Source: Gammaproteobacteria bacterium
Lineage (GTDB): Bacteria; Pseudomonadota; Gammaproteobacteria; JAKEHO01
Reading direction: 5' to 3'
DNA length: 64,000 nt
Assembly (NCBI GenBank): GCA_022614965.1
Contig: JAKEHO010000071.1
Span: forward strand, 19,804 to 83,803
Part shown: positions 1-64,000 of the stretch, piece after piece
How the letters are laid out: each line of letters opens with the position of its first letter
Position numbering within the stretch: the first letter of the stretch is position 1
Translations under genes and position numbers: made by a program
The notes under the pieces: model-generated
Seen by the model: only the letters and a program-made list of their open reading frames with translations
Databases searched by the model: none
Told to the model about the DNA's origin: nothing

Positions 1-360
1 GGGCGCATTTCGCTTGAGCCACCAGAAGCGGAACTTATCCGCGAGATTGTCGAAGCGAAAGCGGATATCCTTCTGGCTTCTTGGCCTGACACTCAGGCGC
101 CGCCGACGATACTTTGCGGAATTCGCATCTTCGAAATCGAGACACCAGCGACAGTTGTATATTGGGATATAAATACTAATATTGAACTTGTCCTCCGTGT
201 CGATGGCGAAGACCGGATCATTTCGGGAGCTGCGACCGAGCGGACGTGGGTGTGGCCAACGCAGACAATCATCGAACGTGTGACGAACGAGGCACTGAAG
301 CAACTCGCAGGCGAGCTGGAAATCGCGTTGGAAGAATTACTTCGGTTACCAAGTGAGTAA
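1..360 (+). CDS. hypothetical protein, C-terminal fragment entering from left edge
   Basis: Frame 1 is open from base 1 to TAA 358-360 (ends ...EALKQLAGELEIALEELLRLPSE). It is absent from the ORF track because no start codon lies in the window. No family recognised. Confidence 0.4.
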   Translation, partial: GRISLEPPEAELIREIVEAKADILLASWPDTQAPPTILCGIRIFEIETPATVVYWDINTNIELVLRVDGEDRIISGAATERTWVWPTQTIIERVTNEALKQLAGELEIALEELLRLPSE

Positions 361-371
361 CCGAGGGGGTA

Positions 372-1058
372 TTATTCGGTCTTCGGTTGCTCCGTGTTCC
401 CGCGGATAGCTTCAACAATGCGTAAACCGAGATCTCGACATGCGGGGCCCAGCGTATCCGCAGGAAGTGGTACAGGCAAAATAAACGCCGGAACAATCGA
501 AGTACCATGGGCAGTAGCGTCCTCATGCAACGGCTTGGCACCGTTCTCTAGATCCCACAGCGCGGCGTTGAGCGCAGTAGTTTTGTTCCACCAGATAAAA
601 CCCAAGCAGCCTGCTCCGCCATATCCAGCTCCGCACAACATACCACCCTTTGCTTGGTCGTCGGTCGTTGTGGTACTACCGGAGAAAGCAATTAGATATC
701 TTAAGCCCCGACGTACCAAGCGAGAACGCACATCTTCACGTACCAAGAGTTCGGCAAACGCTTGCTCATTCTTTGGCTGAGTGGCAGGCTCCATCAGTGG
801 GTACAGCGCGTCGTGTATCGGCTCATGCGGCATAATCCTGATCTCGGGCGCGGCTTTCTTGATAGTGCGCATCAGACATTGGTCCACATCGCTTACGAAG
901 GAATGCAAATTCATGGAGGGATCGGCTGGCCACCAGAGCATACCGACTGAGATAGACTCTGGCGCCCGTGCTGCTGATTCTTTCGGTAACTCACCAGCCC
1001 ATGCTCCCAGCAGCATGTTCAATATGACAATAATCGTGCCTGTAAAGTGGGGTATCAT
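372..1058 (-). CDS. hypothetical exported or membrane-anchored protein
   Basis: Track ORF 372..1247 trimmed to the ATG at 1058 (hydrophobic N-terminus MIPHFTGTIIVILNMLLGAWAG). A 4-nt ATGA overlap with the upstream stop suggests translational coupling. Confidence 0.5.
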   Translation of the reverse strand: MIPHFTGTIIVILNMLLGAWAGELPKESAARAPESISVGMLWWPADPSMNLHSFVSDVDQCLMRTIKKAAPEIRIMPHEPIHDALYPLMEPATQPKNEQAFAELLVREDVRSRLVRRGLRYLIAFSGSTTTTDDQAKGGMLCGAGYGGAGCLGFIWWNKTTALNAALWDLENGAKPLHEDATAHGTSIVPAFILPVPLPADTLGPACRDLGLRIVEAIRGNTEQPKTE

Positions 1059-1684
1059 TTCAATTTGTGCTCCTTCGACACGCGCTCGGCCCAGGCCTTT
1101 ATCGCCGGATCGCCGTCCACCTCTACCATAAACTTTGCGATTGCCTCGCGAATTACGACTTCGAACTGCGGCAACAAACAACTTTCGATATCTAAGCATT
1201 CGAACGCATGACGCTGGTGAGACCGAAATGCAGACGTCGTCCAGCAACGTACCTCAGCGCCATTCGTTTCATAGAGACAGGCGTGGTACGTCAGACTGAT
1301 GACGTCTGGAGTGCCGTAATCATTACCGATCGTAAAGTCCGTATTTACTTGCTCAAGCTCCATCACCCCGTCTATCCCTGTTAACCGTTCATGCCGCCAC
1401 GGCGGCCAATCCGGAAGTTCTTTCGTCTGAGTGAACATAGCGGCAAACACTTGTTGAAACCGTGCCACGCTGACCTCACCAACCTTTATGCGGCCGAGGG
1501 TATGTACGGCAACAGCGGTGCGGGCCTCTGCAGTAAAGTATATGCCCACATTCGCATCAATTTGGCGAAAGAGTGGGGTATCTTCAAGCTGCGACTCAAC
1601 AGGAAGTGTCCCAAAGCAGCCTGCAACAACCACAATGCCTAGACTGGCAATAATTATTCGGTATGGTAAAGGGGCGCAAATCAT
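1055..1684 (-). CDS. putative lipoprotein, unknown function
   Basis: 209-aa ORF with a signal-like N-terminus and lipobox-like VVAGC. Confidence 0.55.
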   Translation of the reverse strand: MICAPLPYRIIIASLGIVVVAGCFGTLPVESQLEDTPLFRQIDANVGIYFTAEARTAVAVHTLGRIKVGEVSVARFQQVFAAMFTQTKELPDWPPWRHERLTGIDGVMELEQVNTDFTIGNDYGTPDVISLTYHACLYETNGAEVRCWTTSAFRSHQRHAFECLDIESCLLPQFEVVIREAIAKFMVEVDGDPAIKAWAERVSKEHKLK

Positions 1685-2020
1685 TGTACGCCTTCATATG
1701 ATTGAAGCCCGAACGAGCTTGAAACGAAGAAAGATGCAACAATAATAATGCCTGCTAAGCCACCGAGCATGCAAGGCAAGTGTTGATATCCCACACTCAG
1801 CTATGCAGGACTGTAAGTAACTCCAAGCGAGCTGGCAACATACCGGCAGGAGAAGCCTCACAACGCCCGCCTCTAGAAAGCAGTTATGATGATAATCCAG
1901 ATGTGCACGACCAAACTCCTTACTATATATATTTGCTAGAACCCATGCTGTCATAAAAGAATCTACAGGGGTCTCACAGAACCCTTACAAATGACTTACA
2001 GATTTCAGGAGATAGGGAAG

Positions 2021-2140
2021 GGGAGAGATTTAATTTTGGGGGCGGGCGGTGCCCGTTGCATCTCTACCTATCCCGCTTGATGTGATTGATTAACGCGATT
2101 GACGGACTTTCCTTTCAATGGGCAAGGCCTTCAATCGCCA
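2021..2140 (+). repeat. structured intergenic repeat R1 (modules A+B+C)
   Basis: gggagagatttaattttgggggcgggcggtgcccg..tctctacctatcccgcttgatgtgattg..aacgcgattgacgg...ggccttcaatcgcc. Confidence 0.9.
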
Positions 2141-2175
2141 CATTTCTAGAGCGTCATCGCAGGCGCACGCAGTAT

Positions 2176-2463
2176 TTAGCGCAGCAAGGCCTCGGGATGG
2201 CGTTCGGCGATGCGCAGGAGGGAGTGCGCAGGCCCTCTAGGCTTACGTCGGCCCTGCTCCCACTCTTGGAGGGTACGGGCGCTCACATTCATAAGGGCGG
2301 CGAATGCCTCCTGGGTTAGGCCAAGGCGTTCCCGAATCCGAACAATATCCTTTGCCGAGAGGGTCTTGTACTTACGGGTCTTCAACTTGATCTCGCCTTT
2401 CCGCCAGGCGGCGATCTCTTCCAATCCCGTGAGAATTTCCTTGCCAATATTGCGCTTACTCAT
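2176..2463 (-). CDS. XRE-family HTH antitoxin (partner of the RelE-like toxin)
   Basis: 95 aa starting at MSKRNIGKEIL. HTH segment LGLTQEAFAALMNVSARTLQEWEQGRR. ATGA overlap with the toxin stop. Confidence 0.8.
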   Translation of the reverse strand: MSKRNIGKEILTGLEEIAAWRKGEIKLKTRKYKTLSAKDIVRIRERLGLTQEAFAALMNVSARTLQEWEQGRRKPRGPAHSLLRIAERHPEALLR

Positions 2464-2774
2464 TTCAAAGTCTCCACAAGTCTTCGAATCCGCTTCAAGG
2501 TATCGGCGTCGATGTCTTCGCGCTCGCCCTTGGTATAGGCCGTCAGCAAATAAATGTGATCTTTCCTGGGTACCCAATAGTAGATCACCCGTGCGCCTCC
2601 AGATTTTCCTTTGCCGCGGATGGCCCACCTCAGCTTGCGAATTCCGCCGCTACCGCGAATGACCTTGCCCACGTCGGGCCGAGCCATGAGGAGGGTCTGC
2701 AGGGCAGTGTACTCGTCGTCACTCATGATCTTCGTGATGATGCTGGTAAAGAGCGTCGTTTCGACGAATATCAT
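2460..2774 (-). CDS. type II toxin, RelE/HigB-like
   Basis: 104 aa. Motif GGIRKLRW...GKGKSGGARVIYYW...IYLLTAYTKGEREDI is typical of RelE-family toxins. Lies upstream of, and is coupled to, the HTH antitoxin. Confidence 0.8.
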   Translation of the reverse strand: MIFVETTLFTSIITKIMSDDEYTALQTLLMARPDVGKVIRGSGGIRKLRWAIRGKGKSGGARVIYYWVPRKDHIYLLTAYTKGEREDIDADTLKRIRRLVETLK

Positions 2775-2881
2775 TTCCGCATACTACGTCATTGACGTAG
2801 TTAAGTCAAGATCCCAAACAGATCGCTGCCAATCTTGGTATTCCTCGATAAGGCTCTGGGCGCGCCAGCCGATCTATGAGG

Positions 2882-2999
2882 AGGACACAGAGGGTAGAAA
2901 AGTCGTTGGGAGTCTTTTCTTGCGTATATTTTCGGTGGCGGGCGGTGCCCGGCGTGTCGTTATATATATCCCGCTTGATGTGATCGGGCCACATCGCGG
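2882..2999 (+). repeat. repeat R2 (A with extra hairpin insertion + B + partial C)
   Basis: aggacacagagggtAGAAAAGtcgttgggagtCTTTTCTtgcgtatattttcggtggcgggcggtgcccg..tatcccgcttgatgtgatcgggccacatcgcgg. Abuts the hemolysin III stop codon. Confidence 0.85.
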
Positions 3000-3617
3000 T
3001 CAGGCGACGTACAAAACTACGGCAAGGTAGTGGGTGACGCTGCCAGTCAGTACGAATAGATGCCAGATGGCGTGGGCATGGCGAAGGCTATCAGCCACGG
3101 CGTAGAAACCGATGCCCGCGGTGTAAAACAGGCCGCCCGCTACCAACCAGACTATGCCTTGAAGGGGCAAGGCCTGCAATAACGGATTCAGGGCGATCAA
3201 GGCGAGCCAGCCCATCGCGAGATATATCACCACCGGCAGGATCCTGCGCCCTTTCCGCGGGAGAGAATCCAACACGATACCAAGGATGGCAAGACCCCAG
3301 ATCACTCCGAACAACGACCAGCCCCAGCCACCACGAAGCGTAACCAGAGTGAAGGGCGTATAGGTTCCCGCTATGAGCAAATAGATGGCATGGTGATCGA
3401 GCTTGAGGAAGACGTTTTTGGCCTTACCCTGAAGGCTGTGATAGAGCGTGGAAAAAATGTAAAGCAACAACAGGGTCGTACCATAAAGGCTAAAGCTCAC
3501 AACTTTCCAGGGGTCACCCTGGCGCGCAGCTAGAACCACGAGTACCGCTAGGCCCGCGGTTGCCGCTGCCGCGCCGATAAGGTGACTAATGCTGTTGAAT
3601 CTCTCTCCTTTATACAT
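3000..3617 (-). CDS. hemolysin III family (PAQR/YqfA-like) membrane protein
   Basis: 205 aa and 7-TM-like. N-terminal ERFNSISHLIG, plus YHS and HAxxH-type motifs typical of the hemolysin III family. Confidence 0.85.
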   Translation of the reverse strand: MYKGERFNSISHLIGAAAATAGLAVLVVLAARQGDPWKVVSFSLYGTTLLLLYIFSTLYHSLQGKAKNVFLKLDHHAIYLLIAGTYTPFTLVTLRGGWGWSLFGVIWGLAILGIVLDSLPRKGRRILPVVIYLAMGWLALIALNPLLQALPLQGIVWLVAGGLFYTAGIGFYAVADSLRHAHAIWHLFVLTGSVTHYLAVVLYVA

Positions 3618-3750
3618 CTATACATCATACATCTATACATCGCGTCGAAAGTGGAAAGGGAGAATGGAGCCAAGCTTGCATTATTGTATCATCCTTGATA
3701 AGTGTGCAGAGTTGCTATCCATGGACGCGATTTGCGATGGTTTAAAAAGG

Positions 3751-3812
3751 GGGACAGATTTATTTTCGGTTGCGAGCAGTGTCCGCCTTATCTCTAATTG
3801 TCCCGCTTGAAT
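3751..3812 (+). repeat. repeat R3 (A+B)
   Basis: gggacagatttattttcggttgcgagcagtgtccgccttatctctaattgtcccgcttgaatt. Ends about 12-15 nt before the GIY-YIG start codon. Confidence 0.9.
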
Positions 3813-3826
3813 TGCATAATATTGCA

Positions 3827-4123
3827 ATGAACTGGCACGTATACATGATTCTATGTACTGATAATTCGCTCTATACGGGGATTACCAATAATGTCGAAAA
3901 GCGTTTGTTTCGGCATACTGGACAGTATGGCGCCAAATATTTTCGCGGCCGTCGACCAGGGCAAGTGGTGTACCTCGAGAGTGGGCATACCCGCAGTTCG
4001 GCGACTCAAAGAGAGACAGCGATCAAGAAGATGCGGCGTATCGCTAAAGTCCATCTGATTGCCTCAGCAATGAACGAAGCCCCGCCTTTCACAGACGAAA
4101 TCAAAAGGATCAGCCTTGAATGA
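3827..4123 (+). CDS. GIY-YIG nuclease superfamily protein (UPF0213-like)
   Basis: Track ORF trimmed to ATG 3827. MNWHVYMILCTDNSLYTGITNNVEKRLFRH is a classic GIY..YIG N-terminus. Confidence 0.85.
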   Translation: MNWHVYMILCTDNSLYTGITNNVEKRLFRHTGQYGAKYFRGRRPGQVVYLESGHTRSSATQRETAIKKMRRIAKVHLIASAMNEAPPFTDEIKRISLE

Positions 4124-4197
4124 CATGGCGATTTACTAGTGGATCAAATGATTCAGACCGCAGGGTGGAGACAAGAAGAAGTGTAAACGAGAAGAAA

Positions 4198-4328
4198 GGG
4201 ACAGATTTATTTTCGGTTGCGGGCGGTGCCCGCTTTATCTCTATAATATATATCCCGCTTGATGTGATTTCTTGAAGCGATTTATGGGCCTTGTGCTCAA
4301 TGGGAGCTACACCCAGCCTTCAACGCCA
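4198..4328 (+). repeat. repeat R4 (A+B+C), near-consensus copy
   Basis: gggacagatttattttcggttgcgggcggtgcccgctttatctctataatatatatcccgcttgatgtgatttcttgaagcgatttatgggcc...agccttcaacgcc. Confidence 0.95.
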
Positions 4329-4381
4329 CCACCGGCTAGGACACCTCCGTTCCCTTTCGGACCAAGCCACCGGTATAACGC

Positions 4382-4411
4382 TTGACGTTATATAACGGCA
4401 GGCGTTATACT
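4382..4411 (+). promoter_or_regulatory. candidate higBA promoter with palindromic operator
   Basis: TTGACG (4382-4387), an 18-nt spacer, then TATACT (4406-4411). A perfect 12-bp palindrome CGTTATATAACG lies at 4386-4397, and CGTTATA is repeated at 4403-4409. Caveat: the -10 ends only about 7 nt before the proposed GTG start. Confidence 0.3.
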
Positions 4412-4417
4412 CTTTTG

Positions 4418-4702
4418 GTGATAAAGACCTTTCGCTCATCTGAAACAGAGTGCATCTGGAGGGGCGAAGTATCACGGCGGTTGCCACCCGCCATGCAACA
4501 CGTTGCGCGGCGTAAGCTGCGCATGCTGAACAACGCCGCTAGCTTGGGTGATCTACGGGTGCCGCCTGCCAACCGGCTGGAGGCGCTACGTGGCGCTAGA
4601 AAGGGACAGCATAGCATTCGTATCAACGATCGTTGGCGCATCTGTTTCGTGTGGAAAGGCAGTGACGCCTACGACGTGGAGATCGTGGATTATCATAGGT
4701 AG
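4418..4702 (+). CDS. higB: HigB-family toxin (plasmid maintenance system killer)
   Basis: Track ORF 4382..4702. The likely start is GTG 4418 (VIKTFRSS..). The C-terminus RINDRWRICFVWKGSDAYDVEIVDYH is typical of HigB. Confidence 0.8.
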   Translation: MIKTFRSSETECIWRGEVSRRLPPAMQHVARRKLRMLNNAASLGDLRVPPANRLEALRGARKGQHSIRINDRWRICFVWKGSDAYDVEIVDYHR

Positions 4703-4720
4703 AAGACGGAGCAGTACGTT

Positions 4721-5011
4721 ATGGCGAGACTACCCAACATACATCCCGGCGAAGTACTCCTCGAGGAGTTGTTGAAGCCGATGGGCATCAGCCAGAACAA
4801 GATCGCCCGCGAGATCGGTGTATCCCCTCGGCGGATCAACGAGATCGTACACGGCAAGCGGGCGATCACCGCGGACACCGCGCTGCGGCTGGCGAAGTAC
4901 CTTGGAGTGTCCGAGTCCTTTTGGATGGGGCTGCAGGCGGACTACGACCTGGAGGAAGCCAGGAAAGGGCTCGGTAGGAAGCTTGACCGCGTGCGGCCGC
5001 ACGCGGCCTAG
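4721..5011 (+). CDS. higA: HigA-family antitoxin (XRE HTH)
   Basis: 96 aa. HPGEVLLEELLKPMGISQNKIAREIGVSPRRINEIVHGKRAITADTALRLAKYLG is the canonical HigA sequence. Confidence 0.9.
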   Translation: MARLPNIHPGEVLLEELLKPMGISQNKIAREIGVSPRRINEIVHGKRAITADTALRLAKYLGVSESFWMGLQADYDLEEARKGLGRKLDRVRPHAA

Positions 5012-5080
5012 TCCATTGGCGTTTGATTACTGTATTTCGCCGAGCCCAAGCCGCCGGTGCAACTCACATACCGTGAGTAA

Positions 5081-5181
5081 GGGAACAGGTCGGAAAACGG
5101 ATCGGGCGTCTTTTCCGGCGTATATTTTTAGTTACGAGTGGTGCCCATCGTATATCAAACTATCCCGCTTGATGTGATTGG
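5081..5181 (+). repeat. repeat R5 (A with extra hairpin insertion + B)
   Basis: gggaacaggtcGGAAAAcggatcgggcgtcTTTTCCggcgtatatttttagttacgagtggtgcccatcgtatatcaaactatcccgcttgatgtgattg. Confidence 0.85.
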
Positions 5182-5300
5182 GTATAAAGTGTCATGTTAT
5201 ATCGCACCGTTAAGTCATCTCGTCATAGTTAGATAGTCTGCGCTCGTCACTATCATGGTTCGGTCAGAACACTCGTTACGCAAGAAAAAGGAGGTGCCTG

Positions 5301-5600
5301 ATGGATCCGAAGTCGCTAGGCGTGGTGGCGAGATTAAAGGCACGACCGGATAAGGTGAACGAACTTCGTTCCCTCTTGTTCGGACTGCTTGCCCCGACGC
5401 GACGTGAACCGGGCTGTATCCGCTACGAAATGCTCGTGAACAGGAAAGACCCGACGGAGTTTACGTTTATCGAGGAGTGGCAAGACGAACCAGCGCTCGA
5501 AGTTCATTTTGGCACAGATCATATCCGGTATGCGCTGGAGAGGTTTCCGGACCTGCTTGCAGAAGAGCTGGACGTTCGACGCTATAACCTGGTGGGCTAG
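5301..5600 (+). CDS. antibiotic biosynthesis monooxygenase (ABM) domain protein
   Basis: 99 aa. Has the pattern ARLKARPDKVNELRSLL...GCIRYEMLVNRKDPTEFTFIEEWQDEPALEVH. An RBS aaggagg lies upstream. Confidence 0.8.
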   Translation: MDPKSLGVVARLKARPDKVNELRSLLFGLLAPTRREPGCIRYEMLVNRKDPTEFTFIEEWQDEPALEVHFGTDHIRYALERFPDLLAEELDVRRYNLVG

Positions 5601-5617
5601 CTATGGACGATAATAGA

Positions 5618-5737
5618 GGAAGAGCGTCATTTTTGCGTGCGGGCGGTGCCCGGATTGTCTTTATATATTCCGCTTGATGTGATTCGTTGACGCGATCGAA
5701 GCGCTTGCCCGAGGAGGCAAGCTCCACCAATCGCGGC
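5618..5737 (+). repeat. repeat R6 (A+B+C)
   Basis: ggaagagcgtcatttttgcgtgcgggcggtgcccggattgtctttatatattccgcttgatgtgattcgttgacgcgatcgaagcgc...ccaccaatcgcggc. Confidence 0.9.
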
Positions 5738-5857
5738 TTTTAACATATCTTTGAACGAGACCAAACGCTATACTGGTTATTCGTGCCGGCTTTCGCTTTT
5801 GTTGATATCTAGACAAATTTGGCCGTTCTCTTATTTATTAGGGGTGTAAGGAAAAAA

Positions 5858-6304
5858 ATGGTAGAGCACTCCATCCAACTTTCGATACCAATTGCGTGGC
5901 TTCGCCTGAACGGCGTGTACCGCCTGTGGCGCTGGGGAGACAAGAAGAATGTGGGACTCGACTCGAATTGGGCGAAGCGAAACGTGATCTACCGATGGGT
6001 CAAAAACTCCACCGGCGAAGTCGCGACGATTGGCGAAACTGAGCGTATGTTGACTGAGCGGGCTGACACCTACTTGCAGGCGAAACGTGGGGGAGGTGCG
6101 GATCCAACCAAAAATAAGCTTTACCAAGAGCAGTCTCGACTAGAAAGGGACGGGGATTTCTTGTACCTGGAGTTCACTGAGGATGTCCTCGGATATGATC
6201 TTACCGATCAAAGCGATAGGCGGATGGCCGAGAGTCTCCTTGTGCGCGCCATCAAACCGTATTTTCAATCTACTTCAACCGAATCAAGACAATCCGACAC
6301 CTAA
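5858..6304 (+). CDS. hypothetical protein with GIY-YIG-like motifs
   Basis: Trimmed to ATG 5858 (RBS aaggaaaaaaATG). VIYRWVKNSTGEVATIGETERMLTER resembles GIY-x11-YIG-x-R, and ESLLVRAIKPYFQ resembles the C-terminal E..L...KP.N motif. Confidence 0.5.
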   Translation: MVEHSIQLSIPIAWLRLNGVYRLWRWGDKKNVGLDSNWAKRNVIYRWVKNSTGEVATIGETERMLTERADTYLQAKRGGGADPTKNKLYQEQSRLERDGDFLYLEFTEDVLGYDLTDQSDRRMAESLLVRAIKPYFQSTSTESRQSDT

Positions 6305-6552
6305 CGATTCAGGGTCACTTAGAGGACACCCATTCTGAATTCATGGCGTAGATTTAACCGTATCTTATCCTTGACCTGCGACCGAAAATAATTGTGGCTT
6401 TCGGGTGCGGCTCGCGTATAGTGTGCGCGTTGCAGTACACTTCTTGTAGTTAGTTCGGAAGTCCCTCCAGGTTTTTCGGCAGCTACTCCCGCATTCTCAC
6501 TTTCAGGAACGAACTGCAGAACATCGCAATTAAACCAAACAGAGGTATTTCC

Positions 6553-6756
6553 GTGAATACAGGCACAGTAAAGTGGTTCAACGATAGTAAGGGCTACGGC
6601 TTTATTACCCTTGAGGACGGGAGCAAGGATGTATTCGTGCATCACTCCGCCATCGAGGGTGATGGCTTCAAATCCCTGACCGAGGGCCAAAAGGTGACGT
6701 TCGAAATCGAGCAAGGCCCGAAGGGTCCGTCGGCAGTGAAAGTTCAGGCGGCCTAA
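6553..6756 (+). CDS. CspA-family cold-shock protein
   Basis: 67 aa. [15 protein letters not shown] (RNP1) and VFVHHSAI (RNP2). GTG start, preceded by more than 200 nt without ORFs, as is usual for csp leaders. Confidence 0.95.
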
Positions 6757-6792
6757 GCGTCAAGTACTGCGCAAGCAGGTTTTAGACGAAGA

Positions 6793-6817
6793 CCCCGCCA
6801 CCCGGCGGGGTTTTTTT
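6793..6817 (+). terminator. rho-independent terminator after csp
   Basis: CCCCGCC-accc-GGCGGGG followed by TTTTTTT. Confidence 0.85.
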
Positions 6818-6847
6818 CTTGGAGGGATAAGGTATCAGGAACCTTTT

Positions 6848-6909
6848 GACAACCTATTTTTAGTTGCGGGCGGTGCCCGTCAGGGATTGGAGGGTCAGGT
6901 CTTCAATTG
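6848..6909 (+). repeat. repeat R7 (A + C-like hairpin, B missing)
   Basis: gacaacctatttttagttgcgggcggtgcccgtcagggattggagggtcaggtcttcaattg. Confidence 0.75.
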
Positions 6910-6981
6910 TGAATCTCATTTGCCCATCCATGCGAGCACGTTGATGCCTGTGATCGCATGTGACTAAGTGATGGTAGAAAG

Positions 6982-7302
6982 ATGAGTAATAAACTGGGCG
7001 GTAGGGTAGTTTATATCGTTCCGCGGACTTGGCTCGGGCGTCTAGTTGCCTTCGTGGCCATTGTCGCGGTGTTTTTTTTGGGTATATTGTTCTTTGCTGT
7101 TTTTCTCGCAGCAATTGCCGCTGTCGCTGCTGTCGTAATCGCGCGGATATTATGGCTTCAGAGGCAAATCCGTCGACAGGGGTCGAAAGATTTCATTGAA
7201 GTGGAGTACACAGTGGAAGACACTGAAACGCGCCGGCCGGGCGAGATAGCACAATCGGATTCACAACGCGCAAAGGACCACGAAAATGAAGCGAATCACT
7301 GA
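6982..7302 (+). CDS. hypothetical membrane protein
   Basis: 106 aa with two hydrophobic helices (LVAFVAIVAVFFLGILFFAVFLAAIAAVAAVVIA) and a charged tail. Confidence 0.55.
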   Translation: MSNKLGGRVVYIVPRTWLGRLVAFVAIVAVFFLGILFFAVFLAAIAAVAAVVIARILWLQRQIRRQGSKDFIEVEYTVEDTETRRPGEIAQSDSQRAKDHENEANH

Positions 7303-7337
7303 CTCTCGAAAGCTACGCAATAAAAACAAAATAAAGT

Positions 7338-7400
7338 GGGGACAGATTTATTTTCGGTCGCGGGCGGTGCCCGAATTATCTCTTATCCCGCTTGATGTGA
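7338..7400 (+). repeat. repeat R8 (A+B)
   Basis: ggggacagatttattttcggtcgcgggcggtgcccgaattatctcttatcccgcttgatgtga. Confidence 0.95.
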
Positions 7401-7482
7401 AATCGTACAACACGGAAGTCCGGCAAAGGAAGCTCATCGGAACTCTGTTGATTGCGCAAACAGTCGCGTAACTCTGGTGCGC

Positions 7483-8727
7483 CTAGTCGCTCGCAGGGGC
7501 ACTAAAACCGGGCGGATATTTCTGCCACGGGTAGCCTTCCCGCGCCAGTTGATAGGCGTAGTCAAACAACTTCCGCATATAGTCGGTATCAAAATCCATT
7601 TTATGTTCGGCATTGAAATTCGCGCCGATATACGCGAGGTTATAGTCAATTCCATCCCGTTGAGCAATCGTGTATATCTGATAAAGGTCGCCAACGCCCT
7701 GGGTTTGAATGAGTGACGATATAGTGCGACTCAGAATGTCCAAGGTGCGTCGGTCTACGGAGGCCCAATCCGGGTCAAGGCGGGCATTGCGGATAATGTA
7801 AAGTGTTCTGTCGCGTTCGAAATGGCGGACTTTGGATTCCTCGCCTATGTTCAGAGAGGGCGGATAGGTAAAGACCTGCGCCATCGCCCCGCCGTCGACA
7901 TGCATTTCGTGATAGGGCGTTCCATCGACCTCGACATCGATCATGGTGGGAGGAAACGCCCCTGGAATAGCGGCCGATGCCACCATGATGTTACGGAACA
8001 GATCCACCGCCTTGGGATCCTTACTCGCCGCGATCGCGCCCATGTTCCAGATGACTGGCCGGCGCGCGTCCAGGTCAGTTGTCGCAATCATGAGAAAGCG
8101 GCCCTTGTTATATTCGTTTGCTATCTCGACCAACATTGCTTCGTCGATATACTGCGAGACCAGCTGCCATAAAGGTCGATTGTCAGCCATCGCGTCATCG
8201 AATACTGCGGCGAAGATGGTTCTTTTCTCGAGAACATCGTCTTGGGAAATTGTCGTATAGAGTTTCTTCAACGTGTCGTCATAGGCAGGGCCGAGGAAGG
8301 CAAAGGGGGCAATCAAGGCGCCCGTGCTGATCCCGGTTACCAGCTTGAATTCCGGGCGATTCCCGGCGTCAGTCCATCCAACCAGCAGTCCGGCACCGAA
8401 AGCCCCATTGTCACCGCCGCCGGAAATTGCAAGAAAATTAACTGGCGGCAGGGGACCGCGGTGTCCGGATCGAGCCAGGAACTGCTTCTCTCGCTCCATA
8501 CCCGCTAAAGCGAACGGGAGTATCGATTCAACACCGGAATCAGCAAAGAAACGCGCGTCGGGAATGCCGGGGACGGTGGCTTGTGTGGTGAACTCTGCCG
8601 GCACTGCGTCCCGGCGAGTCGGAAGGGCGCAGCCTTGAAGCAGAAGCAAAAATACGGTTACTGACAAGAAGCAGTTCCGGGGCAAACTGCTAGGGGTAAA
8701 TGGTTGGTAAGTTTCTTGTTTTTTCAC
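7483..8727 (-). CDS. patatin-like phospholipase, lipoprotein
   Basis: 414 aa. Lipobox LLLQGC, oxyanion GGGDNGAFGAG, nucleophile GISTGA (GxSxG), and DGG. Confidence 0.9.
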   Translation of the reverse strand: MKKQETYQPFTPSSLPRNCFLSVTVFLLLLQGCALPTRRDAVPAEFTTQATVPGIPDARFFADSGVESILPFALAGMEREKQFLARSGHRGPLPPVNFLAISGGGDNGAFGAGLLVGWTDAGNRPEFKLVTGISTGALIAPFAFLGPAYDDTLKKLYTTISQDDVLEKRTIFAAVFDDAMADNRPLWQLVSQYIDEAMLVEIANEYNKGRFLMIATTDLDARRPVIWNMGAIAASKDPKAVDLFRNIMVASAAIPGAFPPTMIDVEVDGTPYHEMHVDGGAMAQVFTYPPSLNIGEESKVRHFERDRTLYIIRNARLDPDWASVDRRTLDILSRTISSLIQTQGVGDLYQIYTIAQRDGIDYNLAYIGANFNAEHKMDFDTDYMRKLFDYAYQLAREGYPWQKYPPGFSAPASD

Positions 8728-8877
8728 AGTCAGACCATACTCACTGTCGCCTGGCGGTTCTTCGCACTCGGTTTTTGTTGAGGAACAGCAGTACCCGGGT
8801 CGTCATTATGCCACCGTTTCCCGGGTGCGCGCCAGAGGCGCTGGGCAAGAAGTGGCCGTCGGTACTCAACAGGACTA

Positions 8878-8930
8878 GGGGACAGAATCATTTTTGGTTG
8901 CGGGCGGTGTCCGGCTTATTTCTAACTATG
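8878..8930 (+). repeat. repeat R9 (A + partial B)
   Basis: ggggacagaatcatttttggttgcgggcggtgtccggcttatttctaactatg. Confidence 0.85.
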
Positions 8931-9054
8931 CCTCTTTTTGCGACTTCCGTCACAGTTTCGCGAGCGGGATTGTGACTCATTTCACACTGCAGGTGACCAT
9001 CTATAACTAGCATTATGGGGTGCATCCATTTGTAGAGGGCGCGAGGGTTTAACA

Positions 9055-9456
9055 ATGAAAATGCTTAAGCTTGCTTTCTTTGTCACAGTTTTTGCCTTGA
9101 CCAGTATCACGGTAAGCTCCTGTGCGAGTGTCACAGCTCGGCCGAGCGCGAGCGGGAATCGTGGTCACGGCCCACCTCCACATGCGCCTGCCCATGGTTA
9201 TCGTTACAAACATCAGGATGGTGTGGAGCTTGTATTTGACTCAGGCCGCGGTGTATATGTCGCCGTCGGCATTCCCAATTGTTATTACTTTGATGGCCGC
9301 TATTACCGCGCGCGTGCCGATCAATGGGAAACGAGCGTAAAGATCGATGGTCCGTGGGAAGTGGTTGCCGAAGCGTCCCTTCCTGTAGGGCTTAAGACGA
9401 GCCCATCGGGTAAGGACAAAACAAAGAATCATCCTGGGCGTGGGCACGGCGCTTAA
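9055..9456 (+). CDS. putative lipoprotein, unknown function
   Basis: 133 aa. Signal peptide with SSC lipobox-like cysteine. His/Pro/Tyr-rich mature part. Confidence 0.6.
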   Translation: MKMLKLAFFVTVFALTSITVSSCASVTARPSASGNRGHGPPPHAPAHGYRYKHQDGVELVFDSGRGVYVAVGIPNCYYFDGRYYRARADQWETSVKIDGPWEVVAEASLPVGLKTSPSGKDKTKNHPGRGHGA

Positions 9457-9478
9457 GAGACATAAAAACTAAATAAAA

Positions 9479-9598
9479 CGTACCGATTTATTTGCGTTTT
9501 CGGGCGCGACCCACGCCCCAACTCTAACTATCCCGCATGATGTGATGGGTTGAAGCGATTGGAGGGCCCTGTCTTCACCAGGCAAGGGCTCCAATCGC
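9479..9598 (+). repeat. repeat R10 (diverged A + B + C)
   Basis: cgtaccgatttatttgcgttttcGGGCGcgacccaCGCCCcaactctaactatcccgcatgatgtgatgggttgaagcgattggagggcc...gggctccaatcgc. Confidence 0.85.
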
Positions 9599-9621
9599 TT
9601 CCATTTGGTGCGCGGTCGTCT

Positions 9622-10113
9622 CTAATCAAGATAGATGCCGCTACCCACGATAAGTGTTTTGCCACCTGATTCGACTTTTTTGACATAGGTCAGCTTTTTC
9701 GCATCCTTACCTTCGCTTGGCTTTGGCCATGTGTATTCAACCCATCCTGATGGATTTGTCTGTACGGCCGCGACAATCTCTTGAAACACGAATGTGCCCT
9801 TGGGATCCTGAAGGTTTGTTAAATTTTGCCCTTGCAAATTGGGATCGGCCGGGTGACAGATAACTGTGCCACTCATATCATCGATAAAAATATAGGTATC
9901 GTCATGAAACCATTGACTGTCCGGCTGCTTGAACGCTTCACAAGCACGTTCCGCTCCTTCGCTCGAAACCAGTGCCGCCGCACTATCAACCAGCGATACG
10001 AGTTGCTGTTTGCTCTCGTCGCTGGCCCTTTGACACGCATACAGGGCTCCTGTTAATAGAAGGACAGCCCAAATAAGAAATAAAGGACGGGCATTTAAAG
10101 CGGCTGTTTTCAT
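9622..10113 (-). CDS. periplasmic Cache-like (sCache_2-type) domain protein
   Basis: Start moved to ATG 10113, because the RBS aaggaggg sits inside the longer ORF. Signal peptide present. WFHDDTYIFIDDMSGTVICHP...GWVEYTWPKP...GSGIYLD. Paralog of 37021..37512. Confidence 0.75.
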   Translation of the reverse strand: MKTAALNARPLFLIWAVLLLTGALYACQRASDESKQQLVSLVDSAAALVSSEGAERACEAFKQPDSQWFHDDTYIFIDDMSGTVICHPADPNLQGQNLTNLQDPKGTFVFQEIVAAVQTNPSGWVEYTWPKPSEGKDAKKLTYVKKVESGGKTLIVGSGIYLD

Positions 10114-10634
10114 AATCTGACCCTCCTTCATAGGGTTTAGGCAATGATTTGGGATAGGAGTTCTCCACGTCCCTCCCTGTTACTGTCAACGCGATCGCGC
10201 CGCGCTCGCAGCAAATGATAATTGTCAAAGCTTGACCCCTTGCAGACCCCAAAGAGGTGGCCGACCGGTTGCGTCGCGACCCGTCAGCTGTGAGCCATGC
10301 ACTGCGGCACGTCTCCGCGAAGGCCAGGCAATCCGGGCCTTGCAGGCAAGATGGAGACAATCGGTATTGGAATATTTCAGTTATTCAGGCCTGAATCCAC
10401 TGCCACATAGGCCCGTTTAACCCTGATCCCAATGTCTACATACGTAAAATTTTGACATAATTGCAGGCTAGTGGCTAGGGTCGACCGACGCTCACTGTAG
10501 CCCCGCGCCGGAGCTTGACTTGCTTACGGGTTTTCGACACTCTGCCTTCGAGTCTCTCAGCTGGTGCGAGGCGGGAATGGGGCCGCATGCGAGCGTCTAG
10601 GCCACGCATAAGGACCGCTCGCAAAGGACGGGAC

Positions 10635-11027
10635 CTAGTTGCTGAGCGCCTGCAAGAGGTCGATCAGGAACGAGGCCAGGATCACGACTGGAACGATCAG
10701 GGGGATCTGAATCGCTTGGATCAGGACGCCGTTGCCGACCCCGAGGGGGGTGCCATTGCTCGAGGAGATCCATCTCCCTATGCAGGTGGCCCCCACCAAC
10801 ACGTAAGTGAAGCTGCACAAGGCGATCGCAACGGCCTGGCCTCCGAGCTTCGCGAATCCCAAGATCGCGGCGACAGCCGCGATGGCCAGATACTCGAGGG
10901 ACACGATCTTGTACGCCTGGCCGTACTTGACCGGCACCTCGAGCATGAGCTTTGTCGCGATCTTCAGCGCCAACGCATGAAACAGGGATGCGATCAGGAT
11001 GGCTGGAACTATCTGGACAAGGGTCAT
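10635..11027 (-). CDS. hypothetical integral membrane protein
   Basis: 130 aa with about 4 hydrophobic helices, in a GC-rich block. No family recognised. Confidence 0.55.
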   Translation of the reverse strand: MTLVQIVPAILIASLFHALALKIATKLMLEVPVKYGQAYKIVSLEYLAIAAVAAILGFAKLGGQAVAIALCSFTYVLVGATCIGRWISSSNGTPLGVGNGVLIQAIQIPLIVPVVILASFLIDLLQALSN

Positions 11028-11248
11028 CGTGTTATCGCCGCAGTTGCTCTGTCGGTCAGGGTGGGCTCGAACGGCGAGCGGAACACTAGCATGAAGCGGG
11101 GCAGCTGTAAAAGCGGCTCGCGCCCTGATCCGAGGTGGCGGTAGGCCGACCTTGGACCACGAGACGCTCTGGTTGTCGAACGGGGTGAGTGCGGCACAAG
11201 CCGCTCCGCATTGTGTCTGCTCGTGTGCCCGCAGCGCGGGGGGATGGC

Positions 11249-12742
11249 ATGGTTGACCTGCTGGCCAAAGAACGAACGATCGCGAAGCCGAGCTACAATC
11301 GTTGGCTCGTGCCGCCAGCGGCCCTCGCCATCCACCTCTCTATCGGCATGGCCTATGGCTTCAGCGTGTTCTGGCTTCCCCTGAGTAAGGCGATAGGCAT
11401 CACCGAGGTTGTCCCCTGTCCCGAAGATCTGAACTGGTTCGCGAAGATCATTGCCGACGAATGCGACTGGAAGATCAGCACGCTCGGCTGGATGTATACC
11501 CTGTTCTTTGTGTACCTCGGCTCCTCGGCGGCGGTGTTTGGTCACTGGTTGGAGCGCGTCGGCCCGCGCAGGGCGGGGGTAGTGGCGGCCTGCTGCTGGG
11601 GTGGGGGGCTGCTCATCTCGGCGCTCGGGGTCTACATCCACGAGATCCGGCTGCTTTGGCTGGGCTCCGGGATCATCGGCGGCTGCGGGCTGGGGCTGGG
11701 CTATATCTCACCGGTCTCCACCCTGATCAAATGGTTCCCCGACAAGCGTGGCATGGCCACCGGCATGGCGATCGCGGGATTCGGTGGCGGAGCCATGATC
11801 GGGGCGCCGCTCGCCGAGCTGCTGATGCAGCACTACGCTAGCCCGACCTCGGTGGGGGTGTGGGAGACCTTCGTCACGCTTGGGCTGATCTACTTCATTG
11901 CCATGCTGTGCGGGGCCTTCGGCTACCGGCTACCGCCCCTGGGCTGGAAGCCGGCGGGCTGGGAGCCGCCGCCGCAGCGGAAGACAATGATCACCGCCCA
12001 CCACGTGCACCTCTACCGGGCGCCGAGCACCGTGCAGTTCTGGTTGCTGTGGGGAGTCCTGTGCATGAACGTGAGCGCCGGGATCGGGGTGATCGGGATG
12101 GCCTCCCCGATGTTGCAAGAGGTCTTTGGGGGCAAGCTCATCGAGGTGGACCTCTCACTCGCCCAGTTGTCGGGCCAGCAGATCAAAGACGTTGCGCTCA
12201 TCGCGGCGGCTTTTACCGGATTGCTCAGCCTGTTCAATATCCTGGGCCGGATCTTCTGGTCCTCGCTATCGGACTACATTGGGCGCAAGATCACCTACTT
12301 CATCTTCTTTACTCTCGGGATGCTGCTCTATGCCTCGGCGCCAGAAGCGGGCCAACTGGGCTTCGTGGCACTCTTCGTCGCGCTCTTCTGCTTCATTCTG
12401 ACCATGTACGGGGGCGGGTTTGCGACCATCCCGGCTTACCTGGCCGACATGTTTGGTACCCAGTTCGTGGGTGCAATTCACGGCCGCTTGCTCACCGCAT
12501 GGTCCACCGCGGGTGTCCTCGGGCCAGTCTTGGTCAACTACATCCGCGAATTCCAGATCGAGCGCGGCTTGCCTAATCAGGATGCCTACAACGTTACGAT
12601 GTACGTGTTGGCTTCGCTGCTGCTGCTCGGCTTCACTTGCAACCTGCTTATGCGGCCGGTGGCGCAGAGGTACTACATGACTGAGGCGGAGCTGGAGTCC
12701 GAGCGCCGACTCGCACACGAGGCGGTCGCGGGGAAGAGTTAA
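11249..12742 (+). CDS. MFS transporter, oxalate/formate antiporter (OFA)-like
   Basis: Trimmed to the in-frame ATG 11249 (MVDLLAKERT..). 12-TM pattern. NRWLVPPAALAIHLSIGMAYGFSVF is an OFA-type N-terminus. Confidence 0.85.
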   Translation: MVDLLAKERTIAKPSYNRWLVPPAALAIHLSIGMAYGFSVFWLPLSKAIGITEVVPCPEDLNWFAKIIADECDWKISTLGWMYTLFFVYLGSSAAVFGHWLERVGPRRAGVVAACCWGGGLLISALGVYIHEIRLLWLGSGIIGGCGLGLGYISPVSTLIKWFPDKRGMATGMAIAGFGGGAMIGAPLAELLMQHYASPTSVGVWETFVTLGLIYFIAMLCGAFGYRLPPLGWKPAGWEPPPQRKTMITAHHVHLYRAPSTVQFWLLWGVLCMNVSAGIGVIGMASPMLQEVFGGKLIEVDLSLAQLSGQQIKDVALIAAAFTGLLSLFNILGRIFWSSLSDYIGRKITYFIFFTLGMLLYASAPEAGQLGFVALFVALFCFILTMYGGGFATIPAYLADMFGTQFVGAIHGRLLTAWSTAGVLGPVLVNYIREFQIERGLPNQDAYNVTMYVLASLLLLGFTCNLLMRPVAQRYYMTEAELESERRLAHEAVAGKS

Positions 12743-12745
12743 CGA

Positions 12746-12901
12746 ATGAGGAACCGAAAGATACCACCGCGCGCCGAGCAGGAGCAGCACCCGAGCCACG
12801 CAAGCTGGTTTCTGGTTGCGATCGCCTGGATGTTGGTCGGGATACCCCTGGGGTGGGGCATCTACATCACCCTGCTGAAGTCGCTCGTCCTGTTCCGGTG
12901 A
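12746..12901 (+). CDS. small membrane protein (51 aa), possible MFS small subunit
   Basis: Not in the track (under 60 aa). ATG lies 4 nt after the MFS stop. MRNRKIPPRAEQEQHPSHASWFLVAIAWMLVGIPLGWGIYITLLKSLVLFR has a single TM helix. Confidence 0.5.
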   Translation: MRNRKIPPRAEQEQHPSHASWFLVAIAWMLVGIPLGWGIYITLLKSLVLFR

Positions 12902-13044
12902 GCGGGAACGTGGCTATCAGTCCTTGTAAGACTGCTTAAGCAACGGGACGGGGAGCGGGAAGGTGGTCAGGCCTGAATAATCGAATTGTCCTCATTGGCG
13001 GTTTTAGTTGCTTGATGGCGCGTAAGTCGAAGATCGAATAAAAA

Positions 13045-13163
13045 AAGACAGAGTTATTGTCGATAATGTGCGGTTCCTGCCGCACCTCTAATGTCCCGCG
13101 TGATGTGATCGGTGAAGCGATTGATAGCGTCTTGCCTTACCGGACAAGGACTTCAATCGCGGC
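13045..13163 (+). repeat. repeat R11 (A+B+C, covarying stems)
   Basis: aagacagagttattgtcgataatGTGCGGttcctgCCGCACctctaatgtcccgcgtgatgtgatcggtgaagcgattgatagcg...ggacttcaatcgcggc. Confidence 0.9.
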
Positions 13164-13237
13164 CTTTAAAGATGTATGCGGGAGTAATGGAGACGAGACG
13201 AGGCGGTTTGTTGCGTGCCCAATATCCCGATCCTCCT

Positions 13238-13474
13238 TTACGCCTTCTGTTCGAGGATATAGCTCAATACCATAAGGGTAACTGGCCAGAGACCTACAAA
13301 GAGACCCCAGCGTTCTCCATGAGCCTCCATTAGGGCCGTTCTCAAGGCAGGATCGGCAACATCGTTCATGACTTGCCTTCCAATTTCGATTTCTGGCCCG
13401 ATGTACCACATCAACCACGAAAGCGGGATGCAAAGAATTCCAAGCCAGAAAATTATTTGAGCTGCTGTTTTCAT
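13238..13474 (-). CDS. small membrane protein
   Basis: 78 aa with two hydrophobic helices. A strong RBS gggaggag lies upstream. Confidence 0.6.
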   Translation of the reverse strand: MKTAAQIIFWLGILCIPLSWLMWYIGPEIEIGRQVMNDVADPALRTALMEAHGERWGLFVGLWPVTLMVLSYILEQKA

Positions 13475-13853
13475 CTTCTCCTCCCATCTTTTGTTTCTGA
13501 TCGCTCCGATGAGACAAAGCAGTGATTCACGTAATTCTCACCTGCGTCGTAGGCTAACAATTCTCCACTTGTTGAAACAACGTTCAGTATCTGCCTGTCT
13601 AGAAGGGCTGTCAAAGGCATGCGATGGTACGAGGTTATCTTTGACTATCCCCATGAAGTAATCGGTGAAACGCCTCGAGGTTGGAGTCTACGGTGCGCTC
13701 GCGTGGTCGTTCGAGATAGTGGGCGCCATAATATGGTTCGTGAGACCTTACTGCTCCAGCAACGTTGAGATGCATTCGGAGGCAAACATGAAAAGGAATG
13801 CAACGGTCAAGTGTAACGGCGGAGGCTACATCGCAATGTAGGTCCCGCCTCAT

Positions 13854-14078
13854 TTGTGGGAGGAAACGGTCCGGTTCTACTGGCGCGTCAATGGCCTTAG
13901 CTATGGCGAAGTGTGGCTCAAGCTAACCGCAAATGACATTGAGGCAGCCGCAAACCACCTCAGGTCGGCTGGGGTCGTGCGCCGTGATGAGATTGAACCT
14001 CTGCCAGAAAGTTTCCAGGGCTTTTGGATAGCGAGTCCTGCATCCATCATTCGTTTGATTTCAAAACCGGGCGAGTAA
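13854..14078 (+). CDS. possible VOC/glyoxalase-like fragment
   Basis: 74 aa with a TTG start. ETVRFY...HLRSAGV...FWIASPASIIRLI loosely resembles a VOC fold. Weak call. Confidence 0.3.
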   Translation: MWEETVRFYWRVNGLSYGEVWLKLTANDIEAAANHLRSAGVVRRDEIEPLPESFQGFWIASPASIIRLISKPGE

Positions 14079-14532
14079 AAGCCCATGTATGAGCATTTAG
14101 CACCTGTTAATCGGGGGTTTGAGGGGGGCGAATAGGTAAAGGTTAGTCTTGTGAAGTGAGCGTTGCGGAGGATTAGGCTTAGGGCTTGAGTGGCGAATTT
14201 CACCACGACGATATGCCGCTGTGAAGTTATTGCTATTTTGTCTAATAATTCTGCCTCTTAGTACCAAACTATCTTTATATATTTGATTAACTATATCCTA
14301 TAATACATTGTATAAACTATAATTATATTATGAAATATCATTACGCTTGTGGGGGTTCGCGGCCTGTCCCCGCCTTAGTCGCGCATCTCGCGGGGACCGC
14401 GCCATAGATGTTCTTATCTCCGCTGCCGACGGTGCGCTGTCGCTTAGCGAATGTAATGACGGCGTGCTTTCGCAGTGTGCGGGTGCTTAGCGTTAGCGAG
14501 TCATCATTTGGGCTAACCGGGGGAGATTGATC

Positions 14533-15156
14533 ATGCTTAGCAACTTTTCGCGCATTCTCGGGGCTGGTGTGCTGTTATTCCTCACGCAGGGTGTAGGGGC
14601 TGAGCATAAGCTCTGGTATGCGGCCGTTGGCGGTGGAGTGGCATTTGCTAATGATGTCGATGTCCCATCGCTCCCTACAACCGCTACGATGGACCTTGAC
14701 ACCGGTTTCCTGGTGACCGGTGCCGTTGGGCGGGCTTTCGGCAACTTTCGAGCCGAAGGAGAGGTTTTCTACATCCAGAATGATATCTCTTCTCTATCGG
14801 CACCAGGTGTCTTCGTCGCCCCAAGCGGGGACGTCTCCAATCTGGCGTTCATGGTGAACGGCTACATCGACGTCAATACAAATTCGAAGTGGTTGCCATT
14901 CATTGGGGGTGGAATTGGAGGGGCTAACGTCTCTATCAACGACTCGGCTGCTGTTCAGGCTCTTCAGCCCCTAGGGGTTGACGACAGTGACACGGTCTTC
15001 GCTTACCAGTTTAAGGCTGGAGTGGCCTACCAATTCACTGAGACGGTAGTGGGAACTGTCGGCTACCGATTTTTCGGTACTGCAGACGTGGATATATTCG
15101 GCACGACCAATGTTCAGATTAACAATCTGGAGGCTGGCCTGCGCTTCCGTTTCTAA
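14533..15156 (+). CDS. outer-membrane beta-barrel protein (OmpA-like N-terminal/OmpW-type small barrel)
   Basis: ATG 14533 follows the RBS gggggag. Signal peptide ..GVGAEH. Alternating beta pattern. C-terminal GLRFRF. Confidence 0.8.
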   Translation: MLSNFSRILGAGVLLFLTQGVGAEHKLWYAAVGGGVAFANDVDVPSLPTTATMDLDTGFLVTGAVGRAFGNFRAEGEVFYIQNDISSLSAPGVFVAPSGDVSNLAFMVNGYIDVNTNSKWLPFIGGGIGGANVSINDSAAVQALQPLGVDDSDTVFAYQFKAGVAYQFTETVVGTVGYRFFGTADVDIFGTTNVQINNLEAGLRFRF

Positions 15157-15231
15157 GCATTGATACGCTCGCACGGATGGGCGTACCAGTCGAAGTTTAA
15201 CGCTAGGGTTTATCTTGGTGCGCTGGAAGTA

Positions 15232-15383
15232 GGGGACAGCCTAATCTTTTGACAGCTTTAATCCGTCGCTGCGTTTTTATAAATGGAAAATCCAGCAAAC
15301 GGACGGTGCCTGTCTCATCTCTAACTATCCCGCTTAACGTGATTGCTTGAAGTGATCTCAGCGGCTAGCTGAGTTCAACCATC
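15232..15383 (+). repeat. repeat R12 (A interrupted by a ~45-bp insertion + B + C)
   Basis: ggggacagcctaatcttttgacag[..insert..]ggacggtgcctgtctcatctctaactatcccgcttaacgtgattgcttgaagtgatctcagcggctagctgagttcaaccatc. Confidence 0.8.
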
Positions 15384-15425
15384 AGAACCTTAAACTAGGT
15401 CCTAAGGCTTTTGTACTCTTGCCGC

Positions 15426-17216
15426 CTAGCTCCGTCGTAGCTCGGCGAGCATCCCCGCCAGCTCCGTGTCGGTGAACAGTGGCAGCGAGCAGCGTTTCTC
15501 GGTGCAAACGAATACGGCGGCACGTTGCAGGCGCGGGTACTGTACGTCCGGGTTGGGCAATGGCCCCTCGGCATCATCCCACCACTCGACTCGCTTGTAC
15601 CATCCGGGGGTCTGCAGCGCGGCGGCAAAGAGGCGCGCCGCGGCAGGGTCCGTCTTGGAGCCACGTACCGTCAGGTGCAGAGGGTCCTCCCTTAACTCGT
15701 CATCGAGCAGCAAGATCCCGGATCGGGTGAAGCGCCACCGGGTGACCTCCTCGCTCATCACGTAGCGTGCGCTGTGTATGGCGAGTTCGCGATATGCACG
15801 TTCGCCGGTGTAGTGATATAGGAGATTGGCGAAGCGGGCGAAGGCCAGATTCTCCTGAATGTCCGGCGTCGCTGGAACCGGCGAGGCATCGGAAACGGCA
15901 GTTAACATGCCTGCGTCCGGAGCCTGGAAGTTCTCAGCCATGAAGTCAGCGGCCTCCTGGCTCCTGGCTAGCCAGTCACGCTCGCCCGTGACCCGGTACA
16001 GGTGCAGATAGGCGCGTCCCATCGCCAAGGTGTCGCCGAGGTAGGGCCCGGCTGCATCGGCCATGTCATGGCGAAAGCCGCCACCCGGCAGGGCGCGCTC
16101 GCTTTGCACCCAGGCAGCGGCGCGGCGTGCGCGCTCGAGGTAACCTGCATCTTGTGTTACCTCGTATAGCGTTGCGAGGGCCTCGATCGTCCATCCGTTC
16201 TCGCGCGCATAGCGGTTGCGGTCGACTCGAGGGAGCCCCTGGGCGCGCCGGGCCGCATCGTCGAGCGCGAAATACGCCTCGCTGTGTTCCCCGGGCACGA
16301 GGTCGGCGTCCTGGCTGGTGAAGTAGGCTCCCTCCGGGCTCGTAAGGAAGGTGTCGAGGTAGCGGATCGTTTCCTCTACTGCGTCGAGATAGCGCCGCTC
16401 ATGCCACAGGCCGTATGCCAGCGCGTAGCTACGCAGATAGCCTGTCTGCACCGCCATAACCTTCTCGTAGTGGGGATGGGCCCAGTCGCCGTGCGTGGAG
16501 TACTGGTAAAATCCGCCCCAAACCGGATCGCGTAATGCGAGCGCCGCATCAAGCGTCTGGCGAGCGCGCCGAGCCTCCTCCGCGTCGCCGCGGGATGCCC
16601 GCCACATGGCATACTCTACGCTGTTGCGATTCAGAAACTTCAACAGCGTGGGCAATCCACCGCGCTCGGCGTCGTAATGCAAGCGATGATGTTCCTCAAG
16701 CTCGGCGCGCAAGTGGGGCGAGAGCACGCCGGGTGGCGCGGCCAGATCACTCTCTGCCTGGCGGGTCACCCGCTCTGGTGAGGGGTTGGCGACGATTGTC
16801 TTGAGCAGGCGCGCCATCGGCTCCGGTGGTATGTATCCAGCGCGCTTCACGATCTCGGTCCCGTCGGGTGCGAACACAACCGTGGCTGGCCAACCGTACT
16901 CTTGATAGCGATTGGCGAGGTCGGGGCGGGCGTCTTGATCGACCTTCACTGCAATATAGTGGCGCAAAACAAGCGCCGCTACCTGTGGATCAGCATAGGT
17001 CTCGTGGTCCATCACGTGGCACCAGTGGCACCATACCGCCTCGAGGTCGAGCAGCACGAAGCGATGCTCGCGCGACGCCTGCGCGAATACTGCCTCTGAC
17101 CAGGAGTGCCAAGCGATCGCCCCCGTGGGCGAATCAGCATCCAATGCATTCCCCGTACCGGGGGCTGCCATAAGGGCGAGCACAAGGGTGGGTAGTTGTA
17201 TTACCGAACTTCGCAT
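15426..17216 (-). CDS. thioredoxin-domain protein (DUF255/YyaL-like, alpha-toroid C-terminal domain)
   Basis: Trimmed to ATG 17216 (MRSSVIQLPTLVLALMAAPG signal). LLDLEAVWCHWCHVMD is a thioredoxin-like CxxC. Lies in a GC-rich block. Confidence 0.85.
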   Translation of the reverse strand: MRSSVIQLPTLVLALMAAPGTGNALDADSPTGAIAWHSWSEAVFAQASREHRFVLLDLEAVWCHWCHVMDHETYADPQVAALVLRHYIAVKVDQDARPDLANRYQEYGWPATVVFAPDGTEIVKRAGYIPPEPMARLLKTIVANPSPERVTRQAESDLAAPPGVLSPHLRAELEEHHRLHYDAERGGLPTLLKFLNRNSVEYAMWRASRGDAEEARRARQTLDAALALRDPVWGGFYQYSTHGDWAHPHYEKVMAVQTGYLRSYALAYGLWHERRYLDAVEETIRYLDTFLTSPEGAYFTSQDADLVPGEHSEAYFALDDAARRAQGLPRVDRNRYARENGWTIEALATLYEVTQDAGYLERARRAAAWVQSERALPGGGFRHDMADAAGPYLGDTLAMGRAYLHLYRVTGERDWLARSQEAADFMAENFQAPDAGMLTAVSDASPVPATPDIQENLAFARFANLLYHYTGERAYRELAIHSARYVMSEEVTRWRFTRSGILLLDDELREDPLHLTVRGSKTDPAAARLFAAALQTPGWYKRVEWWDDAEGPLPNPDVQYPRLQRAAVFVCTEKRCSLPLFTDTELAGMLAELRRS

Positions 17217-17515
17217 CGTCGCATGACAGGGTACAGGTGCCTTCGTCACGCTGGCACTGATGAGCGTCACCTTCGTGACCCCTCGCCAGCACGCCAGAGT
17301 ATACACCTTGATTAACAGAACACCCGCATAAACAGTCTTAACATTTTTTATAAAGATATTTCGTTTTATCAATGAGATAAGGCTCATTATGTATGTATTT
17401 TCTTAGTGCAGAGTTTAACAAAGTTTACGGACAAGCCTGTTAAAGCCTGGCGAGTGGTGCTAAATTTGTGCGCGAGTGGGATTGTGTTTTTTAACCTGAC
17501 TTGGAGGGTGCCTCA

Positions 17516-17893
17516 ATGGCAAACAAAAAAATTCTTACACCGATGGTAGCGGCGATTGGTACGACGTTTGTTATTTCGTTGGCAGCCAGCCCGCTTGTAA
17601 ATGCTGCTGAAAACCCGTTTTCAATGAATAATCTTTCGAGGGGTTTTATGGTAGCTGCAGCCGAAGATGAAGGCCGCAGGTGTGGTACCTTTTGTGGCGG
17701 TGTTACTGAAAGTGGGAACCCACGGGGCGGTGAAGCAAAGTGCGCTAACATGTGTGCTGAGGTAAAAAAGTGCGGTACCTTTTGTGCTGGTTTTAATGAA
17801 ACTGGGGAACCGCGGGTAACAGCAGAGGGCTTGGGCGGTGAAGTAGCCAAGTGCGGTAACATTTGTGCTGCTGATCCGAGACTCAAGGAGTAA
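17516..17893 (+). CDS. bufferin/HvfA-type RiPP precursor (Sec signal, 8 Cys)
   Basis: ATG 17516 follows the RBS ggaggg. Signal peptide ..SPLVNAAE, then the NPFSMNNLSRGFMVAAAE motif. Four C-x3-C motifs (CGTFC, CANMC, CGTFC, CGNIC). Immediately upstream of the DUF692 and DUF2063 genes. Confidence 0.75.
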   Translation: MANKKILTPMVAAIGTTFVISLAASPLVNAAENPFSMNNLSRGFMVAAAEDEGRRCGTFCGGVTESGNPRGGEAKCANMCAEVKKCGTFCAGFNETGEPRVTAEGLGGEVAKCGNICAADPRLKE

Positions 17894-17958
17894 GCGCCTC
17901 TTAAGTCACCAAAAATAACTAAGTGAAGCGAAGGAACGTTCCATCCTTTAACCGCTGA

Positions 17959-18831
17959 ATGTCACAAGTGGAAGAAGGCGATTATCCTGTGCAAGGTGCA
18001 GGGTTGGGTCTGCGGCGAGTCCATTTCGACTCGCTCGCAGATCAATTTCCTGCCCAAATTGATTTTATGGAAGTCGCCCCGGAAAACTGGATCGACGTGG
18101 GCGGTCTTGTGGGTCACCAATTCCAGGCAATCGCTGAACAAATCCCTATCGTTGGCCACGGGCTTTCACTCAATCTTGGCGGTCCGGCACCGCTAGATGA
18201 GGCCTTTTTATGTCGTATCAAAAAGTTTCTCGATAGGTATAACATCCGTTGCTACAGCGAGCATTTAAGCTACTGTGCTGATGATGCACATCTGTATGAT
18301 CTGATGCCGATACCGTTCACAGAGGACGCCGTACATCACGTTGCCCGGAGAATTAAACAGACCCAGGAAATAATTGGTCGGCGCATGGCAATTGAAAATG
18401 TTTCCTATTATGCCGCGCCGGGCAAAGAGATGGAGGAAATTGATTTTATTAATGCGGTGCTAGATGAAGCGGATTGCTATCTCCATCTTGATGTCAACAA
18501 TATCTATGTCAATAGTATTAATCATCGTTATGATCCGGAAGCCTTTCTCAAGGCATTACCTGGTGAGCGAATCGCTTATGCACATATCGCAGGGCACTAC
18601 TTTCAGGCCGAGGATCTGCGGATTGATACGCATGGTGCAGGTGTAATTGATCCCGTCTGGCATTTGTTAGATGTTGCCTATGAGTGCTTTGGCGTTTTCC
18701 CGACGCTACTTGAGCGTGATTTAGATATCCCTCCACTGGAAGACCTCTTGAAAGAGGTGGATATCATTCATAATTATCAACGGAAATATCGATTGCTAGA
18801 TGATGGAAGCATCTCAAGACAACAAGCCTAA
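17959..18831 (+). CDS. DUF692 family MNIO-type RiPP maturase (BufB/HvfB/MbnB-like)
   Basis: 290 aa. GAGLGLRRVHF...FMEVAPENW...HGLSLNLGG...SEHLSY...LMPIPFT...IENVSYY is the typical DUF692 pattern. Confidence 0.9.
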   Translation: MSQVEEGDYPVQGAGLGLRRVHFDSLADQFPAQIDFMEVAPENWIDVGGLVGHQFQAIAEQIPIVGHGLSLNLGGPAPLDEAFLCRIKKFLDRYNIRCYSEHLSYCADDAHLYDLMPIPFTEDAVHHVARRIKQTQEIIGRRMAIENVSYYAAPGKEMEEIDFINAVLDEADCYLHLDVNNIYVNSINHRYDPEAFLKALPGERIAYAHIAGHYFQAEDLRIDTHGAGVIDPVWHLLDVAYECFGVFPTLLERDLDIPPLEDLLKEVDIIHNYQRKYRLLDDGSISRQQA

Positions 18832-19585
18832 GAGCTTTATTGATATCCAGTACGCATTCACACGTTATATGCGTGATCCTGAGAATCAACCAGCGCCTGC
18901 TGGTGTTGATGGTCGGGGTGTGGAGATCTATCGTGATCTAATATATAGAAATACTGAACATATGATCGGTAACTTATTTCCGGTGTTACGAAAGATTACA
19001 TCGGACGATCGCTGGAAGTCGATGATTCGGGGGTTTTTTAGGCAGCACCAATCACACAATCCATTGTTTACTAAGCTTCCACAGGAGTTTTTGCGATACC
19101 TTGAGCAAGAGCATGATGCCATTGACGATCCAGCGTTTCTTCTCGAGCTAGCTCATTATGAGTGGATAGACTATGCGCTTTCCATTGATGTTAGAGAGAT
19201 AGAGTACGAAGGAATTGATCCAGAAGGCGACATGTTAGGAGGCATCCCGGTGCTGAGTCCACTCGCGTGGCCTCTGAGTTATCAATATCCTGTGCACACC
19301 ATTAGTCCTAAAAACATGCCTTTAGAAGCTCCTACACAACCCACCTATATAATCGTATATCGTGATCGCAATTATAAGGTGGGATTTATTGAGCTTAATG
19401 CGGTTTCTGCCCGTTTAGTAGAACTGATCAAGGACGATAATAATGTCACCGGCGGTAGACTTCTCGAAACCATCGCTGCTGAATTGAAACATCCCGATCC
19501 CGAGGTCGTTTTTAAAGGAGGTCTGGAGATTATGGAGACCATGAGGGAGAAAGATGTTTTGCTCGGCGTAAAGAAAACGCAATGA
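18800..19585 (+). CDS. DUF2063 family RiPP maturation partner (BufC/HvfC-like)
   Basis: 261 aa overlapping the DUF692 3' end. FTRYMRDPENQP...VEIYRDLIYRNTEHMIGNLFPVLRKI is a typical DUF2063 N-terminal domain. Confidence 0.85.
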   Translation: MMEASQDNKPKSFIDIQYAFTRYMRDPENQPAPAGVDGRGVEIYRDLIYRNTEHMIGNLFPVLRKITSDDRWKSMIRGFFRQHQSHNPLFTKLPQEFLRYLEQEHDAIDDPAFLLELAHYEWIDYALSIDVREIEYEGIDPEGDMLGGIPVLSPLAWPLSYQYPVHTISPKNMPLEAPTQPTYIIVYRDRNYKVGFIELNAVSARLVELIKDDNNVTGGRLLETIAAELKHPDPEVVFKGGLEIMETMREKDVLLGVKKTQ

Positions 19586-19630
19586 TAAAAAATAAAGGGG
19601 CAGGATTCTTTTTTTGTTGATATCTGCGAC

Positions 19631-20215
19631 CTATGCAGCTGTTAGCGTTTCAGTTTCAAAGGCATTTTGCATTAAAATCTTCACCATGTCCTTAGCTTCC
19701 TCAGCAGCCTTAACCCGGGTGCTGACGCAGGCAATTATCAGCGCGCCTTCCATCAACGTACGGATCTGCCGAGCTAACTCAGCCGGATTTTTAGCGCCTG
19801 CTAATTCTGCGAGGCCTCGCACGTATTCGTAGACTAGTCGATTGTGTTCAGCCGCTGCGGCGTGAATCGGATGGCCTGGCTTCGAGAATTCTGCAGAAGC
19901 CTTGACGAAGAGACATCCGGAGAAGTTTTTTTGCCTAAACCACTCACCTAGTACGTCAAATATGGCCAGAAGTCGGTCATATGGGGTGTCTGCTTGGTGC
20001 TCAACGCTTCGCATGAACCAGTTCCGCCACTGCTCATCCATGCGGTGAAGGGCAGCAAGGATAAGTTCATCTTTTGATCTGAAGTGGTTGTACAGGGTCA
20101 TCCTTGAGACCCCGGAGTTCGACAGGATCTTGTCGATTCCCGTGGCGTGGAACCCGTCGCGGTAAAATAACTCGACAGCGGTATCAATAAGCTGCTCGCG
20201 TTTCGATGAAGCCAT
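19631..20215 (-). CDS. TetR/AcrR family transcriptional regulator
   Basis: 194 aa. N-terminal HTH KREQLIDTAVELFYRDGFHATGIDKILSNSGVSRMTLYNHFRSKDELI. Confidence 0.9.
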   Translation of the reverse strand: MASSKREQLIDTAVELFYRDGFHATGIDKILSNSGVSRMTLYNHFRSKDELILAALHRMDEQWRNWFMRSVEHQADTPYDRLLAIFDVLGEWFRQKNFSGCLFVKASAEFSKPGHPIHAAAAEHNRLVYEYVRGLAELAGAKNPAELARQIRTLMEGALIIACVSTRVKAAEEAKDMVKILMQNAFETETLTAA

Positions 20216-20533
20216 CTTTGTCCAGTTTCACAATCTATACTGACTAATCGGTATTGACATTTTAGCATATGTTCCATATGAATGGCGAAGCTTTCGCAGC
20301 TTGTCGGCACCGGATTGGCGCGATTAGATCGCGAAAGCCTCTCTTTAAGTAGCTGTCTTATATATAGTTGTTCTTTTTGTACATCGGCTTATGCGAATTT
20401 ATTATAAAAAACATTGAACCAAGCCGTGGTTAGATTGACCAATCAGTATATCGTGCGGGTCACGATACGGGGACTCAGTAATGAGAACCAGTTATTGACC
20501 GTATTTCATTTTACTCTGATTGGGAGAACTATC

Positions 20534-20785
20534 ATGACTAAGAAAATTGCTGTTGTCGCAGCCATTGTTGCTGGACTTTTGAGTGGATCAGCCACGGCAA
20601 TGCCATTCCATCTTGGAAATTCGGATCGTGAAGACCTTAAGCGCAGCGAAGTTATTCAGGCGCCAGCGCACACCGATGTCAAGGCTTATTACCTTGAACA
20701 CGTGACCGTACGTAACGATCAGAACATTGCGTCCGAGCGTCAAATGGTCGATTTAGCCCCCTGGTACCTTTCCACACAGGGTTAA
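20534..20785 (+). CDS. small secreted protein, unknown function
   Basis: Trimmed to ATG 20534 (MTKKIAVVAAIVAGLLSGSATA signal). 83 aa. Divergent from the TetR gene. Confidence 0.55.
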   Translation: MTKKIAVVAAIVAGLLSGSATAMPFHLGNSDREDLKRSEVIQAPAHTDVKAYYLEHVTVRNDQNIASERQMVDLAPWYLSTQG

Positions 20786-20804
20786 TATCGACGGGTAGTG
20801 GCGG

Positions 20805-20840
20805 AAGGCCGGTACTGGTTATTTCTCGTACCGGCCTTTA
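20805..20840 (+). terminator. hairpin terminator candidate
   Basis: AAGGCCGGTAC-12 nt loop-GTACCGGCCTT followed by only a short T stretch (TTTA). Confidence 0.45.
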
Positions 20841-20892
20841 CGCACCTGATAAGCCGTTAGTTAACTGGGTCGAATCTTCAGCTCTAGTTGCG

Positions 20893-21132
20893 GTGATTGC
20901 GATGGTTGTGTCCAACTTCATCGATGAAACAGAGCGTCATGCAGAACTTTATAATGCTTACACGCCCCGCCAACGTCTCATCCTCGAGATTATTGAGAAA
21001 TCTCGCCAGAAATTCACTGACGATGATGTTGTGTATGAAAGGCTTGATGCTATTGGCGCCAGCGAGTCCGAAATTCACTGGCTAAAACGTACCGGCCATT
21101 TTTTTCCCATATTTGAATCTGAAGTAATTTAG
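20893..21132 (+). CDS. hypothetical protein
   Basis: 79-aa ORF (GTG start, or ATG at 20902). Acidic, helical. No family recognised. Confidence 0.4.
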   Translation: MIAMVVSNFIDETERHAELYNAYTPRQRLILEIIEKSRQKFTDDDVVYERLDAIGASESEIHWLKRTGHFFPIFESEVI

Positions 21133-21140
21133 AAAGATAA

Positions 21141-21258
21141 ATGGGATAGGTGCTTCTTTATGGGCAGAGCCCGTCCCATTTCCGATTATCCCGCGTAACG
21201 TGATTGCTTGAAGCGATTGATAGGGCCTTGCTTTGACTGCGGAGGCTTCAATCGCGGC
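21141..21258 (+). repeat. repeat R13 (diverged A + B + C)
   Basis: ATGGGAtaggtgcttctttatGGGCagaGCCCgTCCCATttccgattatcccgcgtaacgtgattgcttgaagcgattgatagggccttgc...ggaggcttcaatcgcggc. Confidence 0.9.
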
Positions 21259-21360
21259 GTTTTATTACGTCGTTGAGGGGATGCGGCAGGTAATGCTAGG
21301 ATGCACGAGGTACGCATAGTTGAACTCAATCGTCGTACCTATAACAATGAGAGGCATAAA

Positions 21361-21711
21361 GTGGTCTATTACGTAATAAAGTTAGTCATTACTGCCGTTT
21401 TGATCGTATTGATTTCGGAAATCTCCAAACGAAGTTCCTTCGTTGGAGCGATATTGGCCTCTGTGCCCTTAGTTTCAGTACTAGCGATGCTGTGGCTCTA
21501 CATTGAAACCAAGGATGCCGAAAAAATATCAGTTTTAGCAACTAGCATCTTTTGGCTTGTAATCCCTTCGCTGGCCCTCTTTATTACATTACCTTTGTTA
21601 TTAAAGCAGAGTGTAAATTTTTATTTAAGTTTGGGTATGTCGATTGCGATTACGGCAGGCTGTTATTTCATAATGGTCGCTGTGTTGAACCGTTATGGGG
21701 TCAAGTTATAA
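21361..21711 (+). CDS. DUF3147 family membrane protein
   Basis: GTG 21361 follows the RBS gagagg. 116 aa, 4 TM. VIKLVITAVLIVLISEISKRSSFVGAILASVPLVSVLAMLW. Confidence 0.7.
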   Translation: MVYYVIKLVITAVLIVLISEISKRSSFVGAILASVPLVSVLAMLWLYIETKDAEKISVLATSIFWLVIPSLALFITLPLLLKQSVNFYLSLGMSIAITAGCYFIMVAVLNRYGVKL

Positions 21712-21790
21712 GCTATATGTAGAACTTCGCTGAATCAGCGATTTGGAAAAAACGGATAGACTTATTTCTAGTTGTTGCGGGAGGTGGGCC

Positions 21791-22438
21791 ATGAGTACAA
21801 ATGAAGCGCGCCCAATGCCGACGATTGAGCTGGCAAAAAACGGTCCCTACCTAGTAAAGAATTTAACGGGGCTGCGTAACTCGAAGGGCGATAAACTGCG
21901 GATCAAAGCGGTGATTGCGCTCTGCCGTTGCGGCGGCTCGGCGAATAAGCCGTTTTGCGACGGGACTCATTCCAAAACTGGGTTTTCCGGCGAAAATCTG
22001 TCCGATGGCAGCATGGATAAGCGCGACAACTATGTGGGCAAAAAAATCACTATCCATGATAATCGGGGCATTTGCGCCCACGCTGGCAAGTGCGCCAATG
22101 GCTTGCCCTCGGTGTGGCGTGTGGGAGTCGAACCCTGGATTGATCCCGGCGGCGCTGACGTCGAAGCAATTATTGAAACCGTTAGGCAGTGTCCATCCGG
22201 CGCGCTGAGCTATTCCATTGGTGGGGATGAGCACCGCGACCAAGATCGAGTTCCAGCGGTATATGTATCAAAAGATGGTCCGTATCACGTTACAGGTGGA
22301 GTCGAACTGAAAGATGTGCCTCGAGGTGACGGCGCTTCTGAAGAACACTACACACTGTGCCGATGTGGTGGCTCTAATAACAAACCGTTTTGTGATGGCA
22401 CGCATGGGTACATCAAGTTTCAGGACGACAAGAACTAA
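21791..22438 (+). CDS. CDGSH iron-sulfur domain protein
   Basis: ATG 21791 follows the RBS gggagg. Two CDGSH motifs (CRCGGSANKPFCDGTH, CRCGGSNNKPFCDGTH) flank a Cys-rich central segment. Confidence 0.9.
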   Translation: MSTNEARPMPTIELAKNGPYLVKNLTGLRNSKGDKLRIKAVIALCRCGGSANKPFCDGTHSKTGFSGENLSDGSMDKRDNYVGKKITIHDNRGICAHAGKCANGLPSVWRVGVEPWIDPGGADVEAIIETVRQCPSGALSYSIGGDEHRDQDRVPAVYVSKDGPYHVTGGVELKDVPRGDGASEEHYTLCRCGGSNNKPFCDGTHGYIKFQDDKN

Positions 22439-22450
22439 CAAGGAATAAGT

Positions 22451-22566
22451 ACGGATTGATTTCGGGTTACGGGCAGTGTCTGTCGTGTCTCTAACTGCCC
22501 CCCTTGATGTGACGGGTTGACGCGATTGATGGGTCTAGTCTCAGGCAGGCAAGGATCAAATCACGG
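22451..22566 (+). repeat. repeat R14 (diverged A+B+C)
   Basis: acggattgatttcgggttacGGGCAGtgtctgtcgtgtctctaaCTGCCCcccttgatgtgacgggttgacgcgattgatgggtc...aaggatcaaatcacgg. Confidence 0.8.
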
Positions 22567-22580
22567 TGTGTTAATGCTCG

Positions 22581-23201
22581 TCACTTGATAAGCATCACAT
22601 CAGGCGACGTATTTGTAGGCTTCGGTGAAATTGGAACCCTTGTTGAACGTATCGCTTCTGCGGTCCACGTATTACACGTATTGAATGCATGGTATTTACC
22701 CTTGGCGAGATAAAAACGACTGTCTGTATATAGCCCGTCACCGATAAATGCAGACTTACCATGCTGGTCCCTTTCGAAACTGTCATCGATATATCGGACC
22801 AAACTGTCGAACTGGGCTTGCGACAACCGAAGCGTCGCGATCTCGCTGCTCCGGTAGTACTGCTGCGGAGGTGATGGGATCCCATGGACATGTAGAACAC
22901 TTAGTGAAGGGGTCAACAGAGCCTGTAATGCTAATGCCAGGGTGGGTTTTTTTGCTTGATAAAATACCTTGTCACCCCAACCAAATTCCAAGTAGCGTGC
23001 TTTTGGGAAATCATCCTTTTCGGGCAACAAAGTGTATGGCACGTCGCTCTTTTTTATGATGATTCCGCTATGCAGGCCATAATCGATGACATAGACGTAT
23101 TTTGAAGGCTCCGCTTCGGGCGATGGGGAGGGACGGTCAGTGGTGACGGAACAAGCAGCGCATGGAAGCAGTATAATGAATATGAGAAATAAAGGTCGCA
23201 T
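22581..23201 (-). CDS. TIGR02117-family lipoprotein (conserved hypothetical)
   Basis: Trimmed to ATG 23201 (RBS gaggtggg). Lipobox-like ACS. YLEFGWGDKVFY...VLHV...GDGLYTDSRFYLAKGKYHAFNTCNTWTAEAI. Confidence 0.75.
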   Translation of the reverse strand: MRPLFLIFIILLPCAACSVTTDRPSPSPEAEPSKYVYVIDYGLHSGIIIKKSDVPYTLLPEKDDFPKARYLEFGWGDKVFYQAKKPTLALALQALLTPSLSVLHVHGIPSPPQQYYRSSEIATLRLSQAQFDSLVRYIDDSFERDQHGKSAFIGDGLYTDSRFYLAKGKYHAFNTCNTWTAEAIRSTRVPISPKPTNTSPDVMLIK

Positions 23202-23303
23202 AATGCCCACCTCAACTGCAGAAAAAAGTGGACAGATTAGTTTGCGATTACGGGCTGCTTCTGGACAAAAATACATGAAACCACTCTATGGAGGAGAAAA
23301 ACC

Positions 23304-23597
23304 ATGGCTACATTTATCAGCCTTCTTAATTTTACCGATCAGGGGATCCGCAACGTCAAGCAATCGCCAGACCGCGCTAAGAAGTTTAAGGAAATGGCGC
23401 AAAAGGCCGGCGTTATGCTGAAGAACATTTACTGGACAGTGGGTTCTTATGACCTCGTGGCTATTGTAGAAGGACCAGATGATGAGACGACGTCGTCCCT
23501 ACTTTTGAGTCTTGGAGCCCTTGGCAACGTCCGTACTCAGACCTTACGCGCTTTTTCTGCTGAAGAGATGAGTCGAATCATCGCCAAGATGCCATAG
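23304..23597 (+). CDS. GYD domain protein
   Basis: 97 aa. MATFISLLNFTDQGIRNVKQSPDRAKKFKEMAQKAG...WTVGSYDLVAIVEGPDDE is the typical GYD-family sequence. Confidence 0.9.
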   Translation: MATFISLLNFTDQGIRNVKQSPDRAKKFKEMAQKAGVMLKNIYWTVGSYDLVAIVEGPDDETTSSLLLSLGALGNVRTQTLRAFSAEEMSRIIAKMP

Positions 23598-23604
23598 AGA
23601 AAAT

Positions 23605-23625
23605 GGGACAGATTTATTTCGCTTA
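23605..23625 (+). repeat. repeat R15 (5' fragment of module A only)
   Basis: gggacagatttatttcgctta. Same truncation style as R21, and likewise placed at the 3' side of a DUF899 gene. Confidence 0.7.
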
Positions 23626-23660
23626 AACTCTTTGCGACACCTTCTTCGATCTTCGGCGAT

Positions 23661-24328
23661 TCAAACCGCCAGTGGAGAGTACCAGTTGCCACGGCGCCCC
23701 GGTGTGGTGTCTAAGACGTTCCACAGCGGCCACATCGGATCCCTATGGCGCACATCGCCTTCCACCTCGGTATACCAGAGCTCCGATCCGAAAAAGCGAT
23801 GGATTGGGTCATTTCGCAGCACAAATACATTAGCCATTGGCGTGTGTGCGCCTTTCGCATCCTCGGCGAAGTAGTCGCTGTGGTAGCTGTTGTTTGCGGA
23901 TGAGAGCAAACACAAATTGTTCCAACCGCGCACCTATGCGAACTCGACGATCCGTTCGGTGGGCGAGCGCGCGGCTACCGCGAAATTGATCCGCTGCATG
24001 ATGTGGCGTGCATTGCCATCGAGCCCATCGAGGAGCGAGTTGCACGTCGGGCACGGTTTATCCATCTTCGGCCCATACAGGAACCGTAATGGAACAACGC
24101 GTCCTTATCGCCTTCGAACAGCTCCGACAGCCTGATCTTGCATACCTTTCCGCTGTGGTTCAGCTTCTCGAACACGTAGTCCGCTCTGACCACGCGGCCT
24201 AGTTGCACCGTTTTCGGCAGTGGCGCTATGCGTTCGATCTGCTGTCTGAGCCCGAGCCGTGCTTTCAGGAGATCATTTCGGGCTTGGCGGTATTCAGTTG
24301 TTTCGTTCGGAAACTTGGGGGTTGTCGT
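23661..24328 (-). pseudogene. DUF899 (thioredoxin-like) pseudogene, decayed paralog of 30883..31551
   Basis: Aligns along its whole length with the intact copy. The start codon ATG is ACG here (24326-24328). A 1-nt deletion lies in ..LFHYG|.. near 24070. AAG is changed to an in-frame TAG (EFA*VRGW) near 23935. The track splits it into ORFs 23661..23933 and 23975..24208. Confidence 0.85.
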
Positions 24329-24537
24329 TGGTATCTCCGCCTCTGTTACAAGTCAGTAGGAGTGTCCTATACGGGCAAACGGGGAGGAGTAACGGACATT
24401 CTACGGCTTCAAGAGAAGCTTGCCCAGCGGCTGCGGTGACGATTGCAGCTTCTATCCGTTTTCTGTAGCCGGTGATCAAAGCTGTGACCGCCGTTGGAGG
24501 GATCAGGTCTCGTAGTGCTAGGTCTGAATATCCTTAC

Positions 24538-24653
24538 AAAGACAGGTTTATTTTCGGTTGCGGGCGGCGCCCGTGTAATCTCTTCTGGCGTCGTATGATT
24601 GGCTGACGCGATTGAAGGCCTTACTGAGTTAAGAAAGACCCATCAATCGTGGC
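24538..24653 (+). repeat. repeat R16 (A + diverged B + C)
   Basis: aaagacaggtttattttcggttgcgggcggcgcccgtgtaatctcttctggcgtcgtatgattggctgacgcgattgaaggcc...gacccatcaatcgtggc. Confidence 0.9.
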
Positions 24654-24823
24654 GGTTTAATTGCGAGGTTGGCTATCGGACCTGGTGAACTATTTCGCCT
24701 TCTAACTTGCAAAATAGGCTTGCTACAGACCAGGAAGTGCCCAAAAATACACTTATAAAAACGGGATGAGTTTAAAGCGACCTCTTCCTGTTCGACACAC
24801 AATGAAGTACGCGAAAGGGTTAA

Positions 24824-26056
24824 TTGCCCATGGCGTTCAGTCTTGATGAGTTCTATCGCCTTAACCGGCGTGCACTGATTTGGATAATTCTTGCTGTCCT
24901 ATTGTGGTTATTACGTGATTTCGTTGATCTTATTTTTCTCACGTTTATGCTCGCCTTTATCGCCACGCCGTTGTTCCGCCTTGGACAAAAATGGCTAAGA
25001 CTACCGTATCGCATTTCGCTGGTTGTGGTTTATCTTGTATTTCTTTTGATCCTGTCTGCTTTCATAAGATACGTCACGCCAACTGTAATATTTGAAGCAA
25101 ACCAGTTTCTTGCGAACCTGAGGGAGTCTGAGCAAAGAATCGTTCAGTTGGAGAGCGATTTAGTTGACAAGTATCCGAGCATTGATCGTGCGGTGCGCGG
25201 ATATGTGCGCGGTTTTCTTGATGAAGGGACACTTGAAATTATACGCAATCAGTTACTTGAGGAACGCAAGCGTCTCGAGATCTCTGATGAGGATCTCGCC
25301 GATTATTTTTACGGGCAGCCGCTGAATAGTGAGACCGCGGCAAGCATCGATATATACTTCGCGTATGAAGATCGGTTGCTTATCGAATCCTTTCTTGCAC
25401 AAAAAGCATCTGTCTTCCGCGAACACGTTCCCAGGCTAACTAATGCTCTTTATCAGGCCCTGGCGACCGTACTGCTTGCGTTATTATTCAGCTTTCTGAT
25501 CCTCGTTGATATTGTGAGGCTCAGCAGGCTGATGGAAAGTCTTAGAGATTCGCGTTTACGTGATTTCTACAGTGAGACGGCCGAACCTGTGGCCCGTTTC
25601 GGGTATATGGTTGGAAGAGGTATTCAGGCGCAAGCCATGATCGCGTTGGTTAATACGTTTTTGACAATTTGTGGACTATTTATTTTATCGATTCCGGCGA
25701 TGGCCGTGCTTTCGGTGATTGTGTTTGTTTGCAGCTTCATACCTGTCCTGGGCGTTTTGATATCGACCGTCCCAATCCTACTGGTAGCGCTCAATTCCGG
25801 TGGTCTCCAGCTTGGGGTCGCGGTGTTGGTTCTCATAATAGTGATCCACGCAATCGAGGCATATCTACTTAATCCGCTGATTTATGGCAGGCATTTCAGA
25901 CTGAACCCCGTCATCGTGTTGACTATTTTGTTAGTCGGCTATCATCTTTTTGGAATTTGGGGGCTATTGCTCGGCGTACCTGTCGCGCAGTATTTCATTC
26001 ATCACGTCTTCGGAGTACCCGTATTCCGCGAGGCCCGGATTGAATCTGCAAACTAG
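24824..26056 (+). CDS. AI-2E family transporter (PerM/UPF0118)
   Basis: 410 aa, multi-TM, with a long central soluble loop. The C-terminal LNPLIYGRHFRLNPVIVLTILLVGYHLFGIWGLLLGVP is typical. The start is either TTG 24824 or ATG 24830. Confidence 0.85.
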   Translation: MPMAFSLDEFYRLNRRALIWIILAVLLWLLRDFVDLIFLTFMLAFIATPLFRLGQKWLRLPYRISLVVVYLVFLLILSAFIRYVTPTVIFEANQFLANLRESEQRIVQLESDLVDKYPSIDRAVRGYVRGFLDEGTLEIIRNQLLEERKRLEISDEDLADYFYGQPLNSETAASIDIYFAYEDRLLIESFLAQKASVFREHVPRLTNALYQALATVLLALLFSFLILVDIVRLSRLMESLRDSRLRDFYSETAEPVARFGYMVGRGIQAQAMIALVNTFLTICGLFILSIPAMAVLSVIVFVCSFIPVLGVLISTVPILLVALNSGGLQLGVAVLVLIIVIHAIEAYLLNPLIYGRHFRLNPVIVLTILLVGYHLFGIWGLLLGVPVAQYFIHHVFGVPVFREARIESAN

Positions 26057-26166
26057 ACTCATTGATTACGTATAAATGGGGGCTAACGGAAAAAGGACGG
26101 TTCCCGCTGAAGGAGCGTCGGCCCGGTCAGATTTTAAATTGTGAAGTTCATGCCTGACACAAAGTA

Positions 26167-26212
26167 GGGGGACAGGCTTGTTTTGGTTACGGGTGGTGCC
26201 CCGCTGATCTCG
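26167..26212 (+). repeat. repeat R17 (module A only)
   Basis: gggggacaggcttgttttggttacgggtggtgccccgctgatctcg. Ends 12 nt before the DUF429 start codon. Confidence 0.8.
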
Positions 26213-26224
26213 AGTTATGCCGCA

Positions 26225-26947
26225 ATGATGAGGTATATTGGGGTTGATGGGTGCTGTAGCGGCTGGTTTTGGGTCGGGCTCTCTGACAGATCAGATTGGC
26301 GCACTGGGATTTGTAAAAGTGCCAAGGCCCTCGGTGCCGTAGCGGCGGCGTCGAGGGTGACCCTTATTGACGTGCCCATTGGCCTTCGTGATGCGGGGTG
26401 CGAAGAACGCCTATGTGACAAAGTCGCACGGCGGGCACTTGGGCCACGGGCCTCTAGTGTTTTTCCGGCACCCGCGAGAGCGACGCTCGCAGCGGAAGAT
26501 TACACGCAAGCCAAGGGGATTAATCGCGAAGTGCTCGGTCGTGGCCTCAGCCTCCAATCGTGGGCTATCACCCCAAAGATAAGAGAGATTGATGATCTCC
26601 TGCGGAGCCCGGGTGGTCTGCGAAACTTAGTGAGAGAAGTTCATCCGGAGGTATGTTTCTGGGGCCTTAACGGCAAGCGCCCTATGGCCCACAACAAGAA
26701 AAAGCGAGCGGGTCGTGAAGAACGTGTTGAACGGATGACGAAGATACTCCCCGAGACCTCGTCGATCATCGCCTGTGTTGCTCGTATCTATCACCGGCGC
26801 GATGTCGCATGGGATGACATCCTCGATGCACTCGTTGCGGCCATTACAGCCAAACTTGGTGCCGGCAGGCTACAGACTCTCCCCGCCAAGCCGGCGACTG
26901 ACGCTTTCGGCTTGCCAATGGAGATGGTCTTTACAGAGCTATCGTAA
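26225..26947 (+). CDS. DUF429 domain protein
   Basis: Trimmed to ATG 26225. MMRYIGVDGCCSGWFWVGL is the typical DUF429 N-terminus. Confidence 0.8.
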   Translation: MMRYIGVDGCCSGWFWVGLSDRSDWRTGICKSAKALGAVAAASRVTLIDVPIGLRDAGCEERLCDKVARRALGPRASSVFPAPARATLAAEDYTQAKGINREVLGRGLSLQSWAITPKIREIDDLLRSPGGLRNLVREVHPEVCFWGLNGKRPMAHNKKKRAGREERVERMTKILPETSSIIACVARIYHRRDVAWDDILDALVAAITAKLGAGRLQTLPAKPATDAFGLPMEMVFTELS

Positions 26948-26952
26948 GATAA

Positions 26953-27011
26953 GGCGACAGGTCTAGTTTCGCTAATGGCCGATGCCTGGGTTATCTCTCG
27001 CTATCCGCTTG
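26953..27011 (+). repeat. repeat R18 (diverged A+B)
   Basis: ggcgacaggtctagtttcgctaatggccgatgcctgggttatctctcgctatccgcttg. Overlaps the last codons of the minus-strand ORF 27001..27318. Confidence 0.65.
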
Positions 27012-27318
27012 CCCCGCGCAATGCCTTGAGTTTGGCAATCTCATCCCGCCTGTCTGTCACTTGGGCCAGCATAATGCCTAACTCAAGTATCCCGCTTGCT
27101 AAAACGGCACCCGTTGCGTCATCCACCGACTCAATCGTGAGCATCTTTTCGTAGCATTTTTTAGGCAATTGTCCGAATTGTTGTTTGTATAGCGCTAGGT
27201 TAAAAGCAAGGAGTCTGGCACATTCTGCCAGATCCTCCTTACTGGAATCTGCCATGAGCTCATTAATTTGCATGTAGAAGTTCTTAAATTTTTCGAGGTC
27301 GTCAGATAGATCAGCCAT
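27001..27318 (-). CDS. hypothetical protein (helical)
   Basis: 105-aa ORF. RBS gaggagag upstream. No family recognised. Confidence 0.5.
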   Translation of the reverse strand: MADLSDDLEKFKNFYMQINELMADSSKEDLAECARLLAFNLALYKQQFGQLPKKCYEKMLTIESVDDATGAVLASGILELGIMLAQVTDRRDEIAKLKALRGASG

Positions 27319-27441
27319 GCGGATGCTCTCCTCAGTCCATCGATAGCTATAGTACGTCCCTCTACGAACAATAAAAAGACTAGAGCAAGCAGGGGCGCAG
27401 ACTAACTGACGCTCGTAAGGTCAACCAAGGAACGGGATAAA

Positions 27442-27508
27442 GGGACAGAGTTATTCTTGGGGACGGGCACCTCCGTCCCATCTTTCACGCCCGCTTGATG
27501 TAATTGAT
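27442..27508 (+). repeat. repeat R19 (A+B, covarying inner stem)
   Basis: gggacagagttattcttgggGACGGgcacctCCGTCccatctttcacgcccgcttgatgtaattg. Confidence 0.9.
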
Positions 27509-27759
27509 TAAAATCCTTCAGAGCTTTTTTGCGGTTACTACGCCACGGCTTCCACATCCTGCTATTATTCGTTCTGTGCAACCTGACTGTGTAGGTATCC
27601 TCTATGGTCAGTTTGCTAACCTGGCTTATGAATTTGTGGTTAGCTCAAATTATTGGTACAGGAATAGCCTTTACGAGACGGCCGGTGTGTAGGGTACTTT
27701 GCCGGTTTGTTTAACATATTCAGCCTCAATTAGCAGCAAGGCATATCTGGACTGGATCA

Positions 27760-28221
27760 ATGGGATTATTTGGGAAGAGTAAAAAAGAGATTCAGCGGGT
27801 CTCCGAGATGATCCGAAAAAGGATCGCAGAGATCGATGCCATCTTAAAAGAACGTGACGTGGATGGATTACGCACGTTTCTAAAAGAGCGAGGCGTAAAA
27901 TATCAAGACGATGATCGATGGATTAACTGGAGTTATCCTGAGCTTCCTGAGTTTATGTTTCAATTCAGGAGAAGGGAATTTCTTGTCGATGGGAAAATGG
28001 GCTATTCTGGCTTTCAGCTGCTCGGGGGGAGTACCCAGCGGTACTCAGTGCAGGCGCGCGATAGAAAATCCGCAACCGGTCCTGCTGCAACACGCTCTGC
28101 AAAAAAGCTAAAAGAGTTATTGTCGGGATATGCTGAATTCTATGACCTAGATAAAGCGCGGGAAGAGCTAGATAAATCCCTAAAAAAACCCAAGATTATA
28201 AAAGATAGGAATATTTGGTAA
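27760..28221 (+). CDS. hypothetical protein
   Basis: 153-aa ORF, Lys/Glu-rich. No family recognised. Confidence 0.5.
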   Translation: MGLFGKSKKEIQRVSEMIRKRIAEIDAILKERDVDGLRTFLKERGVKYQDDDRWINWSYPELPEFMFQFRRREFLVDGKMGYSGFQLLGGSTQRYSVQARDRKSATGPAATRSAKKLKELLSGYAEFYDLDKAREELDKSLKKPKIIKDRNIW

Positions 28222-28224
28222 TCA

Positions 28225-28355
28225 GGGGCAGCAGGGCGGGGTCGAACGGGGAAAGCGTTGATCATCCGTTAGGGGGCGATGCCCGTGTCATGTCGGCCGA
28301 TCTCGCTTGGTGCGATTGGTTCACTGAGGCAGCTCTAAGGCCATACCAGCGTTGG
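28225..28355 (+). repeat. repeat R20 (degenerate copy)
   Basis: ggggcagcag..[insert]..gttagggggcgatgcccgtgtcatgtcggccgatctcgcttggtgcgattggttcactgagg... Recognisable, but with many substitutions. Confidence 0.45.
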
Positions 28356-28558
28356 CACGTTACCGGTCGTGATTGGGGGTTGCGCGGCTTTGCTTGGGTC
28401 CGGAGCCCTAGCAGGTCCGACGGCTATGCTGAGGTATGTGTCTCAACTATCAGAATCATATGGGTTATTTTCTTGCCAAAACTTCGCGTTTTTAGACATG
28501 TTATCGGCTATAATGTTGCGCTGCACCACAACCACCTTTTGATGGAGGTTGATCCGAC

Positions 28559-29524
28559 ATGCGTAACAAGACGCGAAAAGTAAACCTGGCCCTGCAGGGC
28601 GGTGGCTCTCACGGGGCGTTCACGTGGGGCGTGCTCGATCGCCTGTTGAAGGACGAGAGACTGGAGATCGAGGGCATCAGCGGCACGAGCTCCGGCGCAA
28701 TGAACGCGATCGTTCTGGCTGACGGCCTTGCGAAAGGCGGGCGCAGAGGCGCGCGCCTTGCCTTGAGGCAATTTTGGGAGCAGGTGTCTAAGGTGCTGCC
28801 CCGGAACCTCAGCCCGCTCGCGCTCTCCAGGTTGATGTCACCGTATGATCTCAATCCCTTAGGACTCAACCCGTTGCGCGACATCCTGGCTGAGCGGATC
28901 GACTTCGATCGCAGTCCGTCCGATTGGCCGGTTAAGCTGTTCATCAGTGCCACCGAGGTGCAAACGGGTAAGATCAAGATCTTCACCAATCATCACCTCT
29001 CGCTGGATGCGTTGCTTGCATCGGCCTGCCTCCCCTCACTCCACCATGCGGTTGAAATCGACGGCAAGGTCTACTGGGATGGCGGATATTCGGGAAATCC
29101 CCCGATCTTTCCGCTGATTTTCGAATGCCGGAGTCCCGATGTGGTTGTCGTGATGCTTCAGCCGCTTTACCGTCCGGATACCCCTTACACAGCGGCGCAA
29201 ATCCGCACGCGGGCCGTCGAGCTTGGCTTTAGTGCGGCATTTCTCCGGGAGATGCGCGCCATCGCCTATTGCAAGCAGCAGATTAAGAAGGGTTGGCTTC
29301 CGCCTCTCGGTATCGAGAGAAAGCTCTCGCGGCTGAATATCCATCTCATTGAGGCGCAGGAAGTCATGGAGCAGTTCGACCAGGAGAGCAAACTAGATAT
29401 CCGACCAGCATTTATCCAACAGCTCCACGGTGAAGGTATAAGGGCGGCTTCGCGATGGCTACGGGCCAATTTCGATCACCTAAGATTGAAATCCTCGGTA
29501 GATCTTGTGGACGTCTTTTGTTGA
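28559..29524 (+). CDS. patatin-like phospholipase (cytoplasmic type)
   Basis: 321 aa. LALQGGGSHGAFTWGVL, GTSSGA (GxSxG), YWDGGYSGNPP (DGG). Confidence 0.9.
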   Translation: MRNKTRKVNLALQGGGSHGAFTWGVLDRLLKDERLEIEGISGTSSGAMNAIVLADGLAKGGRRGARLALRQFWEQVSKVLPRNLSPLALSRLMSPYDLNPLGLNPLRDILAERIDFDRSPSDWPVKLFISATEVQTGKIKIFTNHHLSLDALLASACLPSLHHAVEIDGKVYWDGGYSGNPPIFPLIFECRSPDVVVVMLQPLYRPDTPYTAAQIRTRAVELGFSAAFLREMRAIAYCKQQIKKGWLPPLGIERKLSRLNIHLIEAQEVMEQFDQESKLDIRPAFIQQLHGEGIRAASRWLRANFDHLRLKSSVDLVDVFC

Positions 29525-29663
29525 ACTTCAAAAACGCCCTCAGCTCGATTTTCGCTAAGCATTATTCCCTTTCAGCTACGCTATTTATTCATGGAAACGG
29601 TTACCGGGGAGCCTTGTTCTACGGGCACCTTAAGTTGCCTAACAAATAACAGGTGATAATCGT

Positions 29664-29947
29664 ATGGATGTAAAAGTATTAGCTCCTGTATTTACAGCAA
29701 TCTTTATCGCTGAGTTGGGCGATAAGACACAATTGGCGACAATGCTATTTGTCGCGGATAAGCAAGTGAGTAAGGCAACGGTTTTTTTGGTGTGTCATTG
29801 GCCCTTGTGGTTGCTTCGGCTGATTCTTCACTGGCGATTTTTGCCAGTCTACTCACGGGCCGCGCACGGGGAGGGTGCATATTTCACCTTGCATTAGGAT
29901 TGGTCGGGCTAGCGGGGGGCTTGCTTTTGGCACTTACCACTCGTTAA
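29664..29947 (+). pseudogene. UPF0016 (GDT1/TMEM165-like) family membrane protein, frameshifted
   Basis: The N-terminus FIAELGDKTQLATMLF carries the family ELGDKTQ motif. The reading frame breaks in the T7 run at 29782-29788. The -1 frame continues GVSLALVVASADSSLAIFASLL...GLLLALTTR to TAA 29945-29947. Confidence 0.65.
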
Positions 29948-30137
29948 GCCCAGTACCAAATGAAACCAAAGGGAGTCCGCCACACCGTCGTGAAGCACCA
30001 AGCCAGCACTGATCGCAAACGGAGAAGGACGCAGATCTCTCGAGCGGGATCACTCTATTAACAGCGAGTGACGGGGAATTTCTACAGGCGTTCACGGTCT
30101 GAATTAGTAATTATGGGAGAGTGCAATTGGAGGTTTG

Positions 30138-30704
30138 ATGAAACGCCGAAACTTGCTTAAAGGCATGGTGGCGGCGCCCTTGCTGATGGTGATGGCACGC
30201 TATGGGTTTGCTGCAGAGAATTCGGGAGGATCAGTGAACGTGGAAGAGCTACAGGCGAACTGGATGGATCTACTTGCGGAGGGTTCCGACGTGGTGTTAA
30301 CCCGCGAACCGCTCAACCTCACCAAGGAGGAGTGGAAGAAGATCCTCACATCGGCGCAATTTCACGTACTGCGCGAGGAAGGCACCGAACGCCCCCACAC
30401 GAGCCCGCTGAACGAAGAAAAAAGGCTCGGCGTCTACATATGTGTTGGCTGCAGCCTGCCACTGTTCACGTCAGCGATGAAATATGATAGCGGTACCGGC
30501 TGGCCAAGTTTCTTTACCACGATTCCCGGTGCATTCGCCACGAAGAAAGACTACGTATGGCTATTGCCGAGGACCGAGTACCACTGCGTGCGCTGCGCCG
30601 GCCATCAGGGTCACGTGTTTGATGACGGACCGGCGCCCACTGGTCAGCGCTGGTGTAATAATGGGGTGGCGCTGCGTTTTGTCCCTAAAACCGGCGAATC
30701 TTGA
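30138..30704 (+). CDS. msrB: peptide-methionine (R)-S-oxide reductase MsrB with Tat-type signal
   Basis: KRRNLLKG twin-arginine motif followed by a hydrophobic region. Zn CxxC pairs (CVGC, CVRC). Catalytic RWCNNG. GHVFDDGP. Confidence 0.9.
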   Translation: MKRRNLLKGMVAAPLLMVMARYGFAAENSGGSVNVEELQANWMDLLAEGSDVVLTREPLNLTKEEWKKILTSAQFHVLREEGTERPHTSPLNEEKRLGVYICVGCSLPLFTSAMKYDSGTGWPSFFTTIPGAFATKKDYVWLLPRTEYHCVRCAGHQGHVFDDGPAPTGQRWCNNGVALRFVPKTGES

Positions 30705-30827
30705 GCAATCAGGTTTGTTGAGGCCCTTGCTACCCTATGCTCGGGTCAACTGACGTCGAATACGGCCTCAGTAACCTGGCCGCACCCGCCGCGCACGGTG
30801 TCCATGACAAGGGCGCAGGTGAGATGA

Positions 30828-30850
30828 GCGGGCAGATTTTTAATTGTTAG
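30828..30850 (+). repeat. repeat R21 (5' fragment of module A)
   Basis: gcgggcagatttttaattgttag. The counterpart of R15, next to the intact DUF899 copy. Confidence 0.55.
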
Positions 30851-30882
30851 ATTCTTCGAGTGCTTTCTCAGACCATGGGAAG

Positions 30883-31551
30883 TCAAACGGGGAGTGGAGG
30901 GTACCAGTCGCCCCGTCCACCCGGTGTGGTGTCTAAGACGTTCCACAGCGGCCACATGAGGTCCATATGACGCGCATCGCCTTCTGCGTCGGCATACAGC
31001 AACTCGGTTCCCCAGAAGTGATGGATCGCGCCATTTCGACGAACGAACACGTTGGCCATCGGCATCTGCTGGCCTTCCTCATCTTCAGCGAAGTAGTCGA
31101 GGTGATAACTGTTGTTTGCGGACGAGAGTAGATGCAAGGCATCCCAGCCACGTGCCTTTGCGAACTTGATCATCCGTTGGATAGGCGAGCGCGCGACCAC
31201 AGCGAAATTGATCCTTTGCATGATATGGTGAGCATTACCGTTTAGCCCATCGAGGAGCGAGCTACACATCGGGCACGGCTTTTCCATCTTCGGTCCGTAC
31301 ATGAATCCGTAAAGGAACAGCGTGTCCTTGTCGCCTTGGAAAAGCTTTGACAGCCTGACCTTAATTGCCTTTCCGTGGCGATCAAGCGCCTCGAACACAT
31401 AGTCCTCTCTGACCGTACCCCCAAGCGGTAGCTTTCTGCGCATGGCCGCAACCCGCTCAATTTGTAGTTTCAGCTCGACCTCGGCTTTTAGGAGGCCGAT
31501 TCGCGCATGGCGGTATTCAGTTGTTTCATTCGGAAACTTAATCTCTGTCAT
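30883..31551 (-). CDS. DUF899 domain (thioredoxin-like) protein
   Basis: Trimmed to ATG 31551 (RBS ggaggt; MTEIKFPNETTEYR). CPMCSSLLDG motif. 222 aa. Confidence 0.9.
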   Translation of the reverse strand: MTEIKFPNETTEYRHARIGLLKAEVELKLQIERVAAMRRKLPLGGTVREDYVFEALDRHGKAIKVRLSKLFQGDKDTLFLYGFMYGPKMEKPCPMCSSLLDGLNGNAHHIMQRINFAVVARSPIQRMIKFAKARGWDALHLLSSANNSYHLDYFAEDEEGQQMPMANVFVRRNGAIHHFWGTELLYADAEGDARHMDLMWPLWNVLDTTPGGRGDWYPPLPV

Positions 31552-31755
31552 TGGTACCTCCGGATCTATGACCAATCAGCAGGAAATTCAACACAGGTAA
31601 ACGGGACGCATAGCGGCCATTCTGGGGTTGCAAGAGGACCTTACCCAGTATGGCAGCGAAGACGATCGCAAGTTCATTCCGTTTCCTGCACCCAGTGATT
31701 AAAACGACGAGCGGCGGTGGGGCGGTTGGGTCTTGCAATGCCACATCAGGGGAAA

Positions 31756-31817
31756 TGGGAACAATTGTATCTTCACTTACGGGCGGTGGCTGCATCACTC
31801 TAACGATCCGCTTGATG
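31756..31817 (+). repeat. repeat R22 (diverged A+B), last copy in the window
   Basis: gggaacaattgtatcttcacttacgggcggtggctgcatcactctaacgatccgcttgatg. Confidence 0.75.
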
Positions 31818-31960
31818 GGGGCTTTGTTCCAACGTGATGACGAACGGCTGAGGCGATTGTAGTACAAACGTTTTCGAGCGAGATTAAGGTGAAAAAATCA
31901 GCTGTTGCAGTGCTCCACTTGGAATATTAAATACCGAGAATACGGGGAAAGAGTATAGAT

Positions 31961-32530
31961 CTATTTTCTGACATTTTGCTGACCATTTCCTGGAACCTTA
32001 CAAAACCCTTGGGAAGGCACATCAAGAGCGCTATTGAACTTACTCGATAAATTTTGAAAAGAGATGAGTCCAGTCAACTCCACAATAGCATCTTCATCAA
32101 GGAAGCTCCTTAATCGTTGCATCAGCTCATCACTTACTTGCTGGTCTGAATAGGTAATAGCCTCGGCATACTCTAGTGCGATCTTTTCTATTTCATCAAA
32201 GTGATCGCTTTCTCTCCAATGCTCGATAGCTTCCACCTTTTCCATTGAACCAGCCCTCTCTGCTAAGGTGGCGGAATTGATGTCAACGCAAAAACGACAC
32301 CAATTAATCTGCGATACGCGCACGATGACTAAAGAACGTAACACAGGGCTCAATGGAGAGCTCTTTCTATCCAATATACCGTAGAGCGTTGCTACAGCAG
32401 CAAACAACTTGGGCATCCTTGCCCAAAGTAGGGCGGGCTTCAGAATCTGTCCATATTTTCTTTTTTGGTACCAAAACAATAGGCGCAGGTACCACGGATA
32501 TCCCTGCAGTGGTTTTTCCGGGATTCTCAT
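31961..32530 (-). CDS. carboxymuconolactone decarboxylase/AhpD-like family protein
   Basis: 189 aa. The segment VRVSQINWCRFCVDIN carries the AhpD-like CxxC motif. Confidence 0.8.
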   Translation of the reverse strand: MRIPEKPLQGYPWYLRLLFWYQKRKYGQILKPALLWARMPKLFAAVATLYGILDRKSSPLSPVLRSLVIVRVSQINWCRFCVDINSATLAERAGSMEKVEAIEHWRESDHFDEIEKIALEYAEAITYSDQQVSDELMQRLRSFLDEDAIVELTGLISFQNLSSKFNSALDVPSQGFCKVPGNGQQNVRK

Positions 32531-32843
32531 ATCTGGGGTATTGGCGCGATTATTTATGAGTACTCGTAGAAAAGATTGTCCTATCTATATCTTATCGGCT
32601 AGGCACCATCGCGCTGGTTGGGGCGCTGCTTTCAGCAAACGAAGGTTGTGCCTTGAGCGACTACTACCGGTCATGCTCGCGTGCTGCACAGCAGGGCCGT
32701 GAGCTCACCGAGGGTCAATGCCTTGAGCAACCTGAAATGATGCGCGACCTCTTTTGGAAACCGGCATCTTGGAGGTGCTCAGCCAATGAACAGGCTACCA
32801 GCAACGAGCTTGAATAATTGGGCCAGATCTACCTTCCGAAAAA

Positions 32844-33713
32844 CTACCTAACCTTGTGCATCCATTGCACAGAATCTTCAACAATCTTAGGAAATTGCCC
32901 TTTTTCCACTTGCTTCCATTTCCCATGCCCTGGCAAAACCCATTCCACGTCTTTAAATGCTTGCATCTTTTTAACGGATTCTATTTGCCTCTCCCACGAA
33001 TACCAGCAAGCATCTCTGAAGGATCCAAATCGGTTTGAGCTCGAAATCCAAGCGTAATGATCTCCTGAAAATAAAAATTTTGACCTCCATAGCAGAACCA
33101 TATGCCCACGTGTATGCCCAGGCGTGAAATGGATCTCTCCTTCAGAAATATGATGGACTGACTTTCCTTCAAGTATCATCTCTGCATCTTTTTGAGCATC
33201 TGAGTCAAATTTGTGGATGATCCTGACAGCATTAAAATGTCGTGCATATCGATGTGCATCGGCTACATCATCCTGATGCGTCAAGAAAATGTATTTTATC
33301 CCTCCCATAATCTCGAATTTACGGACTAGATCGGATACAAAGCGGGGCGAATCGATTAACCAATTCCCTGTTTTGGAGTTAATAAAATAAGAATGAGCCC
33401 CGTATGAATTCCGGTGATTAAATCCATTGAGGTATATATGTTTTGCGAGCTCTATGGGGAATGACTCTCTGGCCGCGGTTAAATCCCGTCTTTCTCTCAT
33501 TCCAATAGAGCCGACAGGACAAGCAAGCAGCGCCTGCATTGCAGCTAATTCTTGTTGTTCGTCTTGAGGCTGATTCTTTACAAAGGCGTGGCTACCAGTG
33601 TCCCCGAAAATATCAGGCGCATAATGACGACTGACCCCACAATTAATACATGTTGAATCAACAAAAAAATTTCCTTCCAGATTTTCTGGAAGCGCGCGCG
33701 CTGGGTTAGCCAT
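32844..33713 (-). CDS. MBL-fold metallo-hydrolase with N-terminal ferredoxin-like Cys cluster
   Basis: 289 aa. N-terminal FVDSTCINCGVSRHYAPDIF. FLTHQDDVADAH and GHTRGH are metallo-beta-lactamase motifs. Confidence 0.8.
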   Translation of the reverse strand: MANPARALPENLEGNFFVDSTCINCGVSRHYAPDIFGDTGSHAFVKNQPQDEQQELAAMQALLACPVGSIGMRERRDLTAARESFPIELAKHIYLNGFNHRNSYGAHSYFINSKTGNWLIDSPRFVSDLVRKFEIMGGIKYIFLTHQDDVADAHRYARHFNAVRIIHKFDSDAQKDAEMILEGKSVHHISEGEIHFTPGHTRGHMVLLWRSKFLFSGDHYAWISSSNRFGSFRDACWYSWERQIESVKKMQAFKDVEWVLPGHGKWKQVEKGQFPKIVEDSVQWMHKVR

Positions 33714-34279
33714 GAGTTACTGTGAAGGATTTCATATTGCATTCCTTGTTTATGGACGTTGCTAGCATCAACAATCTGTTGCTGATTGTACCCTTGCGAT
33801 ATGAGGTTAATGGATGAACCTGATGTGAGTAGCGGTATAGCGATTTTGCCGGAATTCTCGCACTTAAAAATATTGAGCTAAAGCCTGCCTGTATAAATAG
33901 GTTAGGGCACGCTCATTGCATCTTTGTTGGATATATGTAACCGCAGTAGAAAAAGGAGGCCGAACGAGCTCTGGTCTGAAACGGAAATTTACGGATCATG
34001 TGAGTTTACCCCCATTGGCTATGACATGTTTGACTAAGTGCGCTGTTCCTTGGTTGTCGGGCATGCGGGCTTGTAGGGTGCTCTTCTTCAGGATGGGGGT
34101 TTGCTTAACCCTGATCCCATTGATGGGGAATGCTGCATTGCAGCAACGATAGGCGCCGCGTTCTATCATGTAGCCGCCATCCACCTATCTCAGGACATCT
34201 CCGCAATTTTAAACGGGTATCAGTGAACATCCTGAGCGGTTGGTGCGTTCATTGATCAGGGTTTATTGCGGACTCGCCT

Positions 34280-34579
34280 ATGATGAAACTTGGCCGGCTT
34301 TCACTTTTTGCACCAGAGTCGTGTTGGCAGCGATGGTTGCTGTTGCTTCTCGTGCCAGTCCTGCAAGGCTGTGCCCTGAGCTACTATTACCCGGCGTATA
34401 CCCACAGCGAGCGGCAGGGGCTGGAGTGGGCCGAGGGCAAGTGCTATGAGCAAACTGGGATGGCGCAAGGCATACTTCTGGATACCTGTGTCCTGGAGGT
34501 ACTCAGCGAGCAAACAAACGAGCCAGAGCCAACCGCTGCGGATCACAGGTCACTGCCTCTCCATAGTCCTTATCTCTAG
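34280..34579 (+). CDS. putative small lipoprotein
   Basis: 99 aa. Signal peptide with lipobox LQGC. Confidence 0.45.
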   Translation: MMKLGRLSLFAPESCWQRWLLLLLVPVLQGCALSYYYPAYTHSERQGLEWAEGKCYEQTGMAQGILLDTCVLEVLSEQTNEPEPTAADHRSLPLHSPYL

Positions 34580-34588
34580 AGTATTTTG

Positions 34589-35104
34589 CTACTGGGGTTG
34601 AGGCGAATGACCAATTCGTTGGCGACGCCGGTATTCTCGCCAAGTGCATTGAACTAAGCCAGGACGCTCCGATCCTTTAACCGACTTAAACTGAGTGACT
34701 CGTGCCACGCGGTCAAATTGCGAGGCCCGGTCCCATTGGTTGCGCTTCCACGCGATCCCTCCGAACATACGGACAGCCCAGTAAATCGGGTACCTCTGCC
34801 AGGCCGGGACCGCAAGTACACCCATTGCTTCAAACATAACGGCATCTGCCCTTTGCCGCGGGCGATCTTGGCGCCAGTAGATCCAATCATGGATGACCGC
34901 CGCGTTCCCATATTTTCCCCACGTCGGCAGGGCCCACCAGAAGACACGTGGTATCGACGCGAAATCCGTCATGAATCCAATTTCGACGTCTACAGTGTCA
35001 CCGCTCCCTTCTTCGCCCACGTCGTAGCCGAATGGCCGCAGGACTACCCATGTTTTTCCATCGGCGAGAGGCGAGACAACGAGAGCATCTGTGAAACGAC
35101 TCAT
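34589..35104 (-). CDS. DUF1353 domain protein
   Basis: 171 aa. GFMTDFASIPRVFWWALPTWGKYGNAAVIHDWIYW is the DUF1353 signature. Confidence 0.85.
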   Translation of the reverse strand: MSRFTDALVVSPLADGKTWVVLRPFGYDVGEEGSGDTVDVEIGFMTDFASIPRVFWWALPTWGKYGNAAVIHDWIYWRQDRPRQRADAVMFEAMGVLAVPAWQRYPIYWAVRMFGGIAWKRNQWDRASQFDRVARVTQFKSVKGSERPGLVQCTWREYRRRQRIGHSPQPQ

Positions 35105-35374
35105 GTCATTTCCATGATTAACTCACTGAGGATAGCTTAGCATCCGATGGAGAAGAGAGCCGTTGGAAGGCCCTTGGACCCCCAAAAGCCAATGCCGACT
35201 CTGAGGATAGGGGATGGATCGCGCGCACTAGTCATTTCATAGTCCATGGATGCCAGTTCACGAACCCTAGAATTCAAGCTCATTTCCATCATGTAGGGCC
35301 GATATCTCAGTTGCGTTTGTAGGAAATTACCCGATAGTACGCAGGTTTTGTCCTGTCGTAAGGCTTCCGGGCTT

Positions 35375-35390
35375 TGTGATGTGCGTCACA
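35375..35390. promoter_or_regulatory. CRP/FNR-type palindrome TGTGA-N6-TCACA
   Basis: The exact sequence TGTGAtgtgcgTCACA lies in the divergent intergenic region between the DUF1353 gene and 35580..35837. Confidence 0.35.
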
Positions 35391-35414
35391 CTTGGCGTAC
35401 TGAGCGACTGGACT

Positions 35415-35433
35415 GTTCTAGGAATCCTAGAAC
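35415..35433. promoter_or_regulatory. perfect 9-1-9 inverted repeat (operator or hairpin candidate)
   Basis: GTTCTAGGA-A-TCCTAGAAC, 25 nt downstream of the CRP-like site. Confidence 0.3.
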
Positions 35434-35579
35434 GACCTTCTATCATTACAACTCGGTAGAACATTGGTTTAAACCGCTAAGGGGCCTAAGCCAAACACCC
35501 GAGTTGCCACGGAGCCGCCTTGATTATTGGCTCTTACGGTGGCTTGGGATGTGATTTTGTTCACGACAAAAAAATAGCC

Positions 35580-35837
35580 ATGAAAGGACTGATATCACTC
35601 TTAAAAGTATTTGGCTACGTGTGGGGCACACTGGCAATTTTTTTGGTTCTTTTCGCCGTAGTCGGGATTTGGGCTACGGAAGGATACGCTGAAGTGCAGG
35701 CGGCATTCAGCCCGTCTAACGTCCTTACCTGGGTCGTTGTATTACTGATCGTATTGCCCACGTTTGCGGCCTTCCGAGTGCTGGAACGACTGGAAAAGAA
35801 ATCGAAACGGCAGATACGGCGAACTTGGCGGCGATAA
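35580..35837 (+). CDS. small membrane protein
   Basis: Trimmed to ATG 35580. 85 aa with two TM helices and a basic tail. Confidence 0.55.
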   Translation: MKGLISLLKVFGYVWGTLAIFLVLFAVVGIWATEGYAEVQAAFSPSNVLTWVVVLLIVLPTFAAFRVLERLEKKSKRQIRRTWRR

Positions 35838-36135
35838 GAGACCTATGTCACGTCTGCTGCTGGGATCGCATTCACATTAATCTCTCGCCAGGACAGGCAG
35901 GCTCCCAACTGCACCATCTCGCTGTTTACAGCGCGCATCGCAGCGACGCGTGCTGGCATGTAATTCAGCTTACTGTGACGCTGCTGAACTGAAAGGCCGT
36001 TGCCTGACCACCTGTTGGGAAAACATCCGCGTCGCAGCGAGCCTCGCTCCTCCATCGTTTCGGTGTATCATGGCAGGCAATGGCCGTGCGTGGATATGCA
36101 CAATGTTTTTTCATAACTTTTTGGGTAGAACAAAC

Positions 36136-36954
36136 ATGATGGACGAAAAAGCACAGGACCTGACCAAGGCGTATAGTAACGAGAACTTCCTCAACAGCCG
36201 ATCAGCGCGGCCACTCAGGATACTGGCTGAGTACCTGGAACCAAGTAACCGTCTGGCGCGCTACAAGGTCGAGGACACAATCGTGTTTATGGGGTCGGCG
36301 AGGATTGTATCCCGTGAAATAGCGGAGAATGAAGTCAAGGCGGCGGAGGGCGGAGATGGGGATCTCACAAAGGCCCGGTTTCGCCTCGACATGTCCAGAT
36401 ATTATGAGGCAGCTCGTGAACTTGCCTATCGGCTGACCAACTGGTCAAAGCAGCTGCCAGATGAGCATCGGCGCTTTGTTGTCTGCACTGGCGGTGGCCC
36501 CGGCCTCATGGAGGCAGCCAGCCGTGGGGCATCGGAAGCCAAGGGTATGAATGTCGGGCTCACCATTTCGATTCCCGTAAATGAGTTTGCCAATCAGTAT
36601 GTCACCCGGGAGCTAGGATTTAACTTTCATTATTTTTTTATGCGAAAGTTCTGGTTTCTTTATCTTGCCAAAGCTGTTCTCATTTTCCCCGGTGGATTTG
36701 GGACCCTCGATGAGCTTTTCGAGATCTTGACATTGCTACAGACACGCAAGATCTGCAAGCACCTGCCACTGGTATTGTTCGGTACAGAGTACTGGGATGA
36801 GGTGATCAATTTCGAGACGCTCGTGCGCTATGGGGCCATCAACGCAGATGACCTGAAATTCATCTTTCGCACCGACTCTGTAGATGAAGCTTATGGCTTC
36901 ATCGTCCGCGAACTCAGCAAATATGGGCTTGAGGAGCGCGGTGCGATCCTGTAA
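36136..36954 (+). CDS. LOG family protein (TIGR00730; nucleotide 5'-monophosphate nucleosidase/PpnN-like)
   Basis: Trimmed to ATG 36136. CTGGGPGLMEAASRGA and PGGFGTLDELFE motifs. Confidence 0.9.
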   Translation: MMDEKAQDLTKAYSNENFLNSRSARPLRILAEYLEPSNRLARYKVEDTIVFMGSARIVSREIAENEVKAAEGGDGDLTKARFRLDMSRYYEAARELAYRLTNWSKQLPDEHRRFVVCTGGGPGLMEAASRGASEAKGMNVGLTISIPVNEFANQYVTRELGFNFHYFFMRKFWFLYLAKAVLIFPGGFGTLDELFEILTLLQTRKICKHLPLVLFGTEYWDEVINFETLVRYGAINADDLKFIFRTDSVDEAYGFIVRELSKYGLEERGAIL

Positions 36955-37020
36955 ACAATGCGGAGGAGTTGATCCGGGGTTTTTCTATGGAGGTATGCTG
37001 CGATCGAAGAGGTTAGCTTG

Positions 37021-37512
37021 ATGAGGAAAACCGCTTTAGACAGCTTGCCTTTGTTGTCTATTGGAGTGTTCATTTTGTCTACAGGAGTGCTTTTGGCATC
37101 ACCAACAGCCAGTGATGCGAGCAAGAACCGGCTCGTATCTTTCGTTGATAGTGCGGCGGCGCTCGTTGAAAGCAAAGGCGAGCAGGAGGCCTGTGTGGAA
37201 TTCAAGCAGCCAGGCAGTCAATGGTTTCACGGAGACACCTACGTCTTTATCAATGACATGGATGGCACTATCGTCTGTCACCCGGGTCATCCCGATTGGG
37301 AAGGCCAGAATTTACTGAGCCTTCAGGACTCCAATGGCACGTTTGTGATAGAAGAGATCATCGATGCAGTAAAGACGAGCCCATCAGGTTGGGCCGAATA
37401 TATGTGGCCAAAACCCAGTGAGGGAAGAGATGCGATGAAGTTGACCTATGTAAACAAGGTAGAATCGGGAGGCAAGACACTGCTGGTCTGCAGTGGTATT
37501 TATCTGGACTAG
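37021..37512 (+). CDS. periplasmic Cache-like domain protein (paralog of 9622..10113)
   Basis: Signal peptide present. WFHGDTYVFINDMDGTIVCHP...GWAEYMWPKP...CSGIYLD. Confidence 0.75.
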   Translation: MRKTALDSLPLLSIGVFILSTGVLLASPTASDASKNRLVSFVDSAAALVESKGEQEACVEFKQPGSQWFHGDTYVFINDMDGTIVCHPGHPDWEGQNLLSLQDSNGTFVIEEIIDAVKTSPSGWAEYMWPKPSEGRDAMKLTYVNKVESGGKTLLVCSGIYLD

Positions 37513-37627
37513 AAAAAACAGTTGAAGGCCCGTCCATAGGGGATTTTGTTACCCGCCTTTGGTTTGCTAGGTAGTGCATGTAGATACCCGCTTTCTCGTG
37601 AGACGAAATAGAAAACAGCGAGACCAT

Positions 37628-38686
37628 ATGTTAACCATGAAAAGAGCCCTGCATGGATGCATGGTCTTTTTCATTTCACTCAGCAGTGCATGGGCGGATG
37701 CAGAGTCGGCCGCAGCCGCCTATCGAAGCGGGCACTACGGTATTGCGTTTCGACAATACAAGGCGCTCGCACAGCAAGATGTGCCAGAAGCTCAATTTAA
37801 TCTTGCCCTGATGTACCGGCATGGCCGAGGGATCCCACAGGACGATGCCGAGGCAGCAATCTGGTACACCAGGGCCGCTGAACAAGGGGTGCCCCAGGCT
37901 CAGTTTAATCTCGCCCTCATGTACGAGCGTGGCGAGGGCGTACCGCAGGACTTTTCCCAGGCGGTCATGTGGTACGAAAAGGCGGCGGCGCAGGGGTTCG
38001 CGTTGGCACAGTATCATCTCGCGAAGATGTATTCTTCCGGTCAAGGTGTTACACAAAATGAGGCGCAGGCACTCATGTGGACCCACATGGCAGCAAGGCA
38101 TGGCCATGCGAAGGCGCAAAGTGAACTGGCCTATCGATATGCGACAGGAGAGGGTGTCCCGCAGAATGACACTGAGGCAGCCAAATGGTTGCGAAAAGCT
38201 GCTGAGCAGGGAGTTGCGGTGGCGCAAAATGATCTCGGTTATATGTATGCGGCAGGACAGGGCGTTCCGCAGGATTACACTCAGGCCGCGATTTGGATTC
38301 AAAAGGCTGCCGAACAGGGTGTAGCGGATGCCCAACATAATCTGGGCTATATGTATGAGATCGGTCAGGGTGTGCCTCAGGATTATGGGGAAGCGGTCAA
38401 GTGGTACCGCATGGCGGCCGAGCAGGGCTATGCGGAAGCCCAGAATAATCTCGCGGTAATGTATGTGACCGGACGTGGCGTGCCGATCGACGATTTACAG
38501 GCGTATGCGTGGTGGAATGTTGCCGCAGGGGCCGGATATGCAACCGCCCAAACGAATCGTGACCGTATTGCAGAATATTTGACCGCTGAGCAACTCGAAG
38601 CAGCGAAAAAGCTGTCGGGAGAACTGTCCAGGCAGTACGGGAAACAAATCGATATGCCACATGCCGATGATAAATTACCCGACTAA
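37628..38686 (+). CDS. Sel1 (SLR) repeat protein, secreted
   Basis: Signal peptide ..SSAWADAE. About 9 tandem units of AQFNLALMYxxGxGVPQDxxEAxxWYxKAAEQG. The start is 37628 or 37637. Confidence 0.9.
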   Translation: MLTMKRALHGCMVFFISLSSAWADAESAAAAYRSGHYGIAFRQYKALAQQDVPEAQFNLALMYRHGRGIPQDDAEAAIWYTRAAEQGVPQAQFNLALMYERGEGVPQDFSQAVMWYEKAAAQGFALAQYHLAKMYSSGQGVTQNEAQALMWTHMAARHGHAKAQSELAYRYATGEGVPQNDTEAAKWLRKAAEQGVAVAQNDLGYMYAAGQGVPQDYTQAAIWIQKAAEQGVADAQHNLGYMYEIGQGVPQDYGEAVKWYRMAAEQGYAEAQNNLAVMYVTGRGVPIDDLQAYAWWNVAAGAGYATAQTNRDRIAEYLTAEQLEAAKKLSGELSRQYGKQIDMPHADDKLPD

Positions 38687-38716
38687 TCTGCGTAGTGGTG
38701 ACTTAGCGACTGCGCC

Positions 38717-39115
38717 ATGTCGCAGGCACTTATTAGGCTCGTCACACTTCTTTCGCTTATGGCAACGCTTGTGCTCATGATCTATTCCGCACAACCGTGG
38801 GGCGCCAATTACGCCTATTAGACAATATTAGGCTACAGTTAGTTGGCAGTTTTTCTCGCTTGCGCGGCCTCACCTTACATGTTGCTGTTACTTCTAAGCA
38901 AACAGGCTGGTAATGATCGGTTGTCTGGGCTGATCATTTTTGGCGGGACGATCCTAATTTGCAGTCTTAGTGTCGCTGCCGTCGTCGACACCGTCTTTAT
39001 TCACATTGGTGCTCAGGGCGGGCTCGTTTTTCTATTCTTGCCCATTTATCAGTGGACCGTGGTTGGGATCCTGGGATTGCTTTACTATGCGGTGAGTCGA
39101 TCCTGGACTACCTAA
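38717..39115 (+). pseudogene. 4-TM membrane protein interrupted by two in-frame TAG codons (or a 34-aa plus a 90-aa ORF)
   Basis: ATG 38717 and track ORF 38843..39115 share one frame. TAG codons lie at 38819-38821 and 38840-38842. The hydrophobic pattern continues across the stops. Confidence 0.4.
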
Positions 39116-39196
39116 TGCAAACATCGCGTATGCCGGTTGCCAGAGTGACAGGAGCGAGACGCTGGAACTTGCCCTCTTTTTAATGACGTACTTTTT

Positions 39197-39976
39197 CTAT
39201 TGAGTCGAAGGCTTAATATCGATGGTCAAGTGATTGGCTGATTGATACGCCAACCGTTCTGTGGCGCCCGTCGTTTCGATGACCATTCGCACATTACTAC
39301 CATTGGCAAAGGTATCGATTGTAAGGACAGGGGTCGCAAAATCTCCAACGTCAAGCCGACGTTCAAGACACTTTTCGAGTTCAGTACCGAGGAAGTCGAC
39401 AATGAACTGGCTGCCCTGCTCGTGTGTATTGATGACCAGGGACGAATTTGCAAGTATTACGGTAATTTGGCCCTCGCCGCTTTGTACTCGGTGGAAGTCC
39501 ACACTTTCGATCTTGTCCAGCTTCCTCGCGCTGAGTGCTTCGTCTTGAATGCCGTGAGATGCGGTACCACCGAACACGCCCGTCACTCCAAGCGTTATAT
39601 AGATAGACCCATCGATGACGCGCGTGTCAAATGGCACCAGCCGAACAAGTTTGATAACCACGCGGGTGCGCCCACCCGATTCAATGGCCGTTATACTTCG
39701 CGCAGGTCCGATATCGATAATCTGGCTCTTTTGTTGGACGTTCACGGCGATGCCAGGCAAGTCGAGCACGATCCTGGCGGGCCGATAGATGGCGAATGTA
39801 CGCGGCTCGCCTGGGGGCGACGAGAGTCTGAGCTCCACGCGCACTCGCTCGCCGGGCAGCACTGAATAACTGATCTCATCGAGTGTTATGATTTCCCGGT
39901 CGGGCATTGCGCCAGACCCAATACCGGTTAGAAGCATGGTGCTTCCAAGGAGAATTCGGTGCATCATTGGCCACAT
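39197..39976 (-). CDS. AMIN domain protein (two AMIN-like domains, PilQ N-terminal-like)
   Basis: Signal peptide present. The RPARIVLDLPG and RVVIKLVRLVPF patterns occur twice. Confidence 0.7.
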   Translation of the reverse strand: MWPMMHRILLGSTMLLTGIGSGAMPDREIITLDEISYSVLPGERVRVELRLSSPPGEPRTFAIYRPARIVLDLPGIAVNVQQKSQIIDIGPARSITAIESGGRTRVVIKLVRLVPFDTRVIDGSIYITLGVTGVFGGTASHGIQDEALSARKLDKIESVDFHRVQSGEGQITVILANSSLVINTHEQGSQFIVDFLGTELEKCLERRLDVGDFATPVLTIDTFANGSNVRMVIETTGATERLAYQSANHLTIDIKPSTQ

Positions 39977-39986
39977 TGCGCAATGC

Positions 39987-40469
39987 CTACCTGCGCTTTA
40001 CGAATTCTAATTTGACTGATTTATTTTCACTCTCCATTGTAAGGGTGTGATTCGCCAAATACATGCGTCGTATCGTTCTCAACGATTTGAGGAACTCGTT
40101 CTCTTGATTCATCAACTCGGGTGGACCCCCCATCCTGGTAGTACCGAAACCTGGCTCACCCCAAGAAATTTCGCCGTCTCCATTCATTAGCATATTGCCG
40201 AAGTAACGGTTAATTGACGCTAGGCCCGCCACTTTCCCGTCGCCAACATATGAGAACGTAACGGTAGATTCTGGGAGCAGTGTGACCTCATGGTTGTCCA
40301 CGATCATATTGGCCAGTTGCCACTCGATGCCTTCCAGTGCGTCAATTTGGCCAACAGTTAGCCGTACTCTGTCTTCGAGCGATTGACTCGTATCGTGATC
40401 GCTTCCGTTACAACCTTGGAATACCACCGCAATGATCAATAGCGTTGATCGAAAGATCCTCATTTTCAT
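39987..40469 (-). CDS. META domain (HslJ-like) lipoprotein
   Basis: Lipobox FQGC. GKVAGLASINRYFGNM...GTTRMGGPPELMNQENEFLKSL. Confidence 0.85.
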   Translation of the reverse strand: MKMRIFRSTLLIIAVVFQGCNGSDHDTSQSLEDRVRLTVGQIDALEGIEWQLANMIVDNHEVTLLPESTVTFSYVGDGKVAGLASINRYFGNMLMNGDGEISWGEPGFGTTRMGGPPELMNQENEFLKSLRTIRRMYLANHTLTMESENKSVKLEFVKRR

Positions 40470-40535
40470 TAACGCTCTATCAAGAGAGACAGTTGATCTC
40501 GACGAAAAAGACCTCGTCTCGTTAGGCTATTGCTG

Positions 40536-41492
40536 CTAACAGTCGTGCGAACACCAATCCGGTGGTGTTGGGCGGGCGATCATGACGCCACGGCGCATGG
40601 GATGGCGACGGACATAATCAGCGACATCCTGCGCGGTGAGAACGACCTGCTGGTGGAAACTTGAGGCATGGAGGATTCGTGCCACATTATCGTGTCCGCG
40701 GTCAATAAAGCCTGCGTGGGTGACGAGGAGCCCGGGCTTGCTACCGATGATGGCAACGATATCGCCATCCTGTAGCGAGTCTGTCGCTGTCGCGAGCTCG
40801 GAACTGGCGATAATGAGTTGCTGGCGCTCGCTGAGGCGGGATTCCGTGTCAGCGATGGCACGAAACACTGAAGGATCTGCGAGCGCCGGAAACTGCATGG
40901 GGTGGGCGGTCATGTAGAAAAACTTTTGTTGTACCTGTTCAGTGGCGAGGGAACCAGTGAGTGGCACAAGGCGCCCGCGCTTGACATTATCGTCGATCCA
41001 GTCGCTAAAGTAATGCAGTCTTGAGCCATAACCGGCCATTGTTCCGTTACGATAACGGAACGCTTCGATCTCACGTAAAAAACAGGCCTCGCCCGGACGG
41101 TTCTCCCAGGTACAGCGTGCAAGGGCCAGGGTGCTCTCGATGAAGGAGACGCACTGGAATGTCTCGAGATTGACATTCAGTGTCTCGGGCGCAGCGGGCT
41201 GTGGCGCATCCCGATACGGCTTACCAAGCTGGACCTTCGCGCTTCTCGTGATGAGTTCGCCGAAGGACTCATGCGTTCGCCTCCGGCCGACTGCGTCATA
41301 CCAGCGTCTTAGCAAAGCCGCCTGAAGGGGGTCGAGCCCGTTTAGCTGCGGTGATCGTTGCGTCGACGGCATGTTCTGGGCCGCTGCCTCGTGCGCCGGC
41401 ATAGCTGCACTGGCGGCATACACGAGGATCCCGTCATAGAAAGACAGCCCAAGTAGTGCAGAAAACGCGACGATTACCCGCAGGGATTGCAT
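40536..41492 (-). CDS. DUF1460 (N-acetylmuramoyl-L-alanine amidase-like) protein
   Basis: LGKPYRDAP..LNVNLETFQCVSFIESTLALA..FRYRNGTMAGYGSRLHYFSDWIDDN..GDIVAI..VTHAGF..ILHASS. Confidence 0.8.
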   Translation of the reverse strand: MQSLRVIVAFSALLGLSFYDGILVYAASAAMPAHEAAAQNMPSTQRSPQLNGLDPLQAALLRRWYDAVGRRRTHESFGELITRSAKVQLGKPYRDAPQPAAPETLNVNLETFQCVSFIESTLALARCTWENRPGEACFLREIEAFRYRNGTMAGYGSRLHYFSDWIDDNVKRGRLVPLTGSLATEQVQQKFFYMTAHPMQFPALADPSVFRAIADTESRLSERQQLIIASSELATATDSLQDGDIVAIIGSKPGLLVTHAGFIDRGHDNVARILHASSFHQQVVLTAQDVADYVRRHPMRRGVMIARPTPPDWCSHDC

Positions 41493-41591
41493 AGTATTGA
41501 TTCTAGGATCTGTCCGCTTTAAATGCACGTGGCGCTTTAAAGCCGCGATATTATAATCAGAAGGTTTTTTGGATAGGTTCAGGCAAGGATC

Positions 41592-42653
41592 ATGATCTTT
41601 CGTCAGTTATTTGATAACGCTTCTTACACGTATACCTATCTCATCGCAAGCCGGCGGGGCGCGGAGGCGCTGATTATCGACCCGGTGCTTGAGAAAGTCG
41701 ATCGATATGTTCAGTTGTTGAAGGAACTCGAACTCAAACTGGTGAAGGCGATTGATACCCACATCCATGCGGATCACATTACAGGATTGGGCGCGCTGCG
41801 CGACCGCACCCGGTGCATTACGGTAATGGGCAAGGAGAGCAAAGTCGACGTCGTCTCGATGCGTATCTCGGAGGGGGATCGTATCGATATCGAAGATATT
41901 GGGCTCGATGTAATCTATACGCCAGGGCACACTGACGATTCGTATAGCTTTCTTATGAATGATCGCGTGTTTACTGGCGATACACTCTTGATCCGTGGAA
42001 GCGGCAGAACGGATTTTCAGAATGGAGATCCGCGTGCTGCCTATGATTCACTGTTCAACAAGCTGCTCCGACTACCTGATGAAACGCTAGTGTATCCGGC
42101 GCATGACTATAAGGGAGATACGCTCAGTACCATCGGAGAGGAAAAGGCGTATAACCCGCGCCTGCAAGTGAAATCCGTTGATGAGTATGTAGATATCATG
42201 AATAGCCTGAATTTGCCAGATCCAAGATTAATGGATGTGGCGATACCCGTGAATATAAAGATCGGCCTATCTCAATCTGAAATTGCGTCGCGTGGCTGGT
42301 CATTGCCGGTGGAAGCGACACTCGAAGTGGTTGGCCGCCGAGATGCGGTGCTGATCGATCTTCGCGATAAAAGCGAGCGCGCTCGATATGGCGTGATTCC
42401 AGGATCTGTACATGTGCCGTACGCCGATATTGAGAAGAAGGTTAATCCAGGTGGGCTGCTGCACGAATTGGCCTTGGCTACGGGCAAGCGTCTCATTTTC
42501 TACTGTGCCTTTGGCGAACGCTCGGCGATGGCGGTGGAGATCGCGCGGAACGCAGGTTTGAACAACACCTATCACATTACGGGAGGGCTCGATGCATGGA
42601 AGAAAATGGGAGGTCCGCTCGTTGCGCCCTCGTCAAGCCAACCGGCTCCCTAG
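41592..42653 (+). CDS. persulfide dioxygenase (ETHE1/MBL-fold) fused to a rhodanese domain
   Basis: MIFRQLFDNASYTYTYLIA...DTHIHADHITG...TPGHTDDS. C-terminal rhodanese with a CAFGERS active-site loop. Confidence 0.9.
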   Translation: MIFRQLFDNASYTYTYLIASRRGAEALIIDPVLEKVDRYVQLLKELELKLVKAIDTHIHADHITGLGALRDRTRCITVMGKESKVDVVSMRISEGDRIDIEDIGLDVIYTPGHTDDSYSFLMNDRVFTGDTLLIRGSGRTDFQNGDPRAAYDSLFNKLLRLPDETLVYPAHDYKGDTLSTIGEEKAYNPRLQVKSVDEYVDIMNSLNLPDPRLMDVAIPVNIKIGLSQSEIASRGWSLPVEATLEVVGRRDAVLIDLRDKSERARYGVIPGSVHVPYADIEKKVNPGGLLHELALATGKRLIFYCAFGERSAMAVEIARNAGLNNTYHITGGLDAWKKMGGPLVAPSSSQPAP

Positions 42654-42690
42654 GTACGTGAATCCACTAGAGTGAGTTGACATTTGCTAA

Positions 42691-43296
42691 ATGGGTGTAT
42701 TGTGGCTAAGCCTCGCCTTTCTCGTCATTCTCGGGATCACATGGGTAGTCATTTGGCTACGAGAGAACAAAAAGGCGCGACAGTTACAGAAGCTCATGAC
42801 GCGCAATGCGTTGTCGATGTTGAATATCGTGCTTGTTTCGGCGAGGGAACCTGACACGGGTGCCTTAGCAAAGGAAAAGCAAAATGATGAGTATCTCGTT
42901 GGCTACATGGCGGGCATTGCAAGTGCTTGCGCCACTTTCACGTCCAGATTGACCCGTTCTCGGGTGCGCTCAGATGATCAATTGCACTATCTGCACAGGA
43001 TATTGAGAACCTATTTCCCCGGAGCGGCTGAGGCGATCATGCACGCTTTTGTGCAGAAGGCATGCGATCCCGATAGCACCTTTTCCCACGCTCGAAACAG
43101 GGCGGAGGCTGATATGACGGATTATTGGGAGGCCCTGAACAAGGGGATAAAAACCGAGGAGGAACCCAATGCGGCTTTACTCTGTCCAGGACTTATTGCG
43201 CATCTAGGGCGGAGTGCAATGGCTGTTATTCCAACCGTCGATGGCAAAATCGTATTCAAGGGGATATTCGAGCAGTATGTGGAGACCGATGCATAG
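42691..43296 (+). CDS. hypothetical protein with N-terminal TM anchor
   Basis: 201-aa ORF. No family recognised. Confidence 0.5.
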   Translation: MGVLWLSLAFLVILGITWVVIWLRENKKARQLQKLMTRNALSMLNIVLVSAREPDTGALAKEKQNDEYLVGYMAGIASACATFTSRLTRSRVRSDDQLHYLHRILRTYFPGAAEAIMHAFVQKACDPDSTFSHARNRAEADMTDYWEALNKGIKTEEEPNAALLCPGLIAHLGRSAMAVIPTVDGKIVFKGIFEQYVETDA

Positions 43297-43440
43297 ATGC
43301 AATGTCCATCACGTACCCCTCTTTATCGGGCATCTCAATTTGGAGGTGGGCAGCGTCAGCATTGAATCTATTTCTTCAAATCATGCTGATTACAACGTGA
43401 TTCATGAATTTGTTGCAAGACAGATCAGGAGGCAACCGAA

Positions 43441-43848
43441 ATGCTCACTATAAATCCAGGTGAAGTCAATGAAATCCGAGACTTGGTTGATTTCATGCGC
43501 CAGCAATTCTTCGATGCGGTTCTTAAGGCGAGCATTCAGATTAAAGGGCAAAAATTAAAGCCAAAAACACTTGATATGACGTTTGCAGATTTACAGAAGA
43601 AGTGCGATCGTTGTGAGGTCGCTGAGAAGGCCTTAGCGGTCGGTGAGGCACAAACTCGCGACTGGCATGACCGCCTTCTAGAACAAAGGAATGAGATAGA
43701 GCACAAAATAACAACTCATGAGAAATGGCTTAGGGACAAGGCGGGCCGCATTCAGGCTGATGTGGAGTTGCTCCGCGAGATCCTCGTCGAATTGGGGGCA
43801 ATGCGCTATGAGGCTGGCGTCGATCCGACTGGTATGCGCGGAGGTTGA
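43441..43848 (+). CDS. hypothetical coiled-coil protein
   Basis: 135-aa ORF, Glu/Lys/Arg-rich and helical. No family recognised. Confidence 0.45.
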   Translation: MLTINPGEVNEIRDLVDFMRQQFFDAVLKASIQIKGQKLKPKTLDMTFADLQKKCDRCEVAEKALAVGEAQTRDWHDRLLEQRNEIEHKITTHEKWLRDKAGRIQADVELLREILVELGAMRYEAGVDPTGMRGG

Positions 43849-43950
43849 GTCTCAATTGATGGACATTACGAAATTCAAACGGCGCTGTGGCTTGGGGCCG
43901 CATTGGTTGCGCATAAGGTAAATTCGGTTTTTTGGGCCTTATCTCCCGTT

Positions 43951-44226
43951 ATGGATCTGCTAGAGATTAAAACAGATTGGGAAAAGCGAGGATTTACCTG
44001 CGATGTCTGGGTCGATCCACCCGGGCAAGTGTGGCAAGATTTTGTTCATGGGACGGACGAATTGGTAATGCTGATCGAAGGTGAGATCGAGTTGTCATTT
44101 CAGGGCAAGACGCTGCGTCCCAGCATTGCTGAAGAGATCGTGATCCCGGCGGGTGCAAGGCATACCGTAATCAATATTGGTAAAACAACGAATCGCTGGT
44201 ATTACGGCAATAAGAAGCCACGCTAG
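43951..44226 (+). CDS. small cupin domain protein
   Basis: Trimmed to ATG 43951. FVHGTDELVMLIEGEIELSFQGKT...IPAGARHTVIN. Confidence 0.7.
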   Translation: MDLLEIKTDWEKRGFTCDVWVDPPGQVWQDFVHGTDELVMLIEGEIELSFQGKTLRPSIAEEIVIPAGARHTVINIGKTTNRWYYGNKKPR

Positions 44227-44289
44227 GATGCTTCAGAGTCCGAGCTGGCGCCTGCCTAGTGGATTCTAGACGTTAGGCCAGCGCACGGG

Positions 44290-44463
44290 TTACCTGACGA
44301 TGGCATAGTAGATGACATACAGCCAGGAAAGGATCCCGTGGAATATCGCCCAAACGATTGATTTGTTGACGGACCACGAGATCGCAATCGCCAACGCCGA
44401 TCCCAAGCCGATTCCGAATCTCGCTCCCTCAGCCCTGTAAATAAATATCCTGCCTCCGTTCAT
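44290..44463 (-). CDS. small membrane protein (57 aa)
   Basis: Not in the track. RBS ggggga upstream. MNGGRIFIYRAEGARFGIGLGSALAIAISWSVNKSIVWAIFHGILSWLYVIYYAIVR. Confidence 0.5.
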   Translation of the reverse strand: MNGGRIFIYRAEGARFGIGLGSALAIAISWSVNKSIVWAIFHGILSWLYVIYYAIVR

Positions 44464-44546
44464 CGAAATCCCCCTGTCAGATTAACGCGTCACTCGCGCT
44501 TATCGCATTATTGAATAACTGTCATTGTTCAAGTCCAGTGGTTGTC

Positions 44547-45044
44547 TTACCAGGAACCCCAATAGGCCTCAATACAGGGTTTCTCAGCAAGCACTTTATC
44601 AGAGCGCGCATCTTCGATACGTAGTGCCTGGGTCGACGCCAACATGGATCGAGTTACCCGGTAATTATGACCAGCTTCAGCATTAAACTCCAAGGTGCTC
44701 TGGCAGTAGTTCATCCAGTCAAATAAAACTGCGGTAACCGCGTGCGGGCCAGCGGGGAGCTCAACTTGGTAGGGCAGCTGATAGAAGTTCGATAGATTGC
44801 TGCTACCAAATGCCTTACCGTCAATCATCGAAATACGCGTATCGCTTCCGAAAAGAAAGGAATGGCTTCCATTAATAACTGCAGACTCATGCTTTTCCAG
44901 TTGCAGCTCGTCAGCCACTGACACTTTCGGTCTTGTCCATGGCTTAGAACATCCGGACATTACCAGCACAGCAAGTACTACAACTATACTTAAGCAGATA
45001 CCTGCTTTGGTTGGCGTCATCTGAGAAGTCATTGCGATCAGCAC
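44547..45044 (-). CDS. putative lipoprotein
   Basis: 165 aa. Signal peptide with lipobox MSGC. Confidence 0.6.
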   Translation of the reverse strand: MLIAMTSQMTPTKAGICLSIVVVLAVLVMSGCSKPWTRPKVSVADELQLEKHESAVINGSHSFLFGSDTRISMIDGKAFGSSNLSNFYQLPYQVELPAGPHAVTAVLFDWMNYCQSTLEFNAEAGHNYRVTRSMLASTQALRIEDARSDKVLAEKPCIEAYWGSW

Positions 45045-45165
45045 CTTTCAATGTACAATGAATGATGATCATCTTTAGTGATGCCCTAAGAGCAGCAAAG
45101 AAAAAACCGCGATGCCATATTTGGCACTATGGGATGCTCTGGACAGATGCAATAATTTTATTATA

Positions 45166-45366
45166 TCAGTGGGGCGCACGGCGGCGAAGCGGAAACGCGA
45201 TCAGATGATAAAGGGCGTGATCCGTGCGACAATACGCGATTCCGCCTTGTGCAAACTTGTCAAACTGATTGACCCGAGCGGTGCCAACCGTACAGGCGCT
45301 GAGGGAAATCGAAACACCAATAGCCAGAAGCAGACGCACCAACCCGCCCGCAAATCTATCTGACAT
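45166..45366 (-). CDS. possible small lipoprotein
   Basis: 66 aa with an LSAC lipobox. Weak call. Confidence 0.3.
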   Translation of the reverse strand: MSDRFAGGLVRLLLAIGVSISLSACTVGTARVNQFDKFAQGGIAYCRTDHALYHLIAFPLRRRAPH

Positions 45367-45490
45367 CCCGATTCTCTAAACTTTTACGCCTGTAGTGTAG
45401 CGTAATTCCTCTGTGGTTCCTGCGCGATGGCCGTACGTAAATTGCCGAAGCACTAGGCTTGTGGTTGCGCCACGCGCGGGGTGAACGCCG

Positions 45491-46024
45491 TCAATGTGCT
45501 TGGATATCTTGTTTCGCCTTGCTGGTCTGCACCAGTTGATTAAACAGGCTCGATTCACGTTTATAGAAGCCTTCAGTATGAAATGTGTCAGCAAGGCCGA
45601 ACAGCTCATAGTCTAGGTGATGGCAGAGTTCGTGTAGTAAGGTTCGAAGGAATGTATTGAATGCAACGATACGCTTGTACCGAGCCGTACGCATCCAGAG
45701 CTGGACTCTTGCTGAGGTTCCTTCTTCTGGCAAATATTGTCCATGGAGTTCTCCTCGGTCGTCATGGGGACGCACGGCGAGAATTTCAACCCTGACCGGC
45801 GGTACGTTAAGCTCGCTCGTTATCCCATTGGCCAGCTTCTGACACAACGACTTTATAAGGCGATTGCTGCCCCCCTTCAGCGCTGCGGCCAGTTCCTCCA
45901 CAAGCGGTTGTAAATCGCTCGGGCGAGATAGCCGGATTACGCTAATTTCATCGCTCTGGCGGTAGATCCGTTTTTGGGCTGGTGAAAGACGCTTGTAATA
46001 GGCGAAGATCATAACCGTGACCAT
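45491..46024 (-). CDS. putative zinc metallopeptidase-like protein (HExxH)
   Basis: 177 aa. LLHELCHHLDYELF contains HExxH. No firm family assignment. Confidence 0.5.
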   Translation of the reverse strand: MVTVMIFAYYKRLSPAQKRIYRQSDEISVIRLSRPSDLQPLVEELAAALKGGSNRLIKSLCQKLANGITSELNVPPVRVEILAVRPHDDRGELHGQYLPEEGTSARVQLWMRTARYKRIVAFNTFLRTLLHELCHHLDYELFGLADTFHTEGFYKRESSLFNQLVQTSKAKQDIQAH

Positions 46025-46237
46025 CTATCGATTAGTCAGCTCGGCAGCTAGACGATAGGTCCACTTTTTTCATTGCCAATAAGGGGCTTGGCCACCTAAC
46101 GAACTGTGGGACGCCTCGTCTTCGAGTGATCGCAGGTGGCCCGGCGCTGGCGAGGCGATCTTTAGGAATTCTGCATTAAGCGATGCCGAACCCGATGGAT
46201 GCCGTGACTGCCCACAAACGGGTTAGTGGCTAATGGT

Positions 46238-46618
46238 CTACTCGATTCGTTGCAGAAACCGGCCGCCCCATCCGTTTGGAAATGAGTTTACCCAACCGTT
46301 GAGCTGCTCATCAAATTGCACTTCCGTTTCATTGGGGCCATGCGCCATTATGAAAATGCCTACATTTGCCGGTGCAATTGCTCCGAAATCGGGACCGGAC
46401 GCCTCAAGATAACTTGGCTCTTCCTTAACCATAGACAGCCCAGAATTGAAGAAAGCGCGTTTTGCAGCTTCATAGACTTGCCCGTAGCTCGCGTTCTATA
46501 GGCGAGGATGGGGCGTCTCCTCGGCGTGTGAGGCTGGTAAGATGGGGAGCAACACTGTCCAAATCGTGATAAACGCCGTCAGCCACTGAACACGGAATTT
46601 GAAATGATCACTTTGCAT
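46238..46618 (-). pseudogene. secreted protein gene interrupted by one in-frame TAG
   Basis: ATG 46618 opens the signal-like MQSDHFKFRVQWLTAFITIWTVLLPILPASHA. A TAG lies at 46496-46498 (minus strand). The same frame continues as NASYGQVYEAAKRAFF... into track ORF 46238..46432. Confidence 0.4.
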
Positions 46619-46810
46619 CAACTTCGCTAGGCGCAGAAAACACAATTGAGAGGTACAGTCTTGCGTAGGCGTGCAGCAGGCGGCCCGTTCGTTCTAAATT
46701 GCTACTTAAGCGGCTGCCGGTGCAACCAGCTCATTGTTAGCTTGAACACCGTAAGTAGAGGTAATGGTACTCAGCGAGTTGTCGCCGTCAAGGGCCATGT
46801 GCCGGCATGT

Positions 46811-46839
46811 AAAAGAAGACCCCGCCGATTGGCGGGGTC
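46811..46839 (-). terminator. rho-independent terminator of the DUF1097 gene
   Basis: GACCCCGCC-aatc-GGCGGGGTC followed by TTCTTTT when read on the minus strand. Confidence 0.75.
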
Positions 46840-46958
46840 TGATGTGCCAAGCCTCTCCTTAGAGTACAAGGGTCCTGGTGCTGTCGCCGTTTATTTTTGT
46901 TTGGCCATATTTGGCTTCACGCAAGGCGCCTGCGAACCTCGTTGAGGTCATTCACACA

Positions 46959-47480
46959 TTATTTTTGGGTCAGGACGCCGCCAAGCTTGCCGGAGATCCA
47001 GCCAAAGATTCCGCCGGCGACCAGTGAGAGCGCGATTTGCAGCGTGACATTGCCAAAATGACCGCCGGTCAACAGGTCAAGGGTCATCACGTCGGGTGTC
47101 TGCAGGTAAAAGGCGAACGTACTGGCATAGCCGAACACGCTGGCCGGGATGGACGACAGGAGCCCGATATGCGCGCCAAGGCATAGGCCCAACACCGTTA
47201 GGCCGACCATGATCGCGGCCCACACGGGAAGCGAAAGTTGCTCGGCCAGAGGGATCGAAAGGATTAGGACCGCTGCGACCCACGCGCAGAAGACGCCAAA
47301 CAGATTACAGAGGATTCCTTTCTGCAGTGCCGCATTGTCCCCCCCTAACGCGAAAAACGTGGCCCAGCCAACAAACATGCCCCAGACTACAATAAATCCT
47401 CCCAGTGGGCCCAACGCCAACCACGTCGCGACTCCCCCAAGGACGCCAATACTAATCGAAAGTGCGACAAGACTCGTCAT
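46959..47480 (-). CDS. DUF1097 family inner-membrane protein
   Basis: Trimmed to ATG 47480 (RBS gggggga). 173 aa, multi-TM, Gly/Ala-rich. Confidence 0.75.
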   Translation of the reverse strand: MTSLVALSISIGVLGGVATWLALGPLGGFIVVWGMFVGWATFFALGGDNAALQKGILCNLFGVFCAWVAAVLILSIPLAEQLSLPVWAAIMVGLTVLGLCLGAHIGLLSSIPASVFGYASTFAFYLQTPDVMTLDLLTGGHFGNVTLQIALSLVAGGIFGWISGKLGGVLTQK

Positions 47481-48461
47481 GGTAAAAATCCCCCCTACGA
47501 AAGCAAATGAACGGAGACACCTACTAGCTAGCTTCACGTATCTCCAATACCGATCATCTGCCATATTTTGAACGATATCAACTGGCAATACGGTCTAAAA
47601 ACGTGTGGCCAGCCCTCCCGCGCAAGGCCATGCATCAAAACTCGGGTTACAAGCGGGCGTCTGAGCGTTGATTTGGTTGATAACAGCGGCGAAGCCACGC
47701 AGAAACCATTGCGGCTAGCCGAAAATCTCCGCGCGGCGCGCAGAGCGATTCGAATATTTGACCCTTTGAGGCCCATAGGCGTGCAATGGTAAGCGCGGGG
47801 GACTGGCAATCGCTGAGCGAACGCGAAGGGAACAGGCGTTCGGCTCACCTATACGCCGAAGCAAAGGGGCCTTCGAAAAGGTCATATGACGAGATGGGCT
47901 GTGTCGCTCTTATGATAACGGTGAGTACGTTGTGGGCGATCGCAACAAGGCATTGAGGCTCTTATCTGGCGGATCGTCATCTGGGGCCTGGGGGCGCGTA
48001 AAAGAATGAAGATTTGAGGGTAATGGGCATCTCTAAATCACAAACCCTCGCCAACCTTTATCTATCTCAGAGCAAGATCATTCAAGGTGGTGACGCGCGA
48101 TGATTCGCACATTAGGTTCATGAGGTAAGGCGCTGTTTCATACACCATGTTAGTTTTTCATTCTCTTCTGGTAAGCCATGATAGCCAACCTGTGTCAAGG
48201 TGAGTCTGATCGCGAAGAAGCAGAAGCAGCATAAGAGTAACGCTTGGCCTGTGTATTCTTACGTTTGGAAGCGGCCGGACAAACGTATTGCATGGCGCTG
48301 TCCATTTTCTGATCTTCGTTGCATTTCTTGGTCATATCTTTGACTAGCGTGGTCCATCAACTTGTGGAGCTTGATTCCACTCGCGGTATAGTCAGGTGAT
48401 TTGATTATCTAATGAGTGAGAGGGCGTTGGCTTGCTACAGAGTCTACGGTAGCCAAGGTCA

Positions 48462-49052
48462 CTAGAATTTCTCAAACGACTTTTGTACTTTCTGAAGGAA
48501 CATGTTGCGATGCTTCTCGGACGTACGGTCAAGGTCATGGTGTGCCAAGTAGATGACTTGGGCGCCCTTACCAAGAAGGGGTTTTAGGCCGCGCAACAGC
48601 ATTGTTTTGATGGGGTGGCGCATAATCAATTGTACGAACCACCAAGGCGCCCCGTATGTAGTGACAAGTGCGAGCTTCTGGATGTGCTGCAGCCCCGGCT
48701 GCAGCGGCCCGCCGTTGCCCGTCAGATGGAAAGCGACGCCCGGGAGCCAAACTCGATCCAGATAGCCCTTCAGAATTGCCGGCATGCCGTGCCACCATGT
48801 CGGGAAACAAAATACCAGTGCCTCGGCCCAGCGGAGATTATCGACGTATTCCTGAACTGTGTCTGTATTTTCCCCCGACATGAAGTATCTATTTCGTTCA
48901 TCACGGGTTAATACAGGTTGGAAATTCTCCCGGTACAGATCAGTATCGATGACATCATGACCGCGGCGAGTAAGTATATCCAGAATTCGCCGGTGGATCG
49001 CGCTGTTGAAACTTTCTTCTACCGGGTGTGCATATATGACCAGAATCCGCAT
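48462..49052 (-). CDS. NAD(P)H dehydrogenase (quinone)/flavodoxin-like fold protein
   Basis: Trimmed to ATG 49052. MRILVIYAHPVEESFNSAI...FCFPTWWHGMPAILKGYLDRV. Confidence 0.85.
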   Translation of the reverse strand: MRILVIYAHPVEESFNSAIHRRILDILTRRGHDVIDTDLYRENFQPVLTRDERNRYFMSGENTDTVQEYVDNLRWAEALVFCFPTWWHGMPAILKGYLDRVWLPGVAFHLTGNGGPLQPGLQHIQKLALVTTYGAPWWFVQLIMRHPIKTMLLRGLKPLLGKGAQVIYLAHHDLDRTSEKHRNMFLQKVQKSFEKF

Positions 49053-49195
49053 GAATACGCAGGGTCGTAAGAGCAAAGAGATCGGTAATTCCTGTTTAGG
49101 AACGTAGTTACTGGATTGCTCGCTGCGAGATGACGCGCACGGTGATCCAAACTGTGATTCAAAGCATATACGTGACGCGTAAAATGGGTGTGGTC

Positions 49196-49591
49196 TTATT
49201 CCACTGTAAAATAAATGCGGTCAATGACAGTCCCATCTTCCGTCTGCACATCGACCCGCCACTGACCGATCCAATCCGGCGAGATATTCTTAGCGCTCCA
49301 CGTCCTCCAGTTTGAACTGCGGACAGGAAGTGCCACTTCCCCTACCAAATAGTCCCCGTAATGCCACGCGTGTGTGATGAACGTTGCATCTGTGGCACCT
49401 ATAATTCGTGTAAATGCGTACAGCTTCCCCACGAAAGCAGGGAATGTCGTGTTTATTCCTTGGGGCACGTGATCTCGAATTGACGTGGCGATAAGTGGGT
49501 CATGAACTTCCAACTCTTCAGCCTGTAGGCGCGCAGGAATCACGAGGACTACGATAAACGCTGCCGTCAATAGTGGCACGTTCAAGCGCAT
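49196..49591 (-). CDS. DUF2914-like secreted protein
   Basis: Trimmed to ATG 49591 (signal peptide). ITHAWHYGDYLVGEVALPVRSSNWRTWSAKNI...GQWRVDVQTEDGTVI. Confidence 0.55.
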   Translation of the reverse strand: MRLNVPLLTAAFIVVLVIPARLQAEELEVHDPLIATSIRDHVPQGINTTFPAFVGKLYAFTRIIGATDATFITHAWHYGDYLVGEVALPVRSSNWRTWSAKNISPDWIGQWRVDVQTEDGTVIDRIYFTVE

Positions 49592-49697
49592 TGCGTTTGG
49601 CTCCTTATCTGACCTGACCTGCTTAAGTTTATCAGAAAAATCCAAATACGCTCGTGTCAGCGTAGTGATCCTCCGAGCTCAATCCACTGAAGACCTA

Positions 49698-49979
49698 TCA
49701 AAGATACTTGGGGAACTCTCGCTCGAAGCGCGGAAAGTAGGTTGAGATCACCGAAATATCAAATCGGGACAGTATGGACTCCTTTGGTTCATGCTCTAAC
49801 AGGAATTTAAAAGCCGCCTCCACGCACTGTTCCGGTCTTACCCTGGCACCGGTGAGTGCCCGATATGTTGATTGTGTGATGGTTACATGGTGTTGTGTTT
49901 GACCATTGGCTTCTTTAACAGTCACGTTAAATTCCATGGGTTCACCGTTCCAAGTTTGGTGGACACGAATCATATTCAA
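49698..49979 (-). CDS. hypothetical protein
   Basis: 93-aa ORF. No family recognised. Confidence 0.45.
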   Translation of the reverse strand: MNMIRVHQTWNGEPMEFNVTVKEANGQTQHHVTITQSTYRALTGARVRPEQCVEAAFKFLLEHEPKESILSRFDISVISTYFPRFEREFPKYL

Positions 49980-50038
49980 TCACCTCAGTCAATTCTGACA
50001 CACGGTGAGCGGCATGCAAGCATCAACATATTGCTGCT

Positions 50039-51169
50039 TCATTGTCGATCGATACGCACCACGAGTCGGTCGCCTTGTTGGTCAATCGTTGTTCCAAAGC
50101 GTTGAGACAACTTGATTATGCGACGTTGAATCGCCGTAAAATCGTCATCTTTTGCCAGATTGACCTGAAGGTTATGAATTTTGAGAGGCACTAGTTCAAT
50201 TCGCTCGATGACATCTGAGGAGATGGTCACAATGAATAATAGCTGCTGGTCATTCCTTAACAACGGATGTACGTAATAGTCGTCGATAAGATCTCCAGTA
50301 TCGTAAAGGATGACTTTTCCTTTATATAGCTCGATTCCTTGGAAAATATGAGCACTATGGCCGTGAAAGACATCAGTGCCGGCATCGATAACCCGATGCG
50401 CAAACTCAATGAATTCCTCTGTAGGTGCCTCGCGCATATTGGGGCCCCAGTGAATAGAGAATACAATGAAATCCGCGCCCAAGTGTTTTACAGATTTGAT
50501 CCTCTCCTCGATTAGCCGAAAGTTTTCCTCTGTGGAATCAACGCGGATGATGTTCGTTCCCGGTGAGTTCGAACCTGCTCCATACTCGCGAAAGTGATCT
50601 GCAAAGGCAATGACGCCGAGTTTTTTCCCCTTCACTTTGAGAATCGCAGGCTGCGAGGCGGCTGTGATATCTTGCCCCGCGCCCGCATGCGCGATCCCTT
50701 GCTCATCCAAGTGCCTGATTGTTTCAAGCAAGGCAGATCCCTGGAAATCCATCGCATGATTATTTGACAAACTAACGTAATCGATGCCTGCGACCGTCAG
50801 CGCTTTTGCTGCTATAGGGGCTGCTCGAAAGTAAAAAGCCCGTTCCGGGCGAAACGGTTTGCCACTTTGTGCAATCACGCATTCTAGATTAACAAGCGTT
50901 GCGTCAGTGGCCGTTAGGAGCGGTAGGGTATCTCCCCAGATGTAAGCGGGGCCTCTTTCATGAATCACACCGTTTACAAGCCTTCCCAGCATCACATCTC
51001 CGGCGAATGCGAGGCGAATGCTTGACTCGGCCGTTTCCGAATAAATAGTTGGCTTTGGTATTTCGGCTTGGTTACTGACATTTACCGATGCGTTGGCATG
51101 GATCGACCCTGCGCAGAAAAACAATGCAATTAGGTAGGTAATTCTCACTAGGCGGTTGTCAGTGGCCAA
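50039..51169 (-). CDS. CapA family (poly-gamma-glutamate synthesis/metallophosphatase-like) protein
   Basis: 376 aa with a signal peptide. FAGDVMLGR, LSNNHAMDF, HWGPN, HGHSAH motifs. Confidence 0.85.
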   Translation of the reverse strand: MATDNRLVRITYLIALFFCAGSIHANASVNVSNQAEIPKPTIYSETAESSIRLAFAGDVMLGRLVNGVIHERGPAYIWGDTLPLLTATDATLVNLECVIAQSGKPFRPERAFYFRAAPIAAKALTVAGIDYVSLSNNHAMDFQGSALLETIRHLDEQGIAHAGAGQDITAASQPAILKVKGKKLGVIAFADHFREYGAGSNSPGTNIIRVDSTEENFRLIEERIKSVKHLGADFIVFSIHWGPNMREAPTEEFIEFAHRVIDAGTDVFHGHSAHIFQGIELYKGKVILYDTGDLIDDYYVHPLLRNDQQLLFIVTISSDVIERIELVPLKIHNLQVNLAKDDDFTAIQRRIIKLSQRFGTTIDQQGDRLVVRIDRQ

Positions 51170-51231
51170 TCGGCAGGACGTCCTGGTGACTGCCCCACTG
51201 TCCCGGCACAGAAATCGTGGCGAGCTAATTG

Positions 51232-51909
51232 TTATTGTACAGTGATCAGCTCTACATCGAAGATCAGCGTTTCATTTGGTCCTATTGCCCCGCCTGCGCC
51301 GCGTTCTCCGTAGGCAAGCTCTGTTGGAACGTACAGCTGCCACTTGGCACCCTCGCTCATCAGAGGTAGTGCTTCTTGCCATCCTTTAATGACATTAGTT
51401 AGCTGCAAGGTAACCGGCTCGCCGCGCTGGTAGGAACTATCAAATTCGTTGCCGTTGATCGTCGTGCCACGGTAATTGACAACAACGGTATCGTTCAGGC
51501 TTGGATGCTTTCCCGTGCCTTCTTGCACCACTTTGTACTGGAGCCCACTTGGCAGCACGACAACGCCTTCTTTACTCTTGTTTGCCTCCAGGAATGCACG
51601 TCCTGCGTCACCATTCTTTTTCGCGAGTGCATTCCGCGCTTCCTGCTGTTTCGCCTGATACGATTTTGTTACTGCCTCCGTTTCCTCGTCGGAGAGGTCT
51701 GATGGTGTGCCGCTTAACATGTCTTCTATACCTTGGGCGAACGCTTGGGGATCCACATCGACGCCCTGACGTAAAAGGCTCTGACCAATCTGACGTCCAA
51801 CGATGTAGCTAAACTTCTGTTTCTCGGTGGTCACCTCGGCTGGACTGGCAATGAGGGGGCAAAGGCACAATGTGACTAAGGTCAGTATGAACAAAGTGTT
51901 CGTCTTCAT
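51232..51909 (-). CDS. FKBP-type peptidyl-prolyl cis-trans isomerase (Mip/FklB-like), secreted
   Basis: Trimmed to ATG 51909 (RBS gaggaa). C-terminal VNYRGTTINGNEFDSSY...VIKGWQEAL...IGPNETLIFDVELI. Confidence 0.9.
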   Translation of the reverse strand: MKTNTLFILTLVTLCLCPLIASPAEVTTEKQKFSYIVGRQIGQSLLRQGVDVDPQAFAQGIEDMLSGTPSDLSDEETEAVTKSYQAKQQEARNALAKKNGDAGRAFLEANKSKEGVVVLPSGLQYKVVQEGTGKHPSLNDTVVVNYRGTTINGNEFDSSYQRGEPVTLQLTNVIKGWQEALPLMSEGAKWQLYVPTELAYGERGAGGAIGPNETLIFDVELITVQ

Positions 51910-52288
51910 GGTTATTCCTCTGATGCAGTGAACGATGGGTGCGTGGCGTGGGCAGCGCGAATGTGTCGAGGGGAGTAGCAACCACCGATTATGGCAGGCG
52001 CAATTTTTGGTTAACACTCGGATCCGCTATAGAGACGCATTGAAATAATATTTTCCCACACTCAGAACGGCAATCCAAGCCGTATAACGCCTCATGGCAC
52101 AAAAGACGTAACACTAATAGCGCACTAGGAAAGATCATCGCCTTAGACCTGCAAATCCAGTCTGCACCGCATCATCCAAATGGCACCTAAACACTTGGGA
52201 AGTTTCTGCGGACAGGATTAGGATCGTGGGTGGGGGTAGAAAAGACTTAGGCGTTTATCGGTTACACCCTACCAGTTGGATCGGAATC

Positions 52289-53449
52289 ATGCCTTTACCT
52301 GATTATCAAAAGGGTAGCATTGTTAACCTTATGAGTTCCATCGTCACGGCGCTCGGAGGAAACCCACTCTTGTATCCGCCATTGCCTGAGGTGCGAGAGG
52401 ATTGGCTCGGCCATCGTGACAGTGTGGTCCTGATGGTGGTTGATGGTCTGGGATACGAGTATCTAACCAAGCAGGGGCGGGGTAGCGTGCTCGAACAACA
52501 CCTTTCATCACGAATTACTTCTGTATTCCCAACGACGACAGCAAGCGCCATTACTACGTTCTTCACAGCCTGTGCGCCTCAGCAACACGCGCTCACAGGC
52601 TGGTTTACCTATTTGAAGGCGATTGACCATGTTGCTGCCGTGCTGCCCTATAGGGCACGGGCAAATTGGGTCTCTTTGCGGGTTCTAGGGCTTGAGCCGA
52701 AGGCAGTGTTTGATCAGTCACCGGTCTTCGATCAGCTTAGCGTACCTTCCTATCTGGTACTGCCCGCTCGGATAGTCGATTCCGAGTACACCTTTGCCCA
52801 CGGCGGATCTGCGGAAAGGCGGGCGTACGTGTCGCTCAAACACTGTTTTCAATGTATCGAGGACATATTGGCCCAAGAGTCGGGGAGAAAGTACATTTAC
52901 GCGTATTGGCCTGAGCTGGATACCTTGGCACACGCGTATGGTATGAACAGCGCCGAGGTATCTCGGCATTTTGCGGAACTCGACGCGGCATTTAGCGAGT
53001 TTTTGTCGAGTACTCGAGCTCGTCACACGAAATTCGTTGTTACGGCTGACCACGGCTTTGTGGATTCACGCCCGGAAGAGATCATCCTTCTAGCCGATCA
53101 TCCCGAACTTGCGGAGACGCTCATTAAGCCGCTCTGCGGTGAGCCCCGGGTTGCCTATTGTTATGTCCATCCTGACAGATGCGAGCGGTTTGAGGCGTAC
53201 GTTAATACAAGACTTTCAAAGCAAGTGCTTCTTGTCCCAAGCCGAAACCTCGTAAATGCCGGCTATTTCGGTTATGGCGAACCACATCCTGAGCTATTCG
53301 ATCGTATTGGAGACTATGCCCTGATTATGAAGGAGCGTTACGTGATTAAAGATCGACTGCCAGGCGAGCATGCGTATCGGCATATTGGTGCTCACGGCGG
53401 CGTCAGCGACGAAGAAATGTACGTTCCTCTGATCCTCATTGATCTTTGA
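52289..53449 (+). CDS. alkaline phosphatase superfamily protein (type I phosphodiesterase/nucleotide pyrophosphatase-like)
   Basis: Trimmed to ATG 52289. VVDGLGYEYL, SVFPTTTASAITT, TADHGF motifs. Confidence 0.8.
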   Translation: MPLPDYQKGSIVNLMSSIVTALGGNPLLYPPLPEVREDWLGHRDSVVLMVVDGLGYEYLTKQGRGSVLEQHLSSRITSVFPTTTASAITTFFTACAPQQHALTGWFTYLKAIDHVAAVLPYRARANWVSLRVLGLEPKAVFDQSPVFDQLSVPSYLVLPARIVDSEYTFAHGGSAERRAYVSLKHCFQCIEDILAQESGRKYIYAYWPELDTLAHAYGMNSAEVSRHFAELDAAFSEFLSSTRARHTKFVVTADHGFVDSRPEEIILLADHPELAETLIKPLCGEPRVAYCYVHPDRCERFEAYVNTRLSKQVLLVPSRNLVNAGYFGYGEPHPELFDRIGDYALIMKERYVIKDRLPGEHAYRHIGAHGGVSDEEMYVPLILIDL

Positions 53450-53516
53450 GGGTAGATGGAAATGCTGCGTCGTATTGAGGCCAACAGCGTCTATAGGACA
53501 GCTGAACCGGTTAACC

Positions 53517-54173
53517 TTACAGCGCGCCGTGCTCCTTTAGCAATTCATATATTCTTTCTGCCATCTGCAGATAGCCTCTGTTATTGGCATGGACCGGATC
53601 GGATTTCAGTGAAGGATCAGACAGAACGTCGGGCAAGATGTCACCGTCGTAGACTAGGTTAAACTCTTCGGCCAGTTCTGTATAGAAACTGGCAGGTGTC
53701 AGAAACAGACCAGGCCTCGGTACACCCAGAAGCACAACGGGGACACTCTGCTGCTGTGCTAATTGAATCATCTCACGGAGATTCGCTTTGATTTCATTTG
53801 GATCTTTTTTTCGCAGCATGTCGTTTCCTGCGTGACAGATGATCAGGAGATCCGGCTGGTATCTGTCCAGTAACTGGGGTAAGCGCTTTACGCCTATTCC
53901 TGAAAGTTCACCTGAGACGCCTGCATTGATCACGTCGCGCTTCGTCAACTGCGCGAGCACGGTTGGATAACTTTCTTCTTTTTTTGCACCTTGCCCTGCC
54001 GTAAGGCTGTCACCAAATGCCAGGATCGTTCCATGTTCAGGAAGTTTTGGTAGCGGTGGTGTATCGGATGAGCAGCCATATAGCAAGAGCAAAGCGCAAA
54101 ATACTGCGAACAGTTCCGATAATATCAGCGTATGGTTGGTCCGGCTTGAGTGCCTATTCAGCGCGGCTGGCAT
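53517..54173 (-). CDS. SGNH/GDSL arylesterase (TesA-like) lipoprotein
   Basis: Trimmed to ATG 54173. Lipobox LYGC. ILAFGDSLTAG (block I), plus GNDMLR and DPVHANNRG blocks. Confidence 0.85.
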   Translation of the reverse strand: MPAALNRHSSRTNHTLILSELFAVFCALLLLYGCSSDTPPLPKLPEHGTILAFGDSLTAGQGAKKEESYPTVLAQLTKRDVINAGVSGELSGIGVKRLPQLLDRYQPDLLIICHAGNDMLRKKDPNEIKANLREMIQLAQQQSVPVVLLGVPRPGLFLTPASFYTELAEEFNLVYDGDILPDVLSDPSLKSDPVHANNRGYLQMAERIYELLKEHGAL

Positions 54174-54332
54174 TGAAACTTGTATTCGATTTGTCGAACG
54201 GGAAATCTTACCGATTTGACCCATAGCATTTTGTTCATAGAACGGATGGCCCGAATCGCGGTCTATTGTGATTGATGCAAGTACGTAATTATGGATAAGG
54301 CGAGTTAACACAGGGTCTGTCGCCGGCGAAGC

Positions 54333-56150
54333 CTATCTGGCTTCCCTGAGCTGGATGGTCGGAAAATACATTCCTTCGAGTTCGCGCACCCACGATTGCC
54401 CATTTTGCCGTTTCGTTGCTGGATCCGTGAATTTGTAGTCATAGAGGAGCGCCCTAATGTAGGTTGGCGGTTTTTCCGGAAAGGGATTTGCGTGTAGGAG
54501 GTTGAGGACATCAGGGGAGTTTTGTAAAAGACGAAAGAGGAAGTTTCCAAACCACGGATTTTGGCTTTCATCGCCGAGCGCGGCGAACCACATTTGCCAG
54601 TCAAGCCGCGGCTGGTGCGGAATATTCCAGCGCGGACGTCTCTTCACATTCCCGGGCTTATATTCGAATTCGTACTCGATCCAGTTTGTTCGGTCATATG
54701 ATCCTTCCACGATGATCTCGGGGCGCATAGTGGTCATCACCGCAAACAGGCCATAGGGATTGACGATCCTAAACGGTGCAAAAAGCTCCGTAACCACAGC
54801 AGCAAACCGGGGCGGCGGCGTTCTGGTGAGTACACTTAAGAGCTGGAAACTACTGATGAAGATAACGACCCCTGCGACCGTGCCCACGATAACAGAACGA
54901 AGCTGTGTTACCCCCTTCAAATTGACGGATAGGGCAAGTTTTTTATCGAGACCGTGAGGAATGATTTTTCTGACATGGGCATCATCGAAAAGAAAGATAC
55001 ACAATCCAATTACCAATAGATTGAAAAAGTTATAGTTACCCGTCACAAGAATTGTGATCTGGAAAAAGACAAAGGTGTAACCCGCGATAAACCGAACTCT
55101 CCGGGGGGCAAAGATCAAGAATGGAATGACCAATTCAATAACAAAGGTGCAGGCAACAGAAAATGTATGAAACCAGGCCGGCCAGTGATGGATATACCAT
55201 GCAATCGGTGTCGGAAGGGGTTGTGTCTCGTAGTGATAGGACAGTGCGCTGAGATTTGCCCAGGACGCATCGTTGCTGAGTAGTTTCACGGCCCCTGAGA
55301 GAAACATAAGGCGAAATAGAAGCCAGCGATACAGCCAGACGACGACGTGCGAGGCTGGGCAGAGGAAGATAGCGAGAAAGCCTGTTTCCAAAAGCAGGAG
55401 ATCCCACTGGAATGCCATAAATAGATGCCCCGCGTAGAACAGTGACAAATAAAGCACGAAGACTGCGATAAGGGAAAGCTGTAGGAGAAAATTGAAGACG
55501 ACGAAGAGGGAAACGAGTGCACCTAGAATGCAAATAGACTGGAGAAAGAAATCATTGGTATTGAACCATAATATCGTGGGTACAAGCCAATATTTTTCTA
55601 GTCCGTACGCACTATCAAGCTGAACAAGGTAGTCATGCAAAGGGATGATGCCGTTGCTGCCGGCAAGTCCCAAAATCTGTGTGCCTAATGATACGAATGC
55701 ACAGAAATAGATGAGACCGAGGTAGCGCAGGAAAACCCAGCTGATGATCGCGAAACGAGCAGGTTCTAACTCGCGACCCCACAGCAGAATGGAGATCCGG
55801 TGAAATAAGGGGCGATGGCGAGAGAGAAACAAATAGACGAGTTCCGAGACCCAGCTAAAGCCTGGCAGATACTTGTAGAGCCACAGCCAGAAGCCTTGTC
55901 CCTTGGCAAAGCTGAGCGTTCTGTACGATGCTTCAGCACCACTGCAGATTTTTCCATCCGGAGACACAAACTGTATAGCGCGCTTGAAATCGTGCGGTGG
56001 TATATCAGGAAATTCGTCACCTACGGCCTGATACGGTTCGTACTGGATCGCATCACCCGTCAGTTTTGCCCAGTAGCGTATCCAGTATCGACAGGATCCG
56101 CAGTCACCGTCATAAATCAGAAGTGGCCGCCTGCGAGGAGAATGTACCAT
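54333..56150 (-). CDS. fusion protein: DCC1-like thiol-disulfide oxidoreductase (DUF393) + lipase maturation factor/HTTM-like polytopic membrane domain
   Basis: N-terminal LIYDGDCGSCRYWIRYW (DCC motif), then about 10 TM helices. The C-terminal WFGNFLFRLLQNSPDVLNLLHANPFPEKPPTYIRALLYDYKF is typical of the LMF family. Confidence 0.8.
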   Translation of the reverse strand: MVHSPRRRPLLIYDGDCGSCRYWIRYWAKLTGDAIQYEPYQAVGDEFPDIPPHDFKRAIQFVSPDGKICSGAEASYRTLSFAKGQGFWLWLYKYLPGFSWVSELVYLFLSRHRPLFHRISILLWGRELEPARFAIISWVFLRYLGLIYFCAFVSLGTQILGLAGSNGIIPLHDYLVQLDSAYGLEKYWLVPTILWFNTNDFFLQSICILGALVSLFVVFNFLLQLSLIAVFVLYLSLFYAGHLFMAFQWDLLLLETGFLAIFLCPASHVVVWLYRWLLFRLMFLSGAVKLLSNDASWANLSALSYHYETQPLPTPIAWYIHHWPAWFHTFSVACTFVIELVIPFLIFAPRRVRFIAGYTFVFFQITILVTGNYNFFNLLVIGLCIFLFDDAHVRKIIPHGLDKKLALSVNLKGVTQLRSVIVGTVAGVVIFISSFQLLSVLTRTPPPRFAAVVTELFAPFRIVNPYGLFAVMTTMRPEIIVEGSYDRTNWIEYEFEYKPGNVKRRPRWNIPHQPRLDWQMWFAALGDESQNPWFGNFLFRLLQNSPDVLNLLHANPFPEKPPTYIRALLYDYKFTDPATKRQNGQSWVRELEGMYFPTIQLREAR

Positions 56151-56218
56151 GGTTATGTCAATACTTGCCGCGCTGAACTAGCGCTTGCGTATGCAATTGT
56201 CGCATACTTGATGCCTGA

Positions 56219-57724
56219 CTAGGGGCGCGTATATCGATGCTTGACACCAGACGGGAACCATTCAGGATCACCATGGGGTAGAAGTGTGATCCGGGGCTTC
56301 TGGTATTTTTCGGGTACATAATGGGCAAATTCGCTATTTAGCCGCCGAATGTGGTATGTGACTGACTCCACAACAAGCTTGCGGTGCTCATCGTCTGCTA
56401 CTGCATTGGGCGCGAGTTCTACTGCAATAAAAAGAAACTTATTTTGATCTTCGTCATCCTGGACCTGCATCACAAATTTTCCAGTTACCCATTCTTTGAT
56501 GCCGGCCTGTTGCAGGCCAACAGTGATATTTTCCGGATAGATCTTTGCGCCGAAGTACGAAATCGTGAAATGCGATCGGCCGAATACGTAGACAAAAGGT
56601 TGACTGCGAGCGCCGCGTTGGCTATATCGCCGCAATTCCTTTATTGGATCAAAGTTAAATTGCGCGAGAAATTGTAGCAATGCGTCGTATGTGATCAGCC
56701 CGCCTTCGTCCGATATATGGTAGCGCACGAGCGGAATGCCATTATCGCCTGTGAAAAGCAATGTGCCATCGAAGGTCTCAAAGAACCAGCATAAAGGATC
56801 ATATTGCACCAGCGTCGGTAGGCGTGATTCACCGAAGAGCTTCCGCATCGCGGTAGGTTCATCTGCGAGAAAACGACGGATGCAGATGGAAAGTGGTGTC
56901 TCGTTACCCAATACCCCGGCATCGGCGGTGCCATAAAATGCGGCCGAGTCAAAATAAGGGTTGTCGGATCCCACCCGCTCGCAGATCAAGCTTCGCCATT
57001 CTTCGCTAAATACCTCACCGGCGAATACCAACTTGGTTCTGTACCGACTCCAGTTCATCCCAAGGGCAATGCCCTCATCGATCACGTCCTTAATAAATGG
57101 CGGGTAACCAAGGAACACGACCTGATCGAAGGCAGGCCCAAGCGCCTTGATCACGCGGAGGATCTCATTTTTGTCGTTGCCCGGGGTTATTACAGTGACA
57201 GGATACCCTTTCGATGCCAGATGACGGCAACAGGCAGCCGTATACATGCCGCCGACCCAGCTCCCCAGACTGAAGCCAACGACAGCAAGCGTACCCCGGC
57301 TGTCGGCCTGAAAGCTGTCGTGGAATACCTGCTCGAAGCGTGCGGCCGTGGCGAACTCGTGACTGATAAACCGCGGCCAAAAGACAGGCTTACCGGTGGA
57401 ACCTGAGGATACGGCCACCATATCGCAGGTTTCGAGTCGCCCGTTTCGGCACAAATGCGCGATGGGGTGGCAGTTGACATAGTTGTCCTTGGTTATGAAG
57501 GGGAGCTTCTGAAATGCCTCGAAAGTCTGTATGTTACCGGCATCGACGCCTTGTGCCTTCAGAAATGCCCCATAGGCGGGGACTGTGGCAGCGACCTCCT
57601 GAAACAAGGAGAGCACATGCTGCTCCGCTGACGAGGCCAAGTGCCGCCCAACAAGAGTCTCAAGCTTAGTATTAAGAAAGTCTCTTAAGCTATTGATTGC
57701 GAGCTTCCGCTTTTCTTGCCACAC
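56219..57724 (-). CDS. adenylate-forming enzyme, phenylacetate-CoA ligase/F390 synthetase-like family
   Basis: 501 aa. AVSSGSTGKPVFWP is an AMP-binding core motif. GH3/PaaK-like layout. Confidence 0.8.
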   Translation of the reverse strand: MWQEKRKLAINSLRDFLNTKLETLVGRHLASSAEQHVLSLFQEVAATVPAYGAFLKAQGVDAGNIQTFEAFQKLPFITKDNYVNCHPIAHLCRNGRLETCDMVAVSSGSTGKPVFWPRFISHEFATAARFEQVFHDSFQADSRGTLAVVGFSLGSWVGGMYTAACCRHLASKGYPVTVITPGNDKNEILRVIKALGPAFDQVVFLGYPPFIKDVIDEGIALGMNWSRYRTKLVFAGEVFSEEWRSLICERVGSDNPYFDSAAFYGTADAGVLGNETPLSICIRRFLADEPTAMRKLFGESRLPTLVQYDPLCWFFETFDGTLLFTGDNGIPLVRYHISDEGGLITYDALLQFLAQFNFDPIKELRRYSQRGARSQPFVYVFGRSHFTISYFGAKIYPENITVGLQQAGIKEWVTGKFVMQVQDDEDQNKFLFIAVELAPNAVADDEHRKLVVESVTYHIRRLNSEFAHYVPEKYQKPRITLLPHGDPEWFPSGVKHRYTRP

Positions 57725-58184
57725 GGTGGGGGATCAACAGGGCGCTAGGTTGAGTGCGAGGCGGCAGGGCATGATGCGAGCCTAAGGCGGCTGAGCCAAA
57801 GGGCTTGCGGCGGGCAAGCTCTATGGGGAGGATAACACTTGACTCCAAGCATGGTGATACGTCATGCCCTCGTGATACGGTCTTCAGCCAAAAGTAGAGT
57901 TCGCTGCCGGTTGGGAGGCGGTTTCAGTGATGATGATGCGGTTCGCCCCAGACGCATATCAAGGGCCCTTTAGCCTTTGTGGTGTGTTCAATCTGGCACA
58001 TCCGCAGTGCAAAGGCATATCTTTGGGCTTCTGCTCTTTGAATTCAACACGCTGGACTGCCTATGGCTTTGTGAAACTTTTGTGATGATCGCTCAGTATG
58101 CTTGGCGCTACTCTCTTTGTGTTTGAGGTGGGAAAATAAAAACAGGGTGCCATGAGTTCAAAGGCAAGAAGGACCCCACAACCT

Positions 58185-58901
58185 ATGCAGCGTTGCATTC
58201 TCGTTGTGGAGGATGACCGCGACATCGCCGACCTCGTGAAGATCCACCTAGAGGATCTTAACTGCAACGTGACTGTAGCTCATAGTGGCGCTGCGGGGTT
58301 CTCACTTGCTCAGTCCAAACATTTTGATCTTATCATTCTTGACTTGATGCTTCCGGAGTTGGACGGTCTTGAGATTTGCCGACGACTACGGGGACAAGAA
58401 CATTACACCCCTATTCTGATGTTAACAGCAAAGACCACAGAATTGGATCGAGTTCTGGGTCTGGAACTCGGTGCGGATGACTATTTAACCAAGCCGTTTA
58501 GTGTTTTGGAATTAGTGGCACGAGTGAAGGCAATATTTCGTCGAATGCATGCGCTAAGCAGCCGCGATGCCGCAGAGCCTGAAACGATTAAAGTCCGGGA
58601 TCTCATCATCGATACAGGCAGTCGATCGGTCACTTTAAATGGTAAATCTCTCACGCTAACAGCAAAAGAGTTCGATCTGTTGGCTTATTTTGCTGGGCAT
58701 CCGGAACGGGTCTTTAGTCGATCTCAGCTGCTCGATGCCGTTTGGGGACATGGGCATGGCGGCTATGAACACACGGTAAACTCGCATATCAACCGGCTAC
58801 GGGCCAAGATCGAAGTGGATACGGCGGATCCCCAATACATTGTTACGGTATGGGGTGTTGGTTATAAATTTTCGAGTTCTGATCGACACGCGGGGGGCTA
58901 A
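58185..58901 (+). CDS. OmpR/PhoB-family response regulator
   Basis: ILVVEDDRDIADL..DLIILDLMLPELDG receiver domain, plus a C-terminal winged-helix domain (VWGVGYKF). The start is ATG 58185, or 58152 as in the track. Confidence 0.9.
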   Translation: MQRCILVVEDDRDIADLVKIHLEDLNCNVTVAHSGAAGFSLAQSKHFDLIILDLMLPELDGLEICRRLRGQEHYTPILMLTAKTTELDRVLGLELGADDYLTKPFSVLELVARVKAIFRRMHALSSRDAAEPETIKVRDLIIDTGSRSVTLNGKSLTLTAKEFDLLAYFAGHPERVFSRSQLLDAVWGHGHGGYEHTVNSHINRLRAKIEVDTADPQYIVTVWGVGYKFSSSDRHAGG

Positions 58902-60404
58902 GTGGTTCCAAATACACTTTATGGGAAACTCGCAGCCGTACTGTTGGCGCTATTTTTCCTTTTGGGCGTGTTGTTTGTCCTGGCAATGCAGTTTTCCACT
59001 AGCATATACCAGCATGAAGTTGCCCAAGAACTCCATCGAGATCTCGCAAGATCCATTGTGTCACAGAACATGGGTTTTCGGGGATGGAAATTGACATCGG
59101 AAGTACTGAGGACCGTGTTTGGTAAGGTAATGGAGATCAACCCGAGCATCGAGATCTATTTGCTGGATTCACATGGTAATATCCTCACTTACAATGCCCC
59201 ACCAGGAAAGGTACAGCGTAGCCGCGTGGACATTGCGCCCCTGCGTGCGGCTTTGGATAACACGGGCAAGTATCCTATCTTCGGCGATGATCCCCGTGAC
59301 CTCGGGCGCCGAAAGATCTTCTCTGTCGCTCCTATCCCCGAGCAGGGCACGCCGAAGGGTTATCTCTATGTCATCTTGGGTGGGGAAACCTATGACAACG
59401 TCTTACAGAGATTCCGAATTCGGCACTTATTTCAGTTAACAATGGAGCTTTTTCTCGTTGCCCTGGTGTTTGGCTTGGTAGTGGCCTTGATCAGTTTCGC
59501 GCTGCTTACGCGACGCCTAAAGTATCTGACTTCGGCTATGGAAAGCTTTGAAAAAAATGACTTCGGCGCGAGAACAGGCGACTTTCCTCCGGACATCGGA
59601 GATCGGTCAGGCGACGAGATCGACCGCCTAGCAGCCAGTTTCAATGAGATGGCGAGCAAGATCACGGAGCAGATGAAGAAACTGAAAGACGCGGACACGC
59701 TGCTGCGTGAATTGGTGGCCGATATCTCTCATGATTTACGTACACCACTTGCAGCGCTCAGCGGCTATCTGGACACTGTTTTGTTGAAAGATAAGGATCT
59801 TGCGCGAGAAGAACGGCGGAACTATCTAGAAATTGCATCACGACACAGTCAACGGCTCGGTAAACTCGTCGATGAGCTATTTGAGCTCGGCAAGCTCGAT
59901 TCCAGATGGGTTGAAATTCATTGTGAACAGTTTTCGCCTTCCGAACTAGTCCTGGATATCGCGCAGAAATTCCAGCTCCGGGCGAAGCAGGCGAAGGTTA
60001 CTATTCAAACCGAAATTCCCGCCGAAATCCCCCAGGTCGTCGCCGATATTGGATTGATCGAACGAGCGTTCGAGAACCTGATCGATAATGCCTTGCAGAA
60101 TACGCCAGAGGGCGGAACTATCATGCTGGCGCTGTGCCCAAATAGCGACCACATCACGGTGACTATCTCGGATACTGGATCGGGCATTTCGGAGGACGAG
60201 CTACCCTATATCTTTGACCGTTATTACCAGGTGAAACAGAGCCACAAGGAGCGTTCTGGGCGGGCCGGCCTTGGCCTTGCGATCACGAAACGCATCATTG
60301 ACCTGCATGGCGGCACCATCGGCGTTGAAAGCGTCCGCAACGGCGGCACGCGGTTCAAGTTTCAATTGCGCACCACGCCCTCACCGAGGGGTCCTGTTAG
60401 CTAA
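58902..60404 (+). CDS. sensor histidine kinase (2 TM, HAMP, HisKA, HATPase_c)
   Basis: GTG directly after the response regulator stop. H-box ISHDLRTPL, N-box NLIDNALQNTPEGG, and G-boxes DTGSGI and GLGLAI. Confidence 0.9.
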   Translation: MVPNTLYGKLAAVLLALFFLLGVLFVLAMQFSTSIYQHEVAQELHRDLARSIVSQNMGFRGWKLTSEVLRTVFGKVMEINPSIEIYLLDSHGNILTYNAPPGKVQRSRVDIAPLRAALDNTGKYPIFGDDPRDLGRRKIFSVAPIPEQGTPKGYLYVILGGETYDNVLQRFRIRHLFQLTMELFLVALVFGLVVALISFALLTRRLKYLTSAMESFEKNDFGARTGDFPPDIGDRSGDEIDRLAASFNEMASKITEQMKKLKDADTLLRELVADISHDLRTPLAALSGYLDTVLLKDKDLAREERRNYLEIASRHSQRLGKLVDELFELGKLDSRWVEIHCEQFSPSELVLDIAQKFQLRAKQAKVTIQTEIPAEIPQVVADIGLIERAFENLIDNALQNTPEGGTIMLALCPNSDHITVTISDTGSGISEDELPYIFDRYYQVKQSHKERSGRAGLGLAITKRIIDLHGGTIGVESVRNGGTRFKFQLRTTPSPRGPVS

Positions 60405-60490
60405 GCCCCGTCATCCCGGTTCCTCAACGCGCGCCTCTGGGACACAGCCGCCTCGCCAAATCCTTGGCTGGAGGTGATGTTTCTATGATA

Positions 60491-60522
60491 AAAATGTTAA
60501 ACGTTGGTGATACTCTTGTTAC
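60491..60522 (+). promoter_or_regulatory. conserved upstream box of EF-hand gene copy 1
   Basis: AAATGTTAAAcgTTgGTGAtaCTCtTG lies about 139 nt upstream of ATG 60630. The same box sits at the same distance before copy 2. Confidence 0.35.
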
Positions 60523-60629
60523 ATTCCCGCCGTACAGTACGGTCCTGTGGGCGCACTCACGTTCACCATGGGAGTTTGCTGCTGAGCAGCGAATACTCAT
60601 GACAATGAAATCTACCGAGGATTCTCGCG

Positions 60630-60974
60630 ATGAAGAAAAGCATATTAGTGGCTGTTTTTACCCTACTTTTTGTAACCGCATTCTCTGTTCAGGCGCAGGG
60701 GTTCATGCCGTGGACCGAAGTTTTTGTGATGGCTGACACAAGCGGTGATGGCATGATTACCATGGTCGAAATACAGGAGTTTCAAACGGCTCATACCGAA
60801 GTTTCGGGATTTTCCCCGTGGGCGAGCCAAAACTTTGACGCTATGGATACCAACGACGATGGCATGGTGACCATGCATGAGATGAAGGTGTATACGATGT
60901 CAATGAAGATGACGGATAGTCAGGTCACCGAAGGGTTTTATAAGGGGTTTGGTTTTATGCCCAGAAATCAATAG
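60630..60974 (+). CDS. secreted EF-hand calcium-binding protein (copy 1)
   Basis: Signal peptide ..SVQAQG. Two canonical loops, DTSGDGMITMVE and DTNDDGMVTMHE. Confidence 0.85.
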   Translation: MKKSILVAVFTLLFVTAFSVQAQGFMPWTEVFVMADTSGDGMITMVEIQEFQTAHTEVSGFSPWASQNFDAMDTNDDGMVTMHEMKVYTMSMKMTDSQVTEGFYKGFGFMPRNQ

Positions 60975-61031
60975 CTGAACAAGAATGACACGTGTTGGAC
61001 GCGGTAGCGCCCGTCATTTTTTTATCTCGCG

Positions 61032-61058
61032 AAGCCCATCCACTGGATGGGCTTTTTT
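61032..61058 (+). terminator. rho-independent terminator after EF-hand copy 1
   Basis: AAGCCCATCCactGGATGGGCTT followed by a T-run. It is preceded by a weaker hairpin plus T8 at about 61000-61023. Confidence 0.8.
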
Positions 61059-61315
61059 ATGCGCAGCCGGTGCGTGATCCCGAAGTCGGGTTGAGCTAAC
61101 ATTTGAGGATGAGGGCCTGCAGGGGTAGAATTCGTCAAAAGCATCGAGTTCATCGTCAGGTGTTCTGCCCCGATGTTATGCAGATCTGTGGGGCAAGGAC
61201 CGGTCTTTCCAGCGCTTTAGAACTGTCAATGTCTCCACAACACCGCGGCGAGGCCACAGAGCCGGCGAGCCTGTTCTGGTAGGTCAATGCCCAGGACAAT
61301 CACTTCGTGTGATGG

Positions 61316-61347
61316 AAATGTTAAATCTTCGTGACCCTCATGCGACA
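61316..61347 (+). promoter_or_regulatory. conserved upstream box of EF-hand gene copy 2
   Basis: AAATGTTAAAtcTTcGTGAccCTCaTG lies about 138 nt upstream of ATG 61454. Confidence 0.35.
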
Positions 61348-61453
61348 ACCGTTTTGTACCGTAACACGTGGGTGAACGTACTCACGCGTGTACGGTCAAT
61401 TTACCGTCTCGTCGCGAGTACCGATGAGGATCTATGCAACGAGGACCTTTGGG

Positions 61454-61798
61454 ATGAATAAAAACATACTATCAGCTATCTTCGCATTTCTGTTCGGAAC
61501 CGTTTCCCATGTGCAGGCCCAGGGTTTCATGCCATGGACCGATGTGTTTGCAATGGCTGATAGAAATGGCGATGGCATGCTTGTTATGACGGAAATCGAG
61601 GAGTTTCAGAAAACCCAGCGAGGCATCACGGGATTCGCCCCGTGGGCGACCGAAAACTTCGATATCATGGATACCAGCGGTGACGGCGCAGTCTCTATGG
61701 AAGAGATGAAGGCGCATATTGCAACAATGGAGATGACGGACGATGAGGTATCCGAAGGGTTTTATAAAGGCTTTGGATTCATGCCAAGAAATCAGTAG
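61454..61798 (+). CDS. secreted EF-hand calcium-binding protein (copy 2)
   Basis: Trimmed to ATG 61454. Signal peptide ..HVQAQG. Loops DRNGDGMLVMTE and DTSGDGAVSMEE. Same C-terminus GFYKGFGFMPRNQ as copy 1. Confidence 0.85.
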   Translation: MNKNILSAIFAFLFGTVSHVQAQGFMPWTDVFAMADRNGDGMLVMTEIEEFQKTQRGITGFAPWATENFDIMDTSGDGAVSMEEMKAHIATMEMTDDEVSEGFYKGFGFMPRNQ

Positions 61799-61853
61799 CG
61801 GGTGAGAGGTGTGGTATCGGACGCGGTGGCGTCCAGTCTTTCACACAGCTTGT

Positions 61854-61885
61854 AAAGCCCATCCAGTGGATGGGCTTTCTTATCT
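61854..61885 (+). terminator. terminator hairpin after EF-hand copy 2
   Basis: AAAGCCCATCCAgTGGATGGGCTTT followed by cttatct. It is preceded by the perfect hairpin GGACGCggtgGCGTCC at 61819-61834. Confidence 0.65.
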
Positions 61886-61926
61886 CTGGAACTTACTGGC
61901 GACGTGGACTCCCCTCTCAGGCTAAG

Positions 61927-62517
61927 ATGAAGTTTGACGATGCGAGGAGCACAAGGGGTCAACAGTTTGACACTATGAGGTGGTCACGGATGCCAACTGC
62001 CCCGCCGAATGTAAGCCATTATTTCGGGCCCATAATCGGAGGGTGGTTTCTGGTTAGGGTTCTCCTGGTCTTTGTGGCGTTGCTCGTATGGCTTGCAGGT
62101 ACAACGGGTCCAATGATGCGGGTCGTAGCCGATGAGCGCCCGCATGCGCCGGACTTTGATAGGTCCCTGTCGTGGTTGAATGTATCACGTCCGGTCAGCT
62201 TAGCTGACCTTCACGGCAAGGGGGTTGTCCTGGATTTCTGGACCTACGGTTGCATCAACTGTATGCATGTCATTCCGAACCTTCGCAAGTTGGAAATGAA
62301 ATATGGCAGCAAGATTGCGGTGATCGGAGTGCATTCACCCAAATTCGACAATGAAAAAAACATCGATACTCTGCGCAATATCATCGTTCGCTACGATCGC
62401 CAACATCCCATTGTAAGTGACGTGAACTTCTCATTATGGAAGCGATACAGTGTCCATGCCTGGCCTACGCGGGTAGTTATTGACCCGGCCGGGGGTGTCG
62501 TCGGCGCTTGGCCATAG
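61927..62517 (+). CDS. thioredoxin-like (redoxin) domain protein, possibly C-terminally truncated
   Basis: TM anchor, then FWTYGCINCMHVIPNLRKLE..VIGVHSPKFDNEK..AWPTRVVIDP. It ends right after the Trx fold. Start uncertain, because the track start overlaps the upstream terminator. Confidence 0.6.
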   Translation: MKFDDARSTRGQQFDTMRWSRMPTAPPNVSHYFGPIIGGWFLVRVLLVFVALLVWLAGTTGPMMRVVADERPHAPDFDRSLSWLNVSRPVSLADLHGKGVVLDFWTYGCINCMHVIPNLRKLEMKYGSKIAVIGVHSPKFDNEKNIDTLRNIIVRYDRQHPIVSDVNFSLWKRYSVHAWPTRVVIDPAGGVVGAWP

Positions 62518-62619
62518 CTTAGATAAGATCAAAAGTGTTATTTTACTCACTCGTCCCAAGCCATGGATAATTAATTATAGGAATGCTAATGGGCCTGTTC
62601 GTCTTCAGGAATTCGATTG

Positions 62620-63189
62620 ATGAATCAACAGACGATTTCTCACGTCGTTGGTTTTGATGATGCCCCCTTCCCACCGAATCACCGCGGGGATGTGCGGGTG
62701 GTTGGAGCTGTCTATTCGGGGGTACGGCTTGAGGGAGTATTGAGCGGCAAGGTGCGCCGTGATGGGGTGAATGCAACGCGCATGTTGATTGAACTCGTGG
62801 CTCAGTCGCGGTTCTTCCCCCAACTTCAGGCAATCATGATCCAAGGAATCGCCTTTGCCGGCTTTAATGTGGTTGACATCAAGCGGCTGAATAAAGAATT
62901 GCAAATTCCTGTCATGGCCATTGTTCGTAAGGCGCCAAATATGGAAATCATCGAGAAGGTATTGCTCAATAACGTTCCGGGAGGGCGAGCCAAGTGGGCA
63001 CGTATCAAGCGGGGAGGCCCCGTGGAACGAGCCGCAGGCGTCTATGTACAGCGGGCTGGTATTTCACATGACGAGGCCCGTGAACTGATCTGGCACTTAG
63101 CTGTCAACGGCACGATACCTGAACCATTGCGTACAGCTCATCTGATTGCAGGTGGCATCGAGATGGGTGAAAGTCGGCATAGAGTTTAA
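62620..63189 (+). CDS. DUF99 family protein (UPF0215, endonuclease V-like fold)
   Basis: VVGFDDAPF...VVGAVYSG...MIQGIAFAGFNVVD is the typical DUF99 pattern. Confidence 0.8.
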   Translation: MNQQTISHVVGFDDAPFPPNHRGDVRVVGAVYSGVRLEGVLSGKVRRDGVNATRMLIELVAQSRFFPQLQAIMIQGIAFAGFNVVDIKRLNKELQIPVMAIVRKAPNMEIIEKVLLNNVPGGRAKWARIKRGGPVERAAGVYVQRAGISHDEARELIWHLAVNGTIPEPLRTAHLIAGGIEMGESRHRV

Positions 63190-63227
63190 AAGCAAGCGTC
63201 TTGTATGCCCTCGGGTTAGGGGGATAC

Positions 63228-63572
63228 CTAGCAGGTCAAGTGCAGGGCTGCCACAATGGCCGCCGCATCTTGTTGTAATCTGTTAAACAGGGTTACCGCA
63301 TCGCTGGTGCGAACGGCGTGAACCGTGATCCCAAGTGATTCTAAATATGTCCTTGTCTCACGAGGAACGTCCATCCGCCCGAAGTAACCTGTCCCGATCA
63401 CGACAACTTCCGGTTTTGCCTTGACAATGTCGCAGAGATCTTTGATTTGAAGCCGATGTCCTTCCTTCCGCCACCAGGAGGAATCGATTTTTGCAGGATA
63501 GATGATCACATCTGTTGTATAGACCGTCCCATCGATGTCAATCTTTCCGAAGGTGTAGTCCGTAATTTTCAT
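63228..63572 (-). CDS. Mth938-like (DUF498/NDUFAF3-type) domain protein
   Basis: 114 aa. FGKIDIDGTVYTTDVIIYP...VVVIGTGYFGRM. Confidence 0.8.
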   Translation of the reverse strand: MKITDYTFGKIDIDGTVYTTDVIIYPAKIDSSWWRKEGHRLQIKDLCDIVKAKPEVVVIGTGYFGRMDVPRETRTYLESLGITVHAVRTSDAVTLFNRLQQDAAAIVAALHLTC

Positions 63573-63589
63573 GCCGAAGTGTCTACGCG

Positions 63590-63982
63590 CTAGCGTACTT
63601 TAACAGCGTCAAGGCTTACAACGGGCACGTTCCCTATCACTTCGGCACTGTGCACCGTCGCTTTCGGAACAAAAAGATAATCGCCGGATTCCAAAATGAC
63701 GGTCTCTCCCTCAACGGTCATCTTGAAACGGCCTGAAAGAACCGCGTCGATTTTGTCAAGCTCGTGGGTATGATCAGGAAAATACGTGCCGGGTGGATAA
63801 ACGTAGCGAGAAACCTCATAGCCCAACGCCTGCATTTTTTCGCAAAAAGCTGCTTCTGTTAACATTCCATCGGTTTCTGTATTCCAGTGCTTAAGTCTCA
63901 TGAGATGCGCCGGGATTTCATAGCAAATATGATTTAGGCCGCGGTCTGCGAGTGACTTCGTCTGGTGGGGAACTCTGTGCAT
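63590..63982 (-). CDS. cupin domain protein
   Basis: PPGTYFPDHTHELDKIDAVLSGRFKMTVEGETVILESGDYLFVPKATVHSAEV. The start is uncertain, with several in-frame ATGs. Confidence 0.75.
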   Translation of the reverse strand: MHRVPHQTKSLADRGLNHICYEIPAHLMRLKHWNTETDGMLTEAAFCEKMQALGYEVSRYVYPPGTYFPDHTHELDKIDAVLSGRFKMTVEGETVILESGDYLFVPKATVHSAEVIGNVPVVSLDAVKVR

Positions 63983-64000
63983 AGACGGAGTCTAGGGCGG

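Follow-up and report, generated by a model that had tools for sequence, protein, structure and literature searches.

A one-way modular repeat bounds small accessory-gene units in a candidate cassette-type array of a gammaproteobacterial chromosome

In sedentary chromosomal integrons and CALINs, a single block of the chromosome contains dozens of imperfectly palindromic repeats that all share one orientation. Their units are compact and mostly single-gene, include TA pairs and duplicates, and have accessory or unknown functions; unit order varies between relatives, and in a CALIN the integrase is not nearby. In the hyperplastic regions of T4-type phages, genes are shuffled by PeSL promoter-terminator motifs (PMC2839356, PMC4122927). 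PeSLs are small composite intergenic stem-loop repeats, co-oriented, which lie on both sides of small novel genes in a plastic region and are linked to modular shuffling. The pneumococcal BOX, enterobacterial BIME/REP and Neisseria NIME elements are intergenic and non-coding, have hairpin potential, and combine short sub-elements in various ways. In the XerC/XerD-dependent pdif modules of Acinetobacter plasmids, accessory modules including TA pairs lie between copies of a short site, with no dedicated recombinase gene adjacent.

The array described here shares these traits and departs from each system. Unlike integron and CALIN sites, its site lacks the RYYYAAC/GTTRRRY core pair and the R/L box geometry, and combines two separate hairpin-forming parts with a linear conserved block in a modular build; one third of the genes are antisense, several units are multi-gene, and IntI was not found in the 85 kb examined. 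Unlike the phage-borne PeSLs, the array lies on a bacterial chromosome with genes on both strands, its repeat has no promoter consensus, and its copies (at most 24 identical bases) are too diverged for the homologous exchange proposed for PeSLs. BOX, BIME/REP and NIME copies are scattered genome-wide and face either way, REPs usually as inverted pairs, whereas the present family is strictly co-oriented and forms one array only in the DNA sampled. The pdif sites are 28 bp long, dif-like and of alternating orientation; the present ones are 70-150 nt long, unlike dif and all co-oriented. The locus is best read as a cassette-type array whose junction site is new.

All sequence data were metagenome assemblies. 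An nhmmer profile made from the copies was used to search the window, the whole analysed stretch of 64,000 nucleotides. It yielded 20 copies with E≤1e-5 on the + strand, at 2018-31819, the weakest of which, at 6852, retains the module A hairpin only. Four or five further copies are partial, among them one at 13634 that retains just module B and three, at 23223, 23599 and 30826 (the last spotted by eye), that retain just the 5' part. All copies in the window are on the + strand, and together they span 2018-31870. The chance expectation of exact or near-exact matches to two module consensus sequences was 0.00. The array reported by the sequence-only reading is real, and its count of 22 copies was about right. 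Its statements that every copy is co-oriented and that none lies right of 31.8 kb also held: the - strand of the window gave no match better than E=0.7, and 31.9-64 kb contained no copy. The array does not start at 2021 as proposed, since the source contig carries three more co-oriented copies to the left, at window coordinates -2539, -1441 and -694. The total length is thus ~34.4 kb, holding 23 solid and at least four partial copies on a single strand. All 27 are confined to 42% of an 82.5-kb stretch. The profile search found no copy in the flanks (16 kb left and 32 kb right, ~48 kb) or in ~28 kb of other contigs from the same species and one relative, which confirms the clustering; REP-like dispersal was not seen in this ~76 kb of non-array DNA.

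The junction element is built from four modules: X (GGGACAGATTTATTTT), A (a short GC-rich hairpin), B (a conserved block of ~30 nt, ATCTCTAACTATCCCGCTTGATGTGATTG) and C (a long hairpin in a subset of copies). Module C occurs in nine copies (2018, 4192, 5612, 9474, 13040, 15271, 21136, 22444 and 24536), and the copy at 31752 has a partial C start. In copy 2018 the C hairpin reads GCGATTGA...TCAATCGC. The copies, the duplicated unit and the array within the window are as follows (E values from nhmmer).

2018..2150, + strand: copy X-A-B-C, E=8e-22; ends 26 nt short of the stop of a - strand antitoxin gene
2897..2996, + strand: copy without X, alternative upstream hairpin, A-B and short hairpin, E=4e-13; tied to copy 5093 by repeat family D12, HlyIII stop 3 nt beyond its end
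3745..3828, + strand: copy X-A-B and short hairpin, E=2e-18; hairpin overlaps the GIY-YIG ATG (3827)
4192..4335, + strand: copy X-A-B-C, nearest the consensus, E=4e-22; matches the module A consensus exactly
5093..5185, + strand: copy without X, alternative upstream hairpin, A-B, E=8e-15; repeat family D12
5612..5745, + strand: copy X-A-B-C, E=8e-18; ABM stop codon 12 nt upstream
6838..6882, + strand: partial copy reduced to the T-run and GC hairpin of module A, E=1e-5; a 28-nt hairpin common to lineage L004 precedes it
7333..7404, + strand: copy X-A-B, E=4e-19
8874..8947, + strand: copy X-A-B with variant B, E=4e-16
9474..9600, + strand: copy X-A-B-C, E=8e-15; perfect 13-bp C stem
13040..13165, + strand: copy X-A-B-C, A hairpin of differing sequence, E=2e-14 and fold
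13634..13670, + strand: weak partial copy, B only, E=0.05
15271..15392, + strand: copy with degenerate A, B and variant C hairpin, E=4e-15
21136..21262, + strand: copy A-B-C, E=4e-13; begins 3 nt past a stop codon
22444..22562, + strand: copy X-A-B-C, E=2e-16; CDGSH stop 6 nt upstream, homology to contig L189 ends at 22440
23223..23257, + strand: partial copy, X and half of the A hairpin, E=0.02
23599..23623, + strand: partial copy, X only, from sequence; paralogous to partial copy 30826
23661..24361, - strand: DUF899 pseudogene unit, paralogous to 30883-31795; repeat families D6 and D7
24536..24665, + strand: copy X-A, shortened B, C, E=2e-14
26164..26240, + strand: copy X-A-B, E=4e-12
26948..27011, + strand: copy X-A and part of B, E=3e-11; DUF429 stop codon 1 nt upstream
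27436..27512, + strand: copy X-A-B, 7-bp A hairpin of differing sequence, E=1e-12 and fold
28248..28324, + strand: copy X-A-B, E=4e-11
30826..30850, + strand: degenerate partial copy, X only, by eye and from the DUF899 unit alignment; below the nhmmer threshold
30883..31795, - strand: unit of intact DUF899 and an 85-aa gene; duplicated unit with repeat pieces at its bounds
31752..31870, + strand: rightmost copy, X-A-B and C start, E=4e-12; C start common to copy 24536
2151..31751, no strand: array within the window, ~23 repeat-bounded units of 0.34-5.7 kb, GC 0.45-0.59; a single gene or TA pair in most of them

The copies are old, being 60-85% alike. The longest identical stretch between copies is at most 24 bases, with a median of 9. 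In E. coli, efficient RecA-dependent exchange needs a minimum of ~23-27 bp. The shared stretches lie at or below this minimum, which disfavors simple homologous exchange. A hairpin structure of the repeat is plausible; stem pairing reached 77.6% of cells versus 77.7% in shuffled controls, so covariation lends it no support; nor was the asymmetry between G-T and A-C in the stems significant (32 vs 20, p=0.13). No Rfam family fits the repeat.

The whole array comprises 26 units, 17 of which hold one gene or one TA pair. Their Pfam content agrees with the gene list of the sequence-only reading (TA pairs, patatins, DUF899, GYD, ABM, CDGSH, MsrB and an MbnB/HvfC operon), except that a single GIY-YIG gene replaces the several nucleases listed there. 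Unit GC ranges from 0.45 to 0.59; measured in 1-kb steps, GC varies about twice as widely as in the right flank. Of the ~40 intergenic gaps, about 27 carry a copy, fewer than the near-complete occupancy first claimed. Copies are found in tandem, convergent and divergent gaps alike and so have no tie to a single transcriptional role. The 5' side of a copy lies 0-298 nt from the + strand stop codon (0-12 nt in seven cases), a wider range than the 3 to ~145 bp given before, and most 3' sides lie 0-26 nt from a - strand stop codon. In an alignment of the two DUF899 units, homology extends from the left-hand X-only piece to the full repeat at the other end.

The same family of repeats also occurs in a related contig, L189, where all 16 nhmmer matches up to E=10 are on one strand. 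At least nine homology blocks (68-82% nucleotide identity) are shared with it, seven in the array and two in the right flank (34.6-35.8 kb). These blocks follow the order 8,6,3,4,1,7,5,9,2 in L189 versus 1-9 in the window and have different neighbors, and their orientation relative to the repeats is kept in every case. Unit content is thus not identical between relatives, and units are reshuffled as the sequence-only reading had envisaged. Most ends of the shared blocks are no more than 70 nt away from a copy of the repeat in at least one of the two genomes. For a unit encoding a 133-aa protein, homology to L189 begins exactly at the first bases of B (~8920) and stops ~9 nt past the stop codon, just ahead of the next X. 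Several shared units, DUF2459 and GIY-YIG among them, have no recognizable repeat on one or both sides in L189, while DUF1353 and a 95-aa gene are repeat-flanked units there and lie outside the array here. Units therefore do not strictly require the repeat at their boundaries. A third lineage (L004-L007) has the same repeat, co-oriented, beside unrelated genes; one single gene is flanked by a B-C-only copy on one side and an A-only copy on the other.

Clustered, co-oriented imperfect palindromes with small ORFs of unknown function and TA pairs are the architecture behind the discovery of chromosomal integrons, and the host is a gammaproteobacterium, possibly of the Acidiferrobacterales according to the closest named homologues. 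A true integron-related attC cluster (a CALIN or decayed sedentary integron with diverged sites and IntI encoded elsewhere) would fit these features, and the - strand reading of the conserved B start is GTTAGAG, near GTTRRRY, with one unit boundary at this point. However, a structural scan for RYYYAAC...GTTRRRY pairs closing a 50-145-nt fold, which recovered its positive controls (a genuine aadA-type attC and the two attC sites of a class 1 integron), gave candidates overlapping only 5 of the 27 copies, the background rate. AAC/GTT triplets occur in only about half of the copies, with polarity opposite to attC (GTT on the 5' arm), and the recorded Pfam matches over the 85 kb contain no integrase domain. 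This origin is very unlikely, and the earlier remark that canonical attC sites are absent stands. We also regard as improbable a composite regulatory spacer (terminator, insulator or RNA-stabilizing hairpins) that spreads with genes and by PeSL-like, homology-driven exchange. The A hairpin with its T-rich tail was flagged as terminator-like on the + strand in four copies; A hairpins follow + strand stop codons and C hairpins abut - strand ones, and PeSLs show that small co-oriented regulatory repeats can shuffle modules and form mini-circles (PMC2839356, PMC4122927). Yet repeat orientation is constant whatever the direction of the neighboring genes, and seven copies lie between divergent gene starts, where a terminator is needless. 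There is no sigma-70-like promoter match inside the repeat and no Rfam family match, and exact matches between copies are not long enough to allow efficient homologous exchange.

The sequence-only reading had offered two explanations, a cassette platform and a strand-specifically inserted MITE. In the latter case, the intergenic gaps of an island that was already plastic would have been colonized by a non-autonomous REP- or MITE-like element, perhaps mobilized by a single-strand (HUH-type) transposase encoded elsewhere; its co-orientation would stem from insertion into a particular strand relative to replication, and the units would have been reshuffled incidentally, through recombination in a variable region. 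Since GC skew stays positive over almost all of the window, the leading strand is the same throughout, and a single orientation is expected of a strand-specific inserter. The modular, mosaic build (pieces consisting of X, A or B-C alone, and small alternative hairpins that recur as modules between copies) is that of BOX, BIME and NIME, and the repeat has two hairpin-forming parts and zero coding capacity. Some shared genes have the repeat in one genome and lack it in the other, which fits gene-independent insertion or loss. In contrast, the extreme clustering is not that of a dispersed element; the copies have no terminal inverted repeats, and their left flanks, inspected by eye, show no target-site duplication or fixed 4-5-nt target. 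The region's recorded Pfam matches include no HUH, Y1 transposase, RAYT, TnpA or TnpB. The copies are old, but the units between them are very unlike in GC, and insertion into a pre-existing cluster would have kept the unit order, which differs in the relative. The MITE explanation would need an added account of clustering and reshuffling; it remains rather unlikely, and the cassette explanation is better supported.

A chromosomal cassette-type array, in which a modular one-way junction element bounds small accessory-gene units, has in our judgment about an even chance of being correct. Clustering and the reshuffling in L189 support the platform proposed by the sequence-only reading; its site-specific mechanism and recombinase are putative. 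The recorded domains of the called genes from ~-18.5 kb to +67 kb include no integrase, transposase or any other recombinase, and the metagenome assemblies showed no excised circle or empty site. The missing repeats beside several L189-shared units, the repeat-flanked L189 units found outside the array here, the stem pairing equal to shuffled controls, the antisense third of the genes and the units with 3-7 genes also count against the cassette array. The one-way repeat and the reordering of shared units nevertheless amount to behavior like that of an integron cassette array, without integron sites or a nearby integrase. In the cassette array, two co-oriented junction elements would recombine to free a unit as a circle, which could be reinserted by recombining with another junction element. 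The exchange would be site-specific, and one shared unit suggests a crossover near the A|B junction. Its engine would most likely be a recombinase that recognizes sequence or structure and has its gene elsewhere in the genome; less likely is general homologous recombination. Through such exchange between co-oriented junction elements, units would be gained, lost, duplicated and reordered, and never inverted.

A profile built from the repeat copies was searched against both strands of the window. It returned 20 copies at E ≤ 1e-5 between 2018 and 31819, every one on the + strand, and the best − strand match reached only E = 0.7. The near-exact matches to two consensus strings had a chance expectation of 0.00, and a repeat finder recovered the family. 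The weakest of the 20, at 6852 (copies are named by their start in the window), consists of the A hairpin only. From 31.9 to 64 kb, the profile search found no copy on either strand. The left flank (negative coordinates) was read from the 230-kb contig CCZKQX010000016.1 (GCA_973794095.1), which matches the window in reverse. The co-oriented array described by the sequence-only reading is real, with 20 profile copies on the + strand, and it continues to the left. The copies outside this set of 20 are as follows:

−2539, −1441 and −694, co-oriented with the others: three further copies left of the window
13634, + strand: partial copy, module B only
23223 and 23599, + strand: partial copies, 5′ part only
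30826, + strand: partial copy, spotted by eye

The whole array measures about 34.4 kb, with 23 solid and at least four partial copies. Outside it, no copy was found in the continuous 82.5 kb from −18.5 kb to +64 kb or in other contigs of this species and one relative (about 28 kb), so that about 76 kb of non-array DNA was sampled in total. Every sequence used is a metagenome assembly. The short-read assemblies of two runs were identical base for base wherever they cover the region; thus, the array is not an assembly artefact. It is localised, strictly polar and made of compact units.

The repeat is built from the modules X, A, B and C. Module X reads GGGACAGATTTATTTT. Module A is a GC-rich hairpin of 5–7 bp, typically CGGGC-GGT-GCCCG, and is constructed from different sequence in copies 13040, 27436, 9474 and 5106. 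The most conserved block is module B, ATCTCTAACTATCCCGCTTGATGTGATTG. Nine copies also have module C, a long hairpin whose stems read GCGATTGA/TCAATCGC; its inner stem, GGGCCTTGC/GCAAGGCC, is semi-conserved, and a brief stretch rich in T comes after the hairpin. A 14-nt sequence at the end of B recurs as a direct repeat where C begins. Exact matches between copies reach 24 nt at most, with a median of 9, and no copy matched any Rfam 15 family, whether the gathering score was applied or matches were admitted up to E = 5. Isolated pieces (X only, A only, B(-C) only) occur here and in the relatives.

A folded structure of the repeat is plausible. X is able to base-pair with the beginning of B, enclosing the A hairpin, and short hairpins are kept with differing sequences in several copies. 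The stems are predictions that gained no support from covariation, as 77.6% of the cells paired in the test of the proposed stems versus 77.7% in column shuffles. The counts of G-T versus A-C (32 vs 20, p = 0.13) did not single out a folding strand. In copies 2897 and 5093, X is replaced by a common terminator-like hairpin (repeat family D12). A hairpin module GAAAAG...CTTTTC is common to 2897–2925 and 5093–5121, which are otherwise unrelated junctions. Another, AAGGT..ACCTTTTGACAAC, is shared across genomes, at 6826–6853 of the window and at 2065–2092 of L004, a contig of a third lineage carrying the repeat. Both small modules adjoin repeat copies on the 5′ side.

According to the gene calls and the recorded Pfam families, the copies bound 26 units of 0.34–5.7 kb with GC contents of 0.45–0.59, and 17 of these contain one gene or one TA pair. 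The gaps holding copies are tandem on the + strand (9), tandem on the − strand (3), convergent (8) and divergent (7), and the orientation of the repeat is constant in all of them. The 5′ end of a copy often lies 0–12 nt past a + strand stop codon, and the 3′ end (B or C) often 0–26 nt short of a − strand stop codon. Within the array, the DUF899 unit occurs in duplicate, with homology running from an X-only piece through to the full repeat on the right. Individual genes of the units include:

3827–4123, + strand: GIY-YIG gene, start most likely at 3827, within the terminal hairpin of copy 3745 (3845 in the public gene call)
6424–6818, + strand: cold-shock protein gene, forming one repeat-bounded unit, overlapped by a full-length cspA thermoregulator match (RF01766, 98 bits)
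17516–19585, + strand, and 19631–20215, − strand: MbnB/TglH-type and HvfC-type gene pair with its accompanying genes
23661–24361, − strand: DUF899 copy, a pseudogene split into small ORFs
30883–31551, − strand: second DUF899 copy

Each DUF899 copy has an 85-aa gene region upstream; in L189, a related contig with the same repeat family, the DUF899 gene beside GYD is intact. The MbnB/TglH–HvfC pair is accompanied by an upstream 125-aa gene and a TetR regulator, giving a RiPP-like operon in the largest unit. The small GIY-YIG gene belongs to the widespread UPF0213 family, and we found no link between it and the repeats.

Relatives were sought by exact-pattern scans of public genome and metagenome collections. 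A two-module pattern gave no match there, and a 17-mer gave 108 loci, all of them chance matches, the inspected ones lying in apparent coding sequence. Two scans of viral collections also yielded chance matches only. The repeat family is therefore rare or diverged in the collections scanned. A translated repeat used as a protein query hit a spurious ORF in another metagenome and led to the third-lineage contigs L004–L007, the sole further cluster. These carry one full, one B-C-only and one A-only copy, all co-oriented, next to unrelated genes (SET, polyketide cyclase-like, isochorismatase).

A search with the DUF2459 protein revealed a 66% identical homologue on L189, a 25-kb contig. Its repeats are more degenerate, and 16 of 16 profile matches up to E = 10 lie on one strand. 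L189 and the present region share at least nine homologous blocks of 68–82% nucleotide identity, the best conserved being the GIY-YIG gene (82%):

Within the array, seven blocks: GIY-YIG, 133-aa gene, CDGSH, DUF2459, GYD+DUF899, 153-aa gene, MsrB
34.6–35.8 kb, right of the array, two blocks: DUF1353, 85/95-aa gene region

Relative to the repeats, no shared block changes its orientation between the two genomes. Numbered 1–9 in the window, they follow the order 8,6,3,4,1,7,5,9,2 in L189, with other genes between them. For most block ends, a repeat copy lies no more than 70 nt away in at least one of the two genomes. For the 133-aa unit, the homology starts at the first bases of B (TCTAAC, ~8920), spans a conserved leader and the gene, and ends about 9 nt past the stop codon, just before the next X. 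The comparison, which rests on L189 as the one informative relative, shows that units have evidently been gained, lost, duplicated and reordered between related genomes with their orientation preserved. The sequence-only reading had likened the array to gene cassettes, and the relative lends this view comparative support: in the comparison which that reading had proposed, L189 turned out to have its repeat-bounded units reshuffled instead of an identical content. Repeats are missing from some of the shared units in L189, and two of its repeat-flanked units sit outside the array here; consequently, the repeat is not an absolute boundary marker.

The leader of the 133-aa gene (8921–9054) is about 55% identical to L189 at the repeat end, rising to about 80% into the start codon, which is about the level of the coding blocks between the two genomes. 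It holds inverted repeats (GTCACAG...TGTGAC) and may be a cis-regulatory RNA. Within the species, identical-protein look-ups returned identical arrangements only, and neither a population variant nor a circle was seen in the metagenome assemblies examined. The second assembly of the species, GCA_022616165.1, was not among the matches to the array proteins looked up. A 123.9-kb contig also carries the DUF2459 protein at 100% identity (P0123). To the right of the array, tandem paralogous genes for secreted EF-hand-like proteins lie at 60630–60974 and 61388–61798 (+ strand; repeat families D9, D10 and D17), and an EF-hand gene is also found inside the L189 array.

The left boundary of the array adjoins the stop codon of a HerA-like ATPase gene, itself paired with a gene for a 768-aa protein, and the genes beyond the right boundary are ordinary-looking. 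The closest named homologues of two proteins belong to Acidiferrobacterales and to unclassified Gammaproteobacteria MAGs. The recombinase search extended 18.5 kb beyond the left end of the window and a few kb beyond its right end, about 85 kb in all. Genes called between about −18.5 kb and +67 kb had no recorded domain of an integrase, transposase, HUH enzyme or serine recombinase. The left flank (L001 and L180 denote the DNA read there) contains:

L001 13827–14081: gene fragment, a type I methyltransferase (HsdM_N) cut off after 84 codons
L001 14224–18302 (window −2539 to −6617): HerA-like ATPase (583 aa) and 768-aa partner, adjoining the first repeat copy
L001 ~18900–19265 (window ~−7580 to −7217): non-coding stretch of ~360 nt within a 1.2-kb gene-free gap
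L001 19785–20180: NYN protein of 131 aa, versus ~210 aa in homologues
L180 1–7000: core genes 11.5–18.5 kb left (Lhr helicase, MgtC, glycerate kinase), GC 0.62

The ATPase fits HerA defence models, and its partner has a weak HARE-HTH match only and fits no defence model; the two are possibly an uncharacterised defence pair. The ~360-nt stretch recurs at L004 1–370, with a 114-nt core of 90% identity, and in each genome the first repeat copy follows a few kb downstream of it. It had no Rfam match and is not in L189; it may represent a platform element, an RNA gene or some other small mobile element. The HsdM_N and NYN fragments point to repeated truncation events in the island. The GC content is 0.49–0.52 from the core genes through the array and the entire right flank to 64 kb, so low GC may extend far beyond the array.

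The array was then compared with known systems. In attC sites, the inverse core RYYYAAC pairs with the core GTTRRRY to close an imperfect hairpin of 57–141 nt, and the site folds as a single strand with extrahelical bases, one strand being preferred. An integron array has an IntI tyrosine recombinase and attI at one end, and a CALIN needs neither. The present array resembles both in its co-oriented sites and in compact units that are reordered, gained or lost between relatives. We scanned for attC with a proxy of our own (RYYYAAC...GTTRRRY closing a 50–145-nt fold), not with the model of IntegronFinder. It detected an aadA-type attC, a control sequence verified as 100% identical over 58 nt in plasmid records (2,515 matching records), and a looser version picked up the two attC sites of a class 1 integron. 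Candidates overlapped just 5 of the 27 repeat copies, which is the background rate, and the matches were evenly spread over the region. Where the repeat contains AAC/GTT triplets, they run in the opposite polarity to those of attC. Canonical attC sites were rejected on these grounds, and the gene calls between about −18.5 kb and +67 kb include no recorded IntI or other recombinase domain. A cluster of diverged attC sites would match the architecture of the array but fails the site test, which makes it the least probable of the readings considered.

REP elements (REPIN, BIME) are palindromes of 20–40 nt, usually in inverted pairs and scattered genome-wide, and their RAYT gene has REPs on its flanks. 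Here, there were no inverted copies, none in the ~76 kb of non-array DNA, and no recorded Y1 transposase domain. Classical MITEs have terminal inverted repeats and a target-site duplication; here, the end GGGACAGAT... is no inverted copy of the end ...TCAATCGCGGC, and no flanking duplication was seen. IS200/IS605-derived elements carry subterminal hairpins at both ends, insert 3′ of a fixed 4–5-nt target and have a TnpA (Y1) gene in the genome. The repeat does possess two hairpin-forming parts, but these are unlike each other. By eye, the left flanks of the copies are A-rich and contain no fixed short target, and no TnpA or TnpB domain was recorded in the 85 kb examined. An alternative in which a REP- or MITE-like element colonised a plastic island accounts for the mosaic pieces and for shared genes that have the repeat in one genome only. 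As it leaves the clustering and the non-conserved order unexplained, we consider it rather unlikely. PeSL cassettes combine a strong sigma-70 promoter with a terminator stem-loop and are exchanged by homologous recombination. A terminator-like hairpin was flagged in four copies, in agreement with a regulatory spacer acting like the phage PeSLs (PMC2839356, PMC4122927). This explanation is at odds with the orientation rule, the missing promoter and the short shared stretches, and it is improbable. A PeSL-type cassette proper was rejected, as no promoter-like match lay inside any copy and exact matches between copies are at most 24 nt (median 9); a simple terminator or promoter was set aside because the repeat orientation ignores gene direction and the copies hold no promoter-like match. 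The pdif/Xer modules are 28-bp dif-like sites (11-6-11) of alternating orientation, and the repeat has a uniform orientation and, on inspection, conserved blocks without dif-like sequence. Tandem island accretion at a tRNA gene was discarded, as the window has no tRNA or tmRNA. A CRISPR-like array and KOPS- or Chi-like polar motifs were also considered and dropped.

With these results in hand, we read the locus as a putative cassette array with a non-attC site and a predicted recombination engine. Exchange between two co-oriented junction elements would excise a unit as a circle, which could be reinserted through exchange with another such element. No simpler process would change the order of the units while never inverting any of them. 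In E. coli, RecA-dependent exchange has a minimal efficient length of 23–27 bp. RecA is probably not the engine here, since no two copies have more than 24 identical bases in common (median 9), at or below this minimum; the short shared identity favours a dedicated enzyme encoded elsewhere that recognises sequence or structure. A conserved linear B beside hairpins that drift in sequence fits a model in which B would be the protein-binding core and the hairpins the structural arms. One shared unit, together with the A-only and B-C-only half copies, suggests as a lead that the crossover lies at the junction of A and B. Each mobile unit would then comprise B-C, the gene or genes, and X-A. In full, we propose tentatively a second, integron-independent cassette-capture system, with a dedicated recombinase or nuclease encoded off the array, a bipartite site (X-A and B-C) and single-gene units in fixed orientation. 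Such a system is possible but, in our view, less likely than not; it would move the units both inside a genome and from one genome to another in this gammaproteobacterial group.

The array is a real and unusual feature. To our knowledge, integrons are alone among well-understood bacterial systems in storing single genes as cassettes and changing their order, and their discovery started from the same pattern of clustered, co-oriented repeats between small unknown genes. The present array behaves alike, but its site is not attC and no integrase is nearby. Either a different recombination machinery does the job of the integron, or small structured repeats can organise the shuffling of genes in a bacterial chromosome with no dedicated enzyme. 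The repeat profile is a concrete probe for further arrays and for a co-occurring gene, and either answer would widen the known routes by which bacteria assemble accessory-gene arrays.

Follow-up and report, generated by a model that had tools for sequence, protein, structure and literature searches.

The window analyzed here is a 64,000-nt stretch of a contig from an uncultured gammaproteobacterium, and all positions below refer to it; with the sequence to its left, 74 kb (-9.6 to 64 kb) were examined. In this region about 25 small gene cassettes, bounded by repeats, form an integron-like array of 34 kb. The cassette genes include toxin-antitoxin pairs (RelE/MqsA-like and HigB/HTH), GIY-YIG, ABM, CSD (CspA), HlyIII, two patatins and ORFans; seven array ORFs could not be assigned to a family in Pfam and/or NCBIfam, and the GC content within the array varies from 0.46 to 0.61. 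These intervening genes look like integron cassettes. Neither integrase, transposase nor other recombinase domains were found in any gene between -9.6 and 64 kb, and a tblastn search of this region for IntI-like/IntI1-like sequences returned no match.

At least 24 copies of the repeat were identified between position -2545 and about 31860, every one of them on the + strand, at approximately one per intergenic gap. No copy was found in the flanks of about 39 kb (7 kb to the left and 32 kb to the right of the array), and within the 74 kb there were neither - strand copies nor inverted pairs. The family is genuine and far above chance, with best nhmmer E-values down to 1e-37 and five matches (versus 0 expected) in a two-module pattern search. 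Its core of about 75 nt comprises, in order, GGGACAGAT, a GC hairpin, ATCTCT and TATCCCGCTTGATGTGAT, while a second long hairpin (module C) is present in about half of the copies; site length ranges from 62 to 150 nt and the terminal hairpin is variable. Module A is composed of the stems GGGA(C)/(G)TCCC and AGAT/ATCT, with a one-sided bulge between them, and of the terminal GC hairpin. The conserved tail follows the hairpin by about 12 nt, the conserved stretch stops at ...TTGATGTGAT, and the second hairpin lies about 10 nt past the junction. Two modules of the consensus are genuinely palindromic, the inner GC hairpin (GCGGGC-GGT-GCCCGC) and module C (GCGATTGA...TCAATCGC); their sequences are unrelated. 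In the alignment of copies sequence conservation is highest in module B, which is compatible with sequence-specific recognition by a protein. The copies and remnants, all on the + strand, are as follows:

R1, 2017..2161, +, full, with core A+B and module C hairpin (nhmmer 123.8 bits, E 1e-37); between a 209-aa gene (-) and an MqsA/RelE pair (-)
R2, 2925..2999, +, core only, 5' arm variant; B (GATGTG) pairs with CACATC directly before the HlyIII (-) stop codon
R3, 3746..3832, +, core, B altered (TTGAATTGCA) with a matching partner downstream; divergent promoter gap, HlyIII (-)/GIY-YIG (+)
R4, 4193..4320, +, full, (TA)n expansion; sole perfect 6-bp GCGGGC/GCCCGC stem
R5, 5121..5181, +, core only, sharing the 5' arm variant of R2; upstream site of the ABM cassette
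R6, 5613..5758, +, full; starts 13 nt past the ABM stop codon
R7, 6855..6881, +, remnant, inner hairpin alone (E 0.008); after the CspA cassette
R8, 7337..7400, +, core only; convergent gap, 106-aa (+)/patatin (-)
R9, 8878..8936, +, core, B diverged; divergent gap, patatin (-)/133-aa (+)
R10, 9475..9623, +, full, enlarged inner hairpin loop, 13-bp module C stem; z -3.1 and -3.5
R11, 13040..13183, +, full, inner hairpin GTGCGG/CCGCAC register-shifted; B pairs with downstream GCGGGA
R12, 15298..15368, +, without 5' arm, B variant GCTTAACGTGAT; second hairpin of a different kind
R13, 21136..21280, +, full; arms variant, ATGGGA/TCCCAT
Lone 5'-arm remnant GGATAGACTTATTT, 21754..21767, +, in the gap preceding the zf-CDGSH gene
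R14, 22444..22588, +, full; TGATGTGA pairs with TCACATCA about 100 nt downstream
R15, 23225..23264, +, 5' half, degenerate (E 0.006)
Lone 5' arm GGACAGATTTATTT, 23606..23619, +, 8 nt past the GYD stop; left edge of a decayed DUF899 cassette copy
R16, 24535..24675, +, modules A and C kept, B replaced
R17, 26168..26224, +, core, degenerate
R18, 26950..27009, +, core, degenerate; begins 3 nt past the DUF429 stop codon
R19, 27437..27511, +, core, 7-bp hairpin GGGACGG/CCGTCCC register-shifted; fold p=0.004
R20, 28265..28323, +, core, degenerate
R21, 31755..31859, +, last copy still recognizable; right end of the array

The genes on either side of a copy may be in tandem, convergent or, in five cases, divergent, and the copies are therefore independent of transcription units. 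Next to + strand genes they start 0-35 nt past the stop codon, next to - strand genes they directly adjoin it, and in the gene maps the 5' ends of genes lie 100-250 nt from them. GC skew is positive throughout and its cumulative curve climbs across the whole window; by this measure, the + strand carrying all copies is the lagging-strand template.

A sequence-only reading of this locus had proposed that compensatory substitutions keep the inner hairpin and an outer stem of the repeat paired, implying selection on a fold. All hairpin and stem strings that it quoted were recovered: GCGGGCGGTGCCCG at 2042, 2938, 4219, 5639, 6866 and 7360 (with the GGC-loop variant at 24560), the inner hairpin strings GTGCGGTTCCTGCCGCAC at 13068, GGACGGGCACCTCCGTCC at 27461, GGGCGCGACCCACGCCC at 9502 and GGGCAGAGCCC at 21162, and the outer arms of R3 (GGGACAGAT at 3751, ATCTCTAATTGTCCC at 3790), R11 (GACAGAG at 13047, CTCTAATGTC at 13086) and R13 (ATGGGA at 21141, TCCCAT at 21174). 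The GCGGGC/GCCCGC stem ascribed to R1, R2, R4, R6, R7, R8 and R16 is present in sequence, but forms six perfect base pairs in R4 only (p=0.015 against shuffles for its inner hairpin), the sixth pair being G.T in R1, R7 and R16, G.G in R2 and R6, and G.A in R8. Contrary to the statement that the inner hairpin always pairs, the inner region folded better than shuffled versions of itself (p<0.05) in just 6 of 24 copies, and in Rm1, R2, R3, R9, R14, R17, R18, R21 and L122b it did no better than these (p>0.3). The hairpins of R10, R11 and R19, put forward as compensation, are register-shifted or contain indels, with no column-wise compensation, and the T-to-G change of R11 said to be matched by A-to-C proved in the alignment to be a shift in register by 2 nt, onto the conserved CTCT, with no double change.

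Covariation was tested on 24 copies by counting pairs column by column and by swapping arms, once for the inner and once for the outer arms. Paired cells amounted to 70.6%, versus 71.2 +/- 0.9% in shuffles, and seven cells were changed on both sides where 7.3 were expected; in the outer stems 48-76% of cells pair. Cognate arms were not significantly preferred over swapped ones, either for the inner arms (-8.40 versus -7.98 kcal, p=0.13) or for the outer arms (-5.95 versus -6.18 kcal, p=0.74), and no covariation was detected in module C. In all three tests compensatory substitutions were thus no more frequent than chance, and with zero significant covarying pairs in 24 copies covariation fails to demonstrate selection on the fold; the pairing seen in the copies reflects conservation of the consensus. 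Hairpins are decayed in about one third of the copies. Weak residual support for selection on the fold comes from the six least consensus-like copies, which jointly fold better than shuffles (Fisher p ~0.001), driven by R19, R11 and R13. Among the module C hairpins of five full copies, three had z-scores of -2.4 to -3.5 and two of -0.6 to -1.9. It is worth mentioning as a matter of method that hand-picked "compensatory" cases in a repeat family can disappear under simple permutation controls.

The cassettes have been re-assorted and duplicated. The repeat is essentially missing from 185,579 species genomes, a metagenome collection and IMG/VR, and among the public collections searched one further contig carries it (metagenome contig L122). 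In this contig the ABM cassette recurs with both flanking sites at 82% identity but among other neighbors than in the window, bordered on the left by a tRNA-Arg-like gene and a remnant of the 3' end of an HD gene, and on the right by an unrelated 203-aa gene; its left site corresponds to the 5' flank of the window copy at -695 joined to the 3' flank of the window copy at 5107. Within the array itself the DUF899 cassette is present twice. As there is one other repeat-bearing contig in the collections searched, mobility rests on a single cross-genome comparison and one duplication. Module C is missing from the start of the ABM cassette in the window as well as in L122, which places the junction after B; the sites of the orthologous ABM cassettes are alike at the family level only, so they do not pinpoint the crossover. 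The lone 5' arms (21754, 23606 and a third at about 30830) are unlike the leavings of clean site-specific recombination.

The genomic organization, i.e., one same-strand copy per cassette gap at one locus, is that expected of attC-type sites. As in the VCR arrays of Vibrio, there is one site per cassette, in one orientation and directly 3' of the ORF, the sites within the array are homogeneous imperfect palindromes with a variable terminal part and an attC-like length, and the cassettes are rich in toxin-antitoxin pairs and ORFans and show duplication and re-assortment. That these are ordinary attC sites of a CALIN or sedentary chromosomal integron, forming a divergent lineage-specific family whose IntI would be encoded farther along the 230-kb contig, is nevertheless quite improbable. 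At none of the sites were RYYYAAC...GTTRRRY boxes with complementarity between R and L found: under strict settings, a scan of both strands from -9.6 to 64 kb gave 0 matches, and a relaxed AAC...GTT scan gave five, none of them at the repeats. The AAC-like motif TCTCTAAC sits 3' of the hairpin, as a mirror of attC, and more than half of the copies lack it; conservation is highest in the unpaired 3' tail TATCCCGCTTGATGTGAT, unlike in attC with its paired R boxes, and a one-sided bulge of 6-7 nt stands in place of a two-sided central spacer. Structure kept while sequence varies, as in attC, was not seen in the 24 copies. Unlike in integrons, many cassettes are inverted and have their own upstream regions, and neither intI next to the first cassette, nor a pseudo-intI within 7 kb left or 32 kb right of the array, nor any Phage_integrase domain between -9.6 and 64 kb was found. 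The pdif modules of Acinetobacter plasmids are also small, often toxin-antitoxin modules, bounded by short (Xer) recombination sites in varied contexts, but their 28-bp XerC/XerD sites alternate in orientation, whereas the repeats are all direct and dif-like sequence is absent here.

The sequence-only reading had taken the folded strand to be the functional form, as in attC sites, IS200/IS605 ends, REPs and structured RNAs; its argument from covariation falls, while its general direction is still reasonable, given the two palindromic modules and the attC-type organization. REPs and structured RNAs fit poorly, and IS200/IS605-type ends are a minority possibility. It is distinctly unlikely that the cassettes are cargo-carrying non-autonomous HUH single-strand transposons (IS200/IS605, PATE or rolling-circle IS91-like) inserted head to tail, with A+B as the right end, a tail (CTTGAT/TTGATGTGAT) recreating the next target and module C as the left-end hairpin. 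The order of a hairpin, a conserved single-stranded cleavage-type tail and a second hairpin past the junction resembles IS200/IS605 ends and PATEs, as do the apparent strict strand bias relative to replication (every copy on what GC skew marks as the lagging-strand template) and a pentanucleotide, TTGAT, that may be fixed at the junction. The tail contains TTGAT, which is the ISDra2 target, and CTTGAT, the core of the pC194/phiX174-type nick site. However, IS200/IS605 ends have one hairpin type on the left and right, whereas the A and C hairpins are unrelated and about half of the cassettes have no module C; the cargo of the units consists of ordinary genes, and neither TnpA nor any other Y1/Y2 HUH gene was found within 74 kb. 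We know of no head-to-tail arrays of this kind described for the IS200/IS605 family.

A REP/BIME-, ERIC-, BOX- or MITE-like intergenic repeat, locally spread and acting, if at all, on RNA or the nucleoid (as terminator, mRNA stabilizer or protein-binding site), with no cassette recombination, is an unlikely explanation too, even though the modular A/B/C build, the imperfect palindromes of 60-150 nt, the many decayed copies and lone half-sites, and the failure to detect an enzyme nearby all suit it. REP/BIME, ERIC and BOX elements are genome-wide, occur in both orientations or as inverted pairs, and are linked to 3' ends or the interior of operons; within the 74 kb seen the repeat does not behave so, being confined to one locus and to one strand whatever the gene orientation, and it is essentially absent from the collections searched. 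An intrinsic terminator was rejected: four copies only pass a loose hairpin-plus-T-tail rule, orientation is fixed regardless of gene direction, and five copies lie in gaps between divergent promoters, where neither a terminator nor a 3'-UTR element would serve any purpose. That the repeat is a structured RNA (an sRNA or cis-regulatory element) made from the + strand seems very improbable indeed. The two best helices contain 33 G.T pairs against 15 A.C pairs, and the TTGAA/TTTAA pairing of module C requires + strand wobble, but the G.T excess can stem from leading-strand mutation bias, both strands fold with about equal energy, covariation is lacking in the tests run, location is not linked to transcription units, and no repeat matched Rfam at the gathering threshold or at E<=5.

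For the reading that we prefer, namely that the repeats are boundary sites of a chromosomal gene-cassette array and functional analogues of integron attC sites, we put the chances at about even. A cassette would consist of a single gene or toxin-antitoxin pair, oriented either way and with its own upstream region, closed on the + strand by a site of about 75 nt that runs from a purine-rich lead and GGGACAGAT through the GC hairpin, ATCTCT and a variable AT-rich bulge to TATCCCGCTTGATGTGAT. The junction with the next cassette is predicted at or just past ...GATGTGAT, and the optional module C hairpin would belong to the start of the following cassette. Cassettes may be inserted, excised or shuffled by a putative site-specific enzyme that would be encoded elsewhere in the genome and recognize the conserved sequence, perhaps in folded single-stranded form; recombination, its crossover position, the folding and the identity of the enzyme are what we infer from sequence. 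It is conceivable, albeit with a low probability, that this is a second, independently evolved integron-like capture system, in which the site of about 75 nt (GGGACAGAT ... GCGGGCGGTGCCCGC ... ATCTCT ... TATCCCGCTTGATGTGAT) would be used by a non-IntI enzyme, e.g., an HUH-type single-strand nuclease that would cut within the CTTGAT/GTGAT tail, or an unrelated recombinase whose gene lies outside the array.

To our knowledge, integrons are the sole well-understood system stockpiling single-gene cassettes in arrays, with IntI and the attC signature as their defining features. The array described here shares integron architecture and gene content, yet its sites fail the attC signature and no integrase was found nearby. 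If the mobility of the cassettes is confirmed, then either the repertoire of sites is far more divergent than detection tools assume, or cassette capture has a second enzymatic basis; either outcome would broaden searches for cassette reservoirs in uncultured bacteria.

The repeat under study was found in 21 copies in the window (R1-R21, numbered by position), located at 2017-31859, by a direct-repeat search together with nhmmer, for which a profile was built from eight full copies. All of them are placed on the + strand, with E-values down to 1e-37. Three further copies lie to the left of the window, at -2545, -1441 and -695 (the last one named Rm1), within the 9.6 kb read of L060, the locus extending the window leftward. 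No more copies were detected further left in this read, nor at 31.9-64 kb of the window. The core of the repeat (~75 nt, modules A and B) runs from a purine-rich lead and GGGACAGATTTATTTTCGGTT through the hairpin GCGGGC-GGT-GCCCGC and TTTATCTCT to an AT-rich stretch that varies between copies (AAC, or (TA)n of 0-12 nt), and then to module B (TATCCCGCTTGATGTGAT), its best conserved segment. About half of the copies also carry module C, i.e., a long hairpin GCGATTGA...TCAATCGC and then GGCnTTTAA, and in several copies a segment located 3' of B pairs back onto B (e.g., GATGTG/CACATC in R1, R2, R6, and R14). The (TA)n tract placed between the 3' arm ATCTCT and TATCCC varies in length (2962-2969, 4238-4252, 5659-5666, and -647 in Rm1), which is suggestive of slippage where the proposed outer stem has its bulge. 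R2 and R5 have a variant 5' arm in common (GGGnGTCTTTTCnnGCGTATATTTT; window 2890-2925 and 5085-5121), forming a small hairpin of its own in R5, and the cassettes upstream of these two copies are unrelated. Repeat remnants were also recognized:

Lone 5' arms of the repeat in the window
21754, lone 5' arm
23230, lone 5' arm
23606, lone 5' arm
about 30830, lone 5' arm

Gene maps taken from the public annotation showed about one repeat per intergenic gap over roughly 34.5 kb. The repeats start 0-35 nt past the stop codon where the gene is on the + strand and directly adjoin it where the gene is on the - strand, and the nearest repeat to gene 5' ends is 100-250 nt away. About nine of them are found in tandem (+ +), three in tandem (- -), six in convergent and five in divergent gene contexts; therefore, the repeat is not tied to transcription units. 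Between the repeats lie units of one gene or one toxin-antitoxin pair (RelE/MqsA-like, HigB/HTH (twice), GIY-YIG, ABM, CspA, HlyIII, two patatins, and an HD domain protein), seven ORFs of the array are without a family in Pfam and/or NCBIfam, and its GC content lies between 0.46 and 0.61. Recognizable repeats are missing from a few longer stretches that hold several genes.

In one cassette (window 6424-6818), a 67-aa cold-shock gene accompanies a full-length match to the cspA thermoregulator (98 bits, Rfam RF01766), so that a regulated housekeeping-type gene is placed inside a cassette array. Where the array begins on the left (L060 13598-17673, i.e., window -6614 to -2539), a 767-aa ORFan is followed by a HerA-like ATPase (PADLOC HerA, E 2.6e-13), the stop codon of which abuts the first repeat, and these may possibly constitute a two-gene defence cassette. 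The 767-aa protein gave no significant match in Pfam, NCBIfam, PADLOC or PDB (Pfam matches were sub-threshold only, with a weak one to HARE-HTH). Two 163-aa sCache/dCache-domain proteins are encoded within the array (9622-10113, - strand) and 5 kb past its end (37018-37512, + strand). A 125-aa ORF directly upstream of MbnB/HvfC-type genes contains a 47-nt direct repeat (window 17680-17726 and 17770-17816; 81% identity, 90 nt apart), which may be a repeated precursor-peptide motif, and outside the array a 171-nt direct repeat of 75% identity (60805-60975 and 61629-61799) overlaps two small adjoining ORFs (114 and 136 aa).

Cassette behaviour is suggested by the metagenome contig L122 (2.2 kb), which carries the ABM cassette (the ABM-domain gene flanked in the window by R5 and R6) together with the repeats on either side, at 82% identity to the window and with different neighbours. 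Its left-hand neighbours are a tRNA-Arg-like gene and a stretch of about 28 nt similar to the 3' end of the HD gene located before the window copy at -695; to the right lies an unrelated 203-aa gene. The left site of L122 thus combines the 5' flank found at one site of the window with the 3' flank found at another. The ABM cassette starts straight after ...GATGTGAT in either genome and has no module C there; the junction is accordingly placed after B, and module C is attributed to the cassette that follows. Between the two ABM orthologues, the flanking sites resemble each other only at the family level. Moreover, a DUF899 cassette occurs twice in the array (window 23661-24361 and 30883-31584; 72-76% identity); the first copy has decayed into fragments, and a lone 5' arm precedes each of them. 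The tRNA-Arg(TCG)-like gene of L122 (377-451; 32 bits in Rfam) is rejected by ARAGORN on account of its aberrant T arm; the repeat array starts about 45 nt past it, which suggests that the array of this related organism is a tRNA-linked island. A tRNA-derived att site was considered and rejected, as the repeat shows no similarity to the 3' half of this tRNA-Arg.

The sequence-only reading had claimed that compensatory substitutions keep the inner hairpin and the outer stem paired, implying selection on a fold. All the hairpin and stem strings that it quoted are present in the sequence; the covariation is not, so that the observation holds in part. A perfect 6-bp inner stem occurs in R4 only; elsewhere among the copies for which it was listed, G.T, G.G or G.A stands at the sixth pair. 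The hairpin, said to pair always, folds better than its own shuffles (p<0.05) in only 6 of the 24 copies, and in about nine it is no better. The hairpins of R10, R11, and R19 are register-shifted or carry indels instead of compensating, and the double change in the outer stem of R11 comes down to a shift of the register by 2 nt onto the conserved CTCT. Three covariation tests on 24 copies, of which 22 belong to this genome and 2 to L122, revealed no significant covarying pairs; on the data available, the covariation claim therefore fails by the measure which that reading had itself set.

Pairing and arm-swap statistics of the repeat
Cells paired: observed 70.6%; column shuffles 71.2 +/- 0.9%
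Cells changed on both sides: observed 7; expected 7.3
Covariation score: observed 0.154; control 0.170
Inner hairpin arms: cognate -8.40 kcal/mol; swapped -7.98; p=0.13
Outer arms: cognate -5.95 kcal/mol; swapped -6.18; p=0.74

For eight copies of module C, RNAalifold kept only an invariant 8-bp stem, with an unfavourable covariation term. Weak support for a fold comes from the six copies whose hairpin departs most from the consensus: in aggregate, they still fold better than shuffles (Fisher p about 0.001, our own calculation from per-copy shuffle p-values), a signal carried by R19, R11, and R13. In the two best helices, G.T pairs outnumber A.C pairs (33 vs. 15), which mutation bias can explain, because the + strand is the leading one and rich in G/T. 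Folding energy did not indicate a strand, + and - being about equal. The argument from the fold thus fails, while the attC-like class, one of those that the sequence-only reading had named, fits the genomic context, so that the proposal is partly supported.

The architecture is the same as that of integron cassette arrays and CALINs, whereas the sites do not bear the attC signature. From -9.6 to 64 kb there is no RYYYAAC...GTTRRRY pair whose R and L boxes are complementary, a relaxed AAC...GTT scan matched at no repeat, and the sole AAC-like motif, which lacks conservation, is on the side of the hairpin opposite to that in attC. Neither an integrase, nor a transposase, nor a pseudo-integrase was identified in the 74 kb examined. 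The layout of a hairpin plus a conserved tail and the strict strand bias recall substrates of HUH enzymes such as IS200/IS605 ends, a reading for which the tail offers a lead: it contains TTGAT, the ISDra2 target, and CTTGAT, the core sequence of pC194/phiX174-type nick sites. However, the two hairpins of the repeat are unrelated to each other, module C is missing from half of the junctions, and the same 74 kb showed no HUH gene. The REP, ERIC, and BOX families do not fit, because they are scattered and found in either orientation, whereas this repeat, in the DNA examined, forms one array on the + strand only.

The mixed gene contexts and the fixed strand speak against roles as terminator, 3' UTR or cis-regulatory RNA; a loose terminator rule was satisfied by only four copies, and no Rfam family matches the repeats. 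Promoter functions were also rejected, as sigma-70-like matches were at the shuffle level with none on a repeat, and the spacing for sigma-54 in the hairpin is off by 2 nt (judged by eye).

Beyond this organism the repeat appears to be rare. A scan of the genome collection with TATCCCGCNTGATGTGAT gave 57 single matches in unrelated taxa, none real by nhmmer (about 70 being expected by chance, according to our own estimate). In metagenomes, a two-module pattern gave 70 loci, with L122 the only real one, and a scan of IMG/VR gave 83 loci, none real. Exact look-ups of array proteins in public contigs returned the same organism only, at 100% identity (GCA_973794095.1, a MAG in which the window is part of a 230-kb contig, and the Logan runs SRR16971104 and SRR16971108). 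The repeat is absent around ABM homologues of 70-77% identity (L139, L145, and L232), and the closest cluster representative of the HTH_37 neighbour (from an Acidiferrobacterales MAG) is surrounded by core genes, with no repeats. The repeat motifs, searched as text strings, had no match in the literature, and keywords retrieved standard integron papers only.

The most likely explanation, to which we give about even chances, is that the repeats are recombination sites marking the cassette boundaries of an integron-like but non-canonical array served by a putative enzyme. That the array would represent a system of gene capture that does not depend on integron integrases is a bolder and rather improbable extension of this reading.

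Follow-up and report, generated by a model that had tools for sequence, protein, structure and literature searches.

Module C is a real, length-fixed bulged palindrome found in a chromosomal gene-cassette array of this gammaproteobacterium, a short distance 3' of the position at which the cassettes recombine. It is not a canonical attC site. The units that carry it are shown to recombine with one another. We propose tentatively that the junctions between cassettes may well be marked by a composite recombination site specific to the genus (modules A, B, and C, sometimes followed by D), in which C is an optional arm on the right.

The cassette array and module C

The window analysed is a 64,000-nt stretch of contig JAKEHO010000071.1. 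The gene-cassette array extends for about 37 kb; its in-window part has about 21 co-oriented A+B(+C) units between cassettes, and three further units lie 0.7 to 2.5 kb to the left of the window. The cassettes encode HigBA, RelE/XRE, GIY-YIG, ABM, cspA, patatin, MsrB, and others, which is usual for arrays of this type, and the sole Rfam match in the window is the cspA thermoregulator in one of them. A longer assembly of this genome that is publicly available (L159) has an identical gene order. The repeats are limited to this one array and two further contigs. Exact-pattern scans of genome and metagenome collections give 77 loci, of which 76 are chance matches and L101 alone has real units.

The box order of a unit is GCTTGAT or GCTTAAC, 7 nt, GTTGAAG, stem, YTTTAAY, 5-6 nt, and GTY. 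Module A is a 65-nt hairpin on the opposite side of the crossover from C. Modules A and B are better conserved than C, many units are truncated, and about half of the junction units have A and B without C. Nine units within the window have C immediately 3' of B, where the first-pass annotation had counted about ten; there is also a short C-like piece. The same annotation had called C optional, and it is absent from ten listed units.

2015 to 31830 (array end at 31817), + strand: in-window part of the array
2089 to 2147, + strand: module C of R1, 59 nt, both arms exact; DNA fold z -4.0
4271 to 4333, + strand: module C of R4, right arm degenerate
5686 to 5744, + strand: module C of R6, 59 nt, 3' end TTTTAAC; z -3.0
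6883 to 6909: short C-like piece
9549 to 9608, + strand: module C of R10, 60 nt, arms GCGATTGG/CCAATCGC
13111 to 13170, + strand: module C of R11, 60 nt, both arms exact
15346 to 15395, + strand: C variant of R12; TTGAAG, then a different palindrome (CTCAGC/GCTGAG), then TTAAAC
21207 to 21265, + strand: module C of R13, 59 nt; promoter-like module D next
22516 to 22575, + strand: module C of R14, 60 nt, right arm AAATCAC
24602 to 24661, + strand: module C of R16, 60 nt
2927, 3746, 5123, 7335, 8873, 26165, 26949, 27437, 28246, and 31753: units without C

The arms of C are GCGATTGA and TCAATCGC. Both are exact in three copies and most others have one or two mismatches, while R4 and R12 are degenerate. 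The GCGATTGA arm occurs 11 times against 3.5 expected. In R10 an A-T to G-C change is found on both sides (GCGATTGG/CCAATCGC). The inner stem GGCCTTGC...GCAAGGCC, previously assigned to R1, is the consensus and not the R1 sequence. C is 59-60 nt long in 12 of the 15 complete copies (from both species and one metagenome contig), and its center, earlier described as a variable 10-25 nt, varies in sequence but not in length. Between TCAATCGC and TTTRA the 3' arm has 4-6 extra bases (GGCN-like) without a counterpart on the 5' arm, which bears out the one-sided bulge described before. Present in 12 of 15 copies, this bulge forms a single block; on the strand with most ORFs it belongs to the 3' arm, the reverse of the canonical attC layout. 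The TTTAA/TTTTA tail after the right arm is also present, and a GTY or ATC triplet follows 4-7 nt past TTTRAY in about 10 of 13 copies.

About eight of the 15 copies fold well below shuffles (z -2 to -4.6), with the + strand fold slightly better, and 74% of cells in the alignment pair, compared with 30-50% when the partner is slid. Covariation in the C structure is not significant against shuffles, nor does it exceed shuffles in a structure drawn up for module A. RNAalifold gives no consensus structure for the units.

Strain-level events and the crossover point

The sister species (G001) has the array at the same chromosomal locus with a syntenic right flank. Nine homologous cassettes (74-88% identity) are common to both species and their order differs. 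The array behaves like a cassette array, though its sites are not canonical attC. Breakpoints from this comparison were rejected: at 75-80% coding identity the non-coding DNA is too diverged, and a fall in identity at ORF ends cannot mark a junction. Two events in total were found in a strain of about 95% identity (run X3), both resting on contigs of 3-4x depth.

15329 to 15352, + strand: module B of R12 (CCCGCTTAACGTGATTGCTTGAAG), interval with the left breakpoint of the 5861-bp difference
21190 to 21213, + strand: module B of R13 (CCCGCGTAACGTGATTGCTTGAAG), interval with the right breakpoint of the 5861-bp difference
8873 to 8945, + strand: unit R9 (A and altered B, TTTTTG followed by CGAC), left junction of the 610-bp cassette
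9532 to 9548, + strand: module B of R10 (CCCGCATG followed by ATGTGATGG), right junction of the 610-bp cassette

In the 5861-bp event an X3 contig joins 15334 to 21196. The joint is within the 18 nt TAACGTGATTGCTTGAAG common to R12 and R13, and the hybrid unit has the C of R13. This event could be homologous recombination across the 18 identical bases. In the 610-bp event a contig joins 8927 to 9538 with TCCCTTT between them, omitting the cassette of ORF 9055 (9055-9456), which a second X3 contig carries, preceded by an altered B of its own; in X3 the unit at 8873 runs straight into module C of R10. The two sides of this junction have only TG in common, which argues against homologous recombination.

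Both events are compatible with a single position in module B, GCTT(G/A)^A(T/C)GTGAT, which is 9-10 nt upstream of C and just past the foot of hairpin A. After the exchange, C stays with the downstream DNA. The idea that units excise or insert at module C is borne out as to cassette rearrangements, at both species and strain level, but not as to their place: the breakpoints are in B, not in or after C.

Other crossover points were considered. Left-half-only copies of C (G000:C68:6151 and C76:19183) and right-only remnants had suggested a crossover at the center of C, with cassettes as elements bounded by terminal inverted repeats; both X3 joints contradict it. Together with an X3 deletion inside a unit (26093-26202), these remnants look like decay. 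A canonical + strand attC with crossover at GTTGAGG after C is rejected because the hybrid unit has R13's C. Hairpin A as an attC cleaved at AACTA^TCCC is ruled out by the 5861-bp event.

Comparison with attC and other known sites

In an attC site, R'' (RYYYAAC) and R' (GTTRRRY) close an imperfect hairpin of 50-150 nt. Exchange takes place in the 3' outer box, at G^TT of R', and extrahelical bases on one arm confer strand selectivity. The array resembles those of sedentary chromosomal integrons and CALINs in that small, diverse cassettes, often with toxin-antitoxin genes, are joined by co-oriented repeats specific to the species, that their order is shuffled between species, and that cassettes are gained or lost between strains. 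The site itself shares with attC an imperfectly paired palindrome in which one arm has unpaired bases, a center of variable sequence, and the box order outer, spacer, inner, stem, inner, spacer, outer. Unlike attC, most units have no AAC/GTT core; the triplets are replaced by GAT paired with GTC or ATC, and AAC is found in the 5' box of R12 and R13 only, as noted before. The geometry is that of a mirror image: in both strain events the exchange maps to the 5' outer box, and the bulge belongs to the 3' arm. The bulge is one block of 4-6 nt, whereas attC has separate single extrahelical bases. There is also the extra, better-conserved hairpin A across the crossover, and half of the junctions have no palindrome.

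The first-pass annotation had proposed an attC covariance scan. A surrogate model built from 25 attCs of nine class relatives recovers 11 held-out attCs (26-61 bits, E 4e-13 to 3e-4). Its best match in the window lies outside the units, with 13.7 bits (E 0.34). A rule-based scan for AAC...GTT hairpins detects canonical attCs next to intI in relatives from the class. Its matches in the array number four on the + and five on the - strand, none of them at a unit, compared with 10 and 7 elsewhere in the window, in agreement with the earlier statement that canonical R''/R' cores are lacking. R12 and R13 are likewise at background in both scans. No IntI (TIGR02249 over cut-off) is found in the genome of the window (G000, 87% complete) or in G001 (97% complete), while 147 of 401 class genomes encode it. 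A CALIN has at least two model-detected attC sites without a nearby intI; here, zero units have a surrogate-model attC match. The likeness to attC first pointed out holds for the bulged hairpin, and the box order is attC-like as well; the model and rule scans and the search for IntI do not bear it out.

Integron detection relies on the attC model and IntI. Other recombinases were also considered. Neither border of the G000 array, both of which are assembled, has a recombinase. The left border is a strain-specific HerA-type island, and the gene at the right border, a candidate, was ruled out as it encodes a ferredoxin/MBL hydrolase. The tyrosine recombinases of G000 are XerC, XerD, and one further XerD-type gene (on C65), which was rejected as a shared recombinase for having no nucleotide match to the recombinase loci on G001 contigs C41 and C135. 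REP/RAYT and IS200/IS605 sites combine a Y1 (HUH) transposase with dispersed hairpin repeats. No Y1 transposase (PF01797) is found in G000 or G001, and the repeats here are not dispersed.

A dif site has 28 bp (11-bp XerC arm, 6-bp center, 11-bp XerD arm). The genome's own dif, ACTTCGCATAATGTATATTATGTTAAAT, is located on C45, and no unit has a site within eight mismatches of the dif consensus. As in tyrosine recombinase core sites (attI, loxP, and dif type), CGCTTGA and TTGAAGCG are inverted around a 9-nt spacer, and the mapped exchange is at the boundary of left arm and spacer. Unlike these sites, the arms are short and imperfect (6/8), the spacer is 9 nt instead of 6-8, the units are not similar to the genome's dif, and no dedicated recombinase gene is nearby. 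The folded single-strand attP of CTX-type phages (Xer-dependent IMEX) may provide a lead: the site here could likewise depend on a bulged hairpin, and the only tyrosine recombinases shared are XerC and XerD. The units differ from it in having no dif-like half-sites and in forming a many-site array rather than a single integration at dif.

The role of module C

If C is the arm of a recombination site, CGCTTGA of B and the first bases of C, TTGAAGCG, would together resemble a tyrosine recombinase core (simple) site. The remainder of C, the bulged palindrome, may offer the recombinase another place to bind or may fold, as a single strand, into an arm; by analogy with L''/L' and the extrahelical bases of attC it would fix geometry and strand choice. 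Such a site would work as a mirror-image attC outside the attC family, with a 5'-box crossover and a 3'-arm bulge, and its recombinase would be either missing from both MAGs or not recognisable as IntI. The behaviour of the array between species, the two strain events that fit one position in B, and the constraint on C (constant length in both species, pairing, fold, the triplet after TTTRAY, and its linkage to B) count for this reading. Against it count the lack of a recombinase, with neither IntI nor a Y1 transposase in the two genomes, the absence of C at about half of the junctions, the decay-like remnants, the non-significant covariation, the small number of strain events and their low contig depth, the possible homologous origin of the 5861-bp event, module A, which the attC analogy leaves unexplained, and the orientation of most ORFs, which face the wrong way for the strand implied by the crossover.

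A related possibility, to which we give a rather low probability, is that A-B-C is a new class of site, in which two hairpins flank a short crossover core, in a mirror image of attC geometry, used by an IntI-independent recombinase (Xer or other).

It is also unlikely, in our judgment, that the array is a decayed canonical integron (CALIN), its units diverged attCs, its intI lost, and C an old L''-loop-L', so that the array now changes only by occasional homologous or illegitimate recombination. The frequency of IntI in the class, the attC-like box order with GCTTAAC and GCGTAAC retained in R12 and R13, the numerous truncated units, and the HerA-type island, which could have replaced intI-attI, agree with such decay. 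The background scores even at R12 and R13, the crossover at the 5' rather than the 3' box, the bulge on the other arm than in attC, the strong conservation of module A, for which attC has no counterpart, the length of C still constrained in both species, and the persisting whole-cassette differences between strains do not.

C might instead be regulatory or structural, with no role in recombination (e.g., a palindromic operator, or the RNA or DNA hairpin of an intergenic insulator in which A is a terminator, C a protein site, and D a promoter, and cassettes shuffle through repeat similarity only), but we doubt this. The inner hairpin of A weakly fits the terminator pattern on the + strand at four units, and module D of R13 is a sigma-70-like promoter (GTTGAGG-N17-TAGGAT, i.e., TTGAGG-N17-TAGGAT, reaching to about 21303), a module that stands before unrelated genes. 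Like protein-binding sites, C is a conserved palindrome without covariation, and its + strand preference also fits. An intrinsic terminator is a GC-rich stem followed by a T-tract; no copy of C is flagged as one or has a proper T-tract on its 3' side. The presence of C does not track the orientation or kind of the neighbouring gene, and the 610-bp junction has no homology for a RecA-type exchange.

That C is a small element mobile in its own right (MITE-like or another nested insertion) and targeting the sequence after GATGTGATTG, as first suggested, is very improbable: it is optional, at a fixed point, and has inverted-repeat arms, but MITEs are dispersed as solitary copies with terminal inverted repeats and target-site duplications, whereas no copy of C without B occurs in G000, in G001, or in 399 further genomes of the class, so that C is not an independent nested element, its ends have no target-site duplication, half-copies exist, two queried units have no plasmid or phage match, and the fixed point is simply the cassette junction. 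Since the left arm of C is a direct repeat of the right half of B, C is part of the same site.

Among systems that assemble arrays of promoter-poor gene cassettes, integrons are, to our knowledge, the only one that is well understood. The array described here has the content of a chromosomal integron, a fixed locus, and species- and strain-level dynamics, yet its sites fail the attC model and no IntI is found. An active site would mean that a class of cassette platform escapes current tools, and that the rules by which attC is recognised (conserved triplets and the side of the extrahelical bases) hold less generally than is assumed. A relic would show how much attC can diverge while an array still turns over. 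Were the IntI-independent class true, it would be a second, independent solution for integron-like arrays. Active or relic, the mapped crossover is a concrete, testable sequence.

Units and cassettes of the array

The window is positions 19804-83803 of contig C76 in the source MAG (G000; 2.3 Mb, 87% complete). A repeat profile search identifies 24 co-oriented units on C76, with the array spanning from 2.5 kb before the window start to window position 31817. Outside C76, the same search finds one unit on C68 and one partial unit on C64. The components of these junction repeats are as follows.

Components of the units
Module A: GGGACAGAT..GCGGGCGGTGCCCGC..ATCTCTAACTAT
Module B: CCCGCTTGATGTGATTG
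Module C, the bulged palindrome after module B: nine copies in the window, starting at 2089, 4271, 5686, 9549, 13111, 15346, 21207, 22516, and 24602
Module D, GTTGAGG/TTGATT - 17 nt - TAGGAT: window 21266-21303; ~18640 and 6860 in L028 (G001:C61, a contig of the sister-species genome G001)

Genes found between the units are small and mutually unrelated.

Genes between the units
Toxin-antitoxin modules: RelE/XRE, HigBA
Small enzymes and stress genes: haemolysin III, GIY-YIG, ABM, cspA, CDGSH, GYD, MsrB
Membrane and secreted proteins: two patatins, Cache, MFS, outer-membrane barrel, AI-2E
Thioredoxin gene: adjoins a bufferin-type operon and TetR
Domains of unknown function: DUF2459, two DUF899, DUF429

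The cold-shock gene exists as a cassette with the Rfam cspA thermoregulator (98 bits) in front of it (window 6424-6818), and this cassette is the best conserved one between G000 and G001 (88.6% identity). The G001 array is at the orthologous place, with window 32.8-39 kb syntenic with G001:C61 below its array. Nine cassettes are common to the two genomes (74-88% identity) in a different order. Breakpoints are unreadable from this comparison, the non-coding DNA being too scrambled at that divergence. An ORF at window 34589-35104 is found 3 kb past the last detectable G000 unit. Its homologue in G001 (78% identity) is flanked by two units within the array of that genome, so a degenerate extension of the G000 array may reach ~35.1 kb.

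At the left border of the G000 array, immediately outside the left end of the window (G000:C76:13186-17264), are two genes. One encodes a 768-aa protein that matches no family, the other a 583-aa HerA/FtsK-like ATPase. G001 lacks this two-gene module, which resembles a strain-specific defence island inserted at a place where there might formerly have been an attI/intI end. Another repeat family (~110 nt), unrelated to the array units, occurs immediately to the left of the array, where it separates toxin-antitoxin genes. The repeat contains two hairpins, a perfect one of 13 bp (GGTACTTTCTTGT AGCG ACAAGAAAGTACC) and another, CCGCACCTAAATAGGTGCGG.

Copies of the second repeat family
G000: C76:8329-8437, 10151-10260, and 12320-12479; C68:5888-6005; C64:10207-10267; C69
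G001: C156, C163, C7

On the metagenome contig L101 (Ga0184639_10046205, 370-570), which comes from a relative, a tRNA-like fragment on which ARAGORN makes no call precedes the first unit by no more than ~50 nt. This fragment resembles the 5' portion of a tRNA (anticodon TCG) that is interrupted in the T-arm.

Module C compared with attC

The first-pass annotation likened module C to integron attC sites while noting that canonical cores are absent. The box order of the A-B-C units is that of attC: GCTTGAT (GCTTAAC in R12), 7 nt, GTTGAAG, stem, YTTTAAY, 5-6 nt, and GTY/ATC, the terminal triplet being GTY or ATC in ~10 of 13 copies. The departures from attC are large: other triplets take the place of the conserved ones, exchange maps to the 5' box, and the 3' arm carries the bulge as a single block. 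Hairpin A, which is better conserved and lies across the crossover from C, has no attC counterpart.

A rule-based scan for hairpins closed by AAC...GTT recovers textbook attCs (GCCTAAC...GTTAGGC) adjoining intI in ten class relatives used as positive controls. Within the array its output is at background, with four matches on one strand and five on the other; none is at a unit, and the half of the window outside the array yields more. A covariance model built here as a surrogate from 25 attCs of class relatives recovers, as its positive control, 11 held-out attCs from two other genomes, with scores of 26-61 bits. On the window its best score is 13.7 bits (E 0.34), with nothing at a unit. The best score on both strands, which is insignificant, falls on a small palindrome just upstream of higB (window 4373-4410), probably the HigBA operator.

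IntI (TIGR02249 above cut-off) is found in 147 of 401 class genomes and in neither G000 nor G001 (97% complete). XerC, XerD, and one further XerD-type gene are the only tyrosine recombinases of G000. No Y1 transposase is found in G000 or G001, the units are unlike the genome's dif site, and no recombinase exists at the array borders, both of which are assembled in G000. Since the rule scan, the covariance model, the IntI searches, and the border checks are all negative, module C falls outside the attC family by these tests. That the units are the diverged relic of a true integron after intI loss is unlikely.

Sequence, fold, and linkage of module C

The arms, the TTTRA tail, and the extra bases confined to the 3' arm are as first annotated, the extra bases numbering 4-6. 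GCGATTGA is enriched (11 occurrences observed versus 3.5 expected). The centre does vary in sequence, but the constancy of length had been missed: of 15 complete copies of C, drawn from both species and one metagenome contig, 12 measure 59-60 nt. In the palindrome 74% of alignment cells pair, versus 30-50% with the partner column slid. Relative to shuffles, folding is better by 2-4.6 standard deviations in ~8 of 15 copies, with the + strand slightly ahead. Covariation in the alignment of C copies is not above that of shuffles.

C could also be a regulatory or insulator palindrome without any link to recombination. The inner hairpin of A fits a weak terminator pattern. Module D, located in three units after C and ahead of unrelated genes, fits a promoter pattern and, judged from its motifs, is a putative sigma-70-like promoter. 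This reading, like that of a diverged integron relic, is unlikely. The earlier proposal that C is an independent nested element is highly improbable, because C is seen only directly after B in G000 and G001 and solitary copies are absent there and from all 399 other class genomes searched. Two units queried have no plasmid or phage relatives.

Cassette differences between strains

Groundwater metagenome run X3 holds a strain ~95% identical and yields two clean events. In event 1, one contig covers the patatin cassette and hairpin A of unit 8873, then has TCCCTTT, and resumes at 9538 with B and C of unit 9473. It is without the 610-bp cassette carrying ORF 9055-9456, which exists on another X3 contig behind its own altered B (ATCCTGCC followed by TTTTGCGAC). 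From comparison of the three versions, the exchange falls in module B, at CTT^G^ATGTGAT, where 'TG' is all that the partners have in common; this disfavours homologous recombination.

In event 2, 15334 is followed directly by 21196 on a 611-nt contig, which skips 5861 bp (window 15335-21195) that encode a thioredoxin-domain gene, a bufferin-type RiPP operon, TetR, and two small genes. Units R12 and R13, which bound this 5.9-kb block, are sister units; in these two alone, module B has TAAC and ATAAATGGRA replaces GGGACAGAT. The joint is inside 18 nt (TAACGTGATTGCTTGAAG) common to both, and the hybrid unit has A from R12 and C from R13. The X3 joints have only ~4x depth; with shared stretches of 0 and 18 nt, below the word length of the assembler, they are taken to reflect real reads.

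X3 also shows unit decay between close strains: in the unit between the AI-2E and DUF429 genes (window 26093-26202), 10 nt stand in place of the 108 nt that make up the left part of module A.

The two events are compatible with a single position in B, which follows directly on the foot of hairpin A and precedes C by 9-10 nt. In both, C stays with the downstream DNA. The right half of B (CTTGATGTGATTG) is a direct repeat of the left arm of C (GTTGAAGCGATTG), of which the right arm of C is an inverted copy. CGCTTGA of B and TTGAAGCG of C are inverted around a 9-nt spacer with exchange at the left arm/spacer boundary, the same layout as a recombinase core site. Several points count against a role of C as a recombination arm: half of the junctions are without it, decay is evident from internal deletions and from remnants with only the left or only the right part, covariation is lacking, and only two events are mapped. 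With these points weighed, we tentatively favour the reading that C may be the optional right-hand arm of a composite recombination site working like a mirror-image attC.
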